A stretch of 64,000 nt of DNA, taken from sequence record ON529853.1; one strand, given 5' to 3'. The position numbers were made by a program, and so were the translations under genes. The notes beneath the pieces were generated by a model. The model saw only the letters and a program-made list of their open reading frames with translations. It searched no databases and was not told where the DNA came from. Shown here piece after piece: positions 1 to 64,000 of this stretch; within the stretch, counting starts at the first letter, position 1, and the number at the start of each line of letters is the position of its first letter.

Positions 1-308
1 GCGGGCGGGATGCGCCCGGCGGCGAGGTGAGGCCACGCCCACGCGAAGGCCTTCGCCGAGGGGGCGTCGGCGCCGATGTGGGCGCGGCGGCCATGCCGGA
101 ACGAATCGTCGGCGAAGATCGTGCCGAGGAAGGTGTAGTCGGATTCGTTGTCGGACCCGGTCAGGACCGACACGAACCAGATGCGGTCCTTGGCGCCCAC
201 GCGATAGGTGTAGCGGGCGCCGGTCGCCGCGCTGACCAGCGTGACGCGGGCGCGCCCGGCGAGCATGAAACGGCGGACGTTTTCGGCGGACATCTCGGCG
301 GCGGACAT
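1..308 (-). CDS. DUF6011-like phage protein, N-terminal part (runs off window)
   Basis: Own translation MSAAEMSAENVRRFMLAGRARVTLVSAATGARYTYRV...WFVSVLTGSDNESDYTFLGTIF; follows CtrA box 353-367. Confidence 0.55.
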   Translation of the reverse strand, partial: MSAAEMSAENVRRFMLAGRARVTLVSAATGARYTYRVGAKDRIWFVSVLTGSDNESDYTFLGTIFADDSFRHGRRAHIGADAPSAKAFAWAWPHLAAGRIPP

Positions 309-444
309 GGGGCGGCTCCGGTGGTTGACCGGTCCACCCTAGAGCCGATACGTTAACAAACCGTTAACGCCGCGACGGACGCCGCGCGTTAAGGTTAACG
401 GCGGGCGGGCGCGGAAGGCCGCCCGGCGAACCGGGCGGCGGGGA

Positions 445-954
445 TCACGGCGCCAGAGGATCAGGCGGCGGGATGATCTCGACATTGCGCCGGCCCTGCT
501 TGACGCGACCGATCTTGATTCGCTTCTCGACAGCGGCGCGCGCCCATTCATGGCGCGTGGTCTCGGCGGCGTGACGGCCCGTCTCATCGACGGCGCTATA
601 GATGGAATAGAGCAGGCCGAACAGCGCAACCTCCGGCATGGCCTTGACCGCCTCCAGCATCTCGCCGTTGTCGTAGGCCCCGGACACTTCCACGACGCGG
701 GTCCCCGAGCCGTGTTGCATCAGAATGTAAAAGGTCGATTTGCGGTCGCGGCGGCGTTCGCTTTCGCCTGTGCGTCGGACGGCCAGTTTGATGTCGTAGG
801 CCCGGTAACAGACGCCCGTGCCGGGCTTGCCATTGTCCGAACCCAGGATACGCATCTCGCGTTCCGGCAGGGGATGGCGCAGGACCTCGAAAGGCTCGAA
901 CGTGGTGTCGTCGGCGTAGCCCGATCCACGGGCGATGATGGCGCTTTTCAGCAT
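445..954 (-). CDS. hypothetical phage protein
   Basis: GGAGA RBS, own CtrA-box promoter. Confidence 0.8.
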   Translation of the reverse strand: MLKSAIIARGSGYADDTTFEPFEVLRHPLPEREMRILGSDNGKPGTGVCYRAYDIKLAVRRTGESERRRDRKSTFYILMQHGSGTRVVEVSGAYDNGEMLEAVKAMPEVALFGLLYSIYSAVDETGRHAAETTRHEWARAAVEKRIKIGRVKQGRRNVEIIPPPDPLAP

Positions 955-1008
955 GGGGCGTCTCCAGTTGCGATCCCGTATCCCTACAGGACGGAAGTTA
1001 ACAGGGGG

Positions 1009-1446
1009 TTAACCGGTCACGGAATCCGAGCGGTCGCGCAGGGCGTCGGCGTAGGTGTCGAACGGCTCCGATTCCGCCTCTTCCTCGCCGTCATACCAAT
1101 GGAACCGCTGCACGGCGTCCGCATCAGGCGTCGCGCCCGGATAGGTGCGCAGGAAGATTTGCAGGTCGTCCAGATCGTCGTCGTCGGGGTCCAGCGCCAG
1201 CGCCGGGGCGGCGGGAAGGGTCGGGACCACGCCGCGCGAATAGGCCTCGACGCAGACGCCGACGAAGGTCGAGATTTCGGTGGCCTGCCGCAGGAACAGG
1301 CGCTGATTGTCTTGGGGCAGGGCTTGGGCCACGGCCACGGTGAAGGCGTCGCCGCGCAGGCTCCAGACCAGTTCACTGAAGGTTTCGACGCCGTCGTCCA
1401 TATCGGCGTAACCGACGACGGTGTAAAAGGCGGGCGATTCAGCCAT
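1009..1446 (-). CDS. hypothetical acidic protein
   Basis: RBS and CtrA box; TAA stop lies inside next box. Confidence 0.8.
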   Translation of the reverse strand: MAESPAFYTVVGYADMDDGVETFSELVWSLRGDAFTVAVAQALPQDNQRLFLRQATEISTFVGVCVEAYSRGVVPTLPAAPALALDPDDDDLDDLQIFLRTYPGATPDADAVQRFHWYDGEEEAESEPFDTYADALRDRSDSVTG

Positions 1447-1628
1447 GGGGCTCTCCTGTTTCGTTGGGGATACCCTAGCCCGAAGAAGTTAACAATAGGT
1501 TAAGACCGCGAGGTTTCTTCGGGCGGGCGTTAACCTTAACACGGCGTTAACCTTAACGGCGGACGGGCAGGGGCGGCCCCGGCCTAGAGCCGGGGCGCCG
1601 GGGCGGCGTCATTCCGCCCCGTTCCCTG

Positions 1629-1826
1629 TCAGCCTTCGTCGGGCTGATAATCCGGGTCGGGATCGAAGCGACCGCAGAACGTGCGGCCCTCTGATTCCAT
1701 ACCGGGCTCAAAAGCCCGGATGACGTACAAGGCCCGGCCCACGGTGTTGAGGTTGAGCACCGCGACCGGGGCGCCGCCCCGGTTCGCCGTGCGTTGCGCG
1801 TCGCGCTTGACCTGATCGAGGGTCAT
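1629..1826 (-). CDS. hypothetical protein (MTLDQVKRDAQ...)
   Basis: In-frame ATG just after stop of 1829-2197. Confidence 0.65.
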   Translation of the reverse strand: MTLDQVKRDAQRTANRGGAPVAVLNLNTVGRALYVIRAFEPGMESEGRTFCGRFDPDPDYQPDEG

Positions 1827-1828
1827 GC

Positions 1829-2197
1829 TCAGCCCTCGAAACGGTCGTGGACCGAAACCGGGCCGCCGAAGCGCGGGCCGCCGAGACGTTCCACGGCTTC
1901 GTTGAAACGGCTGTCCGTCGTTCCGGCGTAGTTGCCGCCCGCCATCAGCCAGCGCGTGTCCATCTCGCCGGTGTCCGTCGCCGGGACGATCTTGACCGCG
2001 CCGCGCACGTTGCCCTTGACCAGATAGGCGGCGGGGCGCGACGGGTTGGGGTCGAACGGGCCGTCGACGTTGACCAGGGTCAGTTGCGCGACCTTGGACG
2101 ACACGCCGCCGTTGGTGCAGTCCACCGAGTCCAGCTTCAAAATGTCGCCCGGTTGGTCGGCGGCGCAGCGGCGGTAGATGGAAACGATCAGGCCCAT
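1829..2197 (-). CDS. conserved-looking phage hypothetical protein
   Basis: RBS and CtrA box; DCTNGGVSS...MAGGNY..TDSRF motif. Confidence 0.8.
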   Translation of the reverse strand: MGLIVSIYRRCAADQPGDILKLDSVDCTNGGVSSKVAQLTLVNVDGPFDPNPSRPAAYLVKGNVRGAVKIVPATDTGEMDTRWLMAGGNYAGTTDSRFNEAVERLGGPRFGGPVSVHDRFEG

Positions 2198-2270
2198 GGG
2201 GCTCTCCTTTGTTTGACCTCCACACCATAGCGTGAAGGTCTTAACAAGAGGTTAACGCCGGAAAGATTTT

Positions 2271-2438
2271 TCAGGCGGCGGAAAACAGCGCAGCGGTCGA
2301 GACGCCGCCCAGCAGGGCGCGGCGGAACGGGTCGAGCGCGAGCGCCGGGGCGGCCTTGGCCTTGCGGGCGCGCGGCTTGGGCGCGGCCTTCGCGGCGGCG
2401 GGCTTGCGGGCGCGGGGCGTCTTCGGGGTGTCGGTCAT
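2271..2438 (-). CDS. small basic Ala/Lys/Pro-rich protein with C-terminal RRALLG hydrophobic segment
   Basis: Own variant box at 2497; start MTDTPK. Confidence 0.55.
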   Translation of the reverse strand: MTDTPKTPRARKPAAAKAAPKPRARKAKAAPALALDPFRRALLGGVSTAALFSAA

Positions 2439-2597
2439 GGCGAGGCCTTTCGTTGGGGGTGAAGTCCAGAGCCCCCCCCAGCCTCGCACGGAGTCCTTAC
2501 CAAAGGATTAACGGGCCAGGCGCCGCCGGGCGGGCGTTAACCTTAACGGATCGGGCGGGACCGTTAACCACGGCGGGGGTCCGCCGTGGTCGGGAGG

Positions 2598-2936
2598 TCA
2601 GTTCACCCCGGCGATGATCGAGCAGTCGCCGTAGAACTTGCCTTGGAACGGGATGCAGTCGCCTTGCGGGGTGATGTGGTGCTCAATCCAGAACCGGTCG
2701 TCGCCCTCGACCTTGGAGCCGTGCGCGTTGCTGTAGCCCTTGGCTTCCCATTCGGCGATGACTTCGGGGAAGGCGGCGCGGAAGGCGTCGCGCTCCATGG
2801 CGAACTTGAGTTCGCTCATGTAGGTGATCTGGATATAGCGGAAGGGGCCGATGGTCGGGCCTTCGAATCCCCAGTCCTCCATGTTCTGATCGGCGTCGTC
2901 GCGGCCATGGAACAGGCGCAGATGAACGTCGGACAT
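2598..2936 (-). CDS. hypothetical protein
   Basis: GGAGA RBS before MSDVHLRLFHGR; CtrA box 2981. Confidence 0.8.
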   Translation of the reverse strand: MSDVHLRLFHGRDDADQNMEDWGFEGPTIGPFRYIQITYMSELKFAMERDAFRAAFPEVIAEWEAKGYSNAHGSKVEGDDRFWIEHHITPQGDCIPFQGKFYGDCSIIAGVN

Positions 2937-3115
2937 TGGTCGTCTCCTCTTTCGATACAGACCACTATAGAGGCGATTCGTTAACAAGGGGTTAACGCCG
3001 GGACGATTTTTCAGGCAGCGCGGGCGGGCGTTAACCTTAACAGCCCGTTAACCTTAACGACCGGTTAACGGCCCCGTTAACCATGGCGGGGTCGCCGCCA
3101 TGGCCGGGGGTCCGG

Positions 3116-3376
3116 TCAGGCCGCCGGGGGCGGCGGGGGCGGCGGGATCGGGTGGGCGCGGGCGAGGGTCTTGGCGGTCCACGCGTCCGGGGTCGAGAGG
3201 TCGTAGGCCTCGGCGAACAGGCGGGCGCAGTCCTGCACCGTCTCGCCCTTCAGGTGGTCTTCATACCAGCTACGCAGTTGGTCTTCATCAGCGCCCGCGT
3301 CGCGGTAGTCGATGCCGTAGCCCGCCAGCAGGGCGGCGTTGGCGGCGGCGAGCCAGAGTTCAAACGTGGGATACAT
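3116..3376 (-). CDS. hypothetical protein
   Basis: RBS and CtrA box 3423. Confidence 0.75.
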   Translation of the reverse strand: MYPTFELWLAAANAALLAGYGIDYRDAGADEDQLRSWYEDHLKGETVQDCARLFAEAYDLSTPDAWTAKTLARAHPIPPPPPPPAA

Positions 3377-3564
3377 CGGGCGTCTCTCCTTGTTCCGATG
3401 CTTAGATCATATCCGGCAGAAGTTAACAAGAGGTTAAGACCAGAAAGATTTTTCAGGGGCCGACCGGGGCGGCGTTAACCTTAATGGCTCTTAAGCTTTT
3501 GTTAAGGTTAACGGGCGGGGCCTGGAAATGGTTAACGGACGTTAACCACTCCCCTTAACCGTCC

Positions 3565-3849
3565 CTAGTTGGGACGGTCGTCGATGAACTCGATTTTCTT
3601 TTCCGTGGTGGCGATCAGGGCCGTGACGTCGGCGATGGCGTCATCCAGCTTGGCGGCGCCCTTGTAGGTCTTGCCGGTCCAGCCGCCGACCATCGCCAGC
3701 AGGTTCTTGGCGGTGTAGGCCCGGTTGACCTTCATGCCGATCTTGAGGGCGCGCAGGCCTTGGCGAACAACGATCATCTGGTAGCGGGCGATGGCCTCGC
3801 CGGTGTGGGTGACGGCGCCGTGTTCGGAGATGTGGACTTGATCGGTCAT
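3565..3849 (-). CDS. hypothetical protein
   Basis: CtrA box 3894. Confidence 0.75.
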   Translation of the reverse strand: MTDQVHISEHGAVTHTGEAIARYQMIVVRQGLRALKIGMKVNRAYTAKNLLAMVGGWTGKTYKGAAKLDDAIADVTALIATTEKKIEFIDDRPN

Positions 3850-4045
3850 GTCTGTGTTCCCTTGTTGGTGAGATCACTATAGCGGCCCGGTTCTTAACAA
3901 CAAGTTAAAATCGAAATAAATCGTGCCTAACGAAAAGGGTTAATTTTTCGGGGCCGGGCGTTAACCTTAACAAGAGGTTAACGGCTGTTAAGGTTAACGC
4001 CAGCGGGTCAGGCGAGACCGCCCCGGCGAACCGGGGCGGCGGGGG

Positions 4046-4669
4046 TCAGCCCAGTTGAATCGCGCCGTCGTCGGCGGTGTAGAGGTAGACTTCTTCGGGG
4101 TATTTTTGCGCGGCTTCCGTCAGGGCCTCGCCTTCCGCTTCGGGCCAGTCGCCGTCTTCCCAATAGCCGACGCCGCTGCGGGTCCGGGTCATGTAGAAGT
4201 CATAACCGGCTTGCTCCTGCACCGAACAGTTGACCGCGCGGACCTCGCCCGACGCGTAGGCCGCTTCCAAGGTGGCGGCGTTCTCGCGTTGGAAGCGTTC
4301 GCAATCCGCGACCATTTCGCGCAAGCCGTCCGGGTGAATCTCTTCCGGGCAAATCGTGTTGTCGCGGTCGTGGTCCGCGTTCGGGTGTCCGGTCGGATAC
4401 TCGGCGCCGTTGGAGGCGGCGGCGGCGATATAGCCGCGCGTGAACGGATCGCACGGCGTCAGGATCGACCAGGACTCGGCCTCATAGGCGGCGCGCGCCT
4501 CGGCGTAGGCCTCTTCGAGGGCGTCCACAACGGCGCGGGCTTCCGCGACCAGAGCGGCGGGTTCCGTGTGCGGATATTGCATCACCGTCAGGGCGGCGAT
4601 CTGCTGCGCCGTCAGGGGGCTATAGTCGGGGACCGTGGTTTCGGCGGTCAGCTTGGCGAGGGTCGTCAT
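4046..4669 (-). CDS. hypothetical protein (GYDFYMTR..GVGYW..GDW motif)
   Basis: GGAG RBS before MTTLAKL; CtrA box 4714. Confidence 0.75.
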   Translation of the reverse strand: MTTLAKLTAETTVPDYSPLTAQQIAALTVMQYPHTEPAALVAEARAVVDALEEAYAEARAAYEAESWSILTPCDPFTRGYIAAAASNGAEYPTGHPNADHDRDNTICPEEIHPDGLREMVADCERFQRENAATLEAAYASGEVRAVNCSVQEQAGYDFYMTRTRSGVGYWEDGDWPEAEGEALTEAAQKYPEEVYLYTADDGAIQLG

Positions 4670-5041
4670 GGGGTTGCTCCCGTTGATGTGCGAGCATATT
4701 GCACGCCAAGGTCTTAACAACAAGTTAACGCCGCGCAGATTTTTCGGCGGGCGGGCGGGCGTTAAGGTTAATGCGAAAGGCTCGCAAGGGGCGGCGTTAA
4801 CCTTAACAGAATCGTCCGAAAATTAACCATGCCCGTTGACGTTTTCTTAACGACTCGGCGCTAGGCTCAAGGGTTCCATAGCCACGCCTCGCGCCGGGTC
4901 CGACCCCCCGCGCGCGGTGTCACGCGCTCGCCTCGACCGGGGCGGGGCGCCCGGCCACGCGCCCCGACATCGGGAGGCGCGAGCCCGCCCGGCTGGGCGG
5001 TCGATCGGTCATGCCGGCGACCGCCAGGGCGGGGGTGCGTC

Positions 5042-5185
5042 GAATCGAAACGGCGTCAGGTCAAGTCGGCCGGCGTCAAAACGAAACGGCGTCAGGTCAA
5101 GTTCGCCCGCGTCAAATCTAAATGGCGTCAAGTCAAGTTCGCCAGCGTCAAATCGAAACGGCGTCAGGTCAAGTTCGCTCGCGTC
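5042..5185. repeat. Repeat family A, left copy: four tandem 36-bp units rich in CGTCAA/CGTCAG
   Basis: Units start 5042, 5078, 5114, 5150. Confidence 0.9.
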
Positions 5186-5265
5186 AAGTTTGATCCGCCA
5201 GGACCTGAGCGAAAACGAAGACGCCCGGCGCGCATGAAAGCGGCCGGGCGTCAGGGGTCATCCGT

Positions 5266-5334
5266 TCAGAAACAGAGGCCCACAATCATGAGGGCGAAAA
5301 CGATCTTGGACGCGGAACAGAGTTTATCGAGCAT
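5266..5334 (-). CDS. 22-aa hydrophobic peptide MLDKLCSASKIVFALMIVGLCF
   Basis: AAGGAAG RBS, downstream hairpin 5221-5251, paralogue at 23063. Confidence 0.6.
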   Translation of the reverse strand: MLDKLCSASKIVFALMIVGLCF

Positions 5335-5358
5335 ATTCAGGGGCTTCCTTCTACTAAG

Positions 5359-5502
5359 GAGTCACGCCCGGTAGTAAACGTGACAGGTCGTGGGAACGCT
5401 ACAGAGAGAAATCTCGCGAGTCATCGTCTGTGTGTAACGTGACTGAACTATTTGTTAATCCGGTCGGGGGATTGGAGTCACGCCCGGTGGGAAACGTGAC
5501 TC
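5359..5502. repeat. Repeat family B, left copy: three dyads GAGTCACG-N11/12-CGTGAC(TC)
   Basis: Start 5359, 5418, 5475; the last is a perfect inverted repeat. Confidence 0.85.
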
Positions 5503-5515
5503 CGGGGTTTTGGCG

Positions 5516-6547
5516 TCAGTCGGCGCTCTGGGCGATGACCGTGGCGGCGGTCGTGCGGCTGGCGAACTGCTCGCTCGCGATGTCCCCCTTCAGCCCCTCA
5601 AAGGCCATGATGCTCGCCCTCAGGTCCGGGGCGATGTAGTCGGTCCCCTCAGCGGTCGCGTCCGCCTGAAACAGGTCCAGCAGGCGCGCCCGCACCCCGG
5701 CGGCGTCGTCCGCATAGAGGATCGGCGCCCCTTCCTGCTCGGGCTCGATCCGATACGGGCGGGGCTCGCACTCGATCTCGAACGGCCCTTGCCAGTTGCG
5801 GACCTCGACCGGCGCCAGGGCGGCGTCGGACAGTTCGTCAAAGACGCCGTTCTCACGGTCGCCGCATTCCTCGACCTCGGCCTGAGACACGAAGAACTCA
5901 TGCCGGGCGTCGTCCGCCGCGATAGCGTGGTCCATGATCCACGCCTGGCCTTGGAAGGTCGCGCGATAGGGCAGGGTTTCAGGCGCCGGCAGGGCGGACG
6001 CCGGGGGGTCGCGGTCCATCCAGAAGCGGTAGAGGGCCGCCCAGGCGCGCGCCCGCTGGCGGTCGCCGGTCGCGGGCAGATAGGCGTCGTGCAGGGCCTC
6101 GGCGGCGGCGTCCCGGTCCGGGCCGTCCGGATCGGCCTGATCCGCCTCATGGGCGTCAAAGGTCAGCAGGACGGCTTGCGTATGGCGGGCGGTCCATTCA
6201 CCGGCCGGACCCGCCGCCAGAACCTCGCGCACCTCGGGGAGGGTCAGGTGGGAAAACTGGGCAGGGTCCCCGGCGATAAATTCCGAAGGGTCCCCGGCCT
6301 TCGATTCGGCAGGGTCCCCGGTGATGAATTGGGCAGGGTCCCCGGTGATGAATTGGGCAGGGTCCCCGGTGATGAATTGGGCAGGGTCCCCGGCGATGGA
6401 TTCGGCAGGGTCCCCCCGCTCGATTCCGTCCGCGATGACGTAGAGCCGCCCGATGAGACCTTGAGCGGCCTCCGGCGTGGGGTTGTGGCGCAGCGCCAGC
6501 ACTTGGGCGGCGGCGGCGCGGATCAGGGCGGGGTAGGTGGTGCTCAT
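5516..6547 (-). CDS. hypothetical protein containing GDPAQFIT-type tandem repeats
   Basis: GGAG RBS, CtrA box 6601. Confidence 0.8.
   Translation of the reverse strand: MSTTYPALIRAAAAQVLALRHNPTPEAAQGLIGRLYVIADGIERGDPAESIAGDPAQFITGDPAQFITGDPAQFITGDPAESKAGDPSEFIAGDPAQFSHLTLPEVREVLAAGPAGEWTARHTQAVLLTFDAHEADQADPDGPDRDAAAEALHDAYLPATGDRQRARAWAALYRFWMDRDPPASALPAPETLPYRATFQGQAWIMDHAIAADDARHEFFVSQAEVEECGDRENGVFDELSDAALAPVEVRNWQGPFEIECEPRPYRIEPEQEGAPILYADDAAGVRARLLDLFQADATAEGTDYIAPDLRASIMAFEGLKGDIASEQFASRTTAATVIAQSAD
6264..6414. repeat. Repeat family C, left copy: seven GGGTCCC cores at exact 24-bp period, inside a CDS
   Basis: Cores at 6264,6288,6312,6336,6360,6384,6408. Confidence 0.95.
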
Positions 6548-6739
6548 AAAGGGCTCCTCTTGGAGGGAGATGATCAGAGGTCCTGTCTAGCGGCCAATCG
6601 TTAACATCCGGTTAACAGGCCGCATTCAGGGCCGGGCCGGGGTTCACCCGGCGTTAAGGTTAACGCCGGACGGGCGACCAGAAAGCGCCCGCCGGGGGAG
6701 ACAACCCGGCGGGCGCGGTCCTGACGGGAAGACAGTCCG

Positions 6740-7219
6740 TCAGGGGATCGGGGTCAGTTCGTCCTCGAAGGCGTCGTATTCGACGCCCGCGTCGTCTTTG
6801 ACCCGATAGGCGGGGCCGACCTCGACCGCCTCGTCCTCGTCCAGCGGGCGGATGACCTCGACCCGGTGATAGGGCGGCGTCGTGGCCTCCGGGCAGGTCG
6901 AGGCCCAGTGCAGAACGTCGCCGGGCGCGAAGGCGAAGTCGGGTTCGGGCTCGGATTCGTCGTCGCCGAACGACGGCTCCTGTTCCGTTGAGGAGTCCTC
7001 GATCTGTGTTCCAGGCCAGGACACGCCGGGATCGGCCAGAGACCGCAAACAGCCGTCAATGTTCGGGGCGGTGCGGGTGCCGATGTAGTCGCTGTAGCAG
7101 TCCGGTTCCCCGACCGGCTCGGACGGGTTGTCCCGGCGCCATTGCTGCAAGGCGGCGTCGAACAACTCGCGCGGATTGGTCACGACGACGCTGATGGATA
7201 TGGTGTAGGCGCGGCTCAT
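6740..7219 (-). CDS. hypothetical protein, possible C-terminal SH3/Tudor-like barrel
   Basis: RBS and CtrA box 7269. Confidence 0.75.
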   Translation of the reverse strand: MSRAYTISISVVVTNPRELFDAALQQWRRDNPSEPVGEPDCYSDYIGTRTAPNIDGCLRSLADPGVSWPGTQIEDSSTEQEPSFGDDESEPEPDFAFAPGDVLHWASTCPEATTPPYHRVEVIRPLDEDEAVEVGPAYRVKDDAGVEYDAFEDELTPIP

Positions 7220-7288
7220 GGGGCTCTCCCGGCTGGGGTGTTGATGACCTGACCCTACAGGTCAGGTCTTAACAAACGGTTAACAGGA

Positions 7289-8041
7289 TCAGGATTTGAC
7301 AGGGACGATCAGGTCGAACAGTTCGGCGTAGTCGTCGCCCTCGGGCGCCTTCTCCTCGGCGTTCAGCTTCTCGTCATAGGCCTTCGCCGCCGCGACGGTG
7401 CGGTCGTAGGCGTCCGCCTTGGCCTTCATGTCCGAGGCGTCCGTGCCGCCCGTCGCGGCGATCAGGGCGAGGCGCGCGGCTTCGGGCAGGGCGTCCCAGG
7501 CCTGATCATCCAGATCAAAGGCGCCCATGGCGCGGCTGGCGTCGTCGCGCTCGGCCTCGTCCAGTTCAGCCACGCGGGCTTGCAGCCGGGCGCGCTGTTC
7601 GGCGTCGGCCAGATTGGCGACGATGAAGCGCAGGTCCACCGGCTTGATCCCGTTGCCGCGCAGGAAGGCGACGACACGATCCCAGTCCGCGACCTCGGCC
7701 AAGGCGTCGCGCGGTTGCAGATCGTCCAGGCGGGCGGCGTGGTTGTCGCTGGCCTCGGACAGCATGGCGACCAGGGCCGGCGCCGTGGCGTCGTCCAGCA
7801 GGGCGGTGGGGCGGGCCAGGACCTTGCAGTGGGCTTGGTCGATGTCCCAGTCGATGGTTGAGGTCAGGGTCAGTTCCGACATGGCGGTCCAACCGTCTTG
7901 CAGGTCGGTGTCTTGCGCGAGCAGGGCGCGGGCGGCGACGACGGCCTCCTGCCCGCTCGCGGCCTCGACCGCGACGACCTTGAAGGCGTTGAGGGTGGCG
8001 TAGGCGGTGATGTGGAAGCTGTGCAGGGCGGGGCTGGACAT
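7289..8041 (-). CDS. hypothetical protein
   Basis: RBS and CtrA box 8086. Confidence 0.8.
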   Translation of the reverse strand: MSSPALHSFHITAYATLNAFKVVAVEAASGQEAVVAARALLAQDTDLQDGWTAMSELTLTSTIDWDIDQAHCKVLARPTALLDDATAPALVAMLSEASDNHAARLDDLQPRDALAEVADWDRVVAFLRGNGIKPVDLRFIVANLADAEQRARLQARVAELDEAERDDASRAMGAFDLDDQAWDALPEAARLALIAATGGTDASDMKAKADAYDRTVAAAKAYDEKLNAEEKAPEGDDYAELFDLIVPVKS

Positions 8042-8200
8042 GGTGTCTCCTGTCGTTGCGTTGAGGCTGTTCTAGCAGCCATTCCTTAACAAGAAGTTAA
8101 CGCCAGTCAATTCTTTTCAGGCGGCGGGGCGACCGCCAGGCCCGTTAACCTTAACGCGAGCGGGTCGCAGAACGCCCGGCCAAAGCCGGGCGCCTTTGAC

Positions 8201-8929
8201 CTAGACGGGTTTCAGGTCGTTGAGATCGACCGCGCCGATCTGATGCGTCTCGCGGGCGGTCTTAAGGATGGATTTCAGCAGGGTCGGGGTCGCCATGCCG
8301 CCGCGCAGAGCCTGAGCGGCGAAGTGCTCGGGGTCGGTGCCGGGGCGGGCGGCGATGATCGCGGCCAGACAGGCGGTCATCGCTTCCTTGGCCCCGCTCA
8401 CGGCGGCGGACGCGGCGGCGGTCAGGGCTCCGGCATAGGCGCCGTCCGCCTCCTCCGACATCTGCGTCAGCTTTTCGGCCTCCTCCAACAGGCGACAGGC
8501 CTCATGGGCGGTGATGGCGACGGCGGTCGGCAGTTCCGACACCGAAGCGGCGTGAACTTGCAGCAGACTGACGACCTCGTCCACATCGCTGAGGCAGACG
8601 GCGCCGTTGTCGGCCCAGTTGGACGCCAGCACCCGGAAGGCGGCTTCGGCGGCGTAGTGTTCCAGCGTCGAGCCGCTGGCGATGTCGTCGGCGTAGCGGG
8701 CCAGCGCCGTCGTCAACGGGTCGCCGCCCTGGGCCAGGGACAGGGTCAGGAAGTCAGGGCTCACCATGAACTCGGTGACGCTGCCGTCGTCGTCATCGGC
8801 GGTCAGGCCCTCGGCTTCGCGATAATGCTGGATGGCGAATTCCAGCGCGCGTTTGACATGATCGACGCTGAAGGCGCCGCCTTCGATCTGAAGGCCGACG
8901 ATGAAGTTGACGGTGGTGGGGTCTGACAT
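8201..8929 (-). CDS. hypothetical protein
   Basis: RBS and CtrA box 8974. Confidence 0.8.
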   Translation of the reverse strand: MSDPTTVNFIVGLQIEGGAFSVDHVKRALEFAIQHYREAEGLTADDDDGSVTEFMVSPDFLTLSLAQGGDPLTTALARYADDIASGSTLEHYAAEAAFRVLASNWADNGAVCLSDVDEVVSLLQVHAASVSELPTAVAITAHEACRLLEEAEKLTQMSEEADGAYAGALTAAASAAVSGAKEAMTACLAAIIAARPGTDPEHFAAQALRGGMATPTLLKSILKTARETHQIGAVDLNDLKPV

Positions 8930-9062
8930 GGTGTCTCCTGTCGTTGTGCTGATCCTGTTCTAGCACCGATTCGTTAACAACAAGTTAACGGCGCGAGGAA
9001 ACTTCGGCGTTAACCTTAACGCGCCGGGATCGCAAAGCGCCCGGCCGAAGCCGGGCGCTGCG

Positions 9063-9866
9063 TCAGGCGGGGACGCGGGAGAAGTCGGGGCTGTCGCCGT
9101 CCGCGACCGTCAGTTCGATCCACGACATACGCTCCATGTGGCGTTTGACGGACCCCTCCGACGACAGGCCGTTGAGGATATAGGACATGGCGAGAATCTT
9201 CCCCGCCTCGCTGGCGCGGGCGCTGATCTGGGTGCAGTAGGACGAATCCTCCACGAACTCCCAGACGTCGTTAATCCGGCGCTCGACGGCGACCCGCATC
9301 AGGGGCTCGTCGCCGCTGTCGGTCGGGTCATAGTCGCCCGACGCGCCTTCGCCCTCGAAGTCCAGAATCACCGCCACGTCGTCGCGTTCCAGGCGCAGCG
9401 ACGGGAAGCTGATCACGTCCGGCGCCGGGGGCGCATCCGGCAGCAGGTCGGCGGCGGCGACCGCCCAGTCTTCCAGCAGGGTCGAAGCCTCGACCATGGA
9501 CGTTCCGGCCTGACGCGCGTCGGTCAGGGCCTGAACGTGGGCGACGCCGGCTTCCAGCGCCGCTTCCAGATCGACCGGGAACGCGCGGTCGCCATCATAG
9601 TAGGGGCGGAACAGGGCCGTTGCGCGGTCCAGTTGGGCTTCCACCTTGGCGACATGATGTGAGGGGATGATGATTTCGCCGAGGCTGTCGCCCTCCATCG
9701 CCAAGGTCATATAGGGCTGCGAGCCGTCCTTGGGGAAGCTGAAACGGACGGTCAGGTCGCTGTCTCCGCTTTCGTCCGTGAGGTCCATGAACAGTTCGCA
9801 GCGGATGTCCTTGAATTCGGCGTCGTTCTCGACGTAGGCCGGCGCGGGGATTTTCTTCTCTTGCAT
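9063..9866 (-). CDS. hypothetical acidic protein
   Basis: RBS and CtrA box 9912. Confidence 0.8.
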   Translation of the reverse strand: MQEKKIPAPAYVENDAEFKDIRCELFMDLTDESGDSDLTVRFSFPKDGSQPYMTLAMEGDSLGEIIIPSHHVAKVEAQLDRATALFRPYYDGDRAFPVDLEAALEAGVAHVQALTDARQAGTSMVEASTLLEDWAVAAADLLPDAPPAPDVISFPSLRLERDDVAVILDFEGEGASGDYDPTDSGDEPLMRVAVERRINDVWEFVEDSSYCTQISARASEAGKILAMSYILNGLSSEGSVKRHMERMSWIELTVADGDSPDFSRVPA

Positions 9867-10004
9867 GACTGTCTCCTGTCGTGGCGTTGATCCTGTTCTA
9901 GCACCGATTCGTTAACAAGAGGTTAACGCCGCGCTGCGAAACGCTCGCGTTAACCTTAACGACCGGCGCCCCGAAAACGCCCCGGCTTCGGCCGGGGCGC
10001 AGGG

Positions 10005-10319
10005 TCAGCAGACGGTGTTCGCGCCGACCGTTTCGGAGACGAGGGTGGGCTCTTCGCCATCGTCGGCCTCGGCGGCGGTCGGGTCCATGTCGTCGTAGTC
10101 GGCGGCCATCCCCTCGACCCATCCTTCCAGGGCGTTGACGGCGCCGGCGAGGTCGCCGCCCGACCAGTTCTCCACCACGCCCTGCGCCAGCATCACGCCC
10201 TCGGCGGCGTCCTGATAGAGGCTCAGCAGCAGGGCCGTGGACAGGGTGACGGTCTTTTCGCCCGCCGCCATGGCGGCGTCGAGGACGGAGTCGATGGTCG
10301 GTTCAGCGGCGTCGGTCAT
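10005..10319 (-). CDS. hypothetical acidic protein
   Basis: RBS and CtrA box 10364. Confidence 0.8.
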   Translation of the reverse strand: MTDAAEPTIDSVLDAAMAAGEKTVTLSTALLLSLYQDAAEGVMLAQGVVENWSGGDLAGAVNALEGWVEGMAADYDDMDPTAAEADDGEEPTLVSETVGANTVC

Positions 10320-10374
10320 GGGTGTCTCCCGGTGGTTGATGGTGTGACCCTACAGGCCAGAGGTTAACAAACGG

Positions 10375-10794
10375 TTAACAGGTGCGAAGTTCGGCGGTCG
10401 GCGTTTCGACGCCGTCCCTGTAGGCGGTAGAGCCGAGGATGCCGAGGATCGGGTTATAGTCGCCGCGCTCTTTCTCGGCGGCGTAGAAGCGTTCGAGAAT
10501 GGCGGGCTGGGCGGCGAAGCGGTTGTTCCGCCACAGGGGCGTCAGTTTCGGCGGCAGACCGTCGAAGATGAACCAGCCGCGCTCATTCGTCGCGCCGCCC
10601 ATCCAACGCCGTTTACGGCTGATGTAGATTTCACGCTCGCCGTTGCCCGCCAGCAGCCAGACCGTTCGCCCTGGCAGGGCCAGCGACAGGTCGCGCAGGG
10701 CGTCGCGCATCATCTGTTCCGACAGGGCGACTAGGCGGATTTCCGCCGCCTCGACCGCTTCGAGGGCGACGACGAAGGGATCGCGGCGGCTCAT
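10375..10794 (-). CDS. hypothetical protein
   Basis: ATGA overlap with upstream gene; stop inside next box. Confidence 0.7.
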   Translation of the reverse strand: MSRRDPFVVALEAVEAAEIRLVALSEQMMRDALRDLSLALPGRTVWLLAGNGEREIYISRKRRWMGGATNERGWFIFDGLPPKLTPLWRNNRFAAQPAILERFYAAEKERGDYNPILGILGSTAYRDGVETPTAELRTC

Positions 10795-11396
10795 GCGGCG
10801 ACCTTGCGCGGGCGGGTCGCCAGATCGGGCACCGTATCCATGAAATCGAGATAGGCCAGAGCACGGTCGGCGTCGGACAGGAATTCGGCGTAAACCTCGG
10901 GCTTCTCGCGCGGTGAGAGGATTTCACCCGCGACCAGACGTTGACGGTGCGCAACCAGCAGCGGGCGCGCCGCGTCCAGTTCAGCGCGCAACGTCGGGGC
11001 CTCGCGCAGTCCTGCCCGCACGAAGGCGATGTCGGGTTGATAGCCGGAGCCCCAGCCCGACCAGATCACGTCCGACCGATAGTCGCTGAACGACGGCGCA
11101 GGATCGACCTCGACACAGCGGGTTCCGTCCGGCAGCTTATCGAGGGCGGCGCCGGTGAAGTGGTGAATCAACGGGCCGATCCAGTTTCCCATCATCACGC
11201 CGTCGGCGGCGGCGGTTCCCCGGCCGGTCGAGACGGACCCGGCGGGCGTGACATCGACCCAGTTGGGGGCGTCATAGAGAATCTTGATCCGCAGGGTGTT
11301 CGTGGTGTGCTGGATCAGAAAATACTCGGTCCCGTCCGGGCCGACGATCTTGTGCGTCGGCTTGGACAGCTTGGCGCTCGGGGGCAGGAAGGCCAT
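10791..11396 (-). CDS. hypothetical protein
   Basis: RBS and CtrA box 11438. Confidence 0.8.
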   Translation of the reverse strand: MAFLPPSAKLSKPTHKIVGPDGTEYFLIQHTTNTLRIKILYDAPNWVDVTPAGSVSTGRGTAAADGVMMGNWIGPLIHHFTGAALDKLPDGTRCVEVDPAPSFSDYRSDVIWSGWGSGYQPDIAFVRAGLREAPTLRAELDAARPLLVAHRQRLVAGEILSPREKPEVYAEFLSDADRALAYLDFMDTVPDLATRPRKVAA

Positions 11397-11538
11397 GAGG
11401 TGTCTCCTTTGTTCCTGATCGTTCTAGCAGGGATTCGTTAACAAGAGGTTAACGACGCGGGGGAAAACGCGCCGGGCCGGCGTTAACCTTAACGCGAGTT
11501 GGTCGCAGAAAGGCCGGGGCGAACCCCGGCCTTGCGCG

Positions 11539-12234
11539 TCACTCTTTGGCGTGGCCCGCGTCGATCTTCACCGCCAGTTCGTCCATCCGGTCGGCCTTGT
11601 GGCGCAGCCAGTCGGCGGCGCGCTCAATGACCTCGACCATCGGCAGACGGTGAACCAGACCGGACGGGAACGACCCGGACAGGTTGTCCAGCAGGGCGAC
11701 GGGCGGGACGTGGCCGCAGGCGATATAGGCCGCTGCAAGGTGGTCGGTCAGGTTCATGCCGCCGCCGGTCAGGGCGATTTCATAGTCCGGTTCGTCGTGG
11801 CGACCGTTGTCGATCTCGATCAGGGTGCAAGCCAGTCCCCAGGCGTCGAAGCGTGCGGCGATGGCGGCGATACCTTCCGAGTCGACGTATTTCAGATCGA
11901 CCGGCCAGCCGTAGTTCATCATCGGGTCGAAGCTGTCGCGCCACTCGTCGTATCCGTCCGACTGGCGGAAGGCGTCTTCGAGTTCTTCGTCGGCCAGCAC
12001 GGCGGCGCCGTCCACCTCGAACAGGGCGCGGGCCTTGGGGAAGTCCGCCCACAGGTCCGCCGCCCGCTCGTCGATCACGCCCAGCGTGACCGGGGGCAGC
12101 ACCGTTTGGAAGCCGGGTTCGCCGGTGTCGGCGTTGTAGAACTCCGACCAGTCGCGCTCCATCGAGTCGTTGGTGATCGAGACCAGCGAGAAGGTCGCGT
12201 CGGCGGCGATGGGGCGGGGGAAGGGGTTCGACAT
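11539..12234 (-). CDS. hypothetical acidic protein
   Basis: RBS and CtrA box 12290. Confidence 0.8.
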   Translation of the reverse strand: MSNPFPRPIAADATFSLVSITNDSMERDWSEFYNADTGEPGFQTVLPPVTLGVIDERAADLWADFPKARALFEVDGAAVLADEELEDAFRQSDGYDEWRDSFDPMMNYGWPVDLKYVDSEGIAAIAARFDAWGLACTLIEIDNGRHDEPDYEIALTGGGMNLTDHLAAAYIACGHVPPVALLDNLSGSFPSGLVHRLPMVEVIERAADWLRHKADRMDELAVKIDAGHAKE

Positions 12235-12411
12235 GGGGTCTCCTGATCCAGCATAGGGTTCTAATGCTGTTGAACATAGGCACCATGTCTTAACAAAAGG
12301 TTAAAATCAAGCGGCATTAGAACCCTATGCCGGAAGAAAGTGGTTAACTCCGCGTTAAGGTTAACGGCCCGCTCCGGGCAAAAGAAAACCCGGCCGAAGC
12401 CGGGTCTCTCG

Positions 12412-13122
12412 TCAGGGCTGATCGGGTTCGGCCCCATTCATGTGATCGACCGCCCCCGCCCAGGCCTCGTCCTCGCTGACGGCCCAGACCACTTCATCGC
12501 CCTCGGGGTCGATGGCGGTGAAGGGGAGCGGGTCGCCCTCCTTCTCGGAGAAGACGACCTGATAGCCCGCCGCCGAGGCGGTGGTCTCGTTGTCGTCCTC
12601 GTCGTCTTCGCTCCTGAAGAGGCCGTCGCCCGCCAGCAGGTCGTCAATCGCCTGATTGCCGCGCTCGGACAGGATGTCTTCGATGCGGCGGGCGTTGTCT
12701 CGCAGCCAGCCTTCCGGGTCGTCGCCGCCGTAACGGTCGGTCAGGTCGTCGGTGGTGAAGACGACCGGCACGGCGCCGGCGGCGCGGATGGCCTCGGTCA
12801 GGGTATAGACATCGACCTCGGCCCAGGTCGAGACGATCTCGGCGCGGAAGTCGATTTCGGCCTCGGCCAGCTTTTCCTGTTCGAGGTCGGACAGGTCCGC
12901 GAAAGATTCGATCTCGGCCAGCGGCTTGTTCGTCGCGATTCCCAGATAGGCGAGGGCGTCGCGCAGGGCTTCGGCCTCGTCCAGACGACCCGACATATGG
13001 TCGAGCACGGCCTGACGCCGGGCGATCTCGGCGGCGGGGCGCGAGGCGTGGGCGGTGACGTCAGGCGCGCGGCCGGTGGCCTCGACGGAAAGCTGGAAAA
13101 GCTGGATGCGGGCGGTGGTCAT
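12412..13122 (-). CDS. hypothetical acidic protein
   Basis: RBS and CtrA box 13173. Confidence 0.8.
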   Translation of the reverse strand: MTTARIQLFQLSVEATGRAPDVTAHASRPAAEIARRQAVLDHMSGRLDEAEALRDALAYLGIATNKPLAEIESFADLSDLEQEKLAEAEIDFRAEIVSTWAEVDVYTLTEAIRAAGAVPVVFTTDDLTDRYGGDDPEGWLRDNARRIEDILSERGNQAIDDLLAGDGLFRSEDDEDDNETTASAAGYQVVFSEKEGDPLPFTAIDPEGDEVVWAVSEDEAWAGAVDHMNGAEPDQP

Positions 13123-13183
13123 GACGGGTGTCTCCCGATGAATGTCGATGGGTTGACCCTAGAGGTCAGAGGTTAACAAGAGG

Positions 13184-13291
13184 TTAACCGATGGTGTAGC
13201 GGCGCCAGATTTGTTGCCCCAGCATGACGGCGAACACCGCCAGCATGACCAGCACGGTCACGACCAGGGTCCGGGGTCCGGGGCGGGCCAT
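13184..13291 (-). CDS. 35-aa single-TM peptide MARPGPRTLVVTVLVMLAVFAVMLGQQIWRRYTIG
   Basis: TGATG coupling with upstream gene; stop inside next box. Confidence 0.6.
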   Translation of the reverse strand: MARPGPRTLVVTVLVMLAVFAVMLGQQIWRRYTIG

Positions 13292-13752
13292 CAGTCGCCC
13301 TCGTCGTCAAGGGTCTCGATGTCGCGGATGCTGCCCTCCCACAGGTCGCCGACCGGCCAGTAGTCAAGCTGCATCTTGACGCGGGCGTAACCGGCGTCAG
13401 CGTCGGTCAGGCCCTCGGTGATGATCTCGATGATCTCACCCCGGTCGCCTTCGTTGGGGCAGAGGGCGCGCTGCCCCACTTCCCAGTCGCCGACCTCGGC
13501 CTCGTCGTCCTCGTCTTCCTCATCCGTGAAGGCTTCCACTTCGCGCATGGCGGCGGCCCAGGCCGTAACCGCCGCGACGTTGTCGCCGAGGATCGGGGTG
13601 GTGGAGCCCCACTGATGATAGGAGCCTTCGTAATAGGAGGCCTTGATGAAGTGCTCCAGGCCGCCGGGCTCGCGGCGGTGAAACACGATCCAGGCGCCGT
13701 CTTCGGCTTCTTGCGCGCTTGGGCCGCGAATGTCGATCAGCTTGGAAGTCAT
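13291..13752 (-). CDS. hypothetical acidic protein
   Basis: RBS and CtrA box 13803. Confidence 0.8.
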   Translation of the reverse strand: MTSKLIDIRGPSAQEAEDGAWIVFHRREPGGLEHFIKASYYEGSYHQWGSTTPILGDNVAAVTAWAAAMREVEAFTDEEDEDDEAEVGDWEVGQRALCPNEGDRGEIIEIITEGLTDADAGYARVKMQLDYWPVGDLWEGSIRDIETLDDEGD

Positions 13753-13912
13753 GACGGGTGTCTCCTGTCGGATGGCGTTGAAGCCTGTCTAGCAGGAAGG
13801 TCTTAACAAGAAGTTAACGGGACGACAAGGGGAGATTTTAACTTTTCGTTAAGGTTAACGAGCGGCGGTCGGAAAAGGAGCGCCCGGCTGTTTGAAAGCC
13901 GGGCGCTGGGGT

Positions 13913-14524
13913 TCAGACGTAGGCGGCGGTTTCGGCCAGCATCTCCGTCAGGGTCTCAGCGGAGATCATGGCGGCGAGTTGGTAGCGGCGGGCCGCAGCG
14001 CGGTAGGCGGCGGCGGTCTCTTTGGTCGGGTCATCGTTGAAGGCGGCGCGCGCCTCGTCCAACGTCGGCTCGGGGGCGTCGCGGTCCTCGCGAATCGTCA
14101 ACAGCGGTTCGTCGCGGCCGATGGCGTAGAGGAAGACCGACACGTCGCGGTCGGGCTGGGCGAAGCCCTGCTGATTCCAGATCATCCCGGCGAAGTTCTC
14201 GGCGGCCTCGCGATCCAGCGTGTCGGCGATCCGGTTGTCCAGCACCGTGTCCGTGCGGTGGTCGAAGGCGACGACGCGGAAGCCGGGCAGCGCGGCGGGC
14301 TGCACCGCGAACTCGTAGCGGGCGTCTTCTTCGGCGATCCAGCGGCTGATGTCTTCGATGGTCGGTTCCAGATCGTCCGGGGCGCCATTATCGGCTTGCA
14401 GTTCGCGCACGACGTCGTTCAGGGCTTCGGCCTCGCTGACATGGATCGAGGCGCCGAGGCCGCCCGAAGTGGACGTGACCAGTATGACCAGGGCGGGCAG
14501 GCCGGAGATGGCGGAAAGCTTCAT
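13913..14524 (-). CDS. hypothetical protein
   Basis: GGAGA RBS before MKLSAIS; CtrA box 14566. Confidence 0.75.
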   Translation of the reverse strand: MKLSAISGLPALVILVTSTSGGLGASIHVSEAEALNDVVRELQADNGAPDDLEPTIEDISRWIAEEDARYEFAVQPAALPGFRVVAFDHRTDTVLDNRIADTLDREAAENFAGMIWNQQGFAQPDRDVSVFLYAIGRDEPLLTIREDRDAPEPTLDEARAAFNDDPTKETAAAYRAAARRYQLAAMISAETLTEMLAETAAYV

Positions 14525-14666
14525 GGGGGTCTCCTTCGTTGAGGCTCCCTTGTCGCACGGATTCATTAACAAGAGGTTAACGCGCCGCTTTTATTTTCCG
14601 TTAAGGTTAACGGCCGGGCGGGGGGCCGAAAAAGCCCGCCGGGGGAGACAACCCGGCGGGCTCGGT

Positions 14667-14750
14667 TCAGATCAGCGTCAGCAGGCTGAGCGCGATCAGA
14701 AGGTTCATGGCGATGACCGGGCGGACGTGCGTCCTCAGGACGGCGGTCAA
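14667..14750 (-). CDS. 27-aa hydrophobic peptide (M)TAVLRTHVRPVIAMNLLIALSLLTLI
   Basis: TTGA overlap with upstream stop; followed by hairpin. Confidence 0.4.
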   Translation of the reverse strand: MTAVLRTHVRPVIAMNLLIALSLLTLI

Positions 14751-15058
14751 GCGCCGGGCTCCGGGAAGCGCATCCCGTCGCCGGTCAGGACTTCCAGCGC
14801 GGTCGCGGCGGGCTTCAACCCGGACTGTTCCAGGTCGACGCCCAGCGAGCGGACGGCGTCCTTCTCATCCTCGCGCCACGCCCCGGCGACCGGGATCGCG
14901 CGTTCCAGCACCTTCTTGCGGTCGTCCTGATAGGCGCCGAGCGCCCGGAACTGGACCGGCGAGGCCTTGGTGCGCTGGCGGCTGAGCATGGTCACGACCA
15001 GCCGACGCTGCGGCGAGACGGTGACGCGGAAGGTGCGGGTGACGGTCGGGGTCGGCAT
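14747..15058 (-). CDS. hypothetical basic protein
   Basis: GGAGG RBS. Confidence 0.75.
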   Translation of the reverse strand: MPTPTVTRTFRVTVSPQRRLVVTMLSRQRTKASPVQFRALGAYQDDRKKVLERAIPVAGAWREDEKDAVRSLGVDLEQSGLKPAATALEVLTGDGMRFPEPGA

Positions 15059-15223
15059 TCAGACCTCCTTTCGGGGGAGTTGTTTCAGAGCCCAGCGCCG
15101 GGCCGCCCCTCGGGTCGGCAACGGGTTGGACATGGCGATCAGGGTGTCGTCGCCGTTCCAGGCGGCGCCGTAGTAGGTCCCGTCAGGGCAGGCGGCGGTG
15201 GTGACGTAGGCGGGGGCGCGCAC
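15059..15223 (-). CDS. hypothetical 54-aa protein
   Basis: GTG start just after upstream stop; fills operon gap. Confidence 0.55.
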   Translation of the reverse strand: MRAPAYVTTAACPDGTYYGAAWNGDDTLIAMSNPLPTRGAARRWALKQLPRKEV

Positions 15224-15225
15224 GG

Positions 15226-15600
15226 TCAGTCCTCATCCTCAAAGACCAGATCGAACTCGCTGTCCGGGTCGTTGAACTCCAAGGCCGTGGATTCGGATAC
15301 GGTGGTGGTGCGCGAGGCGCCGAAGAGACCCATGGCCTCGCCTTGCGAGACGACCGAATAGGTCATGCGGACATCGGTGATGCTGGCGAAGTCGCCGAAG
15401 TGCTGATCGCGGCGGACCAGCCCCTCGATCGCGGTGACTTTGGCCGAGGCCAGCAGTTCACGGCGAAGCGACTGGACGGTGTCGCGGGCCTCGGCCGAGC
15501 CGTTGAACGGACGGACCAGTTCCAGCGTCTCGATGGCGCTGATCGTCTGATTCATCCAGCCGGTCCCGACCAGATAGAGTTTCAAGGCAGCGTGGCTCAT
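15226..15600 (-). CDS. hypothetical protein
   Basis: RBS and CtrA box 15650. Confidence 0.8.
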   Translation of the reverse strand: MSHAALKLYLVGTGWMNQTISAIETLELVRPFNGSAEARDTVQSLRRELLASAKVTAIEGLVRRDQHFGDFASITDVRMTYSVVSQGEAMGLFGASRTTTVSESTALEFNDPDSEFDLVFEDED

Positions 15601-15660
15601 GCGGGGTCTCCTTCCCGGTGGTCGATGGTCTATCCCTACAGGACAGGCGTTAACAATCGG

Positions 15661-16284
15661 TTAACGCGCGATGTCTCTTTCGCCCGCCTGCCATGCGTCG
15701 GCGAGGTCGTGGATTTGCTCGGCGGACAGGCCGGGGTGCTCCATGCCGTTGGTCAGGATTTGACCGATGTCGTTGTCGTCGGGGGCGACCCGACCGGCGG
15801 CGAGTTCACGCGCCAGCAGGCGCAGGCCCGCCATGGCGGCGTCGTATTCACGCGGGCTGAGGCCCAGGACCGACGCGTCGCGGGGGTCGTTCAGACCCTG
15901 GGCGATGACGGTCGCCTCGGCGCGGGACAGGACGCCCTGCCCCTCGACCAGGGCCAGGATGAAGTCCGAGCGCGAGGTCTGCGTGGCCTTCAACCCGTCG
16001 CGGTGCTCCTCCCACAGGGCGGCGGCGTCGGACAGGCTGAGGCCGCCGCTTTCCAGCCGGTCAATGTCGAACGACAGGGCCAGATGCTCGGCGCGGCGCA
16101 GGGCGGCCGACAGGTGGTCGAAGTTGTCGTCGGCCTCGCCCTGATCCACCACCTGATAGGGCGAGCGATCCGGGTCCACCACGCCCGTCCAGTCGATGAC
16201 CGAAAACGCGCCGGTCGGCCCGGTGCGCTCGGCGGCGGTGCGCAGGTTGGCGCTGATCTCGTTGAGATGGATGGGCGCAGGCAT
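15661..16284 (-). CDS. hypothetical protein
   Basis: RBS and CtrA box 16330; stop inside next box. Confidence 0.8.
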   Translation of the reverse strand: MPAPIHLNEISANLRTAAERTGPTGAFSVIDWTGVVDPDRSPYQVVDQGEADDNFDHLSAALRRAEHLALSFDIDRLESGGLSLSDAAALWEEHRDGLKATQTSRSDFILALVEGQGVLSRAEATVIAQGLNDPRDASVLGLSPREYDAAMAGLRLLARELAAGRVAPDDNDIGQILTNGMEHPGLSAEQIHDLADAWQAGERDIAR

Positions 16285-16340
16285 GGGGCGTCTCCCGTGT
16301 TTCGATGATCTGACCCTACAGGACAGATGTTAACAAGAGG

Positions 16341-16883
16341 TTAATGGTAGGCGTCGATTTCCGACAGCGGCGGCAGGATGCGGAAGGGGATCGCCTCGCC
16401 GCCGTTCGCCTTGGCGAAGGCGTTCTCATAGGTCTTGTAGAGGCGGTCGCGGCGCCCGTCCGTGCGCAGGGTCCACTTGGTGGGGTGGCCGGGTTCCCAA
16501 TTCTGATTGTGAGCGGCCTCGACGGCGGCGATGAAGTTCGCGACGGTCATTCCGTCATGGTCCTGCCGGGTCGGGGAGATGCTGTTCAGTTCGTGCCAGG
16601 GGTGGTCGTCGGCGTAGTGGGCGCCGCCGCCGTCGCTGGACCACGAAGCCGATTCCATCCCCAGCATGACGGGCAGGAAGTCGTCGCCGTCGCCGGTCAG
16701 CAGGGAACAGACCTTGACCGCCTGCTCCATCGTCATCAGGCCGTCCAGAATGAATTCCAGATGCTCCTTATAGTTGGAAGCGTCGCGATACATATAGGAC
16801 AGGCGCGTGTTCTGTCCCGGATGGCCCGCCCAGACGGACGGGTTGATCTGGTGCGGCAGGGCGGCGGGGGTCTGGTCGGTCAT
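16341..16883 (-). CDS. hypothetical protein (YMYRDASNYK motif)
   Basis: RBS and CtrA box 16936; stop inside next box. Confidence 0.8.
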   Translation of the reverse strand: MTDQTPAALPHQINPSVWAGHPGQNTRLSYMYRDASNYKEHLEFILDGLMTMEQAVKVCSLLTGDGDDFLPVMLGMESASWSSDGGGAHYADDHPWHELNSISPTRQDHDGMTVANFIAAVEAAHNQNWEPGHPTKWTLRTDGRRDRLYKTYENAFAKANGGEAIPFRILPPLSEIDAYH

Positions 16884-16946
16884 GGCGTCTCCTCCATGGG
16901 GTGATCTCGATTGAGACCACCCTACAGGACAGAAGTTAACAAGAGG

Positions 16947-17429
16947 TTAATCGGCGGCGGGAATTCTGAGGTCCACGCCGAAGACGTGAACCAGTTCGCC
17001 GGTCGGCTTGCGCACGATCACGCCCAGCCACTGCTCCTCGACAAAATAGCCCGTCACCTCGGCGTCGCCGATGCGATTGACGGCGACGCGCACGGTCGCG
17101 CCGACCGGGGGCGGGGAGTCCTCGCCGGACCACAGGACGGAACCGGCGAGGCCCGGCGGCAGCAGTCGGCCGTCCTTCCAGCGCGCCAGTTCATAGGCGG
17201 GGACGTGGGGGCGCCACAGGGGGGCGTAGACCTCCATCAGCCACGTCGGGCCGTAGGTGTTGCGGATCGCGCGCAGCAGTCCGCCGTCCGCTTCCTGGGT
17301 GTCGCCGCCGGTCGCCCACAGGAGGGTCAGATGCTCTTTCCAACCGCCTTCGACCTTGGCGTATTTGTCGGCGAAGTTCAGCAGGGCGGCGGACGCCTCG
17401 GGCGTCAGGGCGGGGTAGGTGTCAGGCAT
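16947..17429 (-). CDS. hypothetical protein
   Basis: RBS and CtrA box 17473; stop inside next box. Confidence 0.8.
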   Translation of the reverse strand: MPDTYPALTPEASAALLNFADKYAKVEGGWKEHLTLLWATGGDTQEADGGLLRAIRNTYGPTWLMEVYAPLWRPHVPAYELARWKDGRLLPPGLAGSVLWSGEDSPPPVGATVRVAVNRIGDAEVTGYFVEEQWLGVIVRKPTGELVHVFGVDLRIPAAD

Positions 17430-17585
17430 GGGGCGTCTCCCTTGTTCGATGATCCCTTATAGCCACAATGTCTTAACAAAAGGTTAATGCCATGACAAGG
17501 GCGTGCGGGCGTTAACCTTAATGTGGCGTTAAGGTTAACGCGACCGGGTCGCAAGAAAGGTCCCCGGCCGAAGCCGGGGACGGGG

Positions 17586-18050
17586 TCAGGCGGCGTCCTT
17601 GTATTCGGGGAATTTGGCGATCAGGGCGGCGACCGTCTCCTCGACCGACTTCATGTTGGGGAAGTAGTGGTCGGCCGGATCGGCGAAGTCCAAGGCGAAG
17701 TCGCAGATGAAGGGGATCGCGTCCCACTGCCAGCAGCGGCAGCATTCGAACCAGTCGCGCCCGTCCTGATTGAAGGCGATCCACACCGCCTCGAAATAGG
17801 GGCCAAGGCGCATCATCACGTCGCGCATCTCGGCGGAGCCGTAGCCGTCCAAGGCGTCGTCCCAGCGCGCGTAGGCGGCCCGCCGCTCCTTGTCCTTGGC
17901 GCGCTGGTTGCGCGAATCGACGGACAGGGCGACATACTCCCACGCCGCCATGGACGCGTGGATCGCGGCAGACGGATAGCTGGCGCGCATCTTGCGATAC
18001 TTCTTGGCCGTGGGCGTGGGCTTGAACGTGGTGCGGTGCTTGTAGGGCAT
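17586..18050 (-). CDS. hypothetical protein
   Basis: GGAGA RBS before MPYKHRT; CtrA box 18095. Confidence 0.75.
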   Translation of the reverse strand: MPYKHRTTFKPTPTAKKYRKMRASYPSAAIHASMAAWEYVALSVDSRNQRAKDKERRAAYARWDDALDGYGSAEMRDVMMRLGPYFEAVWIAFNQDGRDWFECCRCWQWDAIPFICDFALDFADPADHYFPNMKSVEETVAALIAKFPEYKDAA

Positions 18051-18205
18051 GGGCGTCTCCTCCCGGTTGATCCTGAGACCATAGACCCTAGAAGTTAACA
18101 AGAGGTTAACGCCGTGAACGTCATGCGCCGTTAAGGTTAACGCCCGCGTGCGGGGAAAGCCGCGCCGCCGGGGGAGACAACCCGGCGGCGCGGCAGGCGG
18201 CGACC

Positions 18206-18763
18206 TCAGACGTTGTAGTCGCCGTATTCCGTCCCGCACTGGACGATTTCGCCGGTGGCGTCGTCCCAGTGGATGCGGTTCAGGCGCAGGATGCCGCCCC
18301 TGACGTGGGTCCATTCCACCTGACAGGTGATCATGTCGTCGAAGATCGCCTTGGGCTCGCCGTATTGCGACCAGTCGATGCCGCCGCGCTGATCGACCTC
18401 GCCCTTGGCGTCGGACAGGATGCGGGCCAGCACGTCGGGCATGAGGCGACCCGGCGCCCTCTTGGTCCCATAGGAGCCGCGCCCGCCGTTCGTCATGTTG
18501 CTGAACTTTGTGAAGTCCTGCACATAGTTCTCGACCTCGACCGACCCCGGCTGGGGCAGGTCATACATCAGGTCCGACAGAATGTCGCCGACCGGATAGG
18601 ACTCCGTGGCGGCGTCCAGCCTGTCGGCCAGTTCGGCCCCCTCGTCGCCCGGCTGGACGTAGAGTTCGGCGCCGTCGGCGCGGCGCGCCAGGACGCCGCC
18701 CATCGAATCACGCCAGGCCTTGAACCCGCCGTCGTCGCTCTCCCAGGTCGGCGCCTTGCTCAT
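18206..18763 (-). CDS. hypothetical protein
   Basis: ATGA coupling with upstream gene. Confidence 0.75.
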   Translation of the reverse strand: MSKAPTWESDDGGFKAWRDSMGGVLARRADGAELYVQPGDEGAELADRLDAATESYPVGDILSDLMYDLPQPGSVEVENYVQDFTKFSNMTNGGRGSYGTKRAPGRLMPDVLARILSDAKGEVDQRGGIDWSQYGEPKAIFDDMITCQVEWTHVRGGILRLNRIHWDDATGEIVQCGTEYGDYNV

Positions 18764-19176
18764 GCCTCGACCTCCTCTTCGACTTCGGCATAGGCGCTGG
18801 GGATGCGCTTGTTCGTGTGATCGCAGAACAGATCGGGGTCCTCATAGTTGATCTGGACGCTGTCGAGGCGCCAGCCGGTCGAGGCGTCGTGCAGGTGGTC
18901 GTCACAGACCAGCGTGAAGTTCGCCCGCACCGCGTCGAACGACAGGGCGACGCCGTCGCGGGTGGCGAAATAGAGCGGATAGCCGCCGAGGTCCGTGTAA
19001 GGCCCGGCGCGCAGCGCGGCCTTGACCTGCTGAAGCGCCTTGACCGGATCGGTGTCGAAGCGGGCGACCGATCCCTTATAGGCGGCGCGCAGCGGCTTGG
19101 CGGTTCCCCAGCCGGGCTGGCGGGTGTCGTAGAGGGCGCCATCGGACGAGGCGAAAAGGTGGGCGGGCAATGTCAT
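18760..19176 (-). CDS. conserved-looking phage hypothetical protein (GGYPLYF...INYED.DLFCDH)
   Basis: RBS and CtrA box 19222. Confidence 0.8.
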   Translation of the reverse strand: MTLPAHLFASSDGALYDTRQPGWGTAKPLRAAYKGSVARFDTDPVKALQQVKAALRAGPYTDLGGYPLYFATRDGVALSFDAVRANFTLVCDDHLHDASTGWRLDSVQINYEDPDLFCDHTNKRIPSAYAEVEEEVEA

Positions 19177-19345
19177 GGGGTCTCCTCCCGTTGCTGACCC
19201 TCCCTGTATCGCATGAAGTTCTTAACAACAAGTTAACGACGTGATTTATTTCCGGCGGCGGGCGGCGGGCGTTAACCTTAACGCGCTGTTAAGGTTAATG
19301 CGAGCGGGTCGCGGAAGGGGCGCCCGGCCGAAGCCGGGCGCCGGT

Positions 19346-19486
19346 TCAGGCGGCGGTGCGGTAGCGGGTGTGGCCCCGGTCCCAGGTGTAGGCCTCGACC
19401 GATCCGCTCGGGTGGGGGTTGTTCCACCACTTGACGCCCCGGCGCGCGGCGGCGTAGCCCGCGCCTTCGATCTGGGCGGCGTCCAT
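19346..19486 (-). CDS. Rmf-like (ribosome modulation factor fold) 46-aa protein
   Basis: MDAAQIEGAGYAAARRGVKWWNNPHPSGSVEAYTWDRGH resembles GY.A..G....NPY......W..GW; TGATG coupling. Confidence 0.5.
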   Translation of the reverse strand: MDAAQIEGAGYAAARRGVKWWNNPHPSGSVEAYTWDRGHTRYRTAA

Positions 19487-19731
19487 CAGGCGCCGATCCG
19501 GTGGGCCGGGCAGAAGCCCGACACGACCTTGACGCGACCACGCTTGAAACCGGGGCGCAGGGCGCGCGCCGAGCGTTCGGCGTCGGCGGTCTTCATGTGA
19601 CCGCAGGCGCAGGACGCGCCGGGGTCGCGGGTCTGGGCCTCGCGCACCTTGTCGGCGCCGGCCTGTGTGCCGAGCCAGCCGCAGAAGGGCTCGCCGCCGA
19701 CCGTGATGTGAGCGGGTTGGGTGTTAATCAT
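19486..19731 (-). CDS. hypothetical Cys/His protein
   Basis: Operon position. Confidence 0.65.
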   Translation of the reverse strand: MINTQPAHITVGGEPFCGWLGTQAGADKVREAQTRDPGASCACGHMKTADAERSARALRPGFKRGRVKVVSGFCPAHRIGA

Positions 19732-20260
19732 CGTCGCCGTCCTCCTCGTCCTGGGGCATATCCTCGGCGTCGGTCAGGCCGGTGACGGTCCACCAGCCGA
19801 GGCCTTGAGCGTCACCCGACGTGTAGCCTTCGCGGACCATCGTCGCCATCGCTTCCAACGCGTCGGCCACGTCCTCGTCGGTCATGGCGTCGTGACCGTT
19901 GAAGGTGAAGGTCGGCTTGACCGTCACCGGGGCGGGGGTCGATTCGCTGTTGATCTCTTCATGATGCGTCACGCTCTCGGCGACGATCTCAGCGAGGTCG
20001 TCGCCGACCAGCATCCAGTCTTCGGCGTCGCCGTCCGGGTCATAGACGACGAAGGCGCCGGGGTATTGCGCGACGCGGGCGCGCCAGCCGTTGCGCACCT
20101 CGGCGTGTTTCTCGGCGATCCAGTCGGCGCCCATATGGGTTGCGCCCTCGTAGGCTCTGACCGGGAAATTGGTCGTCATCAGTTCGCTGCGGGTGGCGAC
20201 GCGCAGGCCCCACACGTCGAGGGCGGTCTGGGCTTGCGTCAGGGTCATGGCGTCGGGCAT
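19724..20260 (-). CDS. hypothetical protein
   Basis: GGAGG RBS before MPDAMTL. Confidence 0.75.
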   Translation of the reverse strand: MPDAMTLTQAQTALDVWGLRVATRSELMTTNFPVRAYEGATHMGADWIAEKHAEVRNGWRARVAQYPGAFVVYDPDGDAEDWMLVGDDLAEIVAESVTHHEEINSESTPAPVTVKPTFTFNGHDAMTDEDVADALEAMATMVREGYTSGDAQGLGWWTVTGLTDAEDMPQDEEDGDDD

Positions 20261-20270
20261 CGGGGCCTCC

Positions 20271-20468
20271 TTAGAGATGGATCGCGGCGTCGAACGCCTG
20301 GGATTGCAGTTTCTTGGCGGCTTCGGCCTCGGCGGGGTAGAGCCGGGCCAGGCCGTCAAAGCGTTCTTTCTGATGCGAGCGCTCGCCCTCGGCGGCGGTC
20401 ATGTGCATGACCTCGCCCCACAGGTGGGCCATTTCGAGGATCAGGACAGAGCGGCGGGAAGCGTTCAT
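20271..20468 (-). CDS. hypothetical protein
   Basis: RBS and CtrA box 20510. Confidence 0.75.
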   Translation of the reverse strand: MNASRRSVLILEMAHLWGEVMHMTAAEGERSHQKERFDGLARLYPAEAEAAKKLQSQAFDAAIHL

Positions 20469-20520
20469 GGCGGTCTCCTTGTTGACCTCGCCACCCTAGC
20501 AGCGAGGTCTTAACAAGAGG

Positions 20521-20766
20521 TTAACAGCGGCGGAGCATTTCACGCATCAGGGCTTCCTCGTTGCGGGCGATGTCCAGCGCGGCGCGGTCGTGGCCTTGCT
20601 CATGCGCCTGCTTGGCCTGCTGTCGGCAGATGTCCTGGCGCTTGCGGATGTCAGCCTCCGACAGGGTGCGGAACAGGGCGTCGGCCTCCTGATCGACCTT
20701 GACGGTCCAGTGCTGCTGCGATTCGTCGTCGGCGCGGAGATGGGCGGGGAAGTAGGCGTCGGCCAT
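20521..20766 (-). CDS. hypothetical protein
   Basis: GGAGG RBS; stop inside next box. Confidence 0.75.
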   Translation of the reverse strand: MADAYFPAHLRADDESQQHWTVKVDQEADALFRTLSEADIRKRQDICRQQAKQAHEQGHDRAALDIARNEEALMREMLRRC

Positions 20767-20774
20767 GGGTCCTC

Positions 20775-21086
20775 CTAAAGGTTCTGGTCGCGGACGCGGG
20801 CGAGCGCGGTGTGGACGGCGGGGAGCAGGGTCGGCGTCTGGCCGCTCATCCAGAACTCGGTCGCGTCGCCCTCGCCCATCTGATGCGAGACGCCGTAGAA
20901 GCAGGCGCCGCGCGGGGTGTCGTCATTGGGGCATTGGACCCAGACCGGCAGGTCTTGGCCGTCGCGGGTGAGGACCAGCGCGTCATCCGTGCTGCCGTCG
21001 TCGGCGACCTCATAGCGGGCCGACAGGCCGGCAGCGGTCAGCAGGGTCATGGCGGCGGTCCAGGGGGCGCCTTGGGGAAGGGGCAT
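20775..21086 (-). CDS. hypothetical protein
   Basis: RBS and CtrA box 21128. Confidence 0.75.
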   Translation of the reverse strand: MPLPQGAPWTAAMTLLTAAGLSARYEVADDGSTDDALVLTRDGQDLPVWVQCPNDDTPRGACFYGVSHQMGEGDATEFWMSGQTPTLLPAVHTALARVRDQNL

Positions 21087-21221
21087 TGCGATCTCCTTTG
21101 TGCTGACCCTGTTCTAGCAATGATTCGTTAACAAGAGGTTAACGTCCTGCGCGGTGGTCCGGGGCGTTAACCTTAACAGGGTCAGGCCGGAAAACGCCCC
21201 GGCCGAAGCCGGGGCGCAGGG

Positions 21222-22112
21222 TCAGCCGACCCGCTCCTTCTTGAGGTGGTAGGACCGACCGTGGGTCATCAGGGAGCGGAACCCGCCCAACCGGGTCTCG
21301 CCCGGCGCCGGGGTCACGACATAGACCGGATCGAGGAAGTCGTCGTTCCAGCGGATCACGTCGTCGAACGCCTGCGGCGTGTGCAGCACGACCTTATAGG
21401 GTTCGCCTTCGGGCGCGACCAGATCGGTGGTGTGGTCCTCGTCGCCCTTGTAGCCGAACACCGACAGGACCGCGACCGGCAAGCCGTCGTCGAGCGTCGA
21501 GAGGTCTTGCAGGGCGCGGGCCTCGGCCAGCCGCTTGTGCGGCTCATAGAGGGCGCAGTCGCGCTTGAGCAGGTCAGCGCGCAAGGCGACGACACGCTGG
21601 GGCGTCAGGTCCAGAGACGCGCAGGCCCCGATGACGACGCCGTAGATGAAGCCGAGTGCGTGCTGCGTGAGCGACACCATGCCGTCCATTCCCGCCGTCG
21701 CGACCTCCTGATTTTTCAGGCCGAACGCCGCCAGGGCGCCGGCGACGTCGCGGCACTCCTGCCGGGTCGGGGCGGTCTTGGCCTCGATGTGGAGGCGCAG
21801 GGTGTCGCGGGCCTTCATCAGGTCCACAATCGCCAGCGACAGGCCGGTGTAGCGTCCATCTTCGACCGGGGCGGGCTTGGGCTTCGGGGCCGGGTAGGTC
21901 TCGACGCACAGCAGGCGGGCGCGGGTCTCCTCGACCGTATAGACCTCGACCTGATAGGCCATGCCGAGCGCCACGCGCAGTTCGTTGCGGATCGCCAGAC
22001 CGGCCTCGGGGTCGGTGGTGGTCAGGCGCAGTTCGCCGATCCGGCGGTCCTCGCCCTGGGCGGGATGGCGGCGCGACAGTTCGAGGCGCAGGTCGTAGGG
22101 GGCGTCGGTCAT
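21222..22112 (-). CDS. hypothetical protein
   Basis: RBS and CtrA box 22155. Confidence 0.8.
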   Translation of the reverse strand: MTDAPYDLRLELSRRHPAQGEDRRIGELRLTTTDPEAGLAIRNELRVALGMAYQVEVYTVEETRARLLCVETYPAPKPKPAPVEDGRYTGLSLAIVDLMKARDTLRLHIEAKTAPTRQECRDVAGALAAFGLKNQEVATAGMDGMVSLTQHALGFIYGVVIGACASLDLTPQRVVALRADLLKRDCALYEPHKRLAEARALQDLSTLDDGLPVAVLSVFGYKGDEDHTTDLVAPEGEPYKVVLHTPQAFDDVIRWNDDFLDPVYVVTPAPGETRLGGFRSLMTHGRSYHLKKERVG

Positions 22113-22165
22113 CAGGGTCTCCCGTGGTTGAGCGTCCGGTATAGCCGGAAGGTCTTAACAAACCG

Positions 22166-22537
22166 TTAACGGCGGTCTTCGCTGAGGCGGGCGAGTATTT
22201 CGTCGTTCGTCATCGTGTCCAGCAGGTCTTGCACCTGACGGGCCTTTTCGTCCTCGACCGCCTGAGCCGCCGCCTTGGCGCGGCGATGCTCGGCCAGCGC
22301 CGCCTTGCCCGCTTCGGTCGTCTCCGGGTCGATGGTCATGTAAAGGCTGACCTCGCGGCCCTGCCGATCCACGAAGGTCAGGCTTCCAGACGGACGCACC
22401 TTGACGGTGAACATCGCCTTGACCAGCCGCTCGGCGGTCTCTTGACCGAAGTCGCCGCCGAAGCTGCCGCCCGCCGCCTTGAGGGTGTTGTCGCTCTTGA
22501 GGCGGGTGTGATAGCCGATGTTCTTGTAGGTGTGCAT
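22166..22537 (-). CDS. hypothetical protein
   Basis: GGAG RBS before MHTYKN; stop inside next box. Confidence 0.75.
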   Translation of the reverse strand: MHTYKNIGYHTRLKSDNTLKAAGGSFGGDFGQETAERLVKAMFTVKVRPSGSLTFVDRQGREVSLYMTIDPETTEAGKAALAEHRRAKAAAQAVEDEKARQVQDLLDTMTNDEILARLSEDRR

Positions 22538-22547
22538 GGGGCGCTCC

Positions 22548-22886
22548 TTAGAAGGGAATGTCGTCGTCGAACGCGGGCGTCGTGACATAGGTCTGGGCGC
22601 GGCGGGCGCGGCGGGCGGCGTCCATCTCGGCGCGCTCCTCGTCCGTCGCGCTCCAATACTCGTCGTCTTCCGGGTGCGCGCCGGGCTCGCCGCGATAGTG
22701 CGGGTTCTTCACCCAAGCGTCGAACGGGTGCAGCAGCCACTCCACGTCAGGCGCCTCGAAGCCTTCCGACTGAGCGAACCCCGACAGGGCCAGGCTCATG
22801 TATTCGCCCTGGCTCAGCGACTCCATCGCCAGAGCGTCTTCCTTTTCGCGGCGGGCCTCTTCGGCCATTTCGATCACATCGCGCAT
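22548..22886 (-). CDS. hypothetical protein (NPHYRGEPGAHPE motif)
   Basis: GGAGA RBS; CtrA box 22928. Confidence 0.75.
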   Translation of the reverse strand: MRDVIEMAEEARREKEDALAMESLSQGEYMSLALSGFAQSEGFEAPDVEWLLHPFDAWVKNPHYRGEPGAHPEDDEYWSATDEERAEMDAARRARRAQTYVTTPAFDDDIPF

Positions 22887-23062
22887 CGGCGTCTCTCCTT
22901 GTGAGCCCCCTTTATGCCAGACATAAGTTAACAACAAGTTAACGCCGACGCTTTTCTGCATTTTTCTTCAGGCGGCGGCTGCGGGCGTTAACCTTAACAG
23001 CCTGTTAAGGTTAACGGGCGGGCGGGGCCTGGGAAACGGCGTCCCGTAACGGGACGCCTCTC

Positions 23063-23131
23063 CTAGAAGGTGAGCATGATGACCAGCAGGGCCAGAAAGA
23101 GGCGGGAGGCGCCGGCCAGCTTGTCGATCAA
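23063..23131 (-). CDS. 22-aa hydrophobic peptide (M)IDKLAGASRLFLALLVIMLTF
   Basis: TTGA overlap; aligns without gaps to the 5266-5334 peptide. Confidence 0.55.
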   Translation of the reverse strand: MIDKLAGASRLFLALLVIMLTF

Positions 23132-23598
23132 GACTCGCTGTCCGCTTTCATCGCCGCGCACAGGGTTTCGACCAGCCGCTTGTGACGCGCCAGAGCGGCG
23201 GGGTCGGCGCGCTCGCCTTGGAAGGGGACCAGCACCAGAGGTGTGGCCGAGGGGTCCAGCGCCCAGAAGATTTCCGTCTCGCCGTCCGTCATCTGGTAGG
23301 TATAGACGTTCAGGTCGGCGGGGGCGTGGTCGAGGAAATAGACGCGCCCGTTGAACTTGACGTCGAAGGGCTGATCCGGCGTCGCCAAGTCGATCTCGGC
23401 CAGCACGGCGTCGCGCACGGCGTCAATCGGGTGAACGCCGTCTTCGCCGATTTCATCAGGACGGGATTCGGCCTCGGCCTCCGCGTCGCGCTTGATGTCC
23501 TCGACCACGGCGGCGCGCGCCTCCTCCCAAGTCGCACAGGCGCTGGGCTCCTCGTCGGGCATGAAGCCCGAGACATTCGATCCGGTCACATAAGGCAT
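23128..23598 (-). CDS. hypothetical protein
   Basis: GGAGA RBS before MPYVTGS; CtrA box 23646. Confidence 0.75.
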   Translation of the reverse strand: MPYVTGSNVSGFMPDEEPSACATWEEARAAVVEDIKRDAEAEAESRPDEIGEDGVHPIDAVRDAVLAEIDLATPDQPFDVKFNGRVYFLDHAPADLNVYTYQMTDGETEIFWALDPSATPLVLVPFQGERADPAALARHKRLVETLCAAMKADSES

Positions 23599-23689
23599 CG
23601 GGGTCTCCTTGTTGGTTCCGATGGTGCAGACTACCCGACAAGGTCTTAACAAAAAGTTAACAGCGGCGCAATCGCTTTTCTTCGCGACG

Positions 23690-23704
23690 TTAACCTCTTG
23701 TTAA
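23690..23704 (+). promoter_or_regulatory. CtrA box in plus orientation (divergent promoter)
   Basis: TTAACCTCTTGTTAA upstream of 23751. Confidence 0.85.
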
Positions 23705-23750
23705 CTTCCGTGTGGGATAAGGGACAGGTCAACAACACAGGAGATCGCCG

Positions 23751-23996
23751 ATGGGCGAAGTCATCCCGCACCGCGTCTGGCGCAACACCCGGACCGAACG
23801 CACCGCTGGCGTGTTCGGCGCCGTGCCTTGGGTCTCGGACGCGGAGAAGTCCGACTGGGAACTGGTCACGGTCGGCTGGACCGTTCGCCACCCGGACGGC
23901 ACGACCGGGGTCGGTCGCTTCGCCTTCGAGACGAAGGACGAGGCGCAGGCTTGGGTCGATGAGAATCCCAACTTCCCCGGCATGAGCCAAGGCTAG
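23751..23996 (+). CDS. hypothetical protein, only plus-strand gene of the array
   Basis: GGAGA RBS, box 23690, hairpin at 24002-24030. Confidence 0.8.
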   Translation: MGEVIPHRVWRNTRTERTAGVFGAVPWVSDAEKSDWELVTVGWTVRHPDGTTGVGRFAFETKDEAQAWVDENPNFPGMSQG

Positions 23997-24153
23997 TCAC
24001 AAGGGCGTCGGTCGCAAGGCCGGCGCCCTTCGCCGCTGCGACCGGCTCGCGTTAACCTTAACAGGGCGTTAACCTTAACAACCCTGCCCGCTCTAGGGGT
24101 ATGACCGGGTAGGGCCAGGTATGACCGGGTCATACCGGGGCGGATTCCCGCTG

Positions 24154-24238
24154 AAAATCACCCAAATTCGCCGAATTTCGCCCAAAATCGCCGGATTTTG
24201 ACCTTAAATCACTGTTTTTACTCGATTTTTCAGGTTTT
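24154..24238. other. 10-bp-phased A/T tracts (predicted curved DNA)
   Basis: Nine consecutive tracts one helical turn apart. Confidence 0.75.
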
Positions 24239-24254
24239 CAGGCGGTTCAGCGGC

Positions 24255-24410
24255 CGTTAACCTTAACAGGGCGTTAACCTTAACGCTGGAATGGTTAACG
24301 GGGCGTTAACCTTAACGCGGGGATGGTTAACGCGGTGTTAACCTTAACGCGGGGATGGTTAACGGGCCGTTTACCTTAACGCCGGGAGGGTTAACGCCCC
24401 CAGGGTTAAT
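24255..24410. repeat. Dense tandem array of TTAA half-sites and 12-mers (~32-bp unit)
   Basis: GTTAACCTTAAC-GCGGGGATG-GTTAAC units. Confidence 0.9.
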
Positions 24411-24415
24411 CCGGG

Positions 24416-24660
24416 GCGCGTCAAATCGGGCGCGCGTCAAATTCGGCCGGCGTCAAATCGAAACGGCGTCAAGTCAGGTCGGGCGCGTTGAAGCGCGCTC
24501 GCGTCAAATCCAGATCGCGTCAAATTCGCGGGGCGTCAAATCGCGCTCCCGTCAAATCGGCCGCGCGTCAAATTCGCAGGGCGTCAAATCGGCCGCGCGT
24601 CAAATCGGCGGGGCGTCAAGTCGACCAGGCGGCGTTGAAGCGCGCCGACGTCAAGTCGGG
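24416..24660. repeat. Repeat family A, right copy: ~14 CGTCAA(A/G)T(T)C units
   Basis: Shares identical 22-mer GCGTCAAATCGAAACGGCGTCA (24450) with left copy (5145). Confidence 0.9.
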
Positions 24661-24857
24661 CTGCCAGGGCGCGCCCGAGCGGGCTTGCGCGGCGCTCCGC
24701 CTTCCAGGGAGGACGACCCGGAAGAAACGGCCTGAAACGCGCCCTGACGCGTCTTTGTAGCCCAGGCAGGGGCGCGGTCAAGCCGAGCGGGGTCGAGAAG
24801 GCCGTTTTCCGGGCCGTGGAGCGCCCTGGCGCGGGCGCGGCGGCCGCAGGGTCGCCG

Positions 24858-25306
24858 GAGTCACGAAATCCATCCACGGGCCGGAAAACCAGGCCCTGCG
24901 GGCGATCGTCAGTCACGATACCTATGAACGATGACTCTGCCTGGATTTTTGTCAGTCACGAAACCCGGAGGCGGGCTTCGCCGGCGATCCTGGCGCCCAG
25001 GCGGATCAGTGTCAGCGGTTGTGTCAATGCGGGACACAATAAGGCGGGATTAGGGCGAAATGGGATTTCAGGGCGGAGTCACGTTCCCCGGAATCGGGGC
25101 TCGGGGCTTCTGTTGATTTCATTGAGGTTTTTCTGGAAATCGCCGCGAAACGGAGTCACGAAGTCCGTTGTGCAGTGCAGCATTGCGGGCGTTTCGGCCG
25201 GGTCCAGACGGGGCGAAACGGAGTCACGTTTTCCTAAGCCGTTGGGATCATTACGCTTTTCCGACAGGGTCAGCACCTGAGTCACGTTTGACACGAACGA
25301 TGACTC
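24858..25306. repeat. Repeat family B, right copy: (G)AGTCACG half-sites and dyads
   Basis: 24858, 24911(+24929), 24954, 25076, 25153, 25221, 25279(+25298). Confidence 0.85.
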
Positions 25307-25322
25307 CGGCATCAGAGGCCCG

Positions 25323-25408
25323 AAAACAGGCAAAATCACTGTAAAATCAGGTATTTAGGGGTGTTTTTCGGGGATTTTAGGCGAATTCAGCGCCGTTTTC
25401 GGTGAAAA
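25323..25408. other. Second phased A/T-tract segment
   Basis: Tracts near 25323,25332,25343,25353,25364,25374,25384,25396,25405. Confidence 0.7.
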
Positions 25409-25569
25409 CGGGCCACAGACTCGCTGGGAAGGTCTTGCCGCCCCGCTGAACGCCCGGCACGCTGCCGATGACGCCGCTTCCGCTCCCAGGGCGAGGGGCG
25501 GATGATCTGGACCGCCCAGAAGAGCAGCAGAAGGAAGACCAGGCCGCCCATCACGATCGCTATCGCCAT
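25387..25569 (-). CDS. 60-aa membrane-anchored basic peptide (MAIAIVMGGLVFLLLLFWAV...)
   Basis: GGAGAG RBS; TM helix plus Arg-rich tail. Confidence 0.5.
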   Translation of the reverse strand: MAIAIVMGGLVFLLLLFWAVQIIRPSPWERKRRHRQRAGRSAGRQDLPSESVARFHRKRR

Positions 25570-25602
25570 TTCGCGCTCTCCAGCCCCCTGGGAAAACACC
25601 CA

Positions 25603-25808
25603 GGGTCCCTGACGGAAAAATTCGGATGGGTCCCCGGTCAGGAATTCGCCAGGGTCCCTGGACGAAGAATTCCGAAGGGTCCCCGGCGGGAAAATTCGCC
25701 AGGGTCCCTCGACCAGAAAATCCCGATGGGTCCCCGCCCGGATTATCGCCAGGGTCCCTGGGCGAAGAATTCCGAAGGGTCCCCGGCCCGAAAATCCGGA
25801 AGGGTCCC
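25603..25808. repeat. Repeat family C, right copy: nine GGGTCCC cores at 24-26 bp period
   Basis: Cores at 25603,25628,25652,25677,25702,25728,25752,25777,25802. Confidence 0.95.
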
Positions 25809-26110
25809 CGCAGGCTACCACGCGGCGGCCGGCGCCGCCATGGGCGCCCGGCGTTAACCTTAATGGGGCGTTAACCATGCCTGTTAAGGTTAACGCCGGG
25901 GCAGGCCGCGTTAACCCTTTGATCGTTAAGGTTAACGCCGGCCGAAACTGGCGCGAGATCGTTGACAGGCGACTCAGACGGGGTGTCGCGCTTATGTCAC
26001 AGTTGAGTGGCGCCTTTGACTGTCAACGAATCGCGTCTGGAAATCGCTTCCAGCGGAGCCCCGGTTTTGGACCTCTTCCTGGCCTTTCCTGGATCATATC
26101 CCAACATCCA

Positions 26111-26140
26111 AAGAAAAAGGCCGGTGCAGGGCACCGACCT
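26111..26140 (-). terminator. Rho-independent terminator after terL
   Basis: AGGTCGGTGC-CCT-GCACCGGCCT followed by TTTTCTTT on minus strand. Confidence 0.8.
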
Positions 26141-26168
26141 CTTTCGAGTCAGACGGGAAGGGGCCGGA

Positions 26169-28892
26169 TCAGCCGAACGAGCCGATCTTGCGGGAGCCGA
26201 AGCGGGTCCGGGAGCCCTTCATCCACTGGAGGGCCTGGGTCATGGCGTCCACTTGGTCATCGTGTGCGCCTTCGGGGAACTGCCCGACTTCCTTGGTGAA
26301 GGCGTCCATCCACTCGGCCTTCTTGGGCAGGAAGACGTCGCCGGCGGTGATCAGCGGGCTGACCTCGTCGAAGCGGAATTCCTTGGACTGGCCCTTGGGG
26401 TCGATGCCGACGATGGGGGCCGGGGCCAGGCGGCGGTGGCTGGTGGTCTGCCCCCGGTTCTGGATGTAGGCGGTGCCCTGGCCCTTGTCTTCGACCAGGA
26501 TCACATCGACGCCGTCCTTGACCGCCTGCTGCTCGATCATCTCGATCATGGCGTCGAACTCGACCTTCTTGCGGGTCTGGCGCAGCAGGTAATACTGACG
26601 GTCGTTGGTCTCGCCCCAGGTCTGCACGACCGTGTAGTCGGCCCGCTGGTTGACCTTGGCGGCGCAGTCGACCGACAGGACGATGCGGCGGAAGTGGGCG
26701 CGCTTGTTCGGGATCGCCTTGCCGTGCTCATCGACATGGCCCTCGGCGCGCTGCTTCTTCAGCGCCTCTTCGGTCAGGTGCGGGGGCCGCTCGTAATACT
26801 GGAAGCGGCCGGCGATCGAGTCGTCGGAGGTCGCGGTGGCGTTCTGCTGGTAGACCAGGGCGAAACGCTGGTAGGACCATTCGGTCTTCTTCGTCTTGAA
26901 GAACGACAGGTCGTAATAGTCCCACAACACGTCGCCCAGCTTGCGCCCGAGCACGTCGGTGTCCTCGTCGATGCACAGGGCCGGGGCCTCGACCTGGGTC
27001 CACTGGGCGTAGGCCGGCAGACGCGGGTTCATCTCCATCAGGTGGCCCGTCAGGTCGTGCTCGTGGAAGCGCGTCATGATCAGGAACATCTTGCCGAAGG
27101 GCAGCATCCGCGAACCGATGTCGCCGACGAACCAGGTGTTGACCTTCTCGCGGGCGGCGGCCGATTCCGCCTCCTCGATCTTGGCGTAGGGGTCATCGAC
27201 GCAGGCGAAGTTGGCGCGGAAGCCGTGAACGGCCTGCCCGGTGCCCTTGGCGACATACTGCCCGCCGTAGCCGGCGATGGCCCATTGGTCGGCGGCGCGC
27301 GTGGCGTAGTCGACCACCACCTCGGGGAAGACGCGACGGAACTCCTGACCGCCGACCAGGGAGCGAATCTTCTTGGAGAACTCGTTCTCGACGAAGCGCT
27401 GGCTGTGGCCGCCGCCGATGATCTTCAGCTTGGGATTGCGCCCCAGGCGCCAGGCGACGAACAGGCGCGAGGCGTAGGTCGAGTTGTGCACCACCACGCC
27501 GTCGGCGGTGAAGGTGTGATCGCCGAACACGGTCAGGCAGCGGCACTCGCCGACGCCGGCGGCCTCGACCATCGCCACCTTGTCCGTCACCTTCGAGCCG
27601 TAGGGCAGGCGCTTGGCGATGAAGTCCGGCTCGTGGCGGCCGTGGAAACTGATCCCGGCGTCGAGCAGACGTTCGATCGCCGGCCCGCGCACCACCAGGG
27701 CCGCGCGGCGGTTCGCCTGCGGATGCTCGACCACGGCGTCGACGTCGTAACGGGCCAGCAGCTTTTGCAGGTCCTGGGCGAAGTCAGCCGACTTGATCCA
27801 GGCGATCAGGGTGGCCTGGCTGTATTTCTTCGGCGTCTCGCCGCGCAGGCGGAAGTAGGTCGTCAGGAAGTGCTTGATCTTCTCGTCGTCGCCCCGGAAC
27901 ACGAACTCGGGCACGCGGCGCTCGCCGGCGCGCTTGGTCATACCGAGTAGTTCCTGGTATGGCCGGGTCGTTTTCGAGCGCAGCCGGATCAGGTGGCGCT
28001 TGTTCGCCGGCACCCAGCGACGGGCGTAGCGGATGCCCAGGGCGTCCAGCACCCGCTCGGCCTCCTCGACATGGGCCAGGGAGGAGAACCACATCTGGAG
28101 GTTCTGGTAGGGGGTGCCGTTCGGCGCGGTCGCGTCGGTGTAGGAGCCGAAGGCGGCGATGAAGGCGGCGAGGGCGAAGACGTCCTTGGGCTGACCGGAC
28201 GTGTCCTCGGGTTTTTCCGGGGTATGGCTGGTCATACCGACCACGCTCAGGTTCATGCGCGGGCGCAGGTTCTGGGCTTCGATCCAGTCACCGTCGACCA
28301 GGAAGGGGTGGTCCGGGGCCGACCAGATCGTGCGGCCCTTCTCGGTCGTGATCTTCAGCAGCGGCAGTTCGCCCTGAACGTGGACCGCCTCGACCTTGCG
28401 GCGGCGGCCGGCGTGGGTGACGACCTCTTCGCCGACCTCGATCTCGCCCAGGGGCTTGTAGGCGCCCGAGCCCATCAGCACCGGGGTCGAGACGTGCAGC
28501 GGCTTGGCGTGACCGGGCGGGCAGTTCAGGATGAAGCGATCCAGTTCAGGATCGTTCTCGATCTTCTGGAGCAGTTCGGTCAGGTAGATGTGCCACTTGG
28601 ATTCCGGCGGCTCATCCGGCGAGACGTATTCGCAGAAGGCGTTGAAGTCGTCGCGCGCCAGCGGCAGCAGCCGCTCCAGGTGGCGCTTTTGCAGTTCGTC
28701 GCCCAGGCCCATCAGGGCGTCGATCTGCTGATTGACCTCCTGGACGCCGGTGATCTTGATGATCCCCTGGCGGGTGTTCTCGGGCAGGATCAGACCGCGT
28801 TCGGCGGCGCGCTTGGCTTCGGCGGCGAGGCTGTGGAGTTGCTTGGTGGCCTGCCGCGCCTTGATGCGGTCGGCGATGATGTAGTCAGACAT
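26169..28892 (-). CDS. terL: Terminase large subunit with intein
   Basis: Walker A PPGHAK|S split by insertion; Walker B FACVDDPY; FLIMTRFHEHD; nuclease SVDCA...ADY and HDDQVDAMTQ. Confidence 0.95.
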   Translation of the reverse strand: MSDYIIADRIKARQATKQLHSLAAEAKRAAERGLILPENTRQGIIKITGVQEVNQQIDALMGLGDELQKRHLERLLPLARDDFNAFCEYVSPDEPPESKWHIYLTELLQKIENDPELDRFILNCPPGHAKPLHVSTPVLMGSGAYKPLGEIEVGEEVVTHAGRRRKVEAVHVQGELPLLKITTEKGRTIWSAPDHPFLVDGDWIEAQNLRPRMNLSVVGMTSHTPEKPEDTSGQPKDVFALAAFIAAFGSYTDATAPNGTPYQNLQMWFSSLAHVEEAERVLDALGIRYARRWVPANKRHLIRLRSKTTRPYQELLGMTKRAGERRVPEFVFRGDDEKIKHFLTTYFRLRGETPKKYSQATLIAWIKSADFAQDLQKLLARYDVDAVVEHPQANRRAALVVRGPAIERLLDAGISFHGRHEPDFIAKRLPYGSKVTDKVAMVEAAGVGECRCLTVFGDHTFTADGVVVHNSTYASRLFVAWRLGRNPKLKIIGGGHSQRFVENEFSKKIRSLVGGQEFRRVFPEVVVDYATRAADQWAIAGYGGQYVAKGTGQAVHGFRANFACVDDPYAKIEEAESAAAREKVNTWFVGDIGSRMLPFGKMFLIMTRFHEHDLTGHLMEMNPRLPAYAQWTQVEAPALCIDEDTDVLGRKLGDVLWDYYDLSFFKTKKTEWSYQRFALVYQQNATATSDDSIAGRFQYYERPPHLTEEALKKQRAEGHVDEHGKAIPNKRAHFRRIVLSVDCAAKVNQRADYTVVQTWGETNDRQYYLLRQTRKKVEFDAMIEMIEQQAVKDGVDVILVEDKGQGTAYIQNRGQTTSHRRLAPAPIVGIDPKGQSKEFRFDEVSPLITAGDVFLPKKAEWMDAFTKEVGQFPEGAHDDQVDAMTQALQWMKGSRTRFGSRKIGSFG
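27483..28502 (-). mobile_element. 340-aa intein, Pro-initiated (class 3-like), with degenerate LAGLIDADG domain
   Basis: Starts PLHVSTPV; block B SAPDHPFLVDGDW; block F ECRCLTV; ends VVHN followed by Ser. Confidence 0.9.
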
Positions 28893-28896
28893 GCTG

Positions 28897-29133
28897 TCAG
28901 TAGGTCTCGTGGGTGTCGAGCGCTACGGCCGCCAGCAGGTCGTCGACGTGAAAGATGAGGTCCGCATCGCCGCGTTGGCGCGTCAGGTGACGAATGGTGC
29001 GGAGGGTGTTTTCCAGCCGCAGGATGCGGCGGCGAAGGCGCGAGGCGCGGAGCATCAGCCCCGCCACCCCGATCAGGTAGACCGCGCTCAGGGCGAGCAT
29101 CGTCCACAGGAACGACGGCGGCAGGTCAGGCAT
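28897..29133 (-). CDS. small membrane protein
   Basis: N-terminal TM helix; TGATG coupling with terS. Confidence 0.65.
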   Translation of the reverse strand: MPDLPPSFLWTMLALSAVYLIGVAGLMLRASRLRRRILRLENTLRTIRHLTRQRGDADLIFHVDDLLAAVALDTHETY

Positions 29134-29825
29134 CAGGAGAAGTCCGGCTCATCGAAGGCTTCGAGCGGCTCCAGGGCGTCCAGCTTGCCCATCACGTCGG
29201 CGGCGCGCGCGTCGTCCATCAGGGCGACGTCGGTCTCCGATCCGGTGGTCAGCTTGCGGTCGCTCGGCGCGACCCGTTCGGTCTTCTTGACGTGGCCCTG
29301 GATCAGTTCCATCGCCGTCTCGTGACCGAACTCGCGGCTCAGGTCGGCCTCGGACTTCTCGGCCTGGGGCAGGGCGTTGATGGCGTCGCCCAGCATCACG
29401 TCCAGCTTGTCCAGGTCGAAGGACTGCGGCACGCTCGATCCGGTGTCGTCGCCCTGGCCGCCCGAGAACATGCCCAGGTCCTTGCCGATCAGTTCCAGGG
29501 CCGCGTTGGACTCCTTGAACTGTCCGTCGGCCGCCGCGTTCTGGGCGTTCTCGGCCAGCTTCTGGATGACGAAGGCGCGGCTGACGCCGGTCATCTGCCC
29601 GACGACCTTGGCGGCCTCGACGGCGGCGAGCCGCTGGGATTCACGCTGGGCCTTCTGTTCCTCGAACAGTTCTTCGATCCGGGCGATGACGTCCGGGTCG
29701 GTTTCCAGGTGCTGGGTGGAGGAGCCGGGCGCATAGCCGGCGGCGAGCGCGGCTTTCGCGGCGTTCATGCCCTTGGCGCGGTGGCGCGCGTAGAGTTCGT
29801 TGCGTTCGTTGGCGAGTCTTGCCAC
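29133..29825 (-). CDS. terS: Terminase small subunit
   Basis: N-terminal HTH (GMNAAKAALAAGY...DVIARIEEL), helical oligomerisation region, upstream of terL. Confidence 0.75.
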   Translation of the reverse strand: MARLANERNELYARHRAKGMNAAKAALAAGYAPGSSTQHLETDPDVIARIEELFEEQKAQRESQRLAAVEAAKVVGQMTGVSRAFVIQKLAENAQNAAADGQFKESNAALELIGKDLGMFSGGQGDDTGSSVPQSFDLDKLDVMLGDAINALPQAEKSEADLSREFGHETAMELIQGHVKKTERVAPSDRKLTTGSETDVALMDDARAADVMGKLDALEPLEAFDEPDFS

Positions 29826-29834
29826 TATGGTTTA

Positions 29835-30086
29835 CTACTTCGAAAGGTCAGCCAGCTTTCGGGTCAGCTTGCCAATACGGATGTTGATGTCGAGGAAGGC
29901 TTCGTAATAGAAGGTCGCCTTGTCGCGGTTCTCTTCGATCACTTCATCGGACACGTCCTGGAACACCAGAGACACGACCGAAGATTGGAATGAGGTGAAG
30001 GCGTCGGCCGTCAGTTCCGCCCGGTCCTGAAGCGCCTTGATCTCCTTGCGGAGTCGCTGGCGCTCGGCGCGGGCCGTATCAGGCAT
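29835..30086 (-). CDS. hypothetical coiled-coil protein
   Basis: GAGG RBS before MPDTAR. Confidence 0.7.
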   Translation of the reverse strand: MPDTARAERQRLRKEIKALQDRAELTADAFTSFQSSVVSLVFQDVSDEVIEENRDKATFYYEAFLDINIRIGKLTRKLADLSK

Positions 30087-30567
30087 CGTCCTCGGCCGCG
30101 CCGGCGTCGACGAAATCGACATCGACGTTGACCCGGACGCCCTGGGCGCCCAGGGCCGCCAGCACCTCGGACAGATTGACGGTCGAGCCGTCATCCTCGC
30201 CGTCGTCATCCTCGTCGGGCGGGACGTGATCGACGCCGCAGCCGATGTCGGAGACCGACAGCATGTCCTCGGGGATGATCGCCTCGACCTCTTCGGGCTC
30301 CTGGTTCTCCCACATCTTGTGGAAGCCCATCGGCACCTTGATCGGGATGCGCACCCGCACCAGCATCATGCCGCGATGGTCGAGCACGCCGACCGGGGTG
30401 ATGATCGGTTCGCGCGGGTCGTCCACCAGGTGGTCGGCGGTCCAGGAGATCGAGCCGTCGTCCGAGGGGATCGGCCCGCCGCGCGGCCGTTCGGCCAGGT
30501 AGCGCCGCAGCGGCTTGCCCGAGAACTCGCGCACGGCGGCGCGGATGGCGGTGGTGTAATCGGTCAC
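30079..30567 (-). CDS. hypothetical protein
   Basis: GTGA coupling with resolvase gene. Confidence 0.7.
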   Translation of the reverse strand: MTDYTTAIRAAVREFSGKPLRRYLAERPRGGPIPSDDGSISWTADHLVDDPREPIITPVGVLDHRGMMLVRVRIPIKVPMGFHKMWENQEPEEVEAIIPEDMLSVSDIGCGVDHVPPDEDDDGEDDGSTVNLSEVLAALGAQGVRVNVDVDFVDAGAAEDDA

Positions 30568-31076
30568 AGGCTCGGGAACTCTACCAGGGTCAGGGGTTGC
30601 GGCGGCGCGGTCCGCAGAACTTGCAGCACGGCGTAGAAGGCGATCATCGCCGCCTCGGCCCGGCCGTCGTCCTTGGCGCGCGAGAACAGGTCGTAGGCGC
30701 AGGGGAAAACCTGCATGGCCCGGCGGCGCGCTTCGTTCTTGTCCTTGGGCGTCTTGGTCAGCGTCTTCCACTCTTGCGGGCGCACCTTGGTCAGCATCGC
30801 CCGGCTGGCGGAGGCGCCTTCCAGGATTCCCAGGTTGCGGCCGAAGTTGAACGCCGAGACGACGCCCATCTGCGGGCTGGACCAGACGTCTTCGATGTAG
30901 ACGTGGTCGGGCGCGGTCGCGTCGAACAGACGCGCGACGCCGGCCGGCGACACCGCCTCCTTGCCGCCCTTGCCCGGCTCCTTGGGCATGTCGGTGATGG
31001 CGACGGTCCAGACCTCGGTGTCGATCAGGGCCAAGGCCCCGTTCTTGCCGGGGTCGATTCCAATGATGCGGCTCAT
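30564..31076 (-). CDS. ruvC: RuvC-like Holliday junction resolvase
   Basis: IIGIDPG, VYIED, FNFG, PQEWK, DDGRAEAAMIA motifs. Confidence 0.9.
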   Translation of the reverse strand: MSRIIGIDPGKNGALALIDTEVWTVAITDMPKEPGKGGKEAVSPAGVARLFDATAPDHVYIEDVWSSPQMGVVSAFNFGRNLGILEGASASRAMLTKVRPQEWKTLTKTPKDKNEARRRAMQVFPCAYDLFSRAKDDGRAEAAMIAFYAVLQVLRTAPPQPLTLVEFPSL

Positions 31077-31618
31077 GCGGACGCTCGCGGGACCGGGCGC
31101 ATCAAGTCCTCCAGTTCGGCCTCCACGCCTTGACGCGTCGTCCGGTCGTAGAAGGAGGCGCGCTGGCCCTTGTAGTCCGCCAGCAGCCGGTCGTAGCGGG
31201 CGCGCAGATCGATGAGAGCCGCGTCCAGTTTGACGTTGCGGTCACGGGCGAGGCGAAGCTGCTCGGTCGCGTCATCGACGAGCGTCGGGTCCTGCGCCGC
31301 CAGGCGGGCGGCGGAGCGGCGAATGATCTCCATCGCGTTGGAGTCGTCGTTGGTCTGGGTGGCGAAGGGCGGATCGTCGCGCAGGTGCGGCCCCAGGGCG
31401 AAATCACCGCGCCGGACTTGGCTCTGCTTGATCATCTGCCAGGCGAGGTCTTCCGCGTAGCGGTGAATGGTCTCGTGAAAGGCCGTCAGGTCGTCCTGGC
31501 GCAGGCTCGACAGATCGACGCCGTCGGGCATCTCGACCGACACGGTGAACCCCCGGTCATGGGTGGCGATGGTGTAGTGGCTGCCGGGCGTCGAGCAGGG
31601 CGTCTTCAGGCGGCTCAC
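31073..31618 (-). CDS. hypothetical protein
   Basis: Coupled operon gene. Confidence 0.7.
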   Translation of the reverse strand: MSRLKTPCSTPGSHYTIATHDRGFTVSVEMPDGVDLSSLRQDDLTAFHETIHRYAEDLAWQMIKQSQVRRGDFALGPHLRDDPPFATQTNDDSNAMEIIRRSAARLAAQDPTLVDDATEQLRLARDRNVKLDAALIDLRARYDRLLADYKGQRASFYDRTTRQGVEAELEDLMRPVPRASA

Positions 31619-31782
31619 AGGCGTTCCGCCTTTTCTTCGAGCGCCGCGATCGCCATCTCCAGGGAGAGGATTTCAGAGTGGCTCATGTGATGTTCGGCGA
31701 GGGCGCGTTTCCACGCGTGGAGTTCCACGATGGCGGCGCGTTTGGCGTCGAGCGACGCCTGGGGGCGGTCGAGGCCGGTCAT
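31615..31782 (-). CDS. hypothetical 55-aa protein
   Basis: ATGA/GTGA overlaps at both ends. Confidence 0.6.
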   Translation of the reverse strand: MTGLDRPQASLDAKRAAIVELHAWKRALAEHHMSHSEILSLEMAIAALEEKAERL

Positions 31783-32003
31783 GCGAAGTCCTGCCCGAAG
31801 CGCAGGGACAGGCGGTCGCTCTCGGTGTTGTCGTCCTGCTTCTGCTGCATGCGCAGGAAGGCGGCCTCGAAGGTCAGGCGCTGCATCTCGGCGAGATAGT
31901 CGCGCAGGACCTGGGCGTCGGGCGAGCCGGCGGCGTCCAGCGCCTCGACGTGCTGTTCGATCAGGGTCCGGCCGGCGGAACGGATGGCGGCGCTGTCGGT
32001 CAC
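31779..32003 (-). CDS. hypothetical protein
   Basis: GTGA coupling. Confidence 0.65.
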   Translation of the reverse strand: MTDSAAIRSAGRTLIEQHVEALDAAGSPDAQVLRDYLAEMQRLTFEAAFLRMQQKQDDNTESDRLSLRFGQDFA

Positions 32004-32167
32004 CAGGCGCTCTCCTCGGCCCGCACCTTGTGGGCGATCTCGGCGTATTCGTCGGTCGGGTCGTAGTCGGCGTCGAACTCGTCGAAGGCCTTGTTGAGCA
32101 CGCGCAGCGGCGGCGTCAGCACCTGGACCGGCGAAGGGGCGGGGCGGTTAACCTTAACGGCGGTCAC
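32000..32167 (-). CDS. hypothetical 55-aa protein
   Basis: GTGA coupling; contains an isolated 12-mer at 32147. Confidence 0.6.
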   Translation of the reverse strand: MTAVKVNRPAPSPVQVLTPPLRVLNKAFDEFDADYDPTDEYAEIAHKVRAEESAW

Positions 32168-32739
32168 GCGGCGGTTCCCTTGCGCGCGGGCAGCGTGCTC
32201 ACGCCGTGCTCGTCGGTGGTGATGTTGGACACGACCCGTTCGGCCAGGACCCGGCGCGGCTCGCCGGCCTTGACCAGACCCTCGAAGCCCTGCACCAGGG
32301 CCGAGGCGTAGCCGTTGTCCACGGCGATGACGGTGCCGGCGCGCAGCTTGTCGTTGTGATCGGCCCAGACGATCTGATGATGGGACTTGCCGGGGAAGCG
32401 GAAGCCGGTGCGCATCGCCCATTCGGCGGTCTCGATCCGCAGAGAGAAGGCGAGGCTGTCGGTGACGTCGCGCAGCAGCAGGGCCAGGGCCATGTCGGCG
32501 GGCCAGGAGAATTCGTTCTTCAGCACCAGCGCCATGCGGAAGCCGTCCGCGCCCGCCGCACGCAGGGCGGTGGTGACAGCAGCGGTGACCTCGGCGTCGG
32601 GCAGCGCCGGGATGCGGGGCTTGAGCCAGGCCTGGAGGCCGTCGAGGTGGCGACCGATCGCACGGACGACAACGCAGTCAGCAAGGGGATCAGGACGGGC
32701 GTCGCCTTCAGGGGGCGTGCGCAGGAAACCGTGGGCCAT
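32164..32739 (-). CDS. hypothetical protein
   Basis: First gene of operon; TTGACA at 32814-32819 on minus strand. Confidence 0.7.
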   Translation of the reverse strand: MAHGFLRTPPEGDARPDPLADCVVVRAIGRHLDGLQAWLKPRIPALPDAEVTAAVTTALRAAGADGFRMALVLKNEFSWPADMALALLLRDVTDSLAFSLRIETAEWAMRTGFRFPGKSHHQIVWADHNDKLRAGTVIAVDNGYASALVQGFEGLVKAGEPRRVLAERVVSNITTDEHGVSTLPARKGTAA

Positions 32740-33077
32740 GAGGCGGGAGAACTCGGCAGACCCCGGAGGTGGGTTCTGTTACGAGGCCGATTTCTTACAT
32801 AATTTCCGCCGTCTGTCAAGATTTACGGCAGTCAGAGTCAGCCTTAACGGCAATCGACCCTGCAAGCAAGGGGTTTGTCGATCGCGCACGCTGACGACCG
32901 GCGAGACCACCGCGAAGGCGGCGACCAGGGATTTACGAGCCCTGAGGAACAATTCTGAATTGTTGGACTCTGAGGACCAATTACCCTCTCTCCTTACCCC
33001 CCATACTGCAAGTTTGGGATATTATTAATGAAAGAGAAAGAAAGAGAGGAAGCGACTTTAGCCTCGTCATTCTCTAT

Positions 33078-33367
33078 CATTAAACGTATCCCAAAATGGT
33101 AATAGAAGAGATAGGGGGTAGGGCAGGGCAGTTTAGCCCTTGGTGTTCGTTTCCATTAAACGTATCCCATAATCGTAGTAGTAGTGGTAAGGGGTAGGGC
33201 AGGGTCTCTCAGGCTATGGTGTTCGTTTCCATTAAACGTATCCCATAAACGCTGTAGCAGCGGTAGGGGGTAGGGCCTATGTGTTCGTTTCCTTTAAAAC
33301 TATCCCAAAATAACGGTGGATACTGGTGTGTGGTGGGCTTCCATACTTAGCCTTTAAAACTAACCCA
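33078..33367. repeat. Iteron-like repeats C(A/T)TTAAA(C/A)...TATCCCA in an AT-rich segment
   Basis: Cores at 33078, 33154, 33230 (76-bp period), 33292, 33352. Confidence 0.85.
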
Positions 33368-33458
33368 ACATTTCCCTGGTGTATCCAAGGGACCTCCAGG
33401 CAGCAAAAAGCCCCAGGCGGCGAACCTGGGGCCTTGAGTCGGACCACCGTCTGGAGGT

Positions 33459-34655
33459 CTAAGACATGCGCGCTTCCCGGTAGGCTTCGATCTCCGACAT
33501 GCGCATCGCGTCGGGCGTTTCCCGGTTCGGTCGCAGCTTCTCCCCACGGAAGTCGAGCATGAGGACGCCTCGGCTCGCCATCACCGGGTCGATCCCCAGT
33601 TCGCGGGCCAGTGTCTCATAGAAGCTGACCGGCGCCCAGCAGTGGATGTTGATGCCGCAGCCGATCTCGGGGCTCTCGAACCGGTCCAGCAGGTCCAGCA
33701 GCAGCGACAGGCCTTCACGGCTGTTGCGCCGATCCTCGCGGAAGTCCGCCACCTGGTCGGTCGTGGCCCCCTGCTCCAGCATGGCGTCGACCTTGGCCTG
33801 GGTCTCGCCGGCGAACCAGTCGTGGGTCTCGCGCTTGATCGCCTGTTGCTGCATCAGGGCGTAGAGGGCGGCGGCGACCTTCGGCTTGCGCACGAAGTCC
33901 TCACGCTTGATCCCCATGGAGCGCCGCGCCGCATTATAGACCGCCCCCACCTGGACGAAGAAGTCGTCACGCGCCGCCGACTGCTTCTTCTCGTTGCCGC
34001 CCAGTTCGGCGACGGTCATCTTGACCATCAGGCCGCCGAAATAGCCCCGCAGGGTCATCTGGTTCAGTTCGTCCTGGGGCAGGTTGTAGAGGCCGATGCG
34101 CAGCAGGTCCTGGCGGATCACCTCGCTCTCGCGCAGCAGCTTCTTGATCTGGGCGTAGCCGGTGGTGTCGCGGGGATCGTAGGCGGTGCGCAGCGCGTTG
34201 TCTTCGGCGGTGTCGGTGCCGTAGCGGCGGCGCGTGGCCTGCTTGCGCACCTGGGTGAAGTCCTCGCCGGCCGGGCGCAGCCCGTGGTCGTCCATGATCT
34301 CGGCGAAGGTGGCGAAACCACCGCGTTTACGGATGGAGTCCAGGATCGACTGCTCGATCTGATCGGCCATGCCCAGCCCCTTGCGGTGGAAACCACCGCT
34401 GACGGTGTAAGCGCCGCGCCGGCCCTCGATCCGCGTGAGCGCGCCGGACTTCCACATGTTGATCAGGGTCTGCGACACCACCTTGCGCCCGGCCGGCGTA
34501 TCCCATTCCTCGCCGAGGAACGGCAGCACGTCCAGCGCACCACCGCCCTCCTCCATCCGGCTCAGCGCGTCAGCGATCGCGCGCTTGAAGACGTTCTGGG
34601 TCACGGGCTTGCCGTGGAGGGTCTTTTCGAGGTTGTCGGAGCCGGAGGTGCGCAT
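33459..34655 (-). CDS. putative DNA-binding protein with winged-helix-like N-terminal regions
   Basis: VVSQTLINMWKSGALTRIEGRRGAYTV and ILDSIRKRGGFATFAEIM patterns; stand-alone gene. Confidence 0.5.
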   Translation of the reverse strand: MRTSGSDNLEKTLHGKPVTQNVFKRAIADALSRMEEGGGALDVLPFLGEEWDTPAGRKVVSQTLINMWKSGALTRIEGRRGAYTVSGGFHRKGLGMADQIEQSILDSIRKRGGFATFAEIMDDHGLRPAGEDFTQVRKQATRRRYGTDTAEDNALRTAYDPRDTTGYAQIKKLLRESEVIRQDLLRIGLYNLPQDELNQMTLRGYFGGLMVKMTVAELGGNEKKQSAARDDFFVQVGAVYNAARRSMGIKREDFVRKPKVAAALYALMQQQAIKRETHDWFAGETQAKVDAMLEQGATTDQVADFREDRRNSREGLSLLLDLLDRFESPEIGCGINIHCWAPVSFYETLARELGIDPVMASRGVLMLDFRGEKLRPNRETPDAMRMSEIEAYREARMS

Positions 34656-34684
34656 ATAAATAGCCTCTATGAATCGCCGTCATG

Positions 34685-34710
34685 TTAACCATGCTGACAT
34701 TCAATGTCAA
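34685..34710 (-). promoter_or_regulatory. sigma70-like promoter overlapped by palindrome TGACAT-TCA-ATGTCA and a TTAACCAT CtrA half-site
   Basis: TTGACA at 34705-34710 (minus); palindrome 34695-34709; TTAACCAT 34685-34692. Confidence 0.6.
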
Positions 34711-34782
34711 GATTATGGGATATAAATAATGTCGCGTAATGGAAAAATAGGCGAAATCCGCCAGACCACCGCCCGAAACGAC

Positions 34783-34830
34783 ATCACTCGTGCGCTTCGC
34801 GCCCTCGTGCCTGCCTCCGGCAGCCCTCCT
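34783..34830 (+). repeat. Twin-hairpin element, copy A
   Basis: ATCACTCGT-GCGC-TTC-GCGC...CTGCC-TCC-GGCAG. Confidence 0.8.
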
Positions 34831-35130
34831 TCGGAACTCCCTGCGGTCGCTACTGCGTGAACCTGTTTCGGTCCAGACCAGACAAGGCCTGGCACGGCTG
34901 GATCGGTTGGATCGGTTGGATTGGTCCCTGCGGGCTCATTCGGTCAAGGCCTGGCACGGCTGGATCGGTTGCTGCGGGCTGTTTCGCTTAAGGATTGGCA
35001 CGGCTGGATCGGCTCTCCGGTCAACACCAGGCATAGCTGGATCGCTGCAACGTCTGGTCGGCTCCACAGCTTCACAGCATGACAACCTTCGGACCTCCAC
35101 GACGGGACGGCCGAACCGAGTCCAGGGCTT

Positions 35131-35180
35131 CCGGAGGACGGCTGGCGAAGCCAGTCACGAGGGGGCGAAGCCCACGAGTG
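35131..35180 (-). repeat. Twin-hairpin element, copy B (inverted)
   Basis: CACTCGT-GGGC-TTC-GCCC...CTGGC-TTC-GCCAG on minus strand. Confidence 0.8.
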
Positions 35181-35450
35181 GAGCACTGTCATTTTTCACG
35201 GCGGTGGTTGACAGCACCACCGGCAGTCCGTAGACAACCTGGGCCGGGAGCGTTCTGCTCAGTCCGTGACCGGCTCTGGAAGAGAAGAGCGGCCGGCCCC
35301 TCCCGTACGAGGATGCTGGTCGCTCCGATCTCGCGGGATCAGGCTTTCCTGAACTTTCCTGAAATGTATCCCAACATTCCGAAGGGGTCCCGCAGGACCA
35401 CCGCCGTGTAGAATGCAGGACCACCGCCCGCATAATGCGCCAGGTCGAGC

Positions 35451-35548
35451 ATCACTCCTGCGCTTCGCGCCGTCGTGCCCGGCTCCGCCGGCCGCACCTC
35501 CGGTCGCCCTATAGGATAAGGCCCGGCACTCGAACGCAGGTCGAGCCG
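35451..35548 (+). repeat. Twin-hairpin element, copy C
   Basis: About 100 bp near-identical to copy D. Confidence 0.85.
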
Positions 35549-35712
35549 GCCGCAACGTCAACACGGTGCCCGACAAGGCTCGGCACAGCCGTGTGATTGC
35601 TTGGACTTTCCTGAAATCTATCCCAAAAAATCGCAACAGCCTTCACGGTCAAACCAATTTTCAACCGACTCGGGCTCACGCCGGCCTTGTCCTGGAGGGG
35701 CCTAGTCGGCCC

Positions 35713-36000
35713 TCAGCGGGCCTCTGGGATCAGCGGGACGCCGTTCAGGACCGCGTCGAACTGTTCGATCAGGTCGTAGGTGGATTTCATCTCGCCGTCG
35801 ATCTCGACCTCGTCCAGGTTCCAGTCCGTGGCGATGCTGGCGAGTTGCCGGGCGACCCGGACCGCTTCGAGCGCGGCGAGCAGGCGCTGATAGTCGGGGT
35901 CTTCCAGGATCAGGTCCTGGTCGTCCGGGTGGACGCCGATCAGGCGGGTGCGGATATAGCTGGCGAGGATGTCGGCTTGGGTCGGGGGTGCTGAGGTCAT
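35713..36000 (-). CDS. hypothetical protein
   Basis: ORF with typical codon usage. Confidence 0.65.
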   Translation of the reverse strand: MTSAPPTQADILASYIRTRLIGVHPDDQDLILEDPDYQRLLAALEAVRVARQLASIATDWNLDEVEIDGEMKSTYDLIEQFDAVLNGVPLIPEAR

Positions 36001-36019
36001 GCCTTTATGTGTCAGGCAT

Positions 36020-36190
36020 CTTGACCGGGGTCAAGGGGATCGCCGCCCGCCCCGGTGCAACGGAGCGGGCGCGCAGCCTGGTCAAACAGCAAACCCCAGG
36101 CGGGCGCACCACAGGGGCGCCTCGATCTCGCGCTCACCGAAGAGCGCCACGTCCGCCGCAGTAGGAACGAGAACCTGCGCGAACGGACCT
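36020..36190 (-). ncRNA. candidate sRNA 3
   Basis: TTGACC-N17-CAATGT promoter (36221-36193); shares hairpin with sRNA 1. Confidence 0.35.
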
Positions 36191-36296
36191 GGACATTGCC
36201 GTCGATCCTGACAAAGGTCAAGGAAAATCCCCGCATGTCCACAGGCGCGTCGCCCAGGCCGGTCAAGGAAAATGCCGCCCTGCGGTGGTCCGGCCA

Positions 36297-36421
36297 GCAA
36301 AAACCCGCCGGCGAGGGACCGGCGGGTTCGGGCTCTGTTCAGGAAGCCGCGCTCGTGAAGAGCGCCACAGCCGCCTTGCCGGGGAGGTACTGAAAGGAGT
36401 CGACGGTCCCGGCGCGACTGG
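36297..36421 (-). ncRNA. candidate sRNA 1 (~120 nt) with anti-SD-like CUCCUUU/CCUCCCC motifs
   Basis: TTGACA-N17-CATACA promoter (36456-36428), terminator 36297-36329, no ORF. Confidence 0.5.
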
Positions 36422-36466
36422 ACCTTCTGTATGCCGGGGCTGGCAGTGTGTGTCAATGGGGCTGAC

Positions 36467-36562
36467 ACGAAAAGACCCGCCGGCGAACCGACGGGTCTGG
36501 ATCGATCAAGATGCTTTATCTCGAAAGCCGGAGCCCCGGACGGCACAGGATACGCGTGCCTT
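36467..36562 (-). ncRNA. candidate sRNA 2 (~95 nt)
   Basis: TTGACA-N17-CATAAG promoter (36597-36569), terminator ~36467-36500. Confidence 0.45.
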
Positions 36563-36639
36563 GTTCCCCTTATGGGGCGAACCGTGCTGGGTGTCAAGAA
36601 TCCAGGCAGCCGAGATTCCTCCCGAGGGCGGGCGCCGGG

Positions 36640-37077
36640 TCAAGAGACGGGGCGGACGGCGGTCGCGTAGTTGTCGAACGCGTCGATTCGGATGCAGAAG
36701 GAGACGATGTCCCCCGGCTTGAACCGGTTGTCCGCCTCTGCGATCCAGGCGTCCCCGTCGACAGGTCCTGTGCGGCGCACGTAGAGGCGTCCCGAGGGGT
36801 GGGTGCGTACGATCCCCCTGTAGCGGTTGTTCCTCAGCTTACGGACATCAACCGCGTGGTCGGTGCCGTCCTCGGTGACCTGGAGATCGAACGCCACGCG
36901 CTCGCCCCGATACAGAGGCGCGCAGCCGGAGCGGAATGCGGCGTCCGTGAGCATGGGGACGCGGCGGTCCCCAGCGGTGGTGTCCGTGATGATGCTATAG
37001 GCGCCATCGCGTAGGTCGAGGTAACCGTCTCTGACGTATTCCTTGCGAAAAGCGTACTCTGCGGGTGTTTCGCTCAT
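36640..37077 (-). CDS. protein with two divergent cold-shock-like OB folds
   Basis: GERVAFDLQVTEDGTDHAVDVRKL and GDIVSFCIRIDAFDNYATAVRPV. Confidence 0.55.
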   Translation of the reverse strand: MSETPAEYAFRKEYVRDGYLDLRDGAYSIITDTTAGDRRVPMLTDAAFRSGCAPLYRGERVAFDLQVTEDGTDHAVDVRKLRNNRYRGIVRTHPSGRLYVRRTGPVDGDAWIAEADNRFKPGDIVSFCIRIDAFDNYATAVRPVS

Positions 37078-37790
37078 CAGTCTTCCCTTCTCTCGGGCAC
37101 GCCGTATTCGGCCTCCGGGTATTGGTCGTGGGTGTAGTCCTCGACCGCGTCGAAGCCTTGCTCCTTGGCGATCTCCAGAGCCTCGTCAGCGCTGCTGGCG
37201 CGGATCGTCCACTGGTCGCGGCTGGTCCAGGTCACGTCGATGTCGTAGAGGCCTTCGCCTTCCGGCTCAGGTTCCGGCGTCGGGTCGGACACGGTGATCG
37301 TTATGGCGGTGGTCTCGGCCGCCTGCCCCTGGACAGTTTCCCGGATGGTGACGACGCCTTCGTCGGTCGCCGAGAGGACTTCCACCCGATGACCCCGGAG
37401 CGCGCTCAGGCGCCCTTCTTCGTGGGCCGCCGCGATGACCCGGTTGAGATAGTAGCGCGACACCCCGTCCATGAAGACCTTGAACTCGGACTCCAGCAGC
37501 ACGCGGCGGATGAAGGCTTCATCGGTCACATAGGCGCCGATGTTCGATCGCAGGAAGCGGTGGCGATAGTCCGGCAGGGACTCGGGCGCGACCGCGACCA
37601 GATCGTGCGCGACCAACTCGGTATCTTCGGCTCGCAGGGCGAACTCGACCTGGGCGAAGCGCGGCAGATCGGCCAGGCCTTGCAGGGCGCCGTCGGCGAC
37701 GCGCACCGTCCTCACGGTGGGTTCGCGCTGCGCGACGAACCAGCGGTCGTTGAACTGGAAGAGGCCTCCGCGATTAGGGCGTTCGGTCAT
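37077..37790 (-). CDS. hypothetical protein
   Basis: GGAGA RBS before MTERPNR. Confidence 0.75.
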   Translation of the reverse strand: MTERPNRGGLFQFNDRWFVAQREPTVRTVRVADGALQGLADLPRFAQVEFALRAEDTELVAHDLVAVAPESLPDYRHRFLRSNIGAYVTDEAFIRRVLLESEFKVFMDGVSRYYLNRVIAAAHEEGRLSALRGHRVEVLSATDEGVVTIRETVQGQAAETTAITITVSDPTPEPEPEGEGLYDIDVTWTSRDQWTIRASSADEALEIAKEQGFDAVEDYTHDQYPEAEYGVPERRED

Positions 37791-37860
37791 GGGGTCTCCT
37801 TGGGGATCAGATCGGCGTTGAAGTGGGCGCGGCCACGCCTGTCGGTGAAGAAACCCTCCA

Positions 37861-38067
37861 TCATGGGTAGACCTGCTTGACGTCGGCTGCTCGGTCGCCG
37901 CCCTCGCACACAGGCGCCAGACGATAGGTGACAATGTCGCCCGGCGCGAAGACCTTGTCGTCCACGCCACCCTCAACGGGAAGCCAGTCCTCGTAGCCCG
38001 ACACCTGGGTGGTCAGGAAGGCGTTCGGACCCGCACAGTGCAGGATGCCTTGAAGACGTTCGGTCAT
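37861..38067 (-). CDS. single cold-shock-like OB-fold protein
   Basis: GDIVTYRLAPVCEGGDRAADVKQV. Confidence 0.55.
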   Translation of the reverse strand: MTERLQGILHCAGPNAFLTTQVSGYEDWLPVEGGVDDKVFAPGDIVTYRLAPVCEGGDRAADVKQVYP

Positions 38068-38954
38068 CCCGCCACCGGCATGATGTCGACCGCAAACGTC
38101 TGGCCGGTCTGGTTGCGCTCCAGTCGGTAGGTCACGACGGGGCTATCGCCTTCCTCGATCTGCACCACGAAGGTGCCGGCGGTGGCGATCCAGTGCTGGT
38201 GGTTCGACTCCTGGGTCGCCACGAAGATGTCGCGACCGGAGCGGATCAGGATGCCGCGCTTGCGCGGCGACGGGTTGCTGCCGTCAGCCTGGCCGCAGGC
38301 GTCATAGGTGCTGTTCGGCAGGGGCTTCCTGGGGGCGAAGGGCCGGATGGCGGTCGCGTAGCGCTGCCCGGAATTCCCTTCGATCACCGCGTAGGAGACG
38401 CGCTCGTGCGGCCGCAGCCCGTATTCCTGCCCCGAGGTCAGCCTGATCGCGTCGCTGCCGTCCTCGGGGTAGATCACGACCCAGGCGTGCGACATGCCCG
38501 GCGTGTCCGTGGGCTCCTTCTGGGTGCCGATGATGCCGGTGAACCGCGCGGGCGCCTTCGCCGTCTCGGGCGACCCGCCGGGGACGAAGAACTCGCCGCG
38601 TTCCTGCACCTGGAACAAATAGTCGATCCGCTCGCGTTCTTCCTGGGTCACGTAGTCTGGGCCGTGCGCCCGCTGCGCGACATCCAGGGCGTCGCTGATG
38701 AAGTTGATCTCGCACTGCCTGCGGGGCGTCCCATTGTGCATACGGGCGCCGACCAGCATGCCGCTGAGTTCGGCGTCCGACGCGATGTCGAAGGGGATTG
38801 TCCGACAGAGGAACAGCGCCAACGCCAACGCGCGGTCCATCCCGAGCCGCGCGCCATGCCCCTGCGGCAAGCGACGATGATAGTCGTTGTCCACCGCCTT
38901 CTCGTATAGGAACAGGATCAGGGCGGCGTGCTGCTCGCGCGTCTTCGGGGTCAT
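38064..38954 (-). CDS. protein with two C-terminal cold-shock-like OB folds
   Basis: ERVSYAVIEGNSGQRYATAIRP and VVTYRLERNQTGQTFAVDIMPV. Confidence 0.55.
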   Translation of the reverse strand: MTPKTREQHAALILFLYEKAVDNDYHRRLPQGHGARLGMDRALALALFLCRTIPFDIASDAELSGMLVGARMHNGTPRRQCEINFISDALDVAQRAHGPDYVTQEERERIDYLFQVQERGEFFVPGGSPETAKAPARFTGIIGTQKEPTDTPGMSHAWVVIYPEDGSDAIRLTSGQEYGLRPHERVSYAVIEGNSGQRYATAIRPFAPRKPLPNSTYDACGQADGSNPSPRKRGILIRSGRDIFVATQESNHQHWIATAGTFVVQIEEGDSPVVTYRLERNQTGQTFAVDIMPVAG

Positions 38955-39052
38955 CGGGGCTCCTCTTGTCTGTCAACGAACGACGTAGCAGGCGCCGACA
39001 GGATATGCAACAGCGATTGACAGGATCGGCGGCACACGCTTATGGTCGCGTC

Positions 39053-39778
39053 ATGATCCTGACCGACCTCGCCCAGCATAACCAGAAGCGGCTGAAGAAG
39101 CACGACGTCATGTCGATCGCCCGCTCGGTGAAGAAGCACCTCTCGCGCCTGACGTCCATGGGCTACGTCGCCGGCGCCGTCGCGGCGGGCGAGCGCGGCA
39201 TCGTCACCGTCACCACGCAAGGCCGCCGCTTCGAGGTCGCGGTGCGCGAGATTTCCTGCGATGAAGAGATCGACCAGGCCAACGCGTTCAACGCGGCTCG
39301 CAAGGCCCTCGACCCAGAGAACCTGCCGCCGGTCGCCGGCCCTGCCCCCGAGGGCGTCATCCAGACGCTCGCTGCCGAAGCGCGGCACGGCTGTCCGATC
39401 AAGACCTGGGTTTCCGCACCTCCGCCTGGGGTGATCACCGGCAAGGCGTCGCGCGTCCTGGAAGCCCGGAGCACCCTGGCCGGGCTCAACATCGACGGCG
39501 AGTACGTCTATCGCAACTACGCGGTCAACTATGACGGCCGGACCTGGGACGACCTGACGCCGAGCGAGCGCCTGTCGTGGGACGACCAGGCGGCGCTGCT
39601 CGTCGGCCGCCTCGCCCGGAAGAAGGCCCCGGAGCCCGTCGCAGCGGAGCCGGTCACCGGCCGCGACCTCTACATGACGATGATCGACAACTCCGGCGTC
39701 CACTGTAACCGCTTCCCTGGCTGGGACGAACTGGACGCGGCCGCGCAGGCGGATTGGAACCGAAAGGCTCAAAACTGA
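39053..39778 (+). CDS. hypothetical protein, probably leaderless
   Basis: TTGACA 39017, GCTTAT ~39038, ATG ~8 nt later. Confidence 0.65.
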   Translation: MILTDLAQHNQKRLKKHDVMSIARSVKKHLSRLTSMGYVAGAVAAGERGIVTVTTQGRRFEVAVREISCDEEIDQANAFNAARKALDPENLPPVAGPAPEGVIQTLAAEARHGCPIKTWVSAPPPGVITGKASRVLEARSTLAGLNIDGEYVYRNYAVNYDGRTWDDLTPSERLSWDDQAALLVGRLARKKAPEPVAAEPVTGRDLYMTMIDNSGVHCNRFPGWDELDAAAQADWNRKAQN

Positions 39779-40578
39779 TGCACTGGGTCCTGCAAGAGAA
39801 CATGTTCGGCGAACTCGCCTACGCCGAGTTCTGCCGCACGCTGGGCCGGCTCGGCCTGCCCTATTCGGTCCACCGGGTCGTCCCCTTCATCGGGACCTTC
39901 CTGGACGAACCGCAGATCGACACGAACAACGCCATCTGCATGGGCTCCTACTCGATGCGCTACAAGGCCGCCGAGATGGGATGGAATCCCGGTGTGTTCG
40001 ATCTGGAGCCGTTCGACTTCCCCGTCCAGCACGCCCACTGGGGCGCCAACATGCTGAACGCGGACTCGCGCGTCCTGCCGCTGCGCGAGGTGAACCTGGG
40101 CGAGACGCGCGCCTTCATCCGCCCGAGCCACGACACCAAGGCCTTCCCGGCGAAGGTCTATGATCCGTTCGAGTTTGTGGAGTGGCAGGCCAGGGTCGAG
40201 AAGCTGGGCGACATGCCTCGGGAAATGCTGGACCGCAACACCCTGGTCCAGGTCAGTCCCGTGCGGGAAATCTATGAGGAATACCGCTTCTGGGTGATCC
40301 GGGGCGAGATCGTCTGCGCCTCGCTCTACAAGCGCGGCGACCGGGGGCTCCATGACGCCGACGTGCCGCTGGCCTACCACGAGTACGTCCGCGCCATGAT
40401 CGACATCTGGCAGCCGCACGAGGCCTTCGTGATCGACGTGGCGAACGTGCCCGACGACGGCGACGGCTGGCGCGGGATCAAGATCATCGAGATCAACACG
40501 ATCAACGCGGCGGGCTTCTACGCGGCGAACCTGCCGAAGCTGGCGATGGCGTTCGAAGACGCCTTCAACGAGGGCTGA
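39778..40578 (+). CDS. ATP-grasp domain protein (DUF4343 / R2K-type)
   Basis: FIRP..DTKAF, EYRFWV..GEIV..SLY, AFVIDVA, IIEIN.INAAGFY. Confidence 0.8.
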   Translation: MHWVLQENMFGELAYAEFCRTLGRLGLPYSVHRVVPFIGTFLDEPQIDTNNAICMGSYSMRYKAAEMGWNPGVFDLEPFDFPVQHAHWGANMLNADSRVLPLREVNLGETRAFIRPSHDTKAFPAKVYDPFEFVEWQARVEKLGDMPREMLDRNTLVQVSPVREIYEEYRFWVIRGEIVCASLYKRGDRGLHDADVPLAYHEYVRAMIDIWQPHEAFVIDVANVPDDGDGWRGIKIIEINTINAAGFYAANLPKLAMAFEDAFNEG

Positions 40579-40581
40579 CGG

Positions 40582-40758
40582 GTGTCGTTCGGCCACCGCC
40601 CGCCGATCTCTGATGATGTAATCCGACACATCCGCAGTACCGAGACGACCGACAAGACGCTGTGCGGGCGGGCCATCGGCCGGGTCTATGACGAACGCCC
40701 AGGCTCCCCCGCCACCTGCAAGAAGTGCATCCGCCTGAGAGACGCCTGTCCATGCTGA
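40582..40758 (+). CDS. small putative Zn-binding protein
   Basis: H...TLCG...TCKKC; own translation. Confidence 0.5.
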   Translation: MSFGHRPPISDDVIRHIRSTETTDKTLCGRAIGRVYDERPGSPATCKKCIRLRDACPC

Positions 40759-41108
40759 AGCTGTTCCGCCGCCGTCCTAAACCGCCGCCGGCGCCGCCCG
40801 CTTTTCAACCGCCGCCCCAGGTCGAGATCGTCGAGACCTATGACGGCTACCTGATCCGCCAGGCGGGGACGGGCCTATACGCCTGGTTCGCGAACGCTGA
40901 TGTCCCTCATTGGCATCCGCGCGACTGGCGCAATCATGATCACCCGTTCGGTTACGCCTACTCGCTCTACCGCTCCAAAGACCTCGAACTCGCCCGCACC
41001 ACCTGCGCTCAGGTCGAGGCCTACATGGGGCGTGAGGCGGAGCGGGACCATCGCACCGCCGTGGAGGCCTTCGAGCGCGCCGTCTACGCCGAGCGGGTGA
41101 TCACCTGA
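40752..41108 (+). CDS. hypothetical protein
   Basis: Operon position. Confidence 0.65.
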   Translation: MLKLFRRRPKPPPAPPAFQPPPQVEIVETYDGYLIRQAGTGLYAWFANADVPHWHPRDWRNHDHPFGYAYSLYRSKDLELARTTCAQVEAYMGREAERDHRTAVEAFERAVYAERVIT

Positions 41109-41362
41109 TGCCCGCCACCGAAACCTACATCTGCCTCACCTGCCGGAAGGACTTCACGGCCCGCACCGCCGACCGCCTGCGCGGCTGGGCGCGGTTCTGC
41201 TGCAAGTCCTGCAAGGCCAAGCAGATGAAGCCGGGCATTCGGGGCCGCCGCGTCACCCACGTCATCGTCGACGAATACGCCCTGGGCGGCTCGGTCGCCA
41301 ACGGCGCCTATCACGACTTCGACGACACCCACCCCTTCTCGGGCGACGCCCTGGAGCCGTAG
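41108..41362 (+). CDS. small zinc-finger protein
   Basis: CLTC...FCCKSC. Confidence 0.7.
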   Translation: MPATETYICLTCRKDFTARTADRLRGWARFCCKSCKAKQMKPGIRGRRVTHVIVDEYALGGSVANGAYHDFDDTHPFSGDALEP

Positions 41363-41364
41363 CG

Positions 41365-41739
41365 ATGCAGATCAAGATGAAGGGCCGCGTGGTCTATGCC
41401 GGCGGGCTTCTGGAGATTGACGGCTTCACCGTCTCCCATCCGCTGGACTCGACGCCCCTGGGTGAAATCCCCGAGACCCTGACCCTCACCGGTGAACTGG
41501 TCATGACGGAGACGCAACGCGCCCGTTTCGAGGCCTGGGCCGAGGAGATGCGGGCGAAGGAACTGGCGCGGATCAAGGCGCTGGCGGCCGCGTCGGGGCT
41601 CTCCGTGGTCTATGACACCACCGTCTTCGAGATGGCGTGGTCGCCTCAGTATGGCGCTGACGGCGCCGTGCTCGGCTGGTTCAGCAACACCACCGACGAA
41701 TACCGCGCTGGCCCTGACTATCCTGGAGACGACGCGTGA
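41365..41739 (+). CDS. hypothetical protein
   Basis: Operon position. Confidence 0.7.
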   Translation: MQIKMKGRVVYAGGLLEIDGFTVSHPLDSTPLGEIPETLTLTGELVMTETQRARFEAWAEEMRAKELARIKALAAASGLSVVYDTTVFEMAWSPQYGADGAVLGWFSNTTDEYRAGPDYPGDDA

Positions 41740-41846
41740 CCATCGCCCTCGTGATCCTCATTCCGCTGGCAGTTGCCGTCCTGCTTGAACTCATGTGCTG
41801 TGTGTCAGCGCCGAACCCTGTCCTCCCCGGAGACGAACGCCCGTGA
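41736..41846 (+). CDS. 36-aa single-TM peptide
   Basis: GTGA overlaps at both ends. Confidence 0.5.
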   Translation: MTIALVILIPLAVAVLLELMCCVSAPNPVLPGDERP

Positions 41847-42103
41847 CCTATCGCAAGCGCTTCGACGCCCTGACCCATGGCGACCTCTTCTATCTGGACC
41901 TGGACAGAGGTGTGATCGCGCTGTCGTATGGGATCACCACCGTTCCCGACGGTCAGGTCCAGATTCACTACGTCCTGCCCGGCGACGGGTCCGTTTACCG
42001 GCGCACGGTGACGGCGGCGCACCAGACTCTCATCCTCACCAAGCCCTCTCGCGCCGAGGTGCGGGAACTGAAGGCGTACAACGGATTGCATGCACCATGC
42101 TGA
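41843..42103 (+). CDS. small beta-barrel-like protein
   Basis: ALTHGDLFYLD; resembles next gene. Confidence 0.6.
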   Translation: MTYRKRFDALTHGDLFYLDLDRGVIALSYGITTVPDGQVQIHYVLPGDGSVYRRTVTAAHQTLILTKPSRAEVRELKAYNGLHAPC

Positions 42104-42348
42104 GCACCCCTGCATGGGTTAAGCCCTGTACCGCCCTCGCCCCTGGCGACATCTTCTTCGTCGACCTGGGGCAGGACAAGCGCGGCCGTGTCGTGTCGGC
42201 CGCGCTAGTCTTCGGCGGTGCCCTCAAGGTGGTCTATGAGGCTGAAGAGGGTGAGAAGTATCGCCTAATCATGGCGCAGGATCGTCTGGTCTGCGTGATC
42301 GCCCCAGCGCTCTGGGACGACGACTCCTACACGGCGTTCGGTCGGTGA
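42097..42348 (+). CDS. small beta-barrel-like protein
   Basis: ALAPGDIFFVD. Confidence 0.6.
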   Translation: MLSTPAWVKPCTALAPGDIFFVDLGQDKRGRVVSAALVFGGALKVVYEAEEGEKYRLIMAQDRLVCVIAPALWDDDSYTAFGR

Positions 42349-42358
42349 GGACCACCGC

Positions 42359-42862
42359 CTAGAGCGTGATGGTGATGCGGACGTTCTCCGGCGGCACGCC
42401 GAAGTGATCGGCGACCAGGTCCTTGGCCTGGTCGACCACCGCCTTCGGTTCCTGAATAGGGTCGACTTCGATCCAGATCAGGGCGTTCAGGTCGATGTCC
42501 AGATCGCCCGAGTCGAAGTATTGCACCGGGTTCTTGCCCTTGAATGGGATCAGCAGCGGGCCGTCCACCAAGGCATAGCGCTCGAAGGTGATCTTCTGCC
42601 GGCCGTCGCCATCGTCGGCGTCCACGATCTCGCCGACCTCGCCTATCAGGAAGGCGTGCTTGTGCTCGACATCGGCGGTCTCGCCCTTGTGGCTGTAGGG
42701 GCCGTGCAGGTTGCGGGCGCAGATGACCCACCCGGTCCGACGCAGGCGGCTGCGGTCGGCGCGCCAGGACTGCGTCCCGCCTTCGCGGAGAATTTGGTCG
42801 ACGCTCTTGTAGGTCAGGACGGCGACGTAGGTGTCAGGCCGCGCCAAGGCAATGTTCTCCAT
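42359..42862 (-). CDS. bacterial-type hypothetical protein, possible PUA/EVE-like fold
   Basis: GGTQSW...VICARN...HAFLIG...FERYA...KNPVQY and C-terminal AKDLVADHFGVPPENVRITI. Confidence 0.6.
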   Translation of the reverse strand: MENIALARPDTYVAVLTYKSVDQILREGGTQSWRADRSRLRRTGWVICARNLHGPYSHKGETADVEHKHAFLIGEVGEIVDADDGDGRQKITFERYALVDGPLLIPFKGKNPVQYFDSGDLDIDLNALIWIEVDPIQEPKAVVDQAKDLVADHFGVPPENVRITITL

Positions 42863-42933
42863 GAATGATGCAAACATCCATAGGACAGGCCCAACATTGC
42901 GTCAATACCACCGCCTACAATGCGGCAATGTTT

Positions 42934-43039
42934 ATCACTCCTGCGCTTCGCGCCGTCGTGCCCGGCTGCCGCCGGCCGCACCTCCGGTCACCCTATAGGA
43001 AAAGCGATCAGCCCCGGCACTCGAACGCAGTTCGAGCCG
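42934..43039 (+). repeat. Twin-hairpin element, copy D
   Basis: Near-identical to copy C. Confidence 0.85.
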
Positions 43040-43102
43040 CACGGCCTATTCGACCACCACCGTCCTCTGTCCCAGGACACAGGACACCAGGCTCGGCACG
43101 GC

Positions 43103-43405
43103 CTATTCGACTGCCTCGACCGGATCGCCTTTCCCGTTCAGGCCAGGCTCAACGTCATCCCCGTTCAGGCCCGGCACGACCGCAACGACCTCTCGGCCCG
43201 TCCGCCGGCATGTCTCCAGCAGCGTCTCTTCCAATCGACCGGCCCGGTTCCTGGACCGCCACACGATGTCGACCTGGCAGATGAAGGGCTGGTTGTTCAG
43301 GATGCGGACGGCGCGAGCGCGCGCCGAGTCCATGTCGAACGCCTCCGACAGCGGCTCCAGCCGCTTGACGAAATGATGTTCCTGGTGGCGTCGGGTCCCG
43401 ATCAT
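43103..43405 (-). CDS. hypothetical protein
   Basis: ATGA coupling. Confidence 0.5.
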   Translation of the reverse strand: MIGTRRHQEHHFVKRLEPLSEAFDMDSARARAVRILNNQPFICQVDIVWRSRNRAGRLEETLLETCRRTGREVVAVVPGLNGDDVEPGLNGKGDPVEAVE

Positions 43406-43590
43406 CGACCCATCGCCCAGACGGCAAGCAGGAAGGTGGCGGTGGCGAGGTTGATCGGATTGAAGTCGAACGGTCCGACGCCAAAGCCCACCAGGTAACC
43501 CCCGATGACCAGCACGGCGACACCGACGTCGACGCTGTAGCGGATGATGCGGTCGACATCCATCTTCATGTTGTTCTCCCTGGTGATCAT
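43402..43590 (-). CDS. small two-TM membrane protein
   Basis: Hydrophobic segments; coupled. Confidence 0.65.
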   Translation of the reverse strand: MITRENNMKMDVDRIIRYSVDVGVAVLVIGGYLVGFGVGPFDFNPINLATATFLLAVWAMGR

Positions 43591-44327
43591 TCGACGATCA
43601 GGCCGTGCTTCAAGGCTTCCTCGCGCGTCAGGTTCTGCTTCTCATCCAGGACCAACACCGACTCGGCTCTCGCCGAGGTCGGATACCGGCACTGGATCGA
43701 GATGCGGTGCCCGTGGTTGTAGGCCCAGAAGTGACCGCGCCCATACTGGGCGTCCAGCGCCGCTTGCAGGTCCGTGCGGATGTCGTTGATGTGACGGCCG
43801 TCGCGGGGCGTGTCGTTACAGATCAACCACTGCATCGGCGCCAGTGTCGCGGCGTCCAGAAGCATGCGATCGAAGTCAGTGAACTGCGACGGCTTCTTAT
43901 CCCAGTTCGGCCGGCGATCCGGGGGCCGATTGTCGGTCATGTTCCAGGGCCTCTCGGGCGCCTTGAACGGCACGGCCTCGATCCAGTAGGTCTGGAGCGA
44001 CGTGCTCCAACGTAGGCGCTGCTCCAACCCGGACGCGTCTTCCAACGCCTTCAGCCGCTCCAGGGCGGCGGCGCGGGCGAGGTCGCGTGCATCGCTCCCC
44101 GCCCGGACGGCTTCGGCGGCGAAGTCGGCGCACGCATACACGTCGGGGCCGGGGGTCAGGATCGGCTCGACGATATAGGCCTCCTGGGCGGGGTCCCAAC
44201 GCCGGCGAAACTGAGCGACGCCCGTCCGCTCCAGCGCCTTGATGCGGTCAGCGGCCGCCATCGCGGCCTGGGCCTGACCATCATCGGCGCCCTTCTGGGG
44301 ATAGTCGGCTGCGCGGTAGATGGGCAT
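43587..44327 (-). CDS. hypothetical protein
   Basis: GGAGA RBS, class-2 promoter at 44357. Confidence 0.8.
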   Translation of the reverse strand: MPIYRAADYPQKGADDGQAQAAMAAADRIKALERTGVAQFRRRWDPAQEAYIVEPILTPGPDVYACADFAAEAVRAGSDARDLARAAALERLKALEDASGLEQRLRWSTSLQTYWIEAVPFKAPERPWNMTDNRPPDRRPNWDKKPSQFTDFDRMLLDAATLAPMQWLICNDTPRDGRHINDIRTDLQAALDAQYGRGHFWAYNHGHRISIQCRYPTSARAESVLVLDEKQNLTREEALKHGLIVE

Positions 44328-44384
44328 CGGGGCGTCTCCTCTTCAGTTGAGGATCATGTAAAGGAATGATTTGAGGCTGTCAAC

Positions 44385-45365
44385 CTACTCGTCGTCCGCC
44401 CGCGTGACGGGGACGCCGGCGAGGCGCTGCGCGCGCTCCCAGATTTCCGCGTCTGTCAGGTAGCCCTCGCCGCCCTGGTTGTAGCCGTAGCGCTTCGCTT
44501 TCAACTGCCCGACGACGTCGGCCAAGGCCTGGCGCAGCAGGGTGGCGTCGCCCGCCGCCGCCAACTTGCGCGCTGCCGTCTGTTGCCAATCGGCCTCCGC
44601 ATGCGCCTTCGCCGCGTCCAGCGTGGGGAAGGTGTCGAACGCGAACGGGTCGTCTATCCGCCAGCAGATGAAGTTCTCCAGGTCAGGCTGGATGCTGTAG
44701 ACGCCGCCGAAGCCCGGCGCGATCAGGATGCTTTCGGCGTGACCGTTGTCCCGATCGAAGGCGGACGGCTTGCGCCAGTCGAGCGGCAGAATGCCCGGCG
44801 TGGGAAGCGCGATCAGGACCATACGTGCGTCGTCCAGGGTGGGGTCGGGGGCGCCCCCGGCAAACAGGGCGTTCTTGGCCGCGACCAGGACGCCGAGCGG
44901 CCAATCCACGGACGCGGCGTCCGGTCCGGGCCGTCCGACATTGTAGAAGTAGTTGTCCATCACCTCGCGGACGTCCGCCTCGGTCAGTTCGTCGGCGTCG
45001 CGGCGCTTACGGTTGACGTTGTAGAGGATTTCCGAGATGTCGCGGTCGGACGGCTTGCGCGGCACGACCTGCATGACCGCCCCGGATTCCGCCTGCGGCG
45101 GTCGCTGGTTCCAGGCCGCGATTGCGGTCGCGTCGTCGGGTGAAATGACGCTGTCGGGGCAGGGCGGCGCGCCCTCCGTATAGTTCGCGGCGCAGACGAC
45201 GCGCCGGCGCATGGGACCGTAGGAGCCGCCGTCGACGCCCTTCCCCTTGCCGACCCAGTCGCCCATCGTGCCGATCAGCTTGCCCGGCCCGCCGCAATGC
45301 GGGCAGGGGGCGATCTCCGCCAGTGCGACCTCAGGGCTGGGCTTCACATTGATGTCGGACAGCAT
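44385..45365 (-). CDS. protein with N-terminal Lar-like (restriction alleviation) Zn domain
   Basis: IAPCPHCGG...VVC...C...AIAAWNQR. Confidence 0.65.
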   Translation of the reverse strand: MLSDINVKPSPEVALAEIAPCPHCGGPGKLIGTMGDWVGKGKGVDGGSYGPMRRRVVCAANYTEGAPPCPDSVISPDDATAIAAWNQRPPQAESGAVMQVVPRKPSDRDISEILYNVNRKRRDADELTEADVREVMDNYFYNVGRPGPDAASVDWPLGVLVAAKNALFAGGAPDPTLDDARMVLIALPTPGILPLDWRKPSAFDRDNGHAESILIAPGFGGVYSIQPDLENFICWRIDDPFAFDTFPTLDAAKAHAEADWQQTAARKLAAAGDATLLRQALADVVGQLKAKRYGYNQGGEGYLTDAEIWERAQRLAGVPVTRADDE

Positions 45366-45468
45366 GGCGATCTCCTCTTCAGTTGAGGCGATCTGTAAAG
45401 GAACTAAGTGCGGTGGTCAAGCCTTCAATCTGAGGGGTTGGCGGACAGGCCTGGAGTCGCGGGCGCGC

Positions 45469-45564
45469 CTAGTTGTTCGACAGGATTTCCCCGACCATCA
45501 TGAAGATGAGCATCAGGAAAATGAAGGCGACGAGTCCGAAGGCGATGTAGTCGATGGGTTGCAT
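45469..45564 (-). CDS. 31-aa single-TM peptide
   Basis: MQPIDYIAFGLVAFIFLMLIFMMVGEILSNN; AAGGA RBS. Confidence 0.55.
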   Translation of the reverse strand: MQPIDYIAFGLVAFIFLMLIFMMVGEILSNN

Positions 45565-45675
45565 GCGTCTTTCCTTTTGTCTGCGAAGGCGATCAGTCGC
45601 CTGAAGAAGTCGTCCGGCGCCGGCCGGAGCCCCGGCGAACGGTAGTAGGGATCGCCGTTACGGGTCCAGTAGGAC

Positions 45676-45975
45676 TCAGCCGGCATGGTCGTCCGCCAGA
45701 CGTTTGTCGCGGGCGTCCATCGTCGCCAGCATCATGGACAGGCTACCGATGCACGCAAACGCCTTGGGGTAGCTGTTCGGCTCCGCCTCGGCGTCACGGC
45801 AAACCGCCTTAACACCCGCCGCCATGTCCTTGACCGCCAGCGTGCGCTCGTCGGCCACACGCTCGTCGGCGCGCTCCTGCATGATCTGGTGCGTCACGAG
45901 GAAGGTGGTGGTGACCGCGAGCATCACGGCGATCCCGAACAGCGCCCATAGGGCGGCCTTGTCAGTCTTCGTCAC
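45676..45975 (-). CDS. membrane-anchored hypothetical protein
   Basis: N-terminal TM, GAGGAG RBS. Confidence 0.7.
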   Translation of the reverse strand: MTKTDKAALWALFGIAVMLAVTTTFLVTHQIMQERADERVADERTLAVKDMAAGVKAVCRDAEAEPNSYPKAFACIGSLSMMLATMDARDKRLADDHAG

Positions 45976-46270
45976 TGGCGCGGAACTCCTCTTTCAAGCT
46001 GTAAAGGCGCAACACGCGATTGCGTCCCAGGCTGTCACAGGCGTGGAGCCGTCCGATCTCGAAACGCTCGTCCCGGCCGAGCCAGGACGCCGCGACCTGG
46101 GCGCGGTTGAGCGGGTGCGGGCTCATGCCCTTCCACAACTTGGGTTCAGGCACGGCGTCGCAGAAGGCCGAGTTCATCCAGCCGTCCATGACACAGACGC
46201 TCCAGATGACGCCGCCGCCTTCGCGGCGCATCAGGGCGATCATGGCGTCGCCGACCGGATTGGTCTTCAT
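45962..46270 (-). CDS. hypothetical protein
   Basis: ATGA coupling. Confidence 0.65.
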   Translation of the reverse strand: MKTNPVGDAMIALMRREGGGVIWSVCVMDGWMNSAFCDAVPEPKLWKGMSPHPLNRAQVAASWLGRDERFEIGRLHACDSLGRNRVLRLYSLKEEFRASDED

Positions 46271-46641
46271 GCCGTGATCCCCATGCGGCGCATCAGGCCG
46301 CTGATGTAGCGGGCGCCGAAGGCGTGGTAGGTGAAGAAGAGCGACGGGTGCCCGAAGCAGTCGTCGTTGCGCCCGACCTCGTTGCGGGCGGCGCGCTCGC
46401 GGGCGTCGCTCGGCATGATGCAGCCGTTCGCGGCCGTATGTAGGGCGCCGACGCAGTAGGCGGTCTCGGGGTTCTCGGGGCCGTGGTCGCGCAGGTGGCA
46501 GGACGGGACCTGGTTCTCCTGCACCACGTCGGCATACCATTGCGCTTCGTGCCCGCCCAGGTAGCCCTGGAGGGCGTCCTTGCGCCACGGGCACTCGTTG
46601 CAGGGGGTCTTGTGGATCAGGCGGCGGTTGTCGGTGGTCAC
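46267..46641 (-). CDS. Cys/His-rich DUF6283-like protein
   Basis: PCNECPWRKD...CH......YCVG. Confidence 0.55.
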   Translation of the reverse strand: MTTDNRRLIHKTPCNECPWRKDALQGYLGGHEAQWYADVVQENQVPSCHLRDHGPENPETAYCVGALHTAANGCIMPSDARERAARNEVGRNDDCFGHPSLFFTYHAFGARYISGLMRRMGITA

Positions 46642-46916
46642 GAAGGCTCCTGGATTTCGCGGTGGCTCAAGCGCGCCCAGACGAAGGCGCGCATCCGTCC
46701 GGCGCCGACGCATTGTTCGCGCGAGGCGTTCGGGGCGGGCTCGGTGCAGATCATCTGCTCGGCGTCTGCGAGGTCTTTGAGCACGGCGCGGCGTTCGTCG
46801 ACCTCTCCCTGCTGGGTCTGGCTGGAAACCCCGGCGGCGAGGCCGACCACGAAGATGAGGGCGGCGGCGAGAAACGCCACCACCGTCACCAAGGGGGTAG
46901 TCCGGCGGTCGCCCAT
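46638..46916 (-). CDS. membrane-anchored hypothetical protein
   Basis: N-terminal TM. Confidence 0.65.
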   Translation of the reverse strand: MGDRRTTPLVTVVAFLAAALIFVVGLAAGVSSQTQQGEVDERRAVLKDLADAEQMICTEPAPNASREQCVGAGRMRAFVWARLSHREIQEPS

Positions 46917-47524
46917 CAGATCGTCTCCAGCTTCTTGCCCGTCAGGGCTTCCAGCGCGGCGGCGGCCGCGCGATAGTTCTCCAGCCGGAACACCGACGTG
47001 GCGGGTCCGCCGACGAAGCCGTGGTCGGTCCAGATTTCATGGCTGCCGTCTTCGGCCGCGTCGTAGCTGCGCACGACGGCCGCGAACGGGGCCAGCGCCG
47101 CGATCGCCTGTTCGAGCGTTTCCACCGAAGGGGTGGGCGGCGGCGTGTAGGGGCGGATGTAGGAGATGATGCACTGCCAGGCGACGTCGGGGAAATCGCA
47201 GGCGCGGCCGCGCATCACCGCCCCCGTCACCAGCCGGGCCTCGATCACCGTCTCGCCGACGGGGTTGACGTCGCCGGTGAACTTCAACCAGCCGTCCCGG
47301 CGGGGCCGCCCGATGAAGGTGTAGTAGGTCAGCGGTCCCGCCATCCCACCGATGCCGATGCCGCCGCCCTTCGCAGCGCTGGGGTCCCGCTGAAGGGTTC
47401 GGATCGCGCCGAAACACGGACGGCCGCGATGCGTCGCCCACACAAAATCGCCAACCTGGATATGGGCCGAGTTCTGGATCGTCAGGCGCTCGCCGAGCGC
47501 GGGCAAGGTGGTGGTGTCGGTCAT
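46916..47524 (-). CDS. hypothetical protein
   Basis: Coupled operon gene. Confidence 0.75.
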   Translation of the reverse strand: MTDTTTLPALGERLTIQNSAHIQVGDFVWATHRGRPCFGAIRTLQRDPSAAKGGGIGIGGMAGPLTYYTFIGRPRRDGWLKFTGDVNPVGETVIEARLVTGAVMRGRACDFPDVAWQCIISYIRPYTPPPTPSVETLEQAIAALAPFAAVVRSYDAAEDGSHEIWTDHGFVGGPATSVFRLENYRAAAAALEALTGKKLETI

Positions 47525-47889
47525 GCTTTAAAGCCTGCGTTTCCAATGGACAGGCCTACGGCGGCGGCCATACGGTCGCTGATCTCGCGCAGCGTGGTGG
47601 TTTCACCGGCGATGAAGGTGTTGCGCTCGGCGACCCATTCCCGGATCAGAGCCTCCAGGTCCGGCGCGTTGTGCAGCCGGATGACGAAGGGCTCGTCGCA
47701 GGGGTCCTCGAAAATAGAGTCCTTGGCCTTGGCGTACCACTGGTAGAGGTAGGTCCCGTCGTAGCGGAACAGACGCGGGTCGCGGACGCCGACCTTCGGC
47801 ATCTGGTTATAGGCGAAGGATTCCATGTCAGGGACGTGGGTCCGGTCCGCCGAAGCCGGGAAATCATACGTCAGGTGCGTGTCGCTCAT
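47521..47889 (-). CDS. hypothetical protein
   Basis: GGAGG RBS, class-2 promoter 47916. Confidence 0.8.
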   Translation of the reverse strand: MSDTHLTYDFPASADRTHVPDMESFAYNQMPKVGVRDPRLFRYDGTYLYQWYAKAKDSIFEDPCDEPFVIRLHNAPDLEALIREWVAERNTFIAGETTTLREISDRMAAAVGLSIGNAGFKA

Positions 47890-47938
47890 GCGGTCCTCCT
47901 TCGTGGTCAGGGGTGTGTAAAGGAACGGATTGCGTCTG

Positions 47939-49489
47939 TCAACGATTGCCGGACAACTGGACCTGTCTTTCGAGCGTGTCGGTGAAGGCTGCCCACAGGC
48001 CCTCGTTGACGATGAAGTCGTCGCGCAGCCGCAGCAGGTCCGACCACTCGGTCTGTGTCCGCCACGGGTTCTCTTCGTCTTCGGGCTTGATCTTCAGTTC
48101 GTCCAGCACGACACGGGCGTGGGCATGAGCCCGGCGGGCGCCGGCTTCGGCCTGTTTCCATGCGTTGGTGTCCAGGTGGCGCTGGCCGGGATCGTAGAAG
48201 GCCAGGACGAAGTTGAGCGCGCCCCAGCACTTCTCCAGCGCCTCGGTCGCGGCCTTGTAGGCGTCGGCGTCACGGAGGCCCTGCTGACCGGCTTCGGTTT
48301 CCCGTTCCTGCGCCGCCGCGTCCAGCCGGGCGTTGTAGGCCGCCACGCCACGCTTCAGGTAGTCCATCCAGTCGATTGCGGTGCAGCGCTCGAAGTAGGC
48401 GGGATCGTCCGCCGGCAGGGCGGCGTTCGTGCGCCAGCCGGCCCGGAAGGCCGCGAACTGGTCAGCCGCCGCTTGCAGGCCGATCATCGTCCACAGGTCA
48501 TCCGTCAGCAGTCGGATGGCCCCCACGGGCGCGGACTTGTGCGGATGGTCGAACAGGCCGCCCGCGATCAGGTCGAACAGGTGGTCGGCGGACCGGAGCA
48601 ACGCGGGCGTCTGGATGGCCTCCATATAGGGTCGATCAGGCGCGTGCACCTGCGGGCAGGAGCCGCTCTTCAGCATATCAGCGGCCGCGTTACAGGCGTC
48701 CCAGACCTTGCCGTAGCTACTGGAGACATTCTCCCCGTCGACTTCCAGGGCCTCGAACACAGCGTCGGTGATGGCACTGCCGATGGCGCTACGGAGCAAG
48801 CCGTCATTGACGTTCTGGTCGACTCTGCGTCCCGCAGCGCCGCACAGGATCGGCCACAGGGCGTTCGCCACGTCGTCCGCCATCAGGTCGTAGTCGCCGG
48901 CCCGGCGGTGCGTGATCAGGTCCTTCACTGTCGCTTTCAGCGCCGCCTCATCCTTGAACGCGGGGGTATGGGGCGCCGCCTTCAAGGCCTCGGTCGCCAT
49001 GTCGCAGGCGCGCTCGGCGGCGGCCCGGAACTTCTCGTCGCCGCTGTCGCAGCGGGCGATCCACAGCTTGTCCTGGCACTCCAGCAGGGCGTCGCGCAGG
49101 ACCTCGGCGTTCCGCGCACTATCCAGGGCGCGCGCCCACATGCGGAACTTGGCCGCTGCCGTGCGGCATGAGGCGGCGGTCACGCGGCTGCTCTCCGCCC
49201 GCTTGGCCTTGTTGGAATCCGGGTTCTCCGCCCAGTCCGCCGCGTCCTCATCGTAGCGCACGGCGTCATCATCGTTCGATTCGGCCTGACGCACGCAGTA
49301 GGCCTGCAAGGCGACGATGCTTGGGCTGGCGGGGAGTTCCCCCGCGACCGACTGCGCCTGGGCCTGGCCGGGTTCGCCATAGATCGCGAAGCCCTCGCCG
49401 GGCTCCCAGTGGACGGGGTAGTCGGCGCCCCACCAGGTGATGTGGCGGTCGTTGCGGACCCAGCCGAGCAGCGTGCGGGTATCAGTCAT
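47939..49489 (-). CDS. large mosaic hypothetical protein
   Basis: GGAG RBS before MTDTRTL. Confidence 0.75.
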   Translation of the reverse strand: MTDTRTLLGWVRNDRHITWWGADYPVHWEPGEGFAIYGEPGQAQAQSVAGELPASPSIVALQAYCVRQAESNDDDAVRYDEDAADWAENPDSNKAKRAESSRVTAASCRTAAAKFRMWARALDSARNAEVLRDALLECQDKLWIARCDSGDEKFRAAAERACDMATEALKAAPHTPAFKDEAALKATVKDLITHRRAGDYDLMADDVANALWPILCGAAGRRVDQNVNDGLLRSAIGSAITDAVFEALEVDGENVSSSYGKVWDACNAAADMLKSGSCPQVHAPDRPYMEAIQTPALLRSADHLFDLIAGGLFDHPHKSAPVGAIRLLTDDLWTMIGLQAAADQFAAFRAGWRTNAALPADDPAYFERCTAIDWMDYLKRGVAAYNARLDAAAQERETEAGQQGLRDADAYKAATEALEKCWGALNFVLAFYDPGQRHLDTNAWKQAEAGARRAHAHARVVLDELKIKPEDEENPWRTQTEWSDLLRLRDDFIVNEGLWAAFTDTLERQVQLSGNR

Positions 49490-49499
49490 GGGGGCTCCT

Positions 49500-50048
49500 T
49501 TAGACCATGTCCAGGGCGCGCAGTCGCGCGGCGGCGGCGTAGACCCGAACGGTCTCACGGGTGATTCGGGGGTCGCTCAGGCTGCTGGTCACCAGAGGGG
49601 CGTGGCACTCGTCGGTCGGCTCGAACACACCCAACGACATGGCGCGCCCGGTGTAGATTTGTTGGTAGGACAGGGGGAACGGGTAGGGGTAGTGCCCCTC
49701 CGGCTTGTCGCCGGCGCAGAACATGCGCAGATAGCCGAGAGGCTCGGGATCGCGCACGTCGTCGACTCCGGTCTCCTCGCGCAGTTCGCGGAGCGCCGCG
49801 TCCAGCATCCCTTCGCCGGCCTCGATATGACCGCCCGCCATCTCGATTCCGCGCCGGGTGTTATGCGCCAGGACCACCGCCCAGGTGTCCAGATAGGGGA
49901 CCATGAAGGCGGTCCGGGTCAGGTCTTCCGGCGCCTCGTCGTCCGACAGGATCAGGTCCACCCGGTTCGGCTTCGGCAGCCAGTCGACGTCAAACTGGGT
50001 GCGCGCGATCACGGCGCCCGGCGGCAAGGCGGTATGGGTGGTGGACAT
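49500..50048 (-). CDS. NUDIX hydrolase
   Basis: Nudix box GGHIEAGEGMLDAALRELREETGV. Confidence 0.95.
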   Translation of the reverse strand: MSTTHTALPPGAVIARTQFDVDWLPKPNRVDLILSDDEAPEDLTRTAFMVPYLDTWAVVLAHNTRRGIEMAGGHIEAGEGMLDAALRELREETGVDDVRDPEPLGYLRMFCAGDKPEGHYPYPFPLSYQQIYTGRAMSLGVFEPTDECHAPLVTSSLSDPRITRETVRVYAAAARLRALDMV

Positions 50049-50214
50049 GGGCGCTCCTTCAACAGTTCTCTCGCCGTGTAAAGGAACGGTGTGAGGATTA
50101 CAAGCAGAACTTCTTGCCGCCTGACAAGATTCATGTCACTCAAGATTCACCGTCAGGGAGAACCCCTGCCGGCGCCAGGCGGCTGCGGCCGTCGATCGAA
50201 AGGACCACCGCCCC

Positions 50215-51336
50215 ATGAGCGGCACCGACCTGCGCGTCCGCGCGCACCTGACCTATTCCGTCACCGGCTACCACCGCACCGAGAGCACCGGCACGAGCCG
50301 GGTCGTCGGCGAAGGCTTCACCGCCGAAAAGGCTAACGAGATCGCGGCGGCCGTGCACGCTGTCACCGACCAGCCGGGCGATCTGACCCAGATGGTGGTC
50401 AGCGAGATGACCTTCAGCCTGGATAGGCGCGACGCGCCCTCGTGGCTGGCCGAATCCTACGCTCACCTGGCGGCGCAGCCGGAGGGGTCCGTCTACATGT
50501 TGGAACGTCTCCCGGCGTCGAAGGTGCGCCTGACGAAGGTCAAGCCGAGCACGGCGCCGGCCTTCAAAATCGACGTCACGGGCTTCGAGATCAAGAGCGT
50601 CCTGGGCAATCTCCAGACCGTCGCTGATACGGTCAAGGATTCCATCATGCGCGAGATCAGCCGCATCAACCTGCCCGAGCGGTGGGAGGACCTGTCGAGC
50701 GAAACCACCCGGCGTGGGCTGGAAGCCTTCATGGCGGTCCAGACGGTGGGCAAGGACGCCTGGCGTGATCATGAGATCGAGGCGCTGGTGACCCGCATCG
50801 CCCTGCGCACCGGCAAGGCCAAGATCGATCTGCGCCGCATGTTCGAGAGCGCCCAGGAGCGGGTGATGGAGGCCAAACGCATCCTGGCGGACGCCGTCCC
50901 GACCAAGGCGCCCCTGACCTCGCGTGAAGAGCATTACTGCAAGAACCGCGCGAAGGGCTGCACGCCCCACGACGCCGCGCGCTACGCGGGGTTCCTCAAC
51001 GATCCGACGTCGGCGTTCAATACCGCCCTGCTGGAAAACTCACCCCCGATCCAAGCGCGGATCGCGGAACTGATCACGGCCAAGGCGCCTGCCGAAGCCA
51101 CGCCCCAAGCCCTGCCCGCCGGCGCCGCCCGCCTCGACAACGCCACCCAGGAGTTCTTCGCCCTGAACATCGGCTTCTACGGCATGACGGTCGAGGCGGC
51201 CGCCAAGCAGATGAGCCTGCCGTTGGAAACGGCGGACGGTCTGATGGAGATGCCGACGGTGAAGGCGCGGATCAAGTTCTTCCAGCGCACGCTCCAGGCA
51301 AACGTCGAGGCCTTCCGCGCGGAAGGCCCGCAATGA
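50215..51336 (+). CDS. protein with C-terminal TerS-like HTH repeats
   Basis: YCKNRAKGCTPHDAARYAGF...IQARIAEL aligns with TerS YARHRAKGMNAAKAALAAGY...VIARIEEL. Confidence 0.65.
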   Translation: MSGTDLRVRAHLTYSVTGYHRTESTGTSRVVGEGFTAEKANEIAAAVHAVTDQPGDLTQMVVSEMTFSLDRRDAPSWLAESYAHLAAQPEGSVYMLERLPASKVRLTKVKPSTAPAFKIDVTGFEIKSVLGNLQTVADTVKDSIMREISRINLPERWEDLSSETTRRGLEAFMAVQTVGKDAWRDHEIEALVTRIALRTGKAKIDLRRMFESAQERVMEAKRILADAVPTKAPLTSREEHYCKNRAKGCTPHDAARYAGFLNDPTSAFNTALLENSPPIQARIAELITAKAPAEATPQALPAGAARLDNATQEFFALNIGFYGMTVEAAAKQMSLPLETADGLMEMPTVKARIKFFQRTLQANVEAFRAEGPQ

Positions 51337-51680
51337 AGCGCGTCTTCGACGACCACGGCCTCTGGAACCCGGAGGCTCACGCCGCCGGGCTCCGGGCGCT
51401 GCCCCTGGTGAAACAGGCGTTCGAACTGCTGCTGGGCGAGGGCTACAACCCTCGCGAGGCGCAGGCGCTGATCACCGCCACCGTGGATGAAGAGACGTTG
51501 GACCGCATCCTCGTCGTCAAGGATCGGCTTCGACTGAAGCGGGCGGGGCACGCCGAGGCGGAACGGGTCGGCAACCTGCGCCGGCATGTGCCGTTCCCGC
51601 CGGCCGACCATCCTGTCTTCACGCCAGAGCACAAGGCGAAGGCCTTTGACCTGGTGCGGCCTGAAGGCGAATCAGCATGA
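51333..51680 (+). CDS. hypothetical protein
   Basis: ATGA coupling. Confidence 0.7.
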   Translation: MKRVFDDHGLWNPEAHAAGLRALPLVKQAFELLLGEGYNPREAQALITATVDEETLDRILVVKDRLRLKRAGHAEAERVGNLRRHVPFPPADHPVFTPEHKAKAFDLVRPEGESA

Positions 51681-51955
51681 CCCCCGGCTATCGCGTCAAG
51701 CCCGTGGTGGACGGCCGGATTCGCAACCGGTACGGCTATGAGCAGCGGGTCGGACCCGGCGCCTACACCATCATCGACGCCGACGACAACCCGATCCGGG
51801 TCCACAACGGCTTCGCGGTCTTCACCTCCGTCGAGCAGGCGGCCTGGTGCGTCGAGTTGATGAGGGTCGCCTTCTTCGAGGGCGAGGCCAGCGTCAAGGC
51901 GGCCATGCGGAACCTGCTCGACATCCCTGAACCACCGGACGACGACGAAGACTGA
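51677..51955 (+). CDS. hypothetical protein
   Basis: ATGA coupling. Confidence 0.7.
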   Translation: MTPGYRVKPVVDGRIRNRYGYEQRVGPGAYTIIDADDNPIRVHNGFAVFTSVEQAAWCVELMRVAFFEGEASVKAAMRNLLDIPEPPDDDED

Positions 51956-51962
51956 TGGCGGC

Positions 51963-51991
51963 TTGACGGTATGGAGGCGGACGTGCTACAC
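51963..51991 (+). promoter_or_regulatory. sigma70 promoter upstream of tRNA
   Basis: TTGACG-N16-GCTACAC matches Caulobacter housekeeping consensus. Confidence 0.75.
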
Positions 51992-52060
51992 AACGCCCCA
52001 TGCTGACCGCCCTGAGAACCAGGACTGCCTAAGCGCCCCTGACCACCGGGGCGCTTCTTG

Positions 52061-52135
52061 GCGTCTATGGTGTAGCGGACAGCACAGCGATCTTCTAAAT
52101 CGTGAGCCCTGGTTCGAATCCAGGTAGACGCGCCA
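52061..52135 (+). tRNA. tRNA-Arg(UCU)
   Basis: Acceptor GCGTCTA/TAGACGC, anticodon loop CTTCTAA, T arm CCTGG-TTCGAAT-CCAGG, encoded CCA. Confidence 0.92.
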
Positions 52136-52187
52136 TCACTCGTGGGCTTCGCCCCCTCGTGACCGGCTCCGCCGGCCGCACCTCCGG
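52135..52187 (+). repeat. Twin-hairpin element, copy E
   Basis: Begins at the terminal A of the tRNA CCA. Confidence 0.85.
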
Positions 52188-52348
52188 TCAACAACGCCTT
52201 AGGTCGATCACGCCCGGCACAGCCTTTTCGGCTGTTCCCGCTCGGGATCATCTCACCCTAAACGGTCAGGCCCGGCACGGATTGTTCCCGAACGGGATCA
52301 CGGCTGAAGCGGTTGCGTCATTTGTGGTGCATGGGTTGCGGCTGTCAG

Positions 52349-52624
52349 TTAGCCCCGGTGCACGATCGTCGCCGCACCGACTTCGCGCAGGGTGCTCATC
52401 GTGCGCGCGCCCCATTCGAGATCGGTGATGTGATCGCTTGCGCGGAACAAGGCCCGGTTTACCGCGATCTTGAGGTCCGTGTCCCCCAGAAGCTGGAGGT
52501 CCCGCACAGCGTCGAGAAGCTGCGTCGACGCCTCATCGGCCTCCCGCAGCCCTTCGGCGACCAGGCCGTAAAACACCGCCCGAATGAGGCGAGTCGCGGC
52601 GGGATGGATAGATTCGTCGGTCAT
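52349..52624 (-). CDS. hypothetical protein
   Basis: ORF; start MTDESIH uncertain. Confidence 0.5.
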   Translation of the reverse strand: MTDESIHPAATRLIRAVFYGLVAEGLREADEASTQLLDAVRDLQLLGDTDLKIAVNRALFRASDHITDLEWGARTMSTLREVGAATIVHRG

Positions 52625-52692
52625 GCCTTTAGTCTCCACAGGCCCATCCGGACTGTCAATGGGCGCCTCCGCACCAAACTGCGCCACCCGTG

Positions 52693-53082
52693 TCAGCCTC
52701 TTTTGACCAAGGGCGTGCCGATGAAACGCTCATCGGCGAACATCACCCCGACCAGCGCATAGAGATCGGGATCAGCGGCGAAGTCCTCCACCACGTCCAT
52801 GACGAACATCTCGGCCGTCCAGCCCCAGCCGTTCGCCTGAACGATGACCTGGTTCAGATCAAGCAGGCGCTGCACGGCTCGCTCGTCCCACACATAGAGG
52901 GCGCCGCCGAAGACGTTGCTTTCGGCTTCCGTGAAGACGCGGTGCTTGAGATCGGTGGTCTGGAGCCAGGCCAGAGCCCGCTCCAGGGTCCACCCCGCCA
53001 TCACGATGGTGCCCAGCGGCAGATACCCCATGGGCTTGTCGCGGCCGACCCGCAGGAGGTCGTTCATATAGGCTTCGGACAT
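52693..53082 (-). CDS. hypothetical protein
   Basis: GGAGG RBS. Confidence 0.8.
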   Translation of the reverse strand: MSEAYMNDLLRVGRDKPMGYLPLGTIVMAGWTLERALAWLQTTDLKHRVFTEAESNVFGGALYVWDERAVQRLLDLNQVIVQANGWGWTAEMFVMDVVEDFAADPDLYALVGVMFADERFIGTPLVKRG

Positions 53083-53148
53083 GGGGTCCTCCTGGTTCAG
53101 ATATGACGCGTTCGGCCGCGCAAGGCGTCAGATATGACGCAGACGGGA

Positions 53149-53757
53149 TCAGTCGTTGCCGTAGGGGTGGAGGGTGCGTTCCGCATATAGGTAGGCGAGG
53201 TCCACGGGCAGCACGCCCTGGCGCTGGCCGTCGCTGTCGTAGCCGATGCGCTCCTTCAGTCGTTCGGTATAGTGCTTGAGCCAGACGGCGGCCGCGACCT
53301 CGGACTTGAACGAGCGTTCCGTCAGGCGGCCGTAATGGCACAGCCAGACCGCGTGAAAATCTGGCGGCGGGCTGGAGACGTAGGACCTGCGCTCGGGCGA
53401 GCCCGGCGCGCCCACCACGTAAGAGCGGCGTTCCGTTCCTTCGGCTTCCGTGTAAATGTAGCGCTCGGTGATGACGAAGTCAGGGTATTCCTCGCCGGTC
53501 GCGCGCGCGATCACATACTCCGGAAACTGCGCGGCGAAGGCCGCCTTGCGCTCGGCCTCGATCGCGTCATAGGCGTCCCAGAGCGGAGCCCATAGCCGGT
53601 CGTTCTCGGCCATCTTGGCGTACTCACGCTCGTTCGCTCGGCGGTTGTATTCTTCCCAGGATACGGGGTTACGCCCAGGCCAAATGAGCCACATCAGGAA
53701 GACGCACAGGGCGAGCACCAGCACGGCGCCGAGGATATAGCAGGTGTAGTCGGGCAT
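53149..53757 (-). CDS. membrane-anchored hypothetical protein
   Basis: GGAGG RBS, class-2 promoter 53788. Confidence 0.75.
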   Translation of the reverse strand: MPDYTCYILGAVLVLALCVFLMWLIWPGRNPVSWEEYNRRANEREYAKMAENDRLWAPLWDAYDAIEAERKAAFAAQFPEYVIARATGEEYPDFVITERYIYTEAEGTERRSYVVGAPGSPERRSYVSSPPPDFHAVWLCHYGRLTERSFKSEVAAAVWLKHYTERLKERIGYDSDGQRQGVLPVDLAYLYAERTLHPYGND

Positions 53758-53810
53758 GAGGTCCTCCTGGGTTGACGTCGAGGATCGTGTAAAGGAATGA
53801 TCTGCGTTAG

Positions 53811-54152
53811 TCAAGCCGCCAGAGCGGCGATGGTCAAGGCGACCGCCGCCAGCGTGATCATCTTGCCCGATCCCCTGATCAGGCTGTCGCCGTAGGAGAG
53901 CGAGGCCGGGTCGCCCCAACTCCGGCGCTCCCGTCCCGCGAGCGTCATCATGCCCGCGAACAGGACGAGGAAGCCGGCGGTCGCCAGGAAGGTCAGCACG
54001 ACCCACCCCACCGACAGGGGGAAGAAGGCGAACATACCCCAGACCAGAAACAGCCCCAGGCTGAACCCGCCTTCAATGTCACGGTGCAGTGGCTCGTAGT
54101 CGGCGGCCGCCATGCGGGCCGAGGCGAGGCGCAGGTGCGTTTCATGATTCAT
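53811..54152 (-). CDS. multi-TM membrane protein
   Basis: ATGA coupling, hydrophobic. Confidence 0.7.
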   Translation of the reverse strand: MNHETHLRLASARMAAADYEPLHRDIEGGFSLGLFLVWGMFAFFPLSVGWVVLTFLATAGFLVLFAGMMTLAGRERRSWGDPASLSYGDSLIRGSGKMITLAAVALTIAALAA

Positions 54153-54676
54153 GGGAGGGGCTCCTTCAAGGCGGCGAGCACCGCCGCGACCGCGACGGGG
54201 TTCATGGTGAGCGGCTCGCCCTCGCCGCGCAGGCGGGCGGTCCAGGAGGCGTCCTGCTTCCGAACATAGGCGCCCCAGTCCCGGACATGCTGGTCGGGTT
54301 GAGCCGGCAGGACAGCGGTTCCCGCGCGGATGTCGCAGATCACGCCGAACTGCTTCAGGCAGAAGGTCTCGGCCATCTGGATGGCTTGATCCGTCGCGGG
54401 GCCTGGGGCGGCCTCGTAGAGGATCATGGCGTGCCACAGGGTCTCCTGCCCGACGGCGAAGGTCTGGCGGACATCTTCACTGATCTCGGCGCCGACGATC
54501 TGCATCACCCCCGCGTGGAATCCGCACATGAAGTCGAAGGCAGCCCGACGTCCGGCATCATCGGCCGCATCCGCCACCGCGTAGATGCGCTCCAGAGCGT
54601 CCAGCACCAGGACGTCTTCAGTCCCGCGCTGGCAGGCGTAGGCGAACGTGGTGAGAGCGTCGGCGCGCGGGGTCAT
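54149..54676 (-). CDS. hypothetical protein
   Basis: Coupled. Confidence 0.7.
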   Translation of the reverse strand: MTPRADALTTFAYACQRGTEDVLVLDALERIYAVADAADDAGRRAAFDFMCGFHAGVMQIVGAEISEDVRQTFAVGQETLWHAMILYEAAPGPATDQAIQMAETFCLKQFGVICDIRAGTAVLPAQPDQHVRDWGAYVRKQDASWTARLRGEGEPLTMNPVAVAAVLAALKEPLP

Positions 54677-54975
54677 CCCTGAGGCATATCCATGACGGGG
54701 CTATCCCGCAGGATGCCGTAGGCTTCGGCGTCCGACAGGTTGCTGTCGAGCAGTTGCCGGGCCAGGAACATGCGCGTCGCGTCGATCTTGTGCGGGCCGT
54801 CCGCCACGCGGTTCAGTTCCAGCGCCCGCACGGCCTCGTCGATCGTCTGGGCGTCCGTTAGGGCGTCCGAGGGGATCGACCCGCCGATGGTGGTTTGGAA
54901 CAGCTTCTGGTCGACCAGGCGCAGGGTCGAGGCCATGGCGCGCAGACGGTTCAACAGGGAGGGGGCGTCGGTCAT
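54673..54975 (-). CDS. hypothetical protein
   Basis: Coupled. Confidence 0.7.
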   Translation of the reverse strand: MTDAPSLLNRLRAMASTLRLVDQKLFQTTIGGSIPSDALTDAQTIDEAVRALELNRVADGPHKIDATRMFLARQLLDSNLSDAEAYGILRDSPVMDMPQG

Positions 54976-55385
54976 GAGGACCCTTTCAGTTCGGGTGGAA
55001 GTTCAAACAGGCGGCGCTCGCCGGCCCGGTCGCGCCAGGCGTTGATCATCGCGATGGATGCCGCGTAGCTGGTGATCTCTGCGTCCATCGACGGGGTCAG
55101 CTTGAAGGCGGCGCGCAGGGCCTGCGCCCTGGGGTCTTCCCGCATCTGCATCAGGTGCTTGGACAGCACCTTCAAGGGATGGGGCCGGAACAGCAGGATG
55201 TCGAGGATGATCGACAGGTTCGACCGCCCCGCCTGGTTCATGACCGTATCGTGGATGGCGGTGTTCACAGCGGCGGCGCCCATCCCCGGATCGACGCCGA
55301 AGGCTCGACAGACGGGCGCGGCGATCTCGGGGTTCGCCAGCAGGTAGCGCACCAGGACGTCCACCGCGTCAGGACGACCGCTCAC
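54972..55385 (-). CDS. hypothetical protein
   Basis: GTGA coupling. Confidence 0.65.
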   Translation of the reverse strand: MSGRPDAVDVLVRYLLANPEIAAPVCRAFGVDPGMGAAAVNTAIHDTVMNQAGRSNLSIILDILLFRPHPLKVLSKHLMQMREDPRAQALRAAFKLTPSMDAEITSYAASIAMINAWRDRAGERRLFELPPELKGSS

Positions 55386-55714
55386 GCGTCGTCCCGGTAG
55401 GCGGCGAAGAGGCGCTGCGCTTCGGCGGCCCGCTTCAGGCGCCCAGTGATGCCGGACTGGATGACCTGCTCGCAGTAGGCCTTGGCGGCGTCCGCCGTCT
55501 CGAAGCCCAGCTTGCCGTTGTTGTTGACCAGCGCGCCCCACTTATGCGTCTCGAAGTCGAAGCCGATGTTCACACGGGCCTCGTAATCGCCGTGGATCAA
55601 CTTCCAGACGGGCTGGCCGTTGTTCTCGCCGGCGTTGCGCCACGTCATGGTGCGGTCGCCGACCGGCTCGGGCGTGAAACGCTCTTGGGCGAGCGGGTTA
55701 GGGGTGTCGGTCAT
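55382..55714 (-). CDS. hypothetical protein
   Basis: GAGG RBS before MTDTPNP. Confidence 0.7.
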   Translation of the reverse strand: MTDTPNPLAQERFTPEPVGDRTMTWRNAGENNGQPVWKLIHGDYEARVNIGFDFETHKWGALVNNNGKLGFETADAAKAYCEQVIQSGITGRLKRAAEAQRLFAAYRDDA

Positions 55715-55722
55715 GAGGTCCC

Positions 55723-55935
55723 TCACAGATAATAGATGTGGGTGGTCGTCTCGACCACGCGGATGGCGGTCTCGAACTCGGGCTCCAAGGTCTCGGCCTC
55801 GGCATAGGCCTCCTCCAGGTCTTCGAACACCGCCGGAGCCTCCACGCCCTCAGGGCTCTTACGTGCGTGCGCCGTGTAAGAGTCCATGGAGTCGTTCGGA
55901 CGCTTCATGACTTCGTAGGTGGTCTTGGTCGTCAT
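55723..55935 (-). CDS. hypothetical protein
   Basis: GGAGA RBS. Confidence 0.7.
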   Translation of the reverse strand: MTTKTTYEVMKRPNDSMDSYTAHARKSPEGVEAPAVFEDLEEAYAEAETLEPEFETAIRVVETTTHIYYL

Positions 55936-56177
55936 GCGATCTCCTCGAAGTTGATGCGGGCTATGAAATAGCGTTGCGGGACCCGGTCCCAGGCGTCCTT
56001 GGTGGTCTTCAGGCGTTCGGTGCGGCGATCGTTCGCGCTCCTCAGGAAGGCCTGGGCCTCGGCGAGGTCCATAGGGACCGAGACGCTCCAGACCTTTCCG
56101 CTCCTCTCGATACGGACGACGTAAATCTTGTCCTGCTCAACAGGGGCGGGCGAAACAGATACTGATACAGCAGTCAT
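55932..56177 (-). CDS. hypothetical protein
   Basis: Class-2 promoter 56205. Confidence 0.65.
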   Translation of the reverse strand: MTAVSVSVSPAPVEQDKIYVVRIERSGKVWSVSVPMDLAEAQAFLRSANDRRTERLKTTKDAWDRVPQRYFIARINFEEIA

Positions 56178-56293
56178 GGGGTCCCTTCGGTTGATGAGGG
56201 CTGGTGTAAAAGAACGATCTGCGTATGTCAACCGGAATATCACGCTTTGTCAGCCTGAGAGAGTTGACAGACGTCATTCGCCCCTCTAGGAGT

Positions 56294-56453
56294 GCCGTCG
56301 TTGGTGGCGCTCCCACCCTCTCCCGAGGCGACGGTCAGACGGATCAAGAGGGTGACGTGGTAGGAGCCATGACTTTGATGAGGCCTGCCGGATCGCCGGC
56401 GTGAACGCAGGCTAGTCCGAGACATGCGGGTTCGACTCCCGGCCGCCGGCCCA
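56294..56453 (+). ncRNA. structured RNA candidate with tRNA-like T arm and CCA end
   Basis: TTGACA 56264; CGGG-TTCGACT-CCCG; 3' CGCCGGC-CCA; no canonical cloverleaf. Confidence 0.45.
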
Positions 56454-56471
56454 AATTCACTGGAGGTCCGC

Positions 56472-56918
56472 ATGACCACGATCGCCGAACTGCTGGAGCA
56501 GACCCCCGCTCGCATGGAAACCGGCATCGAGATGCTGGTCGGCTCGCGCTACAACCACGTCCAGGAGGTCGAGGACCATCACCTCTACGGACTGATCTAT
56601 AACGCCGACTTCTGCCCTCGGGTCGAGCAGCACATCTTCCACGAGGCGGTCTATGATTACCGGCGGTCCTGGGCCTTGTTCGGGGTCCGGTTCAACGGCG
56701 CCTGGGTCATGCTGTGCTCGAACGCCGGCCGCGAACTGGACGACTACACCCAACGTCAGGTCCTGGACGCCGAGGCCTATGTCGCCATGATCGCCTACAT
56801 TCGGTCTGAACTCGTGCGGCACGGCGAGACGCCGCTGCCCGAGGTCACGCCGCTGGACACGGAAGTCCAGTTCACCTTCTACGGACATGACGTCCGTGAG
56901 CCGCACTACCACTTCTAG
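56472..56918 (+). CDS. hypothetical protein
   Basis: GGAGG RBS. Confidence 0.8.
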   Translation: MTTIAELLEQTPARMETGIEMLVGSRYNHVQEVEDHHLYGLIYNADFCPRVEQHIFHEAVYDYRRSWALFGVRFNGAWVMLCSNAGRELDDYTQRQVLDAEAYVAMIAYIRSELVRHGETPLPEVTPLDTEVQFTFYGHDVREPHYHF

Positions 56919-56925
56919 GAGCCCC

Positions 56926-57417
56926 ATGAACTTCGCCGACCTCAAGAACCTGCTGGCCCGACACGGCTTCGGCAACATCACCGCGATCAACCATGTCGCG
57001 GGATCACTGCGCGAGGCCGGGCTGATCCAGGCCGGCACGAAGACGCCCATGACGGCCGAGGACGCCGTGGCGATGATCCTGGGGATGTCGTGCCGGGGGA
57101 CGGTGCGCGAGAAGTTCCACAATGTGGAGGCGCTGCTGGCGATGCGGGGCATCAACACTGAGCGCGACAACACCTTCGGCGCCTACCTGGCGGCCCTGCT
57201 GCACAATTATCAGCCGGACCAACACCGCTACAGCCTGACGCTGTCGCCAGACCGCCCCGCCGCCACCATCCGCGCTTTCGACACCTATCTGGGCGAAGGC
57301 GTCTCCGTCCCCTGGGGCAAAGCGGTCACCATCACCTCGCCCCTGGAGCCGGTGATCTGGTCAGTGGCGATCTATCACGAGGTCCTGCATGACGTCGCCC
57401 TGGCGTTGCGCGCATGA
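56926..57417 (+). CDS. hypothetical protein, possible N-terminal HTH
   Basis: AGGAG RBS. Confidence 0.7.
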   Translation: MNFADLKNLLARHGFGNITAINHVAGSLREAGLIQAGTKTPMTAEDAVAMILGMSCRGTVREKFHNVEALLAMRGINTERDNTFGAYLAALLHNYQPDQHRYSLTLSPDRPAATIRAFDTYLGEGVSVPWGKAVTITSPLEPVIWSVAIYHEVLHDVALALRA

Positions 57418-57599
57418 GCCCCGCCGACAAGGCTGACAAGGTCCGCCGGGCTCTTCTGATGATCGCCCAGGAGGTTGACGCCGACCACGCCGCGCGGATT
57501 GTCACGGCCCTGGATGAGAGCCCAGAAGACACCCTGGCGCGGTTCTTCGACATCGTCATGCATGGCCGCGACCCCCAGGCCTGCACCACCGCCAGCTAA
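57414..57599 (+). CDS. hypothetical protein
   Basis: ATGA coupling. Confidence 0.6.
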   Translation: MSPADKADKVRRALLMIAQEVDADHAARIVTALDESPEDTLARFFDIVMHGRDPQACTTAS

Positions 57600-57634
57600 C
57601 AAAAAAGGCCCTGCCCGTTCCCAGGTCAGGGCCT
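57600..57634 (-). terminator. terminator between convergent genes
   Basis: AGGCCCTG...CAGGGCCT stem with A-tract. Confidence 0.7.
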
Positions 57635-57658
57635 CTATTAGCAGTCGAGCCGCCTATA

Positions 57659-58282
57659 TTAGACGCCGTAGCCCGGCTCAAGCGCGCGACGCATGTTCTG
57701 ACGCGCCTGAACTTCCAGCGGCTTGAACTGCTCCGTGAAGAAGATCGATGGCTGCTCCAGGGTGTGCTGGAGGAAGGCGCGACGCCCCTTCTCGTAGGCG
57801 GCCGGGTCCAGACCGCCCGACAGGAACTCCAGCTTCAGGTTCTCGCTGTTGCGGTCGTACTCGACGGGATCGGCCGCCAGCGGCGCCATGTCGAGGTCGA
57901 CCATGTGGCGGATCATGTGCCGCACCGACGGGTCGTTATGCTGGAACTCGTCCGGGTTGTGATGGATCGTGACCAGGATCAGCGCCTCGGCGATCTCAGG
58001 CTGGACGAACAGCCCCTTTGCGCGCCACGCCTCCAGGCTCTGACGCTCGTTCCAGCCCTTCTCGCGGCCGATCTGATAGACGCAGTCGTGCGCGGTAACG
58101 GCGGTGCGGAAGATCGCCTCCAGGTAATCGGGAAAGTAGGGCTTGCGGTAGCCGAGGACGCGCAGGCCCCGCGTGGCGCCGCTGTCGTGCATCTCCAGCA
58201 TCTCCAGGACGTGGAAGACGCTGTGGTAGCGGCGGTGCGGCTCGTCGTAGAGGCGCAGGAGTTCGAGTTGGGTGAGGTTCAT
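57659..58282 (-). CDS. HD-superfamily metal-dependent phosphohydrolase (COG4339-like)
   Basis: YDEPHRRYHS..H, AHDCVY, DLDMAPL. Confidence 0.85.
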   Translation of the reverse strand: MNLTQLELLRLYDEPHRRYHSVFHVLEMLEMHDSGATRGLRVLGYRKPYFPDYLEAIFRTAVTAHDCVYQIGREKGWNERQSLEAWRAKGLFVQPEIAEALILVTIHHNPDEFQHNDPSVRHMIRHMVDLDMAPLAADPVEYDRNSENLKLEFLSGGLDPAAYEKGRRAFLQHTLEQPSIFFTEQFKPLEVQARQNMRRALEPGYGV

Positions 58283-58359
58283 GCGAGCAGCGTAAAGCAG
58301 TCGACTTAGCGCGGCAATATCGATTGACGTAGATTACGGCAAATGGATAAGATCGGCGA

Positions 58360-59268
58360 ATGCTCGTCGCTATTAAAGCCCCTGAAGAACGCGTTCTCGC
58401 CTCGGTCGCCGACCGCAACAATGTCCACTATTGTCCTTCTTGCAGAGGCCAAGTGACTTTGAAGCGCGGGAAAATTTACGCACCACATTTCGCTCATCAC
58501 CCCGACGCCGATTGCGATCGGAAAGGTGAGACCATGCAGCACCTTCTGGCTAAGATCAGGATCGCTGAGGGGCTTGAACGCCGAGGTTTGCGTGTTGATG
58601 TTGAAATGCCTCTGAACACTCCGCGCGGAAACCGTCGCGCTGATCTGCTCGTCACTTCCCCACAGGGCGATCGGGTTGCAATCGAGGTGCAGCAGCAACC
58701 TATTCACCCTGATGAGATGTCCAGGAGAACTAAATCGTACATGTCTGCCCGTGTGCCGGTTATTTGGATAGCAGTGGCCCCCGTAACGTTAACTTCCAAA
58801 GCATACGCGGAATACACACTGGACCCTGTATACGGGAAGCCCATAGTCGCGGGGGGCTCGTATCACTATCGTGTGTCCCCGCTGAATCGCTTCGAGTGTG
58901 CCCGTATCAAATACAACGCCTCACAGTTCGAGCGTTGGATCGCCGCCTATGGTGGTGGGGTCATATGGTACTACGATTCTACATGCCGCAAGCTGGTAGA
59001 GTGCTTGATTTATCCTCATGAGACATACGTAGAGTCCTCGTCATTCTATCGGCACGGTGAAGAGCATGTCGTAGGTGGCTACTGGAAAACCTCAAAGAAG
59101 TATGTCGACCTGTACGTCAGGAGTATCGTCAGCATCGAGGATGTTATTTTCGATATACATCATTTCCCCGGAGTTCGTTTCGAAAAGAGCCATCGTATAC
59201 CTTCGGGTGAGGTTGCCCGATTGATCGATGGTCCGAAGGAGAAGTATTACGAGCGTCTGCCGGCGTGA
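58360..59268 (+). CDS. CoiA-like Zn-finger/PD-(D/E)xK nuclease family protein
   Basis: CPSC...HFAH..DC...ETMQHLLAK; RADLL...VAIEVQ; visibly lower GC. Confidence 0.8.
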   Translation: MLVAIKAPEERVLASVADRNNVHYCPSCRGQVTLKRGKIYAPHFAHHPDADCDRKGETMQHLLAKIRIAEGLERRGLRVDVEMPLNTPRGNRRADLLVTSPQGDRVAIEVQQQPIHPDEMSRRTKSYMSARVPVIWIAVAPVTLTSKAYAEYTLDPVYGKPIVAGGSYHYRVSPLNRFECARIKYNASQFERWIAAYGGGVIWYYDSTCRKLVECLIYPHETYVESSSFYRHGEEHVVGGYWKTSKKYVDLYVRSIVSIEDVIFDIHHFPGVRFEKSHRIPSGEVARLIDGPKEKYYERLPA

Positions 59269-59471
59269 AACGCCCGGATCGGGTTCAGCCCGTCATCCAG
59301 AGGCTGGAACGCCTTCCAGAGGTCATTCCGCCAGGGCTTGGTCAGGGCGAGGATGCGGTCGCGTTCGGCGCCCTCCAGCACTTCGCCGGTGTCGGGATCG
59401 ACGACATAGAAGTCGTGGGTCATCAGCCGGCGGAAGGCGTCGCACATCTGTTCGGAGGGGTTTGGCCGCAT
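59247..59471 (-). CDS. hypothetical protein
   Basis: Short ORF with typical codon usage. Confidence 0.55.
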   Translation of the reverse strand: MRPNPSEQMCDAFRRLMTHDFYVVDPDTGEVLEGAERDRILALTKPWRNDLWKAFQPLDDGLNPIRAFHAGRRS

Positions 59472-59759
59472 GGTTCCACCATGCGCGGTCCGGACGGAAT
59501 GTCAAGAAAGCCGACACTGGAATGCAAAACGCCCCCGGCGAACCGGGGGCGTCAGGGTGGCGTAGAACAGACGACACGATCCGAAAAGGGTCCGGGCTCC
59601 ACTCCCCCGTTAGCTGTTCGGTCGGCTCACCGTAAGGCCCGACGGTGATCGTCGCCGGGTTGCAGTCCTACCCCCGGCTGGCTTGGCTTAATCCGGGAAC
59701 CGAGGTCCCTAGTTGCTGCGCCGCTATGCCTGTGCATGGTGCCTGAATAGGCGTAAAAG

Positions 59760-59969
59760 TCAAGCTTTCGGCGCCGCCTTGCGCATCCTGGCCGCCAGAG
59801 GATCGTCGGCGCCGCGAGGCTCGGCGCCGTCCGGCAGCACGCTATAGGCGACGAACGGGTTGTGCCGGTGCGCGCCGACCTTGATCATCGATAGCACGGT
59901 CTTCTCGCGCAGGATCAGGTAGCTAGGCTCGTCCCGGAACCAGACTTCATAGCGCCGGCGTTTCGACAT
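59760..59969 (-). CDS. hypothetical protein
   Basis: TGATG coupling. Confidence 0.65.
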   Translation of the reverse strand: MSKRRRYEVWFRDEPSYLILREKTVLSMIKVGAHRHNPFVAYSVLPDGAEPRGADDPLAARMRKAAPKA

Positions 59970-60154
59970 CAGTCGGGAAACATCGCCGCGCGCTGTTCCG
60001 CAGTCAGGCGCGGGCTCGGCAGGCGAGTCCGTAGACGTGTGGCGATCCGCCGGGCCAGGTCATAGTCGGCCTCCTCCAGGAACTCCGGTGTCACGTCTTC
60101 CAGCGCGTTGAACCACTGGCGCAGCAGGTCGATCTCTTCATCGCTGAAAATCAC
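59969..60154 (-). CDS. hypothetical protein
   Basis: GTGA coupling. Confidence 0.6.
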   Translation of the reverse strand: MIFSDEEIDLLRQWFNALEDVTPEFLEEADYDLARRIATRLRTRLPSPRLTAEQRAAMFPD

Positions 60155-60675
60155 AGCTTCACAATCCCCTCGCAGGTGCGGGTGTAGTAGAGCGCGCCCT
60201 GGACGGCCGGGTGCTGGTAGTAGGAGAAGCCGCAGCGGCAGACGACGTCGCCGCCGGCGCGCGGCACGCCGACCTCGTCGATGAAGAGGCGGTCCGCCTC
60301 GGCCAGGAGGGCGGGCGCGTTGCCGTGGTGATCGTAGCCCAGGCTCTCGCGCATGGTGTCGGGGATGCCGAACAGGCGCTTGTCGCGCCGAGCCTCGATC
60401 TCCTTGCACAGGTCGCTGTAGGCTTTGATGATCCACAGCGACGCGTCGCGTTGGGCGCTCGGGTCGCCCTCGTAGTAGGCGATGACTGGGTTCATCTCGT
60501 TGAGGTAAACAGTCCACCCCGGCCCTTTCGCCTTGGTCCCCTCTACCTGGACGCCGTAGATGTCCCCTTGATACCTGCGCAGGACGGTCCTCAACAGGTC
60601 CCCGCCGGACCCAGGCTCCATCTCCACCACGCCTTCCGGCAGGAACTTCGCCCGCCGCTCGCGCGCTGTCGTCAT
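60151..60675 (-). CDS. hypothetical protein with C-terminal Cys/His motif
   Basis: C.CG...YQHP......C. Confidence 0.75.
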   Translation of the reverse strand: MTTARERRAKFLPEGVVEMEPGSGGDLLRTVLRRYQGDIYGVQVEGTKAKGPGWTVYLNEMNPVIAYYEGDPSAQRDASLWIIKAYSDLCKEIEARRDKRLFGIPDTMRESLGYDHHGNAPALLAEADRLFIDEVGVPRAGGDVVCRCGFSYYQHPAVQGALYYTRTCEGIVKL

Positions 60676-60869
60676 CCGTATCGTCCTTCATCTTCACGCC
60701 GACGCGGCATGTCATGATCTTCGCGGCGGTCCTCGAAGACCTCGATCGCCCGCGTCAGGCGCTCTCGCACATGATGCCGCCGCGCGTCTTTCCTGATCTT
60801 CGGCAGTTCCGCCAGCGCCAGGCGCAGGGCGTCCTCGATCATGTCACCGTAGTCGTCGTCGATGATCAC
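60672..60869 (-). CDS. hypothetical protein
   Basis: Coupled. Confidence 0.65.
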   Translation of the reverse strand: MIIDDDYGDMIEDALRLALAELPKIRKDARRHHVRERLTRAIEVFEDRREDHDMPRRREDEGRYG

Positions 60870-61120
60870 GCGGGGGCCGCCTTCGGCAGCGAATCCACGA
60901 TGACGTGCCCCGCGACGTCGAGCCGCAGGCCTTGGCCGTCCCCCGCGAACTCGCCCGCCAACTGTCGGGCCGGGCCGGAAGGATCAGGCTTGTGCCAGAC
61001 CTGCCAGCCGCCGGCGCGGGTGCAGGTAACCGCGACATTGTAGGGCAGGTCGAAGATCGACGTGCGCTCCATGTCCTCGGTCGTCAGATGCAGGTCGTGA
61101 TAGGAGGGTGCCTCGCTCAC
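60866..61120 (-). CDS. hypothetical protein
   Basis: GTGA coupling. Confidence 0.6.
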   Translation of the reverse strand: MSEAPSYHDLHLTTEDMERTSIFDLPYNVAVTCTRAGGWQVWHKPDPSGPARQLAGEFAGDGQGLRLDVAGHVIVDSLPKAAPA

Positions 61121-61419
61121 CGCTTGACCTCGAAGGTCGTGCCGTTGGGGCTTTGGAGGATTTCGCCGTACAGCGGCACGACGTCGAACACCTCGGTCGA
61201 GCCGTCGGCCCAGCCCTTCGACCCTCGCAGGTCCCGCTGCCGGAGCAGACGCAGATGCGCCTCGCCGGCCTCGAAGGAGGTGAAGATGGTCGCTCGGGTC
61301 GGCGCCCGGTTCCACATGGGCGGCGTCTCGTAATAGACGACGCGGACAACGCCGTCGGGCGACGTCTTGGTCGACCGCAGGACCCAGCAGTGCTCTTCCA
61401 GCAGGGTGATCTTGCTCAT
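61117..61419 (-). CDS. hypothetical protein
   Basis: Coupled. Confidence 0.7.
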   Translation of the reverse strand: MSKITLLEEHCWVLRSTKTSPDGVVRVVYYETPPMWNRAPTRATIFTSFEAGEAHLRLLRQRDLRGSKGWADGSTEVFDVVPLYGEILQSPNGTTFEVKR

Positions 61420-61508
61420 GCCTGACCACCCAGGAGGAAGCGCAGGTTGCCCAGCGGGTCGAAGAAGCCGCGCCAGCCGGCGCCGAGGTGACGCAAGACG
61501 AACGTCAC
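61416..61508 (-). CDS. 30-aa peptide
   Basis: Overlaps at both ends. Confidence 0.4.
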   Translation of the reverse strand: MTFVLRHLGAGWRGFFDPLGNLRFLLGGQA

Positions 61509-61816
61509 AGTCCGGCCGCCTTGCGCGCCGCCTTGATGTCGCCGATGCGCACCGAGACGTTGTTGAGCACGATCCGGTCGTCGTCCTCCAGGCCGCGCCA
61601 CTTGCCGTCGCTCGGCGCGCCGTAGTAGTCGGCCGCCTTGCGGGCGACCGCGTCCAGGGCGCTGATCCGCACGAACGCCGCGCTCAGCAGATCGCGGGCG
61701 TGTCCGCCCAGGCCGTGCGGGGTCAGGGCGTCGGTCGCATCCAGCGCCAGCAGGGCGCCGATGCTGCCCAGAAGGTTGGCGTTGTCGCCCCGGAAGGTGT
61801 CGGTGATCTCGGTCAT
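61505..61816 (-). CDS. hypothetical protein
   Basis: Operon position. Confidence 0.7.
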   Translation of the reverse strand: MTEITDTFRGDNANLLGSIGALLALDATDALTPHGLGGHARDLLSAAFVRISALDAVARKAADYYGAPSDGKWRGLEDDDRIVLNNVSVRIGDIKAARKAAGL

Positions 61817-61819
61817 GGT

Positions 61820-62251
61820 CTATCCTATGCGGAAGACGATGCGCTCGACGCCCATCGCCTGCATCTGGTGGAGGTCGGTAAAGAAGTCGTCGCCCAGGTG
61901 CTCCCGGACCGTCATGATCTGACCGCCTTCACGGAGATTGGTGAAGGTCTGATCGTAGTCAAACGCCAGCAATTCTGTCAACGTCAGCCAGGATTTTACA
62001 CCATCCCCCAGGTCGTAGGCGTCCGCCCAGGCCGTCCACTCGCCGAAACGGCCCATCTCGTAGGGAGGCTCCGCCGGCCAGTCGCTCGGAAGGTAGCGCG
62101 CCTCGGTGATAAAGGGCGCTTCGGCGTAGTTGCGCTGGTTGGCGAGAACGCCGTAAATGGCGTAGCTGGTCCATGCAGGCGTGAACCCGACCGGCTCCCA
62201 CAGGCCTGCGCCGTTGCGTCGCTGCGCGATCAGTTTGATGAAAGCGCTCAT
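61820..62251 (-). CDS. conserved-looking phage hypothetical protein
   Basis: LANQRNY...RYLPSD...SWLTLTELLAFDY. Confidence 0.75.
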   Translation of the reverse strand: MSAFIKLIAQRRNGAGLWEPVGFTPAWTSYAIYGVLANQRNYAEAPFITEARYLPSDWPAEPPYEMGRFGEWTAWADAYDLGDGVKSWLTLTELLAFDYDQTFTNLREGGQIMTVREHLGDDFFTDLHQMQAMGVERIVFRIG

Positions 62252-62571
62252 GACGACAGGCTCGCAAGAGCCTCTCGCGCCTTCCCGTACTCGATCTCCA
62301 GGAGCCCGGCGATGTGCGTCTCAGGGTCGTATTGATGGGCGAAGTCCGGGTGGAACCAGAACCGGGCGTGGTCCGAAATCCCGTCCGGCTCGCGGTAGGT
62401 CCAGAGCCCGCCATGACCCTGCATCAGTCCTTCCGACAGGCTGTAACCAGGGCGTCGCGTGACGCCGTCGAAATGTCCGCCGTCGATGTATCCGGGCATC
62501 GCCGGACCCCCGAACGCCGCATAGATGGTCCGGAACATCAGACGTTCCTGGTTGGTGGCGTAGCGGATCAT
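62248..62571 (-). CDS. hypothetical protein
   Basis: Coupled. Confidence 0.7.
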   Translation of the reverse strand: MIRYATNQERLMFRTIYAAFGGPAMPGYIDGGHFDGVTRRPGYSLSEGLMQGHGGLWTYREPDGISDHARFWFHPDFAHQYDPETHIAGLLEIEYGKAREALASLSS

Positions 62572-62993
62572 GCGGCGGCCTCGAACAGGCGTTTCAAATC
62601 ACGGACCGCGAGGCGCACCCCCCGTCGTGTCCAGACCGGGGTCCCGGCGTGCTCAGCCAGAAGCTGCGTGACCTGAGGGTCCCACGGCGACAGCCCCGCG
62701 TTGAAGGTCCGGAAGAGGTCCCGCTGCGCCTTGAGGAAGGCGGAACCAGGCAGGCCGTATTCCTCGCGCACGAGGCCACACCAGAAATGCATCATCCGCT
62801 GGACGTGTACGAAGTCGGCGCGATAGGCTTTGCGGGGATCGATGCAGCAGCGCCGGCCGTCCCATCCGGTCGCGGCGACCGCCTCACGGAACTCGCGCCG
62901 AAGCCGCGCTTCGGCCGTGACGATCAACTCGCCCTGGAAGGTTTCGACCTGCGCCCGCAGGCGCGCCCAGGTGTCTTCGGAGACGGCGGTCAC
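62568..62993 (-). CDS. hypothetical protein
   Basis: GTGA coupling. Confidence 0.65.
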   Translation of the reverse strand: MTAVSEDTWARLRAQVETFQGELIVTAEARLRREFREAVAATGWDGRRCCIDPRKAYRADFVHVQRMMHFWCGLVREEYGLPGSAFLKAQRDLFRTFNAGLSPWDPQVTQLLAEHAGTPVWTRRGVRLAVRDLKRLFEAAA

Positions 62994-63205
62994 GACGCTA
63001 ACCGGACCAGCCAGGCGATTGATCCCGTGACGCCCGCAAGCCCCCCGGCCAACAACACGGTGTAGAGGCCGTAGCGGACCCAAAGCCCGCAATCCCCACG
63101 ACCTTCTCCGCCGAAGCGCAAAACGCCGCCCACGCCCACGCAGACCAAACCCGTGAACAGGAGAATCGCGGCGATGCTGTAGTAAATCACTTCGTTCTGG
63201 GTCAT
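62990..63205 (-). CDS. two-TM membrane protein
   Basis: GGAGG RBS, hydrophobic. Confidence 0.65.
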   Translation of the reverse strand: MTQNEVIYYSIAAILLFTGLVCVGVGGVLRFGGEGRGDCGLWVRYGLYTVLLAGGLAGVTGSIAWLVRLAS

Positions 63206-63495
63206 GCGGTGGCCTCCCGCGCCAGGAACCGCCGCCTCGCCTCTCGCGCCTTCATCCCGCATTCGGTCGTGATGGAGCCGAACGGCTCCCCGTCGCCCTC
63301 CAGGCAGGCGTCCTCGTCGTTGGCGTAGCGGGCCAGGGCTTCGTCAACCAGGGCCAGTTCGGTTTCCAGTGCGGCGATGTGCGCCGCAGCGTCCTTGACG
63401 ACGGCCGGGCCGCGCCACTCGTCGCAGCCCAGTTTGCCGGCCTTGTCCAGGAAGTAGGCGGCGCGGGGTTTGATCAGATCAGGACCCATAGGCAT
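63202..63495 (-). CDS. hypothetical protein
   Basis: Coupled; start uncertain. Confidence 0.6.
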   Translation of the reverse strand: MPMGPDLIKPRAAYFLDKAGKLGCDEWRGPAVVKDAAAHIAALETELALVDEALARYANDEDACLEGDGEPFGSITTECGMKAREARRRFLAREATA

Positions 63496-63964
63496 CGCCC
63501 AGCTTGATCTCCAGATTGGCGTACACGGCCTCGGCGGCGGGCTTGAACCATTCGTGGCCGGGACGGAAGGCGTTGAAGTCGATCTCCGACCCGGTCTCGC
63601 GAGGCTGGAGCGCGGCGTTGTGCCACTCGTTCGGATCGATGCCGGCCTTCCGCGCCAGGGCGAACGAAATGCGGCGGATGGCGGACGAACGATGATCCAT
63701 GGAGCCGTGCTCCAGCGCCGACACCATGACCTCGACCAGATCGACCAGGGCCACAACCACCGCCGGGTCCGCTTCGGCGACGAAGTCGTTCTCTTCGCTG
63801 CCGTCGAAGGTGGCGATCCACCCACCGTCACGGTCCGCCAGATAGCCCGATTCATTGCCGTAGAGCGTGCGGGTGCGTTCGGTATGCTGCCAAGGGGTCG
63901 GCGACAGTTCCTGGGCGTCCTGGGCGGCCGCCCGCAAGCGGCGCAGGCGCGCCCGGTCGATCAC
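63479..63964 (-). CDS. Ead/Ea22-like protein
   Basis: SPTPW...NDFVAEADPAVVVALVD. Confidence 0.65.
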   Translation of the reverse strand: MIDRARLRRLRAAAQDAQELSPTPWQHTERTRTLYGNESGYLADRDGGWIATFDGSEENDFVAEADPAVVVALVDLVEVMVSALEHGSMDHRSSAIRRISFALARKAGIDPNEWHNAALQPRETGSEIDFNAFRPGHEWFKPAAEAVYANLEIKLGDAYGS

Positions 63965-64000
63965 GGTGTCGTCGGGTTTGTCGGCTGCGGGCGCGTAGCC

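What the first reader, a model, noticed from the sequence alone, without database searches (positions are those of the whole stretch)
1..23996. Cassette-like array of ~32 CtrA-box transcription modules built on one repeated regulatory scaffold
Seen: 31 minus-strand boxes and one plus-strand box (TTAA-N7-TTAA, spacer mostly CCTCTTG). Each sits at a fixed distance from a -10-like element and RBS and drives one to a few unrelated small genes. The full junction reads hairpin, GTTAAGGTTAAC, box, -10, TCAAC leader, GGAGA, ATG. Some junctions are near-identical over ~55 bp (8937-8990 vs 9875-9928; CCCTACAGGACAGA.GTTAACAAGAGGTTAA at 16314 and 16920). Known: this is the binding consensus of the alphaproteobacterial cell-cycle regulator CtrA, and CtrA sites have been reported in Caulobacter phages; T4-type PeSL cassettes shuffle genes via repeated promoter/stem-loop units. 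Inference: a plug-in array of early genes, gated by host CtrA~P (swarmer/G1 state), that gains and loses cargo by recombination between scaffolds.
Basis: partly seen in the sequence, partly recalled or inferred. Interest (0 to 1): 0.85.

Follow-up and report, generated by a model that had tools for sequence, protein, structure and literature searches.

The report
CtrA-box promoter array in jumbo phage
The left third of this window is part of a 38.6-kb block of a Brevundimonas jumbo phage in which about 50 small transcription units of unknown-function genes all use the same promoter built around the binding site of the host cell-cycle regulator CtrA. This kind of arrangement is already described for related Caulobacter phages, but here it is far larger, is built on a shuffling-prone repeated scaffold, and is replaced by an ordinary promoter in a sister phage clade.

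Summary
TTAA-N7-TTAA occurs 46 times in the window against 0.01 expected, and every hit lies within 353-25874.

The window is Brevundimonas phage vB_BpoS-Bambus, positions 1-64000. The array wraps the record start: 73 of the genome's 74 boxes sit in one 38.6-kb block.

In the window, 30 minus-strand boxes and 1 plus-strand box lie 41-55 nt upstream of an ATG, each followed by a GCTA-type -10 element and a GGAGA ribosome-binding site. They drive 42 ORFan genes. Ten further hits in 1-23996 come from a second motif, TTAACCTTAAC, placed just after terminators.

The promoter matches phiCbK gp005 and gp018, which are published as CtrA~P-bound and CtrA-dependent (Mascolo 2022). The CtrA reading is therefore well supported, but it is already known in kind.

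The cassette idea is partly supported. Four module indels among close relatives have junctions inside scaffold repeats. Others ignore the scaffold, and synteny breaks are not significantly enriched at promoter junctions.

One result appears to be new. Sister phage Gurke infects the same host and has an orthologous array. It keeps the terminator and 12-mer scaffold but uses TTGACA promoters at 45 of 49 junctions.

Timing (swarmer-stage gating) is untested.

The parts
1..23704 (-). Window part of the promoter-module array. The whole array runs from record 335,363 across the record start to about 23,704. It holds 30 minus-strand units with 42 genes, plus one divergent plus-strand unit.
23646..23660 (-). 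CtrA-box promoter driving gene 23128-23598
   Evidence: box end 47 nt from ATG
23690..23704 (+). CtrA-box promoter (TTAACCTCTTGTTAA) driving plus-strand gene 23751-23996
   Evidence: 46 nt from ATG
22928..22942 (-). CtrA-box promoter driving 22548-22886 and 22166-22537
   Evidence: 41 nt
22155..22169 (-). CtrA-box promoter driving 21222-22112. Its first TTAA holds the TAA stop of 22166-22537.
   Evidence: 42 nt
21128..21142 (-). CtrA-box promoter driving 20775-21086 and 20521-20766
   Evidence: 41 nt
20510..20524 (-). CtrA-box promoter driving 20271-20468, 19724-20260, 19486-19731 and 19346-19486. The upstream gene's stop codon lies in the box.
   Evidence: 41 nt
19222..19236 (-). CtrA-box promoter driving 18760-19176 and 18206-18763
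   Evidence: 45 nt
18095..18109 (-). CtrA-box promoter driving 17586-18050. This module is absent from Domovoi and Kabachok.
   Evidence: 44 nt
17473..17487 (-). CtrA-box promoter driving 16947-17429
   Evidence: 43 nt
16936..16950 (-). CtrA-box promoter driving 16341-16883, with the upstream stop codon in the box. One crossover partner of the deletion seen in Domovoi and Papperlapapp.
   Evidence: 52 nt
16330..16344 (-). CtrA-box promoter driving 15661-16284, with the upstream stop codon in the box
   Evidence: 45 nt
15650..15664 (-). CtrA-box promoter driving 15226-15600, 15059-15223 and 14747-15058, with the upstream stop codon in the box. The other crossover partner.
   Evidence: 49 nt
14566..14580 (-). 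CtrA-box promoter driving 13913-14524
   Evidence: 41 nt
13803..13817 (-). CtrA-box promoter driving 13291-13752 and 13184-13291
   Evidence: 50 nt
13173..13187 (-). CtrA-box promoter driving 12412-13122, with the upstream stop codon in the box
   Evidence: 50 nt
12290..12304 (-). CtrA-box promoter driving 11539-12234
   Evidence: 55 nt
11438..11452 (-). CtrA-box promoter driving 10791-11396 and 10375-10794
   Evidence: 41 nt
10364..10378 (-). CtrA-box promoter driving 10005-10319, with the upstream stop codon in the box
   Evidence: 44 nt
9912..9926 (-). CtrA-box promoter driving 9063-9866
   Evidence: 45 nt; junction 49/54 identical to the one at 8974
8974..8988 (-). CtrA-box promoter driving 8201-8929
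   Evidence: 44 nt
8086..8100 (-). CtrA-box promoter driving 7289-8041
   Evidence: 44 nt
7269..7283 (-). CtrA-box promoter driving 6740-7219
   Evidence: 49 nt
6601..6615 (-). CtrA-box promoter driving 5516-6547
   Evidence: 53 nt
4714..4728 (-). CtrA-box promoter driving 4046-4669
   Evidence: 44 nt
3894..3908 (-). CtrA-box promoter driving 3565-3849
   Evidence: 44 nt
3423..3437 (-). CtrA-box promoter driving 3116-3376
   Evidence: 46 nt
2981..2995 (-). CtrA-box promoter driving 2598-2936
   Evidence: 44 nt
2241..2255 (-). CtrA-box promoter driving 1829-2197 and 1629-1826
   Evidence: 43 nt
1489..1503 (-). CtrA-box promoter driving 1009-1446
   Evidence: 42 nt
998..1012 (-). CtrA-box promoter driving 445-954, with the upstream stop codon in the box
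   Evidence: 43 nt
353..367 (-). CtrA-box promoter driving an unannotated 136-aa gene. The gene starts at 308 and runs off the window start, wrapping the record.
   Evidence: 44 nt
1..308 (-). 5' part of that unannotated gene. Homologs of 92-98% identity occur in all four close relatives.
389..398 (.). TTAACCTTAA/TTAAGGTTAA 12-mer core after a terminator
1530..1556 (.). pair of 12-mer cores, which creates the non-promoter TTAA-N7-TTAA hit at 1536
2537..2546 (.). 12-mer core
3031..3057 (.). pair of 12-mer cores (hits at 3037 and 3054)
3475..3511 (.). pair of 12-mer cores (hit at 3491)
3961..3997 (.). pair of 12-mer cores (hit at 3967)
4762..4806 (.). pair of 12-mer cores
6654..6663 (.). 12-mer core
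8145..8154 (.). 12-mer core
9010..9019 (.). 12-mer core
9950..9959 (.). 12-mer core
11483..11492 (.). 12-mer core
12355..12364 (.). 12-mer core (hit at 12344)
13849..13858 (.). 12-mer core (hit at 13838)
14601..14610 (.). 12-mer core
17512..17538 (.). palindromic pair GTTAACCTTAAC-N5-TTAAGGTTAAC. Downstream junction of the 583-bp module indel.
18131..18140 (.). 12-mer core. Upstream junction of the 583-bp module indel (15-bp repeat GCGTTAACCTTAACG).
19272..19298 (.). palindromic pair. Insertion point of a 608-bp promoter-plus-gene module in Domovoi and Kabachok (16-bp repeat).
21167..21176 (.). 12-mer core
22988..23014 (.). palindromic pair (hit at 22994)
23032..23063 (-). G+C-rich terminator-like hairpin after 23128-23598
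21194..21217 (-). terminator-like hairpin after 21222-22112
   Evidence: -23.6 kcal/mol for the 3' UTR
19319..19342 (-). terminator-like hairpin after 19346-19486
18159..18194 (-). terminator-like hairpin after 18206-18763
17560..17581 (-). terminator-like hairpin after 17586-18050
14632..14663 (-). terminator-like hairpin after 14747-15058
13879..13907 (-). terminator-like hairpin after 13913-14524
12382..12410 (-). terminator-like hairpin after 12412-13122
11510..11533 (-). terminator-like hairpin after 11539-12234
9977..10000 (-). terminator-like hairpin after 10005-10319
9031..9062 (-). terminator-like hairpin after 9063-9866
8171..8194 (-). terminator-like hairpin after 8201-8929
6685..6716 (-). 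terminator-like hairpin after 6740-7219
4017..4040 (-). terminator-like hairpin after 4046-4669
3524..3553 (-). hairpin after 3565-3849
3079..3105 (-). hairpin after 3116-3376
2566..2591 (-). hairpin after 2598-2936
1575..1598 (-). hairpin after 1629-1826
418..439 (-). hairpin after 445-954
24052..24078 (.). two 12-mers (box hit at 24058) after the plus-strand gene's hairpin
24250..24400 (.). non-coding 32-bp x 4.2 repeat of GTTAACCTTAAC plus ATGGTTAAC. It gives three full boxes (24263, 24295, 24327) and several TTAACCAT half-sites, and none is a promoter module.
25854..25935 (.). three more 12-mers and one box (25860) next to the 3' end of the terminase gene

Best explanation
What it is. Window 1-23,704 is about two thirds of a 38.6-kb fast-changing block of small genes in a phiCbK-like jumbo siphovirus (Brevundimonas phage Bambus). 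The block lies between the portal/protease genes and the terminase genes. It corresponds in make-up to the long terminal repeats of Caulobacter phages phiCbK and CcrSC.

The units. About 71 ORFan genes are organised in about 50 short transcription units. Each unit reads:
- a promoter in which a full CtrA box (TTAAC-N5-GTTAA) lies about 38 to 24 nt upstream of the start site, in place of a normal -35 element;
- 10-11 nt further on, a Caulobacter-type -10 element (G)CTA(G/T)(G/A)(G/A);
- a shared leader (A/G)TCAAC..GGAGAC.CCC-ATG;
- one to four genes;
- then one of two endings: a G+C-rich hairpin, a small GCGACC.G.TCGC hairpin and one or two TTAACCTTAAC units, or the next box placed directly on the stop codon.

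How it works (inferred). Host RNA polymerase needs phosphorylated CtrA bound at the box to fire these promoters. Expression of the whole block would then be tied to the host cell-cycle and motility regulator.

A side effect of the repeated scaffold (partly shown). The many near-identical scaffold copies are substrates for homologous or short-homology recombination. This deletes, inserts and swaps promoter-plus-gene modules, as T4-type promoter/stem-loop cassettes do. It can also spread one promoter type through the array.
For: Shown here.
- Motif excess and confinement to one block.
- Fixed box, -10, ribosome-binding-site and ATG geometry in 49 promoters.
- All 41 annotated genes have their highest G+C at codon position 3 (mean 0.87), so they look like real coding sequence.
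- No paralogs and no Pfam or PADLOC family.
- The same promoter, down to the spacer bases, occurs in the phiCbK terminal repeat.
- A 47-nt class-A probe finds 20-23 places in each of the five Bambus-clade phages, 2-8 in phiCbK-like phages (mostly annotated terminal repeats), and 1 in Gurke and Kikimora.
- Four module indels have junctions inside scaffold repeats, including a hybrid promoter in Domovoi and Papperlapapp.
- Promoter subfamilies share bases in non-critical spacer positions yet sit in front of unrelated genes: 17 pairs reach 80% identity or more, against 0 in shuffles.
- Of 28 orthologous Bambus-Gurke gene pairs, 18(+1) have a CtrA-box promoter in Bambus and a TTGAC(A/G) promoter in Gurke, and none the reverse.

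From the literature.
- CtrA~P binds the phiCbK gp005 and gp018 promoters, and mutating the box abolishes the shift. [quoted passage not shown] - The exact 16-mer box is enriched in Alphaproteobacteria: about 48 of the 80 genome hits listed.
Against: - No binding or transcription data exist for this phage or this host. The CtrA dependence is carried over from phiCbK promoters tested in Caulobacter.
- The -10 element and start site are assigned by consensus only. The generic sigma-70 scan finds nothing.
- Terminators have weak U-tracts.
- Recombination role: at least five clean indels do not use the scaffold repeats. These are an in-frame 309-bp indel inside 10791-11396, loss of 19724-20260 inside an operon, and small promoterless genes added at stop codons.
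- Synteny breaks are not significantly commoner at promoter junctions.
- Terminal-repeat status cannot be read from a circularised assembly.
Confidence: 0.62

Rival explanations
1. The repeated scaffold is kept alike only because each copy must work as a promoter or terminator. Gene gain and loss would then come from ordinary illegitimate recombination filtered by selection for intact genes, as proposed for lambdoid phages. The scaffold would have no special recombination role.
For: - Synteny breaks are not significantly enriched at promoter junctions: odds ratios 0.9-2.6, p at least 0.10.
- Several indels and ORF-precise replacements end at start or stop codons, or inside genes, without scaffold homology.
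Against: - Four module indels have both ends in the same repeated element. Two share 15-16-bp exact repeats of the 12-mer, and one left a hybrid promoter.
- The 12-mer units cover only a few percent of the block.
- Promoter subfamilies share spacer bases in front of unrelated genes.
- The array-wide switch of promoter type between clades is hard to get one site at a time.
Confidence: 0.3
2. The boxes act mainly as a sink for CtrA. About 73 full sites plus about 47 12-mers per genome, multiplied by replication, would draw CtrA~P away from the host origin and regulon. Promoter activity would be secondary.
For: - Thirteen boxes in the window are not in promoter position.
- A 32-bp repeat of boxes and TTAACCAT half-sites lies in non-coding DNA at 24250-24400.
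- The same motif vocabulary fills the CtrA-site-rich gap of phage vB_BsubS-Delta, part of which binds CtrA~P.
Against: - Thirty-one of the 41 boxes in 1-23996 keep an exact distance to a -10 element, a ribosome-binding site and an ATG. A sink would not need this.
- The homologous phiCbK promoters drive reporters.
- The two roles do not exclude each other.
Confidence: 0.12
3. The box is read by a phage-encoded or virion-delivered factor rather than by host CtrA.
For: - Two phage clades on the same host strain use different promoter types, which could reflect a clade-specific factor.
- Domovoi's ortholog of 22166-22537 is annotated as winged helix-turn-helix.
Against: - phiCbK promoters of the same build work in uninfected Caulobacter and need CtrA.
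- No response-regulator homolog is annotated in the Bambus genome; only a GcrA homolog is.
- 22166-22537 has no Pfam hit even at E=10 and no meaningful PDB sequence hit. Gurke also has an ortholog of it.
Confidence: 0.07

Closest known systems
CtrA-site clusters in the terminal repeats of phiCbK-like phages ('LPEG' signature; Mascolo et al. 2022, PMC9437464)
   Same: - Same phage subfamily (Dolichocephalovirinae).
- Same skewed, intergenic placement of CtrA sites in front of small genes of unknown function.
- Same promoter build as gp005 and gp018, almost base for base.
   Different: - Scale: about 50 promoters and 73 full boxes in 38.6 kb, against 3 exact boxes (about 9 near-boxes) in the 10.3-kb phiCbK repeat.
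- Different host genus.
- The composite scaffold, stop-codon-in-box junctions, scaffold-bounded indels and the clade-level promoter switch are not mentioned in the parts of that paper read here.
- The Bambus isolation paper mentions neither CtrA nor promoters.
PeSL cassettes of T4-type phages (Arbiol et al. 2010, PMC2839356; Comeau et al. 2014, PMC4122927)
   Same: - Repeated composite terminator stem-loop plus promoter motifs.
- They flank non-conserved ORFan genes in fast-changing regions.
- Indels and replacements between close relatives have junctions in the motif.
   Different: - Unrelated phages and unrelated sequence.
- The promoter here depends on a host activator (CtrA) instead of being a strong sigma-70 promoter.
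- An extra TTAACCTTAAC element is present.
- Mini-circles were not tested.
- Many indels here do not use the motif.
Host CtrA-activated promoters of Caulobacter with a site at -35, and pilA with extra upstream sites (Rijal et al. 2024, PMC11264516)
   Same: - A single full box overlaps the -35 position.
- In long junctions, extra TTAA-rich units lie 30-90 nt upstream, as in pilA.
   Different: - The phage copies are far more uniform.
- The upstream 12-mers keep a fixed distance to the preceding terminator (start 43-54 nt after the stop codon in most junctions), not to the promoter (30-62 nt).
[quoted passage not shown]
   Same: It uses the same words as window 24050-24400: GTTAAGGTTAA, GTTAACCTTAAC and ATGGTTAA.
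   Different: Delta is an unrelated 87-kb phage with one gap region, where CtrA represses. It has no array of promoter modules.

Membership tests
CtrA-activated promoter (CtrA box at -35) | Full site TTAA-N7-TTAA(C) | tested here: met
   All 49 promoter-proximal boxes have both TTAA halves. C follows the first half in 48 of 49, G precedes the second in 48 of 49, and C follows the second in 31 of 49.
CtrA-activated promoter (CtrA box at -35) | Box overlaps the -35 position at a fixed distance from a Caulobacter-type -10 element (GCTANAWC; consensus from my own knowledge of Malakooti et al. 1995) | tested here: met
   The CTA triplet lies at +25 to +27 from the box start in 32-43 of 49 promoters. 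There is no separate -35 element. The TTGTTAA-9 nt-GCTAGAAC spacing is shorter than the TTGACAC-14 nt-CCTAGAAG of Gurke. Start sites were not mapped.
CtrA-activated promoter (CtrA box at -35) | Binding of phosphorylated CtrA | not testable with these tools
   Shown only for near-identical phiCbK gp005 and gp018 promoters (PMC9437464).
CtrA-activated promoter (CtrA box at -35) | Transcription lost when CtrA is inactivated | not testable with these tools
   Shown for phiCbK gp005 and gp018 in strain LS2195.
LPEG phage signature (Mascolo et al. 2022) | Strongly skewed positional distribution of CtrA sites along the genome | tested here: met
   73 of 74 boxes lie in 11% of the genome.
LPEG phage signature (Mascolo et al. 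2022) | Sites are intergenic and promoter-proximal | tested here: met
   All 46 window hits are intergenic or overlap only a stop codon.
LPEG phage signature (Mascolo et al. 2022) | Location in a direct terminal repeat or gap region | tested here: inconclusive
   The record is circularised, so the repeat boundaries are unknown. The scaffolds match those in the annotated terminal repeats of phiCbK, CcrSC and others.
PeSL-type regulatory cassette | Repeated composite terminator stem-loop plus promoter between non-conserved small genes | tested here: met
   Nineteen long junctions in the window read hairpin, 12-mer, promoter. The cargo genes are ORFans. This is an analogy, not homology.
PeSL-type regulatory cassette | Indels or replacements between close relatives with breakpoints in the motif | tested here: inconclusive
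   Four events meet this. At least five clean indels do not. The adjacency test is not significant.
PeSL-type regulatory cassette | Strong activator-independent sigma-70 early promoter | tested here: not met
   The Bambus promoters lack a -35 hexamer at the right spacing. The Gurke and CcrSC versions of the scaffold do have TTGACA.
PeSL-type regulatory cassette | Excised mini-circles | not testable with these tools
   Needs lysate DNA or raw reads.
Integron-like cassette array (considered because of the palindromic unit at the 3' end of modules) | Promoterless cassettes, one common promoter, an adjacent integrase and attC sites | tested here: not met
   Most units carry their own promoter. The only sizeable gene annotated 'integrase' lies about 170 kb away, at record 195,586-196,260.

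The most novel reading that the evidence does not exclude
The junction scaffold is a convertible regulatory module. Within one phage subfamily, whole arrays of about 50 promoters have been switched between a CtrA-dependent type (Bambus clade, phiCbK) and an activator-independent UP-element/TTGACA type (Gurke/Kikimora, CcrSC). The terminator and 12-mer part, the leader and many cargo genes stayed the same through the switch. The likely route is copy-and-spread recombination between scaffold copies. Bambus and Gurke infect the same host strain. They would therefore be a natural matched pair for testing whether tying a phage's terminal-region genes to the host cell cycle ('lytic deferment') pays off.
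Probability: 0.45. Interest if true: 0.75.

Novelty: new variant of a known kind. Interest (0 to 1): 0.55.

Why it matters
Phage use of the host cell-cycle regulator CtrA was proposed in 2022 from a handful of tested promoters. This genome carries that logic to about 50 promoters and about 70 genes, roughly a tenth of a 348-kb genome. That would make it the strongest predicted case of a phage handing a whole gene class to a host developmental regulator.

The sister clade on the same host has orthologous genes behind ordinary promoters. It offers a ready-made comparison for asking what CtrA gating buys the phage.

The scaffold-bounded indels extend the T4 'mobile regulatory cassette' idea to an unrelated phage group and to an activator-dependent promoter.

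None of this changes the basic, already published picture. All functional statements still rest on sequence.

Tried and rejected
- Timing of phiCbK gp005/gp018 expression. I looked in the published infection RNA-seq (PMC10462132 and PMC10688885). The phage sheets are not in the stored supplement text. No timing evidence was obtained.
- Host sites. A scan of one genome per species with the exact 16-mer box gave single hits enriched in Alphaproteobacteria. In two Brevundimonas chromosomes the box is followed by a sigma-54-like GGCAC-N5-TTGG. The downstream ORFs had no informative Pfam hit, so this gave no link to a known CtrA-regulon gene.
- IMG/VR. The scan for the exact box gave nine single hits and no arrays.
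- Cargo function. There were no Pfam matches at threshold, no PADLOC hits, and only 'unknown function' PHROGs.
- Tandem duplication as the source of near-identical neighbouring junctions. This is rejected, because the neighbouring genes show no similarity.
- A phage-encoded winged-helix regulator in the array (22166-22537). No sequence support was found.
- Known RNA families in 1-27000. None were found.
- The generic sigma-70/terminator scan is uninformative for this high-G+C phage.
- Helical phasing between the 12-mer and the box. The distance is not fixed (30-62 nt). The 12-mer tracks the terminator instead.
- An integron-like reading is rejected (see membership test).
- Technical limit. Scripts could read only the first locus fetched between script calls. 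The middle of the Bambus genome was therefore scanned with the pattern tool, not by script.

Full report
**Identity and extent**

The first 24 kb of the window is 100% identical to Brevundimonas phage vB_BpoS-Bambus (ON529853.1), positions 1-24000. This is a 348,100-bp siphovirus of the Dolichocephalovirinae, the phiCbK group, isolated on B. pondensis LVF1.

TTAA-N7-TTAA occurs 46 times in the window against 0.01 expected. Every hit lies in 353-25874.

I fetched the rest of the genome. It holds 74 hits in all, and 73 lie in one block: record 335,363-348,100 plus 1-25,874, which is 38.6 kb. All 47 exact GTTAAGGTTAAC 12-mers lie in the same block. The finding's start at base 1 is therefore a window edge. 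A 136-aa gene runs across the record start (window 1-308), is unannotated, and has its own box at 353.

**Anatomy**

The hits fall into two classes.

Class A is a promoter.
- There are 30 minus-strand copies and 1 plus-strand copy in the window, and 49 minus-strand copies in the whole block.
- The 3' end of the box lies 41-55 nt from an ATG.
- The profile reads (c/t)G-TTAAC-cTcTTG-TTAA-(c/g)..cT....gCTAg. A loosely conserved (A/G)TCAAC, then GGAGA(C), then ATG follow.
- There is no separate -35 hexamer. The box lies where a -35 would be.

Class B is the unit TTAACCTTAAC.
- It occurs in either orientation, often as the palindrome GTTAACCTTAAC-N5-TTAAGGTTAAC.
- There are 28 cores in 1-23996, 9 in 24000-26200 and 1 in the other 38 kb of the window.
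- It accounts for the 10 non-promoter hits inside the finding.
- It sits right after a G+C-rich hairpin and a small GCGACC.G.TCGC hairpin, starting 43-54 nt after the stop codon in most junctions.
- Its distance to the next box varies (30-62 nt). It therefore belongs to the 3' end of a unit rather than to the promoter.

Junctions come in two forms.
- Nineteen are long (133-846 nt): hairpin, 12-mer(s), box.
- Eight are short (52-63 nt). In these the first TTAA of the box contains the TAA stop codon of the upstream gene and there is no terminator.
- Two more are short, with the stop 5-15 nt before the box.

The 42 genes of the window part look like real coding sequence, with G+C at codon position 3 the highest in all 41 annotated ones (mean 0.87). 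They have no paralogs among themselves. None has a Pfam or PADLOC family, and the only PHROG hits are of unknown function.

**What the box is**

The terminal repeat of phiCbK carries the same promoter.
- gp005 reads TTAACGGTTTGTTAAcatatcggcgccagggt.
- gp018 reads TTAACGGTTTGTTAAcccctggccctctagggt.
- gp020 reads TTAACCTCTTGTTAAcaccccccggctatggt.
- Six further junctions have a one-mismatch box followed by cttctggcctCTAGGGT, and some show the same stop-in-box arrangement.
- The Bambus box at 353 differs from gp005 at 4 of 32 positions.

Mascolo et al. 2022 showed that CtrA~P shifts gp005 and gp018 probes, and that mutated sites do not shift. [quoted passage not shown] They also reported that CtrA sites concentrate in the terminal repeats of phiCbK-like phages, in front of genes of unknown function, with turnover of sites after rearrangements.

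The CtrA reading is therefore well founded by homology, and it is already published in kind. A 47-nt class-A probe finds 20-23 places in each of Bambus, Marchewka, Papperlapapp, Domovoi and Kabachok. It finds 2-8 in phiCbK-like phages, mostly inside annotated terminal repeats, and only 1 in Gurke and Kikimora. The exact 16-mer is also enriched in alphaproteobacterial chromosomes, at about 48 of the 80 hits listed.

The class-B palindrome is more widespread.
- It has 14-40 places per genome in the Bambus clade, in Gurke/Kikimora and in the Bertelyvirus group (CcrSC, CcrBL9 and others), again in terminal repeats.
- It has single copies in unrelated 86-kb Brevundimonas phages. One is at the start of the vB_BsubS-Delta record, in the intergenic DNA upstream of DELTA_1.
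- Mascolo et al. describe a large CtrA-site-rich intergenic region in Delta. Their DELTA_120 probe from it binds CtrA~P, and CtrA represses there.

Class B is therefore probably a CtrA-binding element too. That is an inference.

**A promoter switch between sister clades**

Gurke (ON529850) infects the same host strain. It has the same block between the portal/protease genes and the terminase genes, and 35 of its 69 ORFs have homologs in the Bambus block.

Its junctions keep the hairpin, the GCGACC..TCGC hairpin, the 12-mer and the leader caacaacGGAGACacccATG. The promoter, however, is an A/T-rich stretch (tttttctgaaaaagagg), then TTGACAc, then 14 nt, then cCTAGAAGg. This holds at 45 of 49 junctions.

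Among 28 orthologous gene pairs, 18(+1) have a CtrA-box promoter in Bambus and a TTGAC(A/G) promoter in Gurke, and none the reverse. CcrSC's 23.9-kb terminal repeat is also of the TTGACA type and carries 12-mers.

The promoter module of the scaffold thus differs by clade while the rest of the scaffold and many genes are shared. I found no mention of this in the papers read.

**Test of the cassette idea**

I compared the block in the four close relatives (87-98% DNA identity where alignable). Gene-order maps show much turnover. Of the 41 annotated window genes, about 11 lack a homolog in at least one relative. Several positions hold unrelated ORFs. Neighbouring orthologs range from 55% to 100% identity.

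Four clean promoter-plus-gene indels have both junctions in scaffold repeats.
- A 376-bp module in Domovoi is inserted at the ribosome-binding site and ATG (GGAGACCCCC) of 13913-14524.
- A 1,254-bp deletion in Domovoi and Papperlapapp lies between the promoters at 15650 and 16936 and leaves a hybrid promoter.
- A 608-bp module in Domovoi and Kabachok is inserted at 19283-19317, flanked by the 16-bp repeat CGCGTTAACCTTAACG.
- Module 17541-18125 is missing from Kabachok and Domovoi, with the 15-bp repeat GCGTTAACCTTAACG at both ends.

Two further events abut a 12-mer or box without shared homology.

Other events ignore the scaffold.
- A 309-bp in-frame indel lies inside 10791-11396.
- Loss of 19724-20260 runs from start codon to start codon inside an operon.
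- A 292-bp C-terminal extension occurs at 19341/19356.
- Two small promoterless genes are added at stop codons.
- Many ORF-precise replacements end within 0-5 nt of the start and stop codons.

A gene-adjacency test gives no significant excess of synteny breaks at promoter-bearing junctions (Bambus odds ratio 2.6, p=0.10; the others are lower).

Promoters fall into subfamilies that share bases at positions with no obvious role and that precede unrelated genes. The 49/54-identical junctions at 8937-8990 and 9875-9928 are one example. This points to copying or conversion of scaffolds.

My reading is that scaffold copies do recombine and account for some module gain and loss, as with T4 PeSLs. They are not the only route.

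**Timing**

Nothing here shows when the array is expressed. Published work says that promoters with a single CtrA site at -35 fire in early-to-mid predivisional cells. Mascolo et al. propose that such phage genes wait for that stage. The phiCbK RNA-seq tables that might decide this are not in the stored text.

**Neighbouring control region**

Beyond the divergent plus-strand gene lies 2.2 kb of non-coding DNA (24000-26170), next to the terminase gene. It is packed with repeats.
- 12-mers.
- An A/T-rich stretch.
- A 32-bp x 4.2 repeat with full boxes and TTAACCAT half-sites.
- GCGTCAAAT, nine exact copies.
- GAGTCACG motifs.
- 25/49-bp GGGTCCC repeats.

The same GCGTCAAAT and GAGTCACG words recur in the 846-nt gap at 4670-5515. 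GGGGACCCTG repeats also lie in the first kilobase of the phiCbK genome. This region looks like an origin, packaging or genome-end region. I did not pursue it.

**Verdict**

The shuffling part is partly supported. The clade-level promoter switch is the most interesting new point.

Noticed in passing
window 24000-26170: A 2.2-kb non-coding region lies between the array and the terminase gene. It holds an A/T-rich stretch (24190-24245), a 32-bp x 4.2 repeat of boxes plus TTAACCAT half-sites (24263-24396), nine exact GCGTCAAAT copies in 16-bp repeats (24408-24623), five GAGTCACG motifs and 25/49-bp GGGTCCC repeats (25600-25810). It looks like an origin, packaging or genome-end region.
   Followed up: partly
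window 4670-5515: An 846-nt gap has no annotated gene. It holds a 36-bp x 4.2 repeat (5037-5187) and shares the words GCGTCAAAT and GAGTCACG with 24400-25300. Gaps at the same place exist in Marchewka, Papperlapapp, Domovoi, Kabachok and Gurke.
   Followed up: partly
window 6260-6415: A 24-bp x 6.5 repeat with GGGGACCCTG lies inside the annotated gene 5516-6547, whose orthologs differ in length. The same motif is repeated in non-coding DNA at 25600-25810, near record 341,030-341,110, and in the first kilobase of phiCbK.
   Followed up: partly
window 1-308 (continues before the window start): An unannotated 136-aa gene is split by the record start. It has its own box at 353 and homologs of 92-98% identity in all four close relatives.
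   Followed up: yes
window 2271-2438: This annotated small gene has no box upstream and no homolog in the four close relatives. It follows a hairpin and a 12-mer, so it may be read through or may not be a gene.
   Followed up: no
L002 37200-41000 (record 335,300-339,100): Five or six of the leftmost units carry a conserved GGGATTGGCC word in the leader between the -10 element and the ATG. The window units lack it.
   Followed up: no
record 134,131-134,679 (outside the window): The phage encodes a homolog of GcrA, the host's other cell-cycle regulator, as phiCbK does.
   Followed up: no
L104 6532-6600; L066 2890-2957: In two Brevundimonas chromosomes the identical 16-mer box is followed about 45 nt later by GGCAC-N5-TTGG, a sigma-54-like promoter. 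The downstream genes were not identified.
   Followed up: partly
L017 6939-7010 (Gurke); record 346,460 region (Bambus): Mixed junctions exist. One Gurke junction has a class-A-like box (TTTACCTCTTGTTAA). One Bambus junction has TTGACA four bases upstream of its box. These may be leftovers of the promoter switch.
   Followed up: no

Follow-up and report, generated by a model that had tools for sequence, protein, structure and literature searches.

A TTAA-CC-TTAA word placed behind putative terminator hairpins in the early block of the Brevundimonas phage Bambus and its relatives

The window, meaning the whole stretch of 64,000 nucleotides that was analysed, comprises bases 1-64000 of the Brevundimonas jumbo phage Bambus (record ON529853.1). 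The early units of Bambus are read on the minus strand, and hairpins are described as upstream in the direction of transcription. The gene at 23751-23996, the only one on the plus strand, ends at a pair of copies of the 12-mer GTTAACCTTAAC. Copies of this word, most of them single, lie at the positions listed in Table 1.

Table 1. Positions of the 12-mer and associated elements in the Bambus window
Feature	Position	Strand	Remarks
Single 12-mer	388..399		18 nt after hairpin, 20 nt before CtrA-box promoter
Direct pair, 17 bp apart	1529..1557		Inner TTAAs form TTAA-N7-TTAA
Single 12-mer	2536..2547		Between hairpin and promoter
Direct pair, 17 bp apart	3030..3058		
Exact and one-mismatch copy (ATTAAGGTTAAC)	3474..3512		Inverted, 27 bp apart
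Inverted pair, 27 bp apart	3960..3998		Further TTAAC between copies
Exact and one-mismatch copy, 35 bp apart	4761..4807		Promoter-proximal, hairpin not nearby
Single 12-mer	6653..6664		20 nt after hairpin
Single 12-mer	8144..8155		15 nt after hairpin
Whole junction, example	8930..9062	-	Read directly from sequence
Junction: hairpin	9059-9036	-	Followed by 15-nt linker
Junction: 12-mer	9020-9009	-	Followed by spacer
Junction: CtrA-box promoter	from 8988	-	
Junction: -10 element GCTAGAAC	8964-8957	-	Followed by ribosome-binding site
Single 12-mer	9949..9960		16 nt after hairpin
Single 12-mer	11482..11493		16 nt after hairpin
Single 12-mer	12354..12365		19 nt after hairpin
Single 12-mer	13848..13859		19 nt after hairpin
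Single 12-mer	14600..14611		20 nt after hairpin
Inverted pair, 17 bp apart, one copy with one mismatch	17511..17539		20 nt after hairpin
Single 12-mer	18130..18141		17 nt after hairpin
Inverted pair, 17 bp apart, one copy with one mismatch	19271..19299		19 nt after hairpin
Single 12-mer	21166..21177		16 nt after hairpin
Inverted pair, 29-bp palindrome	22987..23015		22 nt after hairpin
Direct pair, convergent gene ends	24051..24079		No promoter adjacent
Array, four exact and one variant copies	24256..24380		17-bp pair, then 32-bp period
Two exact and one variant copy	25853..25936		About 230 nt downstream of terL; first motifs of block
Lone copy outside block, in CDS	32147..32158		Matching place kept in Papperlapapp (95041) and Marchewka (94629)

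A sequence-only reading of this DNA had reported about 35 copies of a TTAA-N2-TTAA motif, and the count was borne out: the window holds 38 matches to TTAA-N2-TTAA and 33 exact copies of GTTAACCTTAAC, on both strands and in both orientations (none in 100 shuffles), and the full genome holds 48 (0 expected). The word is unusually sharp, as only seven one-mismatch and five two-mismatch copies occur. Its conserved unit is the core TTAA-CC-TTAA, flanked mostly by G and C, and 106 of 107 TTAA-N2-TTAA matches from Bambus, CcrSC, Lacusarx and phiCbK have CC or GG in the middle. This doublet consists of two TTAAC half-sites at a spacing of 6 bp, compared with 11 in a CtrA box, so that the spacing does differ from the canonical full site (N2 instead of N7), as had been noted. 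The pairs at 1529/1546, 3030/3047 and 24051/24068 are present, 17 bp from start to start. The interlocked TTAA-N7-TTAA described for them holds once per 17-bp pair, between the inner TTAAs, but most copies are single and form none; 24 of 54 Bambus doublets stand alone, with no other doublet closer than 40 bp. Between Bambus and Papperlapapp the motif columns are identical at 215 of 216 positions (flanks, 79 to 95%). Conservation in relatives, the lack of which had been named beforehand as part of the grounds for discarding the motif, was found, letter-exact in several phages. The 12-mer is thus a genuine and sharply defined word that purifying selection maintains, and it is confined to the early block.

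That block is larger than it appeared. Within the window, the copy at 32147-32158 in BAMBUS_00530 is indeed the only one beyond 26 kb, but genome-wide the proposed confinement to 0-26 kb does not hold: a single block of 37.4 kb, running from 336,600 across the record start to 25,936, contains 47 of the 48 copies, and the apparent limit is an artefact of the point where the record was opened. One end of the block lies beside terL, beginning about 230 nt downstream of it, as in relatives, and TTAA occurs 252 times in the block but 17 times in the 38 kb that follow, which have the same GC content. In phiCbK-like phages the direct terminal repeat begins within the 3' part of terL or directly after it and has double read depth and defined ends. 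Copies of the motif fall inside annotated terminal repeats in CcrSC (32/32), CcrBL9 (36/37), CcrBL10 (8/8), phiCbK (4/4) and CcrPW (4/4), and the 12 copies in the Sphingobium phage Lacusarx fall in its double-coverage region. Judging from these relatives, the Bambus block is probably a terminal repeat; the record is annotated as circular. TTAA-CC-TTAA also occurs in many uncultured viral contigs, in most of which a related terL adjoins it.

The motif had been placed between hairpin and promoter, and this is its arrangement: in 33 of 37 Bambus clusters a GC-rich hairpin (stem 7 to 15 bp) lies just upstream and a promoter follows, while in the remaining four of the 37 no hairpin was found upstream. 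The strongest regularity, missed by the sequence-only reading, is that the motif keeps its position, at about 18 nt, relative to the putative terminator hairpin and not to the promoter. The gap from hairpin to motif has medians of 18, 19 and 17 nt (MAD 2) and falls within 14 to 22 nt at 42 of 53 junctions, with a peak likewise at 16 to 19 nt in uncultured contigs. From motif to promoter the median is 30 to 43 nt (MAD 7 to 9, range 14 to 210 nt), the motif ending 17 to 51 nt before the promoter box in Bambus and 14 to 210 nt before it in relatives. Clusters also occur at convergent gene ends with no promoter nearby, and internal promoters without a terminator have no motif. In CcrSC and Lacusarx the motif is kept upstream of sigma70-type promoters lacking a CtrA box; it is independent of promoter type. 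The hairpins are putative terminators with tails of about 2 to 5 T, and their U-tracts are weak, since a scan requiring 5 T in 8 found just two of them in 1-20 kb. Part of the fixed gap could reflect tight packing of elements and not functional coupling.

Evidence on the binder comes mainly from Delta, an unrelated Brevundimonas phage (2% identical to phiCbK, with one protein shared). Delta has six exact and five near-exact cores, all within its CtrA 'gap region', and an 81-bp probe from Delta was shifted by CtrA~P in a published EMSA (PMC9437464). This probe carries doublets at the same 6/11/6/11 spacing and, besides them, canonical TTAA-N7-TTAA boxes. As the doublet lies in a probe shifted by CtrA~P, a host factor is favoured, with CtrA as the best candidate and SciP as a possible partner. 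The published predictions of CtrA sites in the CcrSC repeat are boxes made by doublets (PMC9437464). The host CtrA/SciP word TTAACCAT occurs 13 times in the Bambus block and once outside it, alternates with the 12-mer in the array at 24256..24380 as TTAA-N7-TTAACCAT, and in Colossus takes the place of the motif behind two hairpins, at exactly 18 nt. No CtrA-type (Trans_reg_C, PF00486) or SciP-type (DUF1153/SciP, PF06627) gene was found in six frames of Bambus, CcrSC or phiCbK, a search in which the Caulobacter genome served as positive control. CtrA, the cell-cycle regulator of the host, most likely lands on the motif, which would extend the published link between phages and CtrA. Of the two options offered earlier, a CtrA-related site or the operator of a phage-encoded regulator or recombination factor, the Delta probe, the TTAACCAT link and the lack of a phage CtrA or SciP gene make the former the better one. 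Its cooperative-loading part found no support: helical phasing of the motif with the promoter CtrA box was looked for and none was seen, and the motif also precedes promoters without such a box.

It is an evenly balanced judgement that the 12-mer is a protein-binding boundary element of an early block of terminal-repeat type, its binder most probably CtrA~P, possibly with SciP. The doublet would be a compact double half-site for CtrA~P (TTAAC twice), set about 18 nt behind the hairpin terminator of one unit and 20 to 50 nt, sometimes far more, before the next promoter. There the bound protein would meet RNA polymerase reaching a terminator with a weak U-tract, backstop termination and insulate the next unit; bound CtrA may also be kept at hand for the next promoter. 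We infer that CtrA can occupy a single doublet and that such binding would affect transcription. A more ambitious version, offered tentatively as one we think unlikely, is that hairpin, 18-nt gap and TTAA doublet form a factor-dependent terminator and insulator, gated by the cell cycle via host CtrA~P (with or without SciP). CtrA~P clamped on the doublet would stop RNA polymerase at the weak-U-tract hairpins, so that early units would separate only in the CtrA-high (swarmer) state of the host; when CtrA falls, read-through would fuse the units and switch the programme. Such a device might be common to a wide clade of phages of Alphaproteobacteria and perhaps to host chromosomes too.

Alternatively, though we consider it unlikely, the 12-mer may be an operator bound by a protein that the phage encodes or injects and that is conserved throughout the phiCbK-Lacusarx supergroup; this protein might shut off or insulate early units. 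To our knowledge no binding mode of the OmpR family uses half-sites spaced by 6 bp, which puts the TTAAs on nearly opposite faces of the helix. In addition, the 12 bp, including the asymmetric central CC, are far more invariant than ordinary CtrA boxes, as would be expected of a dedicated binder. Colossus, which shares its host with phiCbK and CcrSC, uses a consistent variant (TTAGGGTTAA) that could reflect co-evolution with a phage protein; indifference to promoter type and the adjoining terL of uncultured contigs fit the same view. However, the same word occurs in the unrelated Delta in a region shown to bind CtrA, its half-site TTAAC is that of CtrA, and a host-factor word can stand in its place. 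A candidate gene was not found, and the genes of the terminal repeat are not conserved across the group (PMC9437464). The 12-mer is also present in bacterial chromosomes, with 34 matches against 7 for a reversed control (in one family).

That host SciP, or a CtrA-SciP complex, is the primary binder is rather improbable. The doublet, as a strong SciP-type extended half-site, would then capture SciP, or position it, in the swarmer cells (G1) infected by these phages. The stretch GTTAACCTT of the 12-mer is one position off the SciP ChIP consensus (G/A)TTAACCAT(A/G) (PMC4083442), and TTAACCAT itself alternates with the 12-mer at 24.26-24.38 kb, lies 21 to 22 bp from the doublet in Lacusarx cassettes and takes the place of the doublet after Colossus hairpins. 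Against this, direct DNA binding by SciP is disputed in the literature and the second half of the 12-mer (TTAAC) is outside the SciP consensus.

It is highly unlikely that the motif is no transcription element at all, and instead marks the terminal repeat for packaging or duplication or serves as a recombination site for shuffling early-gene cassettes. Such a role would account for its restriction to the terminal repeat wherever the ends of a relative are annotated and for a core cluster always 1 to 3 kb downstream of terL, near iteron-like and GGGACCC repeats. But Delta has no terminal repeat and carries the motif in a regulatory gap, the fixed hairpin distance and intergenic placement suit transcription, and 12 bp are short for homologous exchange. 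The motif is unlike Chi-type signals because both orientations occur, and nothing specific was found in favour of the recombination factor suggested earlier. Least probable is a functionless passenger of intergenic cassettes copied by duplication, for although linkers and promoters of neighbouring cassettes are visibly related within one phage, the conservation data already contradict this view, the 12-mer being exact while its flanks diverge, identical among phages whose repeats share 1 to 12% identity and whose hosts belong to three orders, and present in the unrelated Delta.

The abundance of CtrA sites in the terminal repeats of phiCbK-like phages is already published, those sites having been treated just as 'TTAA-N7-TTAA near promoters'. 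What is new is the finding that another word, TTAA-CC-TTAA, forms the conserved unit and stays exact in phages infecting Caulobacter, Brevundimonas and Sphingobium as well as in many uncultured viruses; neither this site type nor its placement, tied to terminator hairpins, retained at promoters without a CtrA box and present between convergent gene ends, was described before. If CtrA binds the 12-mer, it would be a second class of CtrA site with a new place of action, unit boundaries; if not, the word would imply some other conserved factor that binds DNA. In both cases it matters for the way in which these phages sense the cell cycle of their host.

The terminal repeats of phiCbK-like phages, rich in CtrA sites (Mascolo et al. 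2022, PMC9437464), are the same compartment, with early genes of unknown function; the main text of that paper contains no TTAAC word and names no second motif. The 12-mer shares the half-site TTAAC with the canonical CtrA box, TTAA-N7-TTAA(C), of Caulobacter and other Alphaproteobacteria. It differs in lacking the N7 spacing and 11-bp period (its half-sites are 6 bp apart), in its invariant centre and in being mostly single with no N7 partner. Two 12-mers 17 bp apart create a canonical box, otherwise there is none; the 12 doublets of Lacusarx come with no TTAA-N7-TTAA anywhere. Canonical boxes overlap the -35 region of CtrA-activated promoters, or else the origin or repressed promoters; the 12-mer does not lie at -35, is kept before sigma70-type promoters and is tied to putative terminators.

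The word TTAACCAT, a CtrA half-site 8-mer and the core of the SciP consensus (PMC4083442), shares GTTAACC-N-T with the 12-mer, co-occurs with it and can occupy the +18 position after a hairpin (Colossus). The match is 7 of 8 positions (the Colossus equivalent being GTTAACCCT); the 12-mer has T, not A, at position 8 and continues into a second TTAAC. In hosts TTAACCAT lies within promoters of S-phase CtrA targets, not behind terminators. The Caulobacter pilA promoter likewise has extra CtrA sites upstream of the -35 site, which tune it by repressing and by sharpening sensitivity, and two of its sites just 3 bp apart give a junction resembling TTAA-N2/3-TTAA (PMC11264516). At pilA the sites are full boxes of degenerate sequence, each with its set place in one promoter, in contrast to the exact 12-mer at dozens of unit boundaries in Bambus. 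The CtrA-site cluster of Delta uses the same exact words, GTTAACCTTAAC and GTTAAGGTTAAC, at the same 6/11 spacing; CtrA~P shifts its probe, and the gene next to the cluster is derepressed in a ctrA-ts host (PMC9437464). It is, however, a single dense group of sites, set between divergent genes in a phage of 87 kb, neither dispersed nor linked to terminators.

We know of no case in which sites for a response regulator accompany intrinsic terminators in a systematic way. Proteins that halt RNA polymerase as roadblocks include lac repressor, EcoRI-Q111 and proteins of the CodY/CcpA type, and an 18-nt gap roughly matches how far RNA polymerase extends beyond its active site in the forward direction. 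Purely by analogy, a protein bound tightly to the doublet, at a fixed short distance downstream of the stop point, might act as such a roadblock.

The 12-mer GTTAACCTTAAC, whose 10-bp core is TTAA-CC-TTAA, gave 33 exact matches in the window and 0 in shuffles; inexact variants were few (seven with one mismatch and five with two), and TTAA-N2-TTAA occurred 38 times. The first 20 kb of the window is a 100% match, from base 1, to vB_BpoS-Bambus (ON529853.1), a member of the Dolichocephalovirinae with a genome of 348,100 bp and B. pondensis as host. Genome-wide there are 48 exact copies, 47 of which fall in a single block running from 336,600 through the record start to 25,936 (approximately 37.4 kb, onset approximately 230 nt downstream of terL). 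The sequence-only reading had confined the motif to 0-26 kb; because the block crosses the record start, this limit is an artefact of the point chosen to open the circularised record. The one window copy that it had placed beyond 26 kb, inside a CDS, was borne out as the only such copy (Table).

The block contains 252 TTAA, 139 GTTAAC, 70 TTAA-N7-TTAA (the canonical CtrA box), 55 TTAA-N2-TTAA and 13 copies of the CtrA half-site 8-mer TTAACCAT, compared with 17, 3, 0, 1 and 1, respectively, in the adjoining 38 kb of the same G+C. Distances from TTAA to TTAA peak at 6, 11 and 17 bp only. Positions 26000-64000 of the window have few TTAA: the 17 copies in these 38 kb are about half of the base-composition expectation, which suggests avoidance of stray CtrA half-sites.

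Features in and around the motif-rich block of Bambus (window coordinates)
Feature	Position	Strand	Remark
terL	26,169-28,892	minus	from annotation
Sole plus-strand gene of block, 81 aa	23751-23996	plus	own divergent CtrA-box promoter
Lone 12-mer outside block	32,147		within a CDS
TTGACGC-containing repeats, ~13 copies	24408-24623		array
TTGACGC-containing repeats, ~5 copies	5037-5189		array
Tandem repeats on GGGGACCC/AGGGACCC, ~8 copies x ~25 bp	25600-25810		just downstream of terL
Tandem repeats on GGGGACCC/AGGGACCC, 6.5 x 24 bp	6260-6415		inside annotated CDS BAMBUS_00100
AT-rich stretch, short direct repeats and CCGGTATGACCCGGTCATACC-type inverted repeats	24100-24250		between two motif clusters

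Between 445 and 23,598 of Bambus, the annotation has small hypothetical genes throughout, all of them on the minus strand. Read along that strand, the long intergenic regions comprise a hairpin, a linker, the motif, a spacer, a promoter and a ribosome-binding site, in agreement with the earlier placement of the motif between hairpin and promoter in both orientations. The hairpin is GC-rich with a short T run behind it, the linker is 15-20 nt, one to four motif copies are present and the spacer is GC-rich, in some cases with a GAAAAAT patch. The promoters of these long regions carry a canonical CtrA box (GTTAAC-N5-GTTAAC/G) at the -35 region and, as -10 element, a sequence resembling GCTAGAAC. 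Where the intergenic region is short, a promoter is present without hairpin or motif. In window 1-26000 the GAAAAAT patch, which is UP-element-like, lies 12-15 nt upstream of the box in some CtrA-box promoters and accounts for the longer motif-to-promoter gaps of that subset.

The 12-mer is an inverted repeat (GTTAA/TTAAC) with an asymmetric centre. In Bambus, 54 of 55 TTAA-N2-TTAA have CC or GG at the centre, as do all of those in CcrSC (38/38), Lacusarx (12/12) and phiCbK (2/2). Single copies are found in both orientations, and in pairs 17 bp apart the downstream member is GG-oriented in 18 of 18.

The sole plus-strand gene of the block is related to CcrSC gp031c (36% identity, E 4e-14), likewise the only opposite-strand gene in its region. 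Its product was rejected as a DNA-binding candidate, a weak NDUS4-like match being its only one.

The motif is coupled to the hairpin. Gaps were measured by explicit stem search, since MFE folding is unreliable for this purpose in GC-rich DNA; a standard terminator scan is too strict to detect most of these hairpins. The median hairpin-motif gap was 18 nt in Bambus, 19 nt in CcrSC and 17 nt in Lacusarx (MAD 2 in each), and the median motif-promoter gap 30 (MAD 9), 42 (MAD 7) and 43 nt (MAD 9), respectively. In 42 of the 53 junctions of these three phages the hairpin-motif gap was 14-22 nt; the motif-promoter gap ranged from 14 to 210 nt. By Levene's test the two spreads differed significantly in Bambus alone (P = 0.011; CcrSC, P = 0.095; Lacusarx, P = 0.23). 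As linker sequences differ among phages, it seems to be the hairpin-motif spacing itself that is kept, and in uncultured contigs this gap likewise peaks at 16-19 nt. Motif clusters also occur at convergent gene ends with no promoter nearby (Bambus 24,051-24,079; CcrSC 16,326-16,369). The motif and the CtrA box of the promoter showed no significant helical phasing (best resultant 0.32, equalled by 20% of random sets).

Conservation in relatives, named in the sequence-only reading as a test, is extensive. Exact 12-mers number 46 in Papperlapapp, 47 in Marchewka, 41 in Gurke and 32 in Kikimora; per terminal repeat there are 16 in CcrSC, 18 in CcrBL9 (plus one elsewhere), four in CcrBL10 and two in phiCbK. 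The 10-bp core is found in CcrPW (two per repeat), Bajun (four), Mesorhizobium phage Cp1R7A-A1 (one) and Sphingobium phage Lacusarx (12, all within a 10.5-kb double-coverage region after terL). Apart from the extra CcrBL9 copy, records with annotated repeats have their copies inside them. A search for reads of Bambus that would place its own repeat ends gave no run with over 13% of the sampled words, all of them being contigs. Between Bambus and Papperlapapp 215 of 216 motif columns are identical, compared with 79-95% in the flanks. Colossus has no exact 12-mer and the motif is absent from its junctions; it carries a consistent variant, GTTAGGGTTAAC, clustered near its left end, and TTAACCAT exactly 18 nt behind two hairpins.

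A search of IMG/VR for doublet pairs at 17-bp spacing gave 58 stretches on approximately 40 contigs; many have 10-27 doublets along with several TTAACCAT over about 10 kb, and in at least 20 contigs a terL of Lacusarx grade lies beside the motif stretch. The same signature reaches an extreme in a 14.8-kb stretch adjoining a related terL on a viral contig of 44% G+C (L086, IMGVR_UViG_3300010368_000237), where there are 182 TTAA, 39 TTAA-N7-TTAA, 37 TTAACCAT and 34 doublets, 12 of them centred on CG.

The 12-mer is rare across 401 Alphaproteobacteria, none of which has more than three copies. A genome search with the phiCbK GcrA-like protein reached non-Caulobacterales only. In one bacterial family it occurred 34 times vs seven for a reversed control. 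Roughly half of 22 inspected matches lie outside long open frames, one is 24 nt behind a hairpin and in several another TTAA lies at N6-N7; the genes beside ten matches showed no clear CtrA-regulon pattern. A 600-bp non-coding tandem array was seen in an alphaproteobacterium of 67% G+C (L055; genome G172, contig C102, 3050-3640), with an L,D-transpeptidase gene on one side and an asparaginase/hslU/yebC/ruvB region on the other. Its units are approximately 60 bp long, each with a copy of GTTAAGGTTAAC, exact or degenerate (about 12 in all).

Other repeats adjoin the motif clusters. The TTGACGC arrays (periods 16-20 and 36) are iteron-like or -35-like; phiCbK (1775-1900) and CcrSC (approximately 2950-3080) have matching TTGACG arrays next to their motif cluster, and Lacusarx has a different iteron there. 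The GGGGACCC/AGGGACCC repeats, and GGGACCC repeats at the corresponding place in phiCbK, CcrSC, Colossus and Lacusarx, are candidate signals for packaging or for the end of the repeat. Together with the iterons, the AT-rich stretch looks origin-like; phiCbK and Colossus have 'ACCCGGTA...TACCGGGT' dyads similar to its inverted repeats.

The doublet does not depend on the type of promoter that follows. The repeat promoters of CcrSC and Lacusarx are of sigma70 type, with TTGACA or TTGACG at -35 and no CtrA box; despite this, the 12-mer is kept between hairpin and promoter in both. The interlocked TTAA-N7-TTAA to which the sequence-only reading drew attention is indeed present in pairs, but it does not hold as a conserved unit: Lacusarx has none despite 12 doublets, and the interlocked box is therefore a by-product of pairing.

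The binder is probably a host factor, with CtrA the first choice and the host protein SciP a possible partner. This is favoured because no CtrA-type or SciP-type gene was found in the phages, because the half-site of the motif is that of CtrA and GTTAACCTT is one change away from the SciP ChIP consensus (PMC4083442), and because the CtrA sites predicted in the CcrSC repeat (PMC9437464) are boxes built from doublets. Delta, a phage of B. subvibrioides with 2% identity to phiCbK and one protein in common, argues in the same direction. Its six exact and five near-exact cores all lie within the 'gap region', for which a cluster of CtrA sites has been described. An 81-bp Delta probe was shifted by CtrA~P, and the adjacent gene was derepressed in a ctrA-ts host (PMC9437464); the probe contains doublets at 6/11/6/11 spacing. 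Doubt arises because the 6-bp spacing is without precedent, the 12-mer is extremely invariant and Colossus, with the same host, carries a variant.

A protein on the doublet would sit approximately 18 nt past the hairpin, at the point to which the leading edge of RNA polymerase extends as the enzyme comes to the short U-tract. The doublet may act as a boundary element, reinforcing weak terminators and, when bound, blocking transcription from either side; it may also keep CtrA close to the next promoter. Extra upstream CtrA sites can tune a promoter, as at pilA (PMC11264516), and CtrA sites in these phage terminal repeats are already known (PMC9437464). The 12-mer in this context was not found in the literature searched, against which the doublet as a conserved unit, its coupling to the terminator and its persistence without CtrA-box promoters are new.

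Follow-up and report, generated by a model that had tools for sequence, protein, structure and literature searches.

The 64,000-nt stretch analyzed here (the window; identical in sequence to bases 1-64000 of Brevundimonas phage vB_BpoS-Bambus, ON529853.1) raises the question of why several of its small genes end inside the CtrA-type box of the next promoter. The original prediction took these ends to suggest repeated crossover at or next to the box, reminiscent of integron cassettes. Bambus is a Brevundimonas giant phage with a 348-kb genome and a relative of phiCbK. It is a jumbo siphovirus of the subfamily Dolichocephalovirinae, to which the phiCbK-like phages also belong, and its host is an alphaproteobacterium.

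Gene junctions in the CtrA-box array

The genes concerned belong to a small-gene array that spans ~38 kb across the record origin and includes ~50 genes with their own CtrA-box promoter; of 74 TTAA-N7-TTAA matches found by scanning 344 kb of the genome (all but 314000-317999), 73 fall within it. The window has 31 promoter-like boxes for 41 genes, each box with a ribosome-binding site and a start codon downstream of it. The box (TTAAC-N6-GTTAA) occupies the -35 position of its promoter, with the proximal half-site ~8-9 nt upstream of a GCTA/CTAG-type -10 element (alignment of 50 promoters). The phiCbK boxes at 2594 and 8835 (gp005 and gp018) share this layout, and CtrA binds and activates the promoters of both genes (Mascolo et al., 2022, PMC9437464); the Bambus box promoters are presumably CtrA-dependent in their own host. 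The phosphorylated-CtrA binding and CtrA-dependent transcription reported in that study concern phiCbK, vB_BsubS-Delta, and Cp1R7A-A1 only, and stop codons (0 occurrences) and cassette shuffling at CtrA sites are absent from it. The array resembles the clusters of CtrA sites in the terminal-repeat regions of phiCbK-like phages in lying by the terminase gene and in combining small genes of unknown function with TTAA-N7-TTAA sites; there are, however, just 3 exact boxes in the phiCbK repeat, compared with ~50 such promoters in Bambus.

The usual stop of an array gene is TGA or TAG, after which come a terminator hairpin and one or two 12-mers (consensus GTTAA(CC/GG)TTAA), which when paired form 12-6-12 perfect palindromes (e.g., 22987-23015). 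The array in the window has 19 terminator hairpins and 24 12-mers, and the terminator module is missing upstream of about one fifth of the promoters. At eight junctions in the window the upstream gene ends in the box instead (Table 1). All eight stops coincide with the low-coordinate end of an annotated minus-strand CDS; as predicted, all are TAA, and in all eight the TAA makes up bases 2-4 of the promoter-distal TTAA; the overlap comes to 4 nt if the wobble T of the last codon is counted. The next start codon follows 52-63 nt downstream, a distance taken up by the box, the -10 element, and the ribosome-binding site.

Table 1. Box-terminated genes, short junctions, and cassette boundaries in the window.
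Feature	Coordinates	Strand	Description
Box	998..1012	(-)	Promoter of gene 445..954; stop 1009-1011 of gene 1009..1446 within distal TTAA 1009-1012
Box	10364..10378	(-)	Promoter of gene 10005..10319; stop 10375-10377 of gene 10375..10794
Box	13173..13187	(-)	Promoter of gene 12412..13122; stop 13184-13186 of 35-residue gene 13184..13291
Box	15650..15664	(-)	Promoter of gene 15226..15600; stop 15661-15663 of gene 15661..16284
Box	16330..16344	(-)	Promoter of gene 15661..16284; stop 16341-16343 of gene 16341..16883
Box	16936..16950	(-)	Promoter of gene 16341..16883; stop 16947-16949 of gene 16947..17429
Box	20510..20524	(-)	Promoter of gene 20271..20468; stop 20521-20523 of gene 20521..20766
Box	22155..22169	(-)	Promoter of gene 21222..22112; stop 22166-22168 of gene 22166..22537
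Short junction	2241..2273	(-)	TGA of gene 2271..2438, 15 nt upstream of box 2241-2255
Short junction	7269..7291	(-)	TGA of gene 7289..8041, 5 nt upstream of box 7269-7283
Cassette	15661..16344	(-)	Box-to-box: promoter, gene 15661..16284, stop in box
Breakpoint	4019-4059		Terminator hairpin
Breakpoint	9055/9870		Whole spacer
Breakpoint	14522-14541		Ribosome-binding site/ATG
Breakpoint	15664/16302		Box-to-box
Breakpoint	17541/18125		In 12-mers
Breakpoint	19283-19317		In 12-mers

None of the eight junctions includes the 12-mer or a terminator-like or attC-like hairpin, and their best 40-nt hairpins have a median of -10.6 kcal/mol, vs. -24.2 at the 19 full spacers. The prediction that they would have neither hairpin nor 12-mer holds for 12-mers and terminators, but in several short junctions the -10 element is flanked by the arms of an inverted repeat (-19 to -23 kcal/mol after 20521 and -18 kcal/mol after 7289, with another downstream of 2271). 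Nor are there just eight such genes or two discrete types of junction, as proposed. Ten are found genome-wide, the additional two at ~346905 and ~341280 (L006 28906 and L006 23281), past the record origin but in the same array; and the 40 junctions in 1-24000 are of four kinds: 19 full spacers, 8 with the stop in the box, 11 operon-type (genes overlapping or with a gap of at most 10 nt), and 2 short ones with their own TGA. In one of these last two, at the end of gene 7289..8041, the box TAA comes two codons after the TGA in the same frame, making a tandem stop; in the other, the TGA of gene 2271..2438 falls within an A-rich CTGAAAAATC element. TAA is used by 19 of 71 genes inside the array, vs. 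9 of 108 outside, and 10 of the 19 are embedded in boxes.

Conservation and reading frame

With one gene from Domovoi (21632) and two from phiCbK (gp011 and gp019), the ten Bambus cases give 13 box-terminated reading frames, among which no sequence similarity was found; they thus represent 13 unrelated gene families. Third-position GC of 0.78-0.93 over the last 40 codons marks these frames as coding, and their orthologues are conserved in 4-6 other phages. Papperlapapp, Marchewka, Kabachok, and Domovoi all retain the arrangement wherever the junction is orthologous, despite differing last residues; it is old and stable. The last codon of gene 10375..10794 is TGT, CAT, or AAT among these siblings, and gene 16341..16883 ends in ...DAYH or ...FAD, both stopping on the box TAA. 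At the 1009 junction, conserved in four siblings, the last residues vary as well; in Papperlapapp and Domovoi the box has decayed while the TAA is retained. The Bambus and Kabachok versions of 22166..22537 have tails (EDRR and APSR) running 4 residues past the conserved domain, and in Papperlapapp a 63-residue extra gene (39581) lies between this gene and the box, ending on the same box TAA.

The sister phages Gurke, Kikimora, and CcrSC use TTGACA promoters (~50 in the Gurke clade, plus 4 of the CtrA-box type, vs. 51 CtrA-box promoters in Bambus). Here too stops can overlap the promoter: the TGA within TTGACA ends a gene at Gurke 26275, Kikimora 26335, and CcrSC gp018, and at Gurke 28463 and 35755 the -35 element is inside the reading frame. 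Four of the box-terminated genes can be compared between the two groups. Gene 20521..20766 ends in ...MLRRC in all seven phages, whether a CtrA box or TTGACA follows (in Gurke and Kikimora, TGA, then an A-rich element, then TTGACA). The C-termini of the other three are shifted by 2-4 residues: the Gurke and Kikimora orthologues of 10375..10794, for example, extend 3 residues further to a TGA followed by a terminator, while the Gurke-clade orthologue of 13184..13291 is 2 residues shorter and also ends in TGA. The three differing C-termini indicate that these junctions have been remodelled, whether by deletion, insertion, or replacement. The original prediction proposed this comparison, with shared C-termini to be read as compaction rather than recombination; adjustment at the box is indeed seen in three of the four genes, though not in 20521..20766, but a crossover inside the box would also leave the C-terminus unchanged, so that the comparison does not discriminate between the two.

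All 13 frames end on the first half-site; none ends on the second or reads through, a bias with P = 1.2e-4 even against a 50:50 expectation. These frame statistics, together with the third-position GC and the conservation of orthologues, oppose chance or an annotation artefact as the source of the overlaps, and this explanation is rejected. With a third-position GC of 0.61, the sole candidate exception to the frame rule, 23646..23990, is non-coding. The bias may come from avoidance of the TTA codon, which does not occur among the 6,164 codons of the array genes; in the other genes of the window it occurs just 3 times in 10,704 and is rarer than any other sense codon. Three phage tRNA-Leu genes were found, with anticodons gag, caa, and cag. 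Either of the other frames through the box would force a TTA codon and an added tail, which would leave the single frame seen, although a forced four-residue tail might be harmless.

Cassette gain and loss

Six cassette gains or losses with overlapping homology at a module were found among the five sibling phages (Table 1). Gene 15661..16284 is part of one, which Bambus, Marchewka, and Kabachok have but Papperlapapp and Domovoi lack. Its upstream edge is box 16330..16344 and its downstream edge box 15650..15664: homology stops exactly at 15664, the overlapping homology in the two promoters comes to 43 nt, and the hybrid junction is made up of the upstream box and the downstream leader. Crossover at the box, as originally suggested, is therefore borne out in this one case; the remaining breakpoints are in 12-mers, a spacer, a terminator, and a ribosome-binding site/ATG. 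Overall, at least five kinds of module contain breakpoints, as do gene interiors, and the crossover zones share 13-140 nt; the box is one of several modules used for crossover, not a special site.

Such a spread is what recombination between homologous copies of any repeated module would produce. It fits shuffling like that of the PeSL elements of T4-type phages, which are mobile regulatory cassettes (Arbiol et al., 2010, PMC2839356; Comeau et al., 2014, PMC4122927), and not site-specific recombination. As with PeSLs, a variable region holds small genes of unknown function set between dozens of near-identical promoter-plus-stem-loop modules, and close relatives differ by whole-gene gain or loss with crossovers inside the modules. 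In T4-type phages the crossovers fall between the -10 element and the SD or ATG, and PeSL mini-circles have been described (Arbiol et al., 2010, PMC2839356); in Bambus they run from box to leader, or fall in the ribosome-binding site/ATG, the 12-mers, or the terminator. No circle junctions were found in assembled contigs of metagenome runs, a kind of contig that drops rare variants. The Bambus modules differ in having CtrA-box promoters where the T4-type ones are sigma-70 early promoters, in their extra 12-mer elements, and in that one fifth of the junctions have no stem-loop and overlap the upstream stop. Cassettes are presumably exchanged by a homologous recombination pathway.

In integrons, cassettes are promoterless, are expressed from one common promoter, and carry at their 3′ end an attC site, an imperfect palindrome of roughly 60-140 bp that folds as a hairpin. 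The crossover occurs at one fixed position in the site and is catalyzed by an IntI-type tyrosine integrase, a protein of ~320 residues with an IntI-specific insertion. The Bambus array recalls this arrangement in its small genes in one orientation, in stop codons that can fall in a conserved 3′-end element, and in whole-gene gain or loss at that element. In an integron-like exchange, genes would move as cassettes whose stop falls in the recombination site, with the GTTAAC-containing boxes or the palindromic 12-mer pairs as sites for a small phage tyrosine recombinase. No recombinase is annotated in the window, in agreement with the original prediction. The genome-wide search that it called for yields a single annotated tyrosine recombinase (all but 314000-317999 covered): BAMBUS_03590 (195586..196260; PF00589, E = 1.6e-19), 224 residues long and comprising just the catalytic core. 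The gene belongs to the core set of phiCbK-like, Lacusarx, and Ruegeria phages and has no assigned function (PMC3556154). Its presence, the perfect palindromes of the paired 12-mers, and the two cassette changes that break at 12-mers and one at a box favor such an exchange. However, the gene is ~175 kb away from the array and scores far under every curated Xer or integron-integrase cutoff (best matches XerC, 45 bits, and XerD, 38 bits, vs. 335 and 330). Breakpoints are spread over terminators, a whole spacer, a ribosome-binding site/ATG, and gene interiors, with no single fixed point; the cassettes bring their own promoters, with no attI site, common promoter, or attC-like hairpin in the array and no IntI-type integrase beside it; and the same stop overlap occurs at the TTGACA promoters of relatives without the box. 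An integron-like exchange is thus very improbable, the features that define one being absent, and the array resembles such systems only loosely.

Possible origins of the overlap

The overlap is probably a matter of tight gene packing at junctions without a terminator, where the upstream frame reaches the promoter module and uses a stop found there. Lacking the terminator module, a frame would end on the first stop offered by the AT-rich promoter module, the TAA of the distal TTAA, much as in ATGA start/stop overlaps. A crossover between two such promoters would then add or remove a gene while leaving the neighbor's stop intact, by ordinary homologous recombination between repeated regulatory modules, as in T4 PeSLs. 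Selection for compactness is not obviously strong, since spacers of 130-200 nt are tolerated elsewhere, but these appear to be filled with functional modules.

Two other accounts are less likely. The point at which translation ends might itself matter for expression, for instance by keeping ribosomes off the -10 inverted repeat (RNA processing or folding), or by tuning an internal promoter. The register is strictly conserved, and the inverted repeats tend to be stronger in short-junction than in full-spacer promoters (Mann-Whitney p = 0.035); but this trend is weak, and absent at 13184, 10375, and L006 23281, and the Gurke clade tolerates frames across the entire -35 region, making a functional overlap rather unlikely. 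It is slightly harder still to credit a purely neutral ratchet, in which small deletions shrink terminator-less spacers until the box absorbs the stop, beyond which further shrinkage would damage the protein or the promoter. The tandem stop at 7289 is a presumed intermediate in such a process; at 22166 the 63-residue gene has been lost and the frame now reads a remnant up to the box TAA; and at 1009 the TAA has outlasted the box in two siblings. Alone, however, the ratchet predicts ends on the second half-site about as often as on the first, and none was seen among the 13. It therefore needs a frame constraint such as TTA avoidance, which merges it with the packing explanation favored here.

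As packing, the Bambus junctions would join other overlaps of coding and signal sequences, such as ATGA or a stop in a -35 TTGACA: the same few bases do double duty, the signal sequence sets the register, and the arrangement recurs independently in unrelated genes. They differ in that the signal is a half-site of a response-regulator binding box, and in that the limit to one frame may go back to a codon absent from these genes. Two genes on either side of a box-embedded stop probably share a transcript, and a CtrA-dependent internal promoter would raise expression of the downstream one.

Anatomy of the stop-in-box junctions

All eight genes that had been predicted to end inside the promoter of the next one (1009, 10375, 13184, 15661, 16341, 16947, 20521, and 22166; array genes are named by their low coordinate) do so. 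Each named stop is the end of an annotated CDS, each is TAA, and in each the TAA is bases 2-4, on the coding strand, of the promoter-distal TTAA of a TTAA-N7-TTAA CtrA-type element (the box), the first T being taken from the last sense codon of the upstream gene. The start codon of the next gene lies 52-63 nt past the stop, beyond a -10-like CTAG or TGTAGGG and a ribosome-binding site of GGAG type. Genome-wide there are ten such promoters, these eight and two in the stretch before the record origin (L006 28906 and 23281; genome ~346905 and ~341280). No Pfam domain was found in the seven of the eight window genes that were searched.

The DNA belongs to Brevundimonas phage vB_BpoS-Bambus (Dolichocephalovirinae; 348,100 bp; host B. 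pondensis LVF1), to which the first 20 kb of the window are 100% identical from position 1. A scan of 344 kb of this genome (all but bases 314000-317999) places 73 of 74 box matches in a single array of small genes running from ~335 kb through the record origin to ~26 kb; about 50 of the array's matches have a promoter layout. Window genes 445 to 23598 are all on the minus strand and all annotated as hypothetical. Two divergent boxes lie back to back at 23646-23704, between 23128..23598 (-) and 23751..23996 (+), the array's only plus-strand gene. There is also an 846-nt gap without genes (4670-5515), with about four tandem copies of a ~33-nt unit at 5040-5200 (core ggcgtcaggtcaagt) and inverted copies of gagtcacg...cgtgact at 5350-5500.

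TTAA is nearly absent from coding sequence in window 1-24000: 11 occurrences fall fully within a CDS, eight of them at stop-in-box junctions, and 125 are in the 5.4 kb of non-coding DNA. TAA makes up 27% of stops within the array vs. 8% elsewhere, box-embedded stops providing most of the excess.

The original prediction recognized two discrete junction types. Its core observation holds; the restriction to two is a simplification, because the 40 junctions in window 1-24000 form four classes (see table). The GC hairpins of the full spacers (median -24 kcal/mol) were located by a hairpin-energy scan, used instead of a built-in terminator scan that recovered just 2 of 19 obvious terminators, a low yield due to their short T-tails. 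A promoter subclass specific to stop-in-box junctions, with a CCTGTAGGGT -10 element, was considered and rejected: similar -10 elements follow full spacers in the array's other half. In several terminator-less promoters the -10 element is flanked by inverted repeats, with CTAG or TGTAG in the loop; such repeats are somewhat stronger there than in full-spacer promoters (p = 0.035), and phiCbK gp020 has one as well.

The stop-in-box arrangement is probably a way of joining genes compactly and without a terminator: the stop comes from the promoter half-site, and the register is set by a codon constraint. It would be an economical link between a gene and the CtrA-type promoter that follows.

Features of the Bambus array and its counterparts in related phages (window coordinates unless a phage or stretch is named)
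Feature	Location or gene	Phage	Description
Junction, full spacer (n = 19)		Bambus	TGA/TAG, strong GC hairpin, 1-2 GTTAA(CC/GG)TTAAC 12-mers, box
Junction, stop-in-box (n = 8)		Bambus	TAA within distal half-site
Junction, operon-type (n = 11)		Bambus	genes overlap, or gap <=10 nt
Junction, short, own TGA (n = 2)	7289, 2271	Bambus	stop slightly upstream of box
Inverted repeats around -10 element	20469-20510, 7220-7268, 2198-2240, 955-997	Bambus	hairpin energies -10 to -19 kcal/mol
12-6-12 palindromes	22987-23015, 19272-19298, 17512-17538	Bambus; also Gurke, Kikimora, CcrSC terminal repeat	
C-termini among siblings	1009		VTG, ITG, ITY, DSF
C-termini among siblings	10375		C, H, or shorter ...KAN
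C-termini among siblings	16341		...DAYH or ...FAD
Extra stop-in-box	21632..21970	Domovoi	gene absent from Bambus
Extra stop-in-box	39581..39772	Papperlapapp	gene absent from Bambus
Extra stop-in-box	gp019	phiCbK	canonical box
Extra stop-in-box	gp011	phiCbK	GGTAAC box variant, in use elsewhere in phiCbK
C-terminus vs. Gurke/Kikimora	20521	all seven phages	...MLRRC end in common; differs only in promoter type and stop (TAA vs. TGA)
Counterpart of 20521		Gurke clade	stop, then A-rich element and TTGACA
C-terminus vs. Gurke/Kikimora	10375	Bambus	3 residues shorter; terminator after Gurke-clade stop
C-terminus vs. Gurke/Kikimora	22166	Bambus	4 residues longer; terminator after Gurke-clade stop
C-terminus vs. 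Gurke/Kikimora	13184	Bambus	2 residues longer; 12-mer spacer after Gurke-clade stop
Cassette	15661..16284	absent: Papperlapapp, Domovoi	box to box, 43 nt common; crossover between box and leader
Cassette	17586..18050	absent: Kabachok, Domovoi	12-mer to 12-mer, 18 nt common
Cassette	9063..9866	absent: Papperlapapp, Kabachok	breakpoint is whole spacer
Extra gene	19283-19317	Kabachok, Domovoi	breakpoint is 12-mer pair
Extra gene	4019-4059	Marchewka	breakpoint is terminator hairpin
Extra gene with own 3' stop-in-box promoter		Domovoi	flanked by repeated ribosome-binding site/ATG
Tyrosine recombinase BAMBUS_03590	genome 195586..196260 (L014 31586-32260), outside window	Bambus	224 residues, catalytic core only

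Reading frame and conservation

A TAA is available from the box in two of three frames; for the third, the -10 element of the common TGTAGGG promoter variant contains TAG. In each of the 13 reading frames that end in a box, the stop is in the first half-site; none ends at the second or reads through the box (first vs. second half-site at a 1:1 expectation, P = 1.2e-4). The single candidate exception, the reading frame 23646..23990, was set aside as non-coding (third-position GC of 0.61 vs. 0.87 for the annotated plus-strand gene). The alternative frames both meet TTA, as TTA-ACC-TCT-TGT-TAA or xTT-AAC-CTC-TTG-TTA-ACx. This codon does not occur among the 6,164 of the array genes and is the rarest sense codon in the other window genes (3 of 10,704); the three phage tRNA-Leu genes found have the anticodons gag, caa, and cag. 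Avoidance of TTA, together with the extra tail that would be forced on the protein, would limit viable junctions to one frame. In gene 7289 the box TAA is in frame two codons past the gene's own TGA, in Bambus and siblings alike with different intervening bases, and this tandem stop is likely an intermediate state. Most of the mystery of the TAA-in-box junctions is thereby removed, and the frame rule is open to a simple, testable account in terms of codon usage.

Among the six relatives of Bambus, four siblings (Papperlapapp, Marchewka, Kabachok, and Domovoi) share 88-96% DNA identity with it over aligned parts, while Gurke and Kikimora form a clade farther away. The TAA has the same position in the box at all orthologous junctions of the four siblings, although the last residues vary; behind 1009, two of the siblings (Papperlapapp and Domovoi) have lost the second half-site of the box, and the TAA is still the stop. 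Further cases occur at genes absent from Bambus and in phiCbK (see table); the Bambus homologue of gp011 (L006 27609..28028) has a full spacer and no stop-in-box. Tandem duplication was rejected as an explanation for the repeated junctions, the upstream genes having no mutual similarity at E < 1e-3 in pairwise comparison. Kept in the siblings and found at unrelated genes elsewhere, the arrangement has been stable and has also recurred independently.

Comparison with Gurke and Kikimora, proposed as a way to see whether C-termini are truncated or extended at the box, gave a mixed answer: 20521 has the same end, while 10375, 22166, and 13184 are shifted. In unrelated phages, the homologues of 22166 stop at about residue 118. 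The Papperlapapp orthologue has a TGA near this residue, followed by a 63-residue gene that uses the box TAA. The APSR tail of the Kabachok and Domovoi proteins aligns with bases past that TGA, which suggests that ~215 nt were deleted and that the frame then read remnant sequence as far as the box. The shifted C-termini and the remnant tail argue that junctions have been remodelled by small rearrangements, the frame being caught by the box TAA.

The region 20521-21086 itself contains two genes in Bambus and Marchewka (103 and 81 residues) and one of 158-165 residues in other phages (Papperlapapp L002 38026-38502, Kabachok L004 33455-33940, Gurke L007 31424-31900), with only the C-terminal 81 residues in common; the difference is a split or an N-terminal replacement.

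Gene gain and loss, and a candidate recombinase

Alignment of Bambus and its siblings revealed gains and losses of whole cassettes with overlapping homology at the joints (see table). Repeated crossover at or next to the box had been proposed; the joint of 15661..16284 runs from box to box, as this would have it, but the box is not a special site, the other breakpoints being in 12-mers, a spacer, a terminator, and a ribosome-binding site/ATG. Intragenic and operon-internal events are also present among the siblings. In the PeSL model of T4-type phages (PMC2839356), homologous exchange acts on repeated promoter/stem-loop modules, and its crossovers fall between -10 element and ATG. The breakpoint pattern of the array matches this model, with the box as one seam of several. 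Gene 16341 has an identical end whether its neighbor is 15661 or 15226: with a stop-in-box design, the upstream gene's stop therefore survives box-to-box exchange, and because such exchange spares both neighboring reading frames, the array is unusually tolerant of shuffling.

Assembled metagenome contigs, from which rare variants are dropped, showed no circle junctions. One wastewater contig lacks 17540-18161 and has 18 other letters in its place. Several short ones (runs X3 and X4) have either the 43-nt promoter module (16302-16344) or the 12-mer module (17505-17543) as their sole match and run on into unrelated sequence, which is consistent with other gene contexts for these modules in environmental relatives. 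The array is a clear non-T4 example of repeated regulatory modules as seams for whole-gene gain and loss, and its modules would depend on a host cell-cycle regulator.

The alternative is site-specific recombination. As predicted, there is no recombinase among the window annotations; the search of the genome (all but bases 314000-317999) found one annotated tyrosine recombinase, BAMBUS_03590. It matches PF00589 (E = 1.6e-19), scores far under the curated Xer and integron-integrase cutoffs, and belongs to the core gene set of phiCbK-like phages, Lacusarx, and Ruegeria or Rhodobacter phages. For its phiCbK counterpart, gp143, a role in resolving multimers from replication or recombination has been put forward (PMC3556154). 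No link between BAMBUS_03590 and the array was found. A 54-residue "integrase" annotated in the Papperlapapp array was discounted, its Bambus counterpart (L006 17983..18147) having no Pfam match. Paired 12-mers do form perfect 12-6-12 palindromes (GTTAACCTTAAC, six bases, GTTAAGGTTAAC), each with four TTAA and a central TTAA-N7-TTAA, and these are kept across genera, including where promoters are TTGACA-type; they could be the binding site of a dimeric protein, CtrA or a recombinase. For this reason a site-specific role keeps a small probability. It is nevertheless very improbable that the core-only recombinase acts on GTTAAC-based repeats (the 12-6-12 12-mer pairs, perhaps the boxes). If it did, the array of the terminal region would serve the virus as an integron-like platform that exchanges cassettes with their own promoters, and the stop-in-box junctions would be scars of precise exchange. 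Compact junctions with exchange at repeated modules are preferred here; the original observation is upheld, and its recombinational interpretation in part.

Phages of the phiCbK-like group have dense clusters of CtrA sites in their terminal-repeat regions, and CtrA binds and activates the gp005 and gp018 promoters (PMC9437464). Stop codons are not mentioned in that work, and the Bambus genome paper makes no mention of CtrA, promoters, or recombination; because both are silent on them, the stop overlap and module-mediated shuffling appear to be undescribed in this group. Both are variants of familiar phenomena.

Promoter types in Bambus and the Gurke clade

Window 1-24000 and L006 15500-30101 were compared with Gurke (L007 1-37000) and Kikimora (L008). 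The Gurke/Kikimora array is largely orthologous to that of Bambus, with terminators and 12-mers common to both. Bambus has 51 CtrA-box promoters and ~5 of TTGAC type, whereas in Gurke ~50 are TTGACA promoters, preceded by a conserved A-rich element, and just four have a CtrA box; CcrSC promoters are Gurke-like. At terminator-less junctions in these phages the stop may be a TGA within TTGACA (Gurke 26275, Kikimora 26335, CcrSC gp018) or immediately precede the A-rich element; Gurke 28463 and 35755 read across the -35 element and reach a TGA two codons on. The TGA of Bambus 2271 is inside an A-rich CTGAAAAATC element, which also precedes several boxes. As a general rule, then, a reading frame that no terminator follows runs up to or into the promoter module and ends on a stop codon contained in it.

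Such a wholesale swap of regulation, in sister phages that share a host strain, may be of more interest than the stop overlap. The Bambus/Gurke pair is a natural experiment for asking whether early-gene expression depends on the host cell cycle. The clades also differ in gene order (window 6740-10794 vs. Gurke L007 16491-20495). In Gurke the 10375-like gene comes after the 7289-like gene, and the 22548-like gene, upstream of the 22166-like gene in Bambus, is on its downstream side; judged by gene order, shuffling between the clades is extensive, past simple gains and losses.
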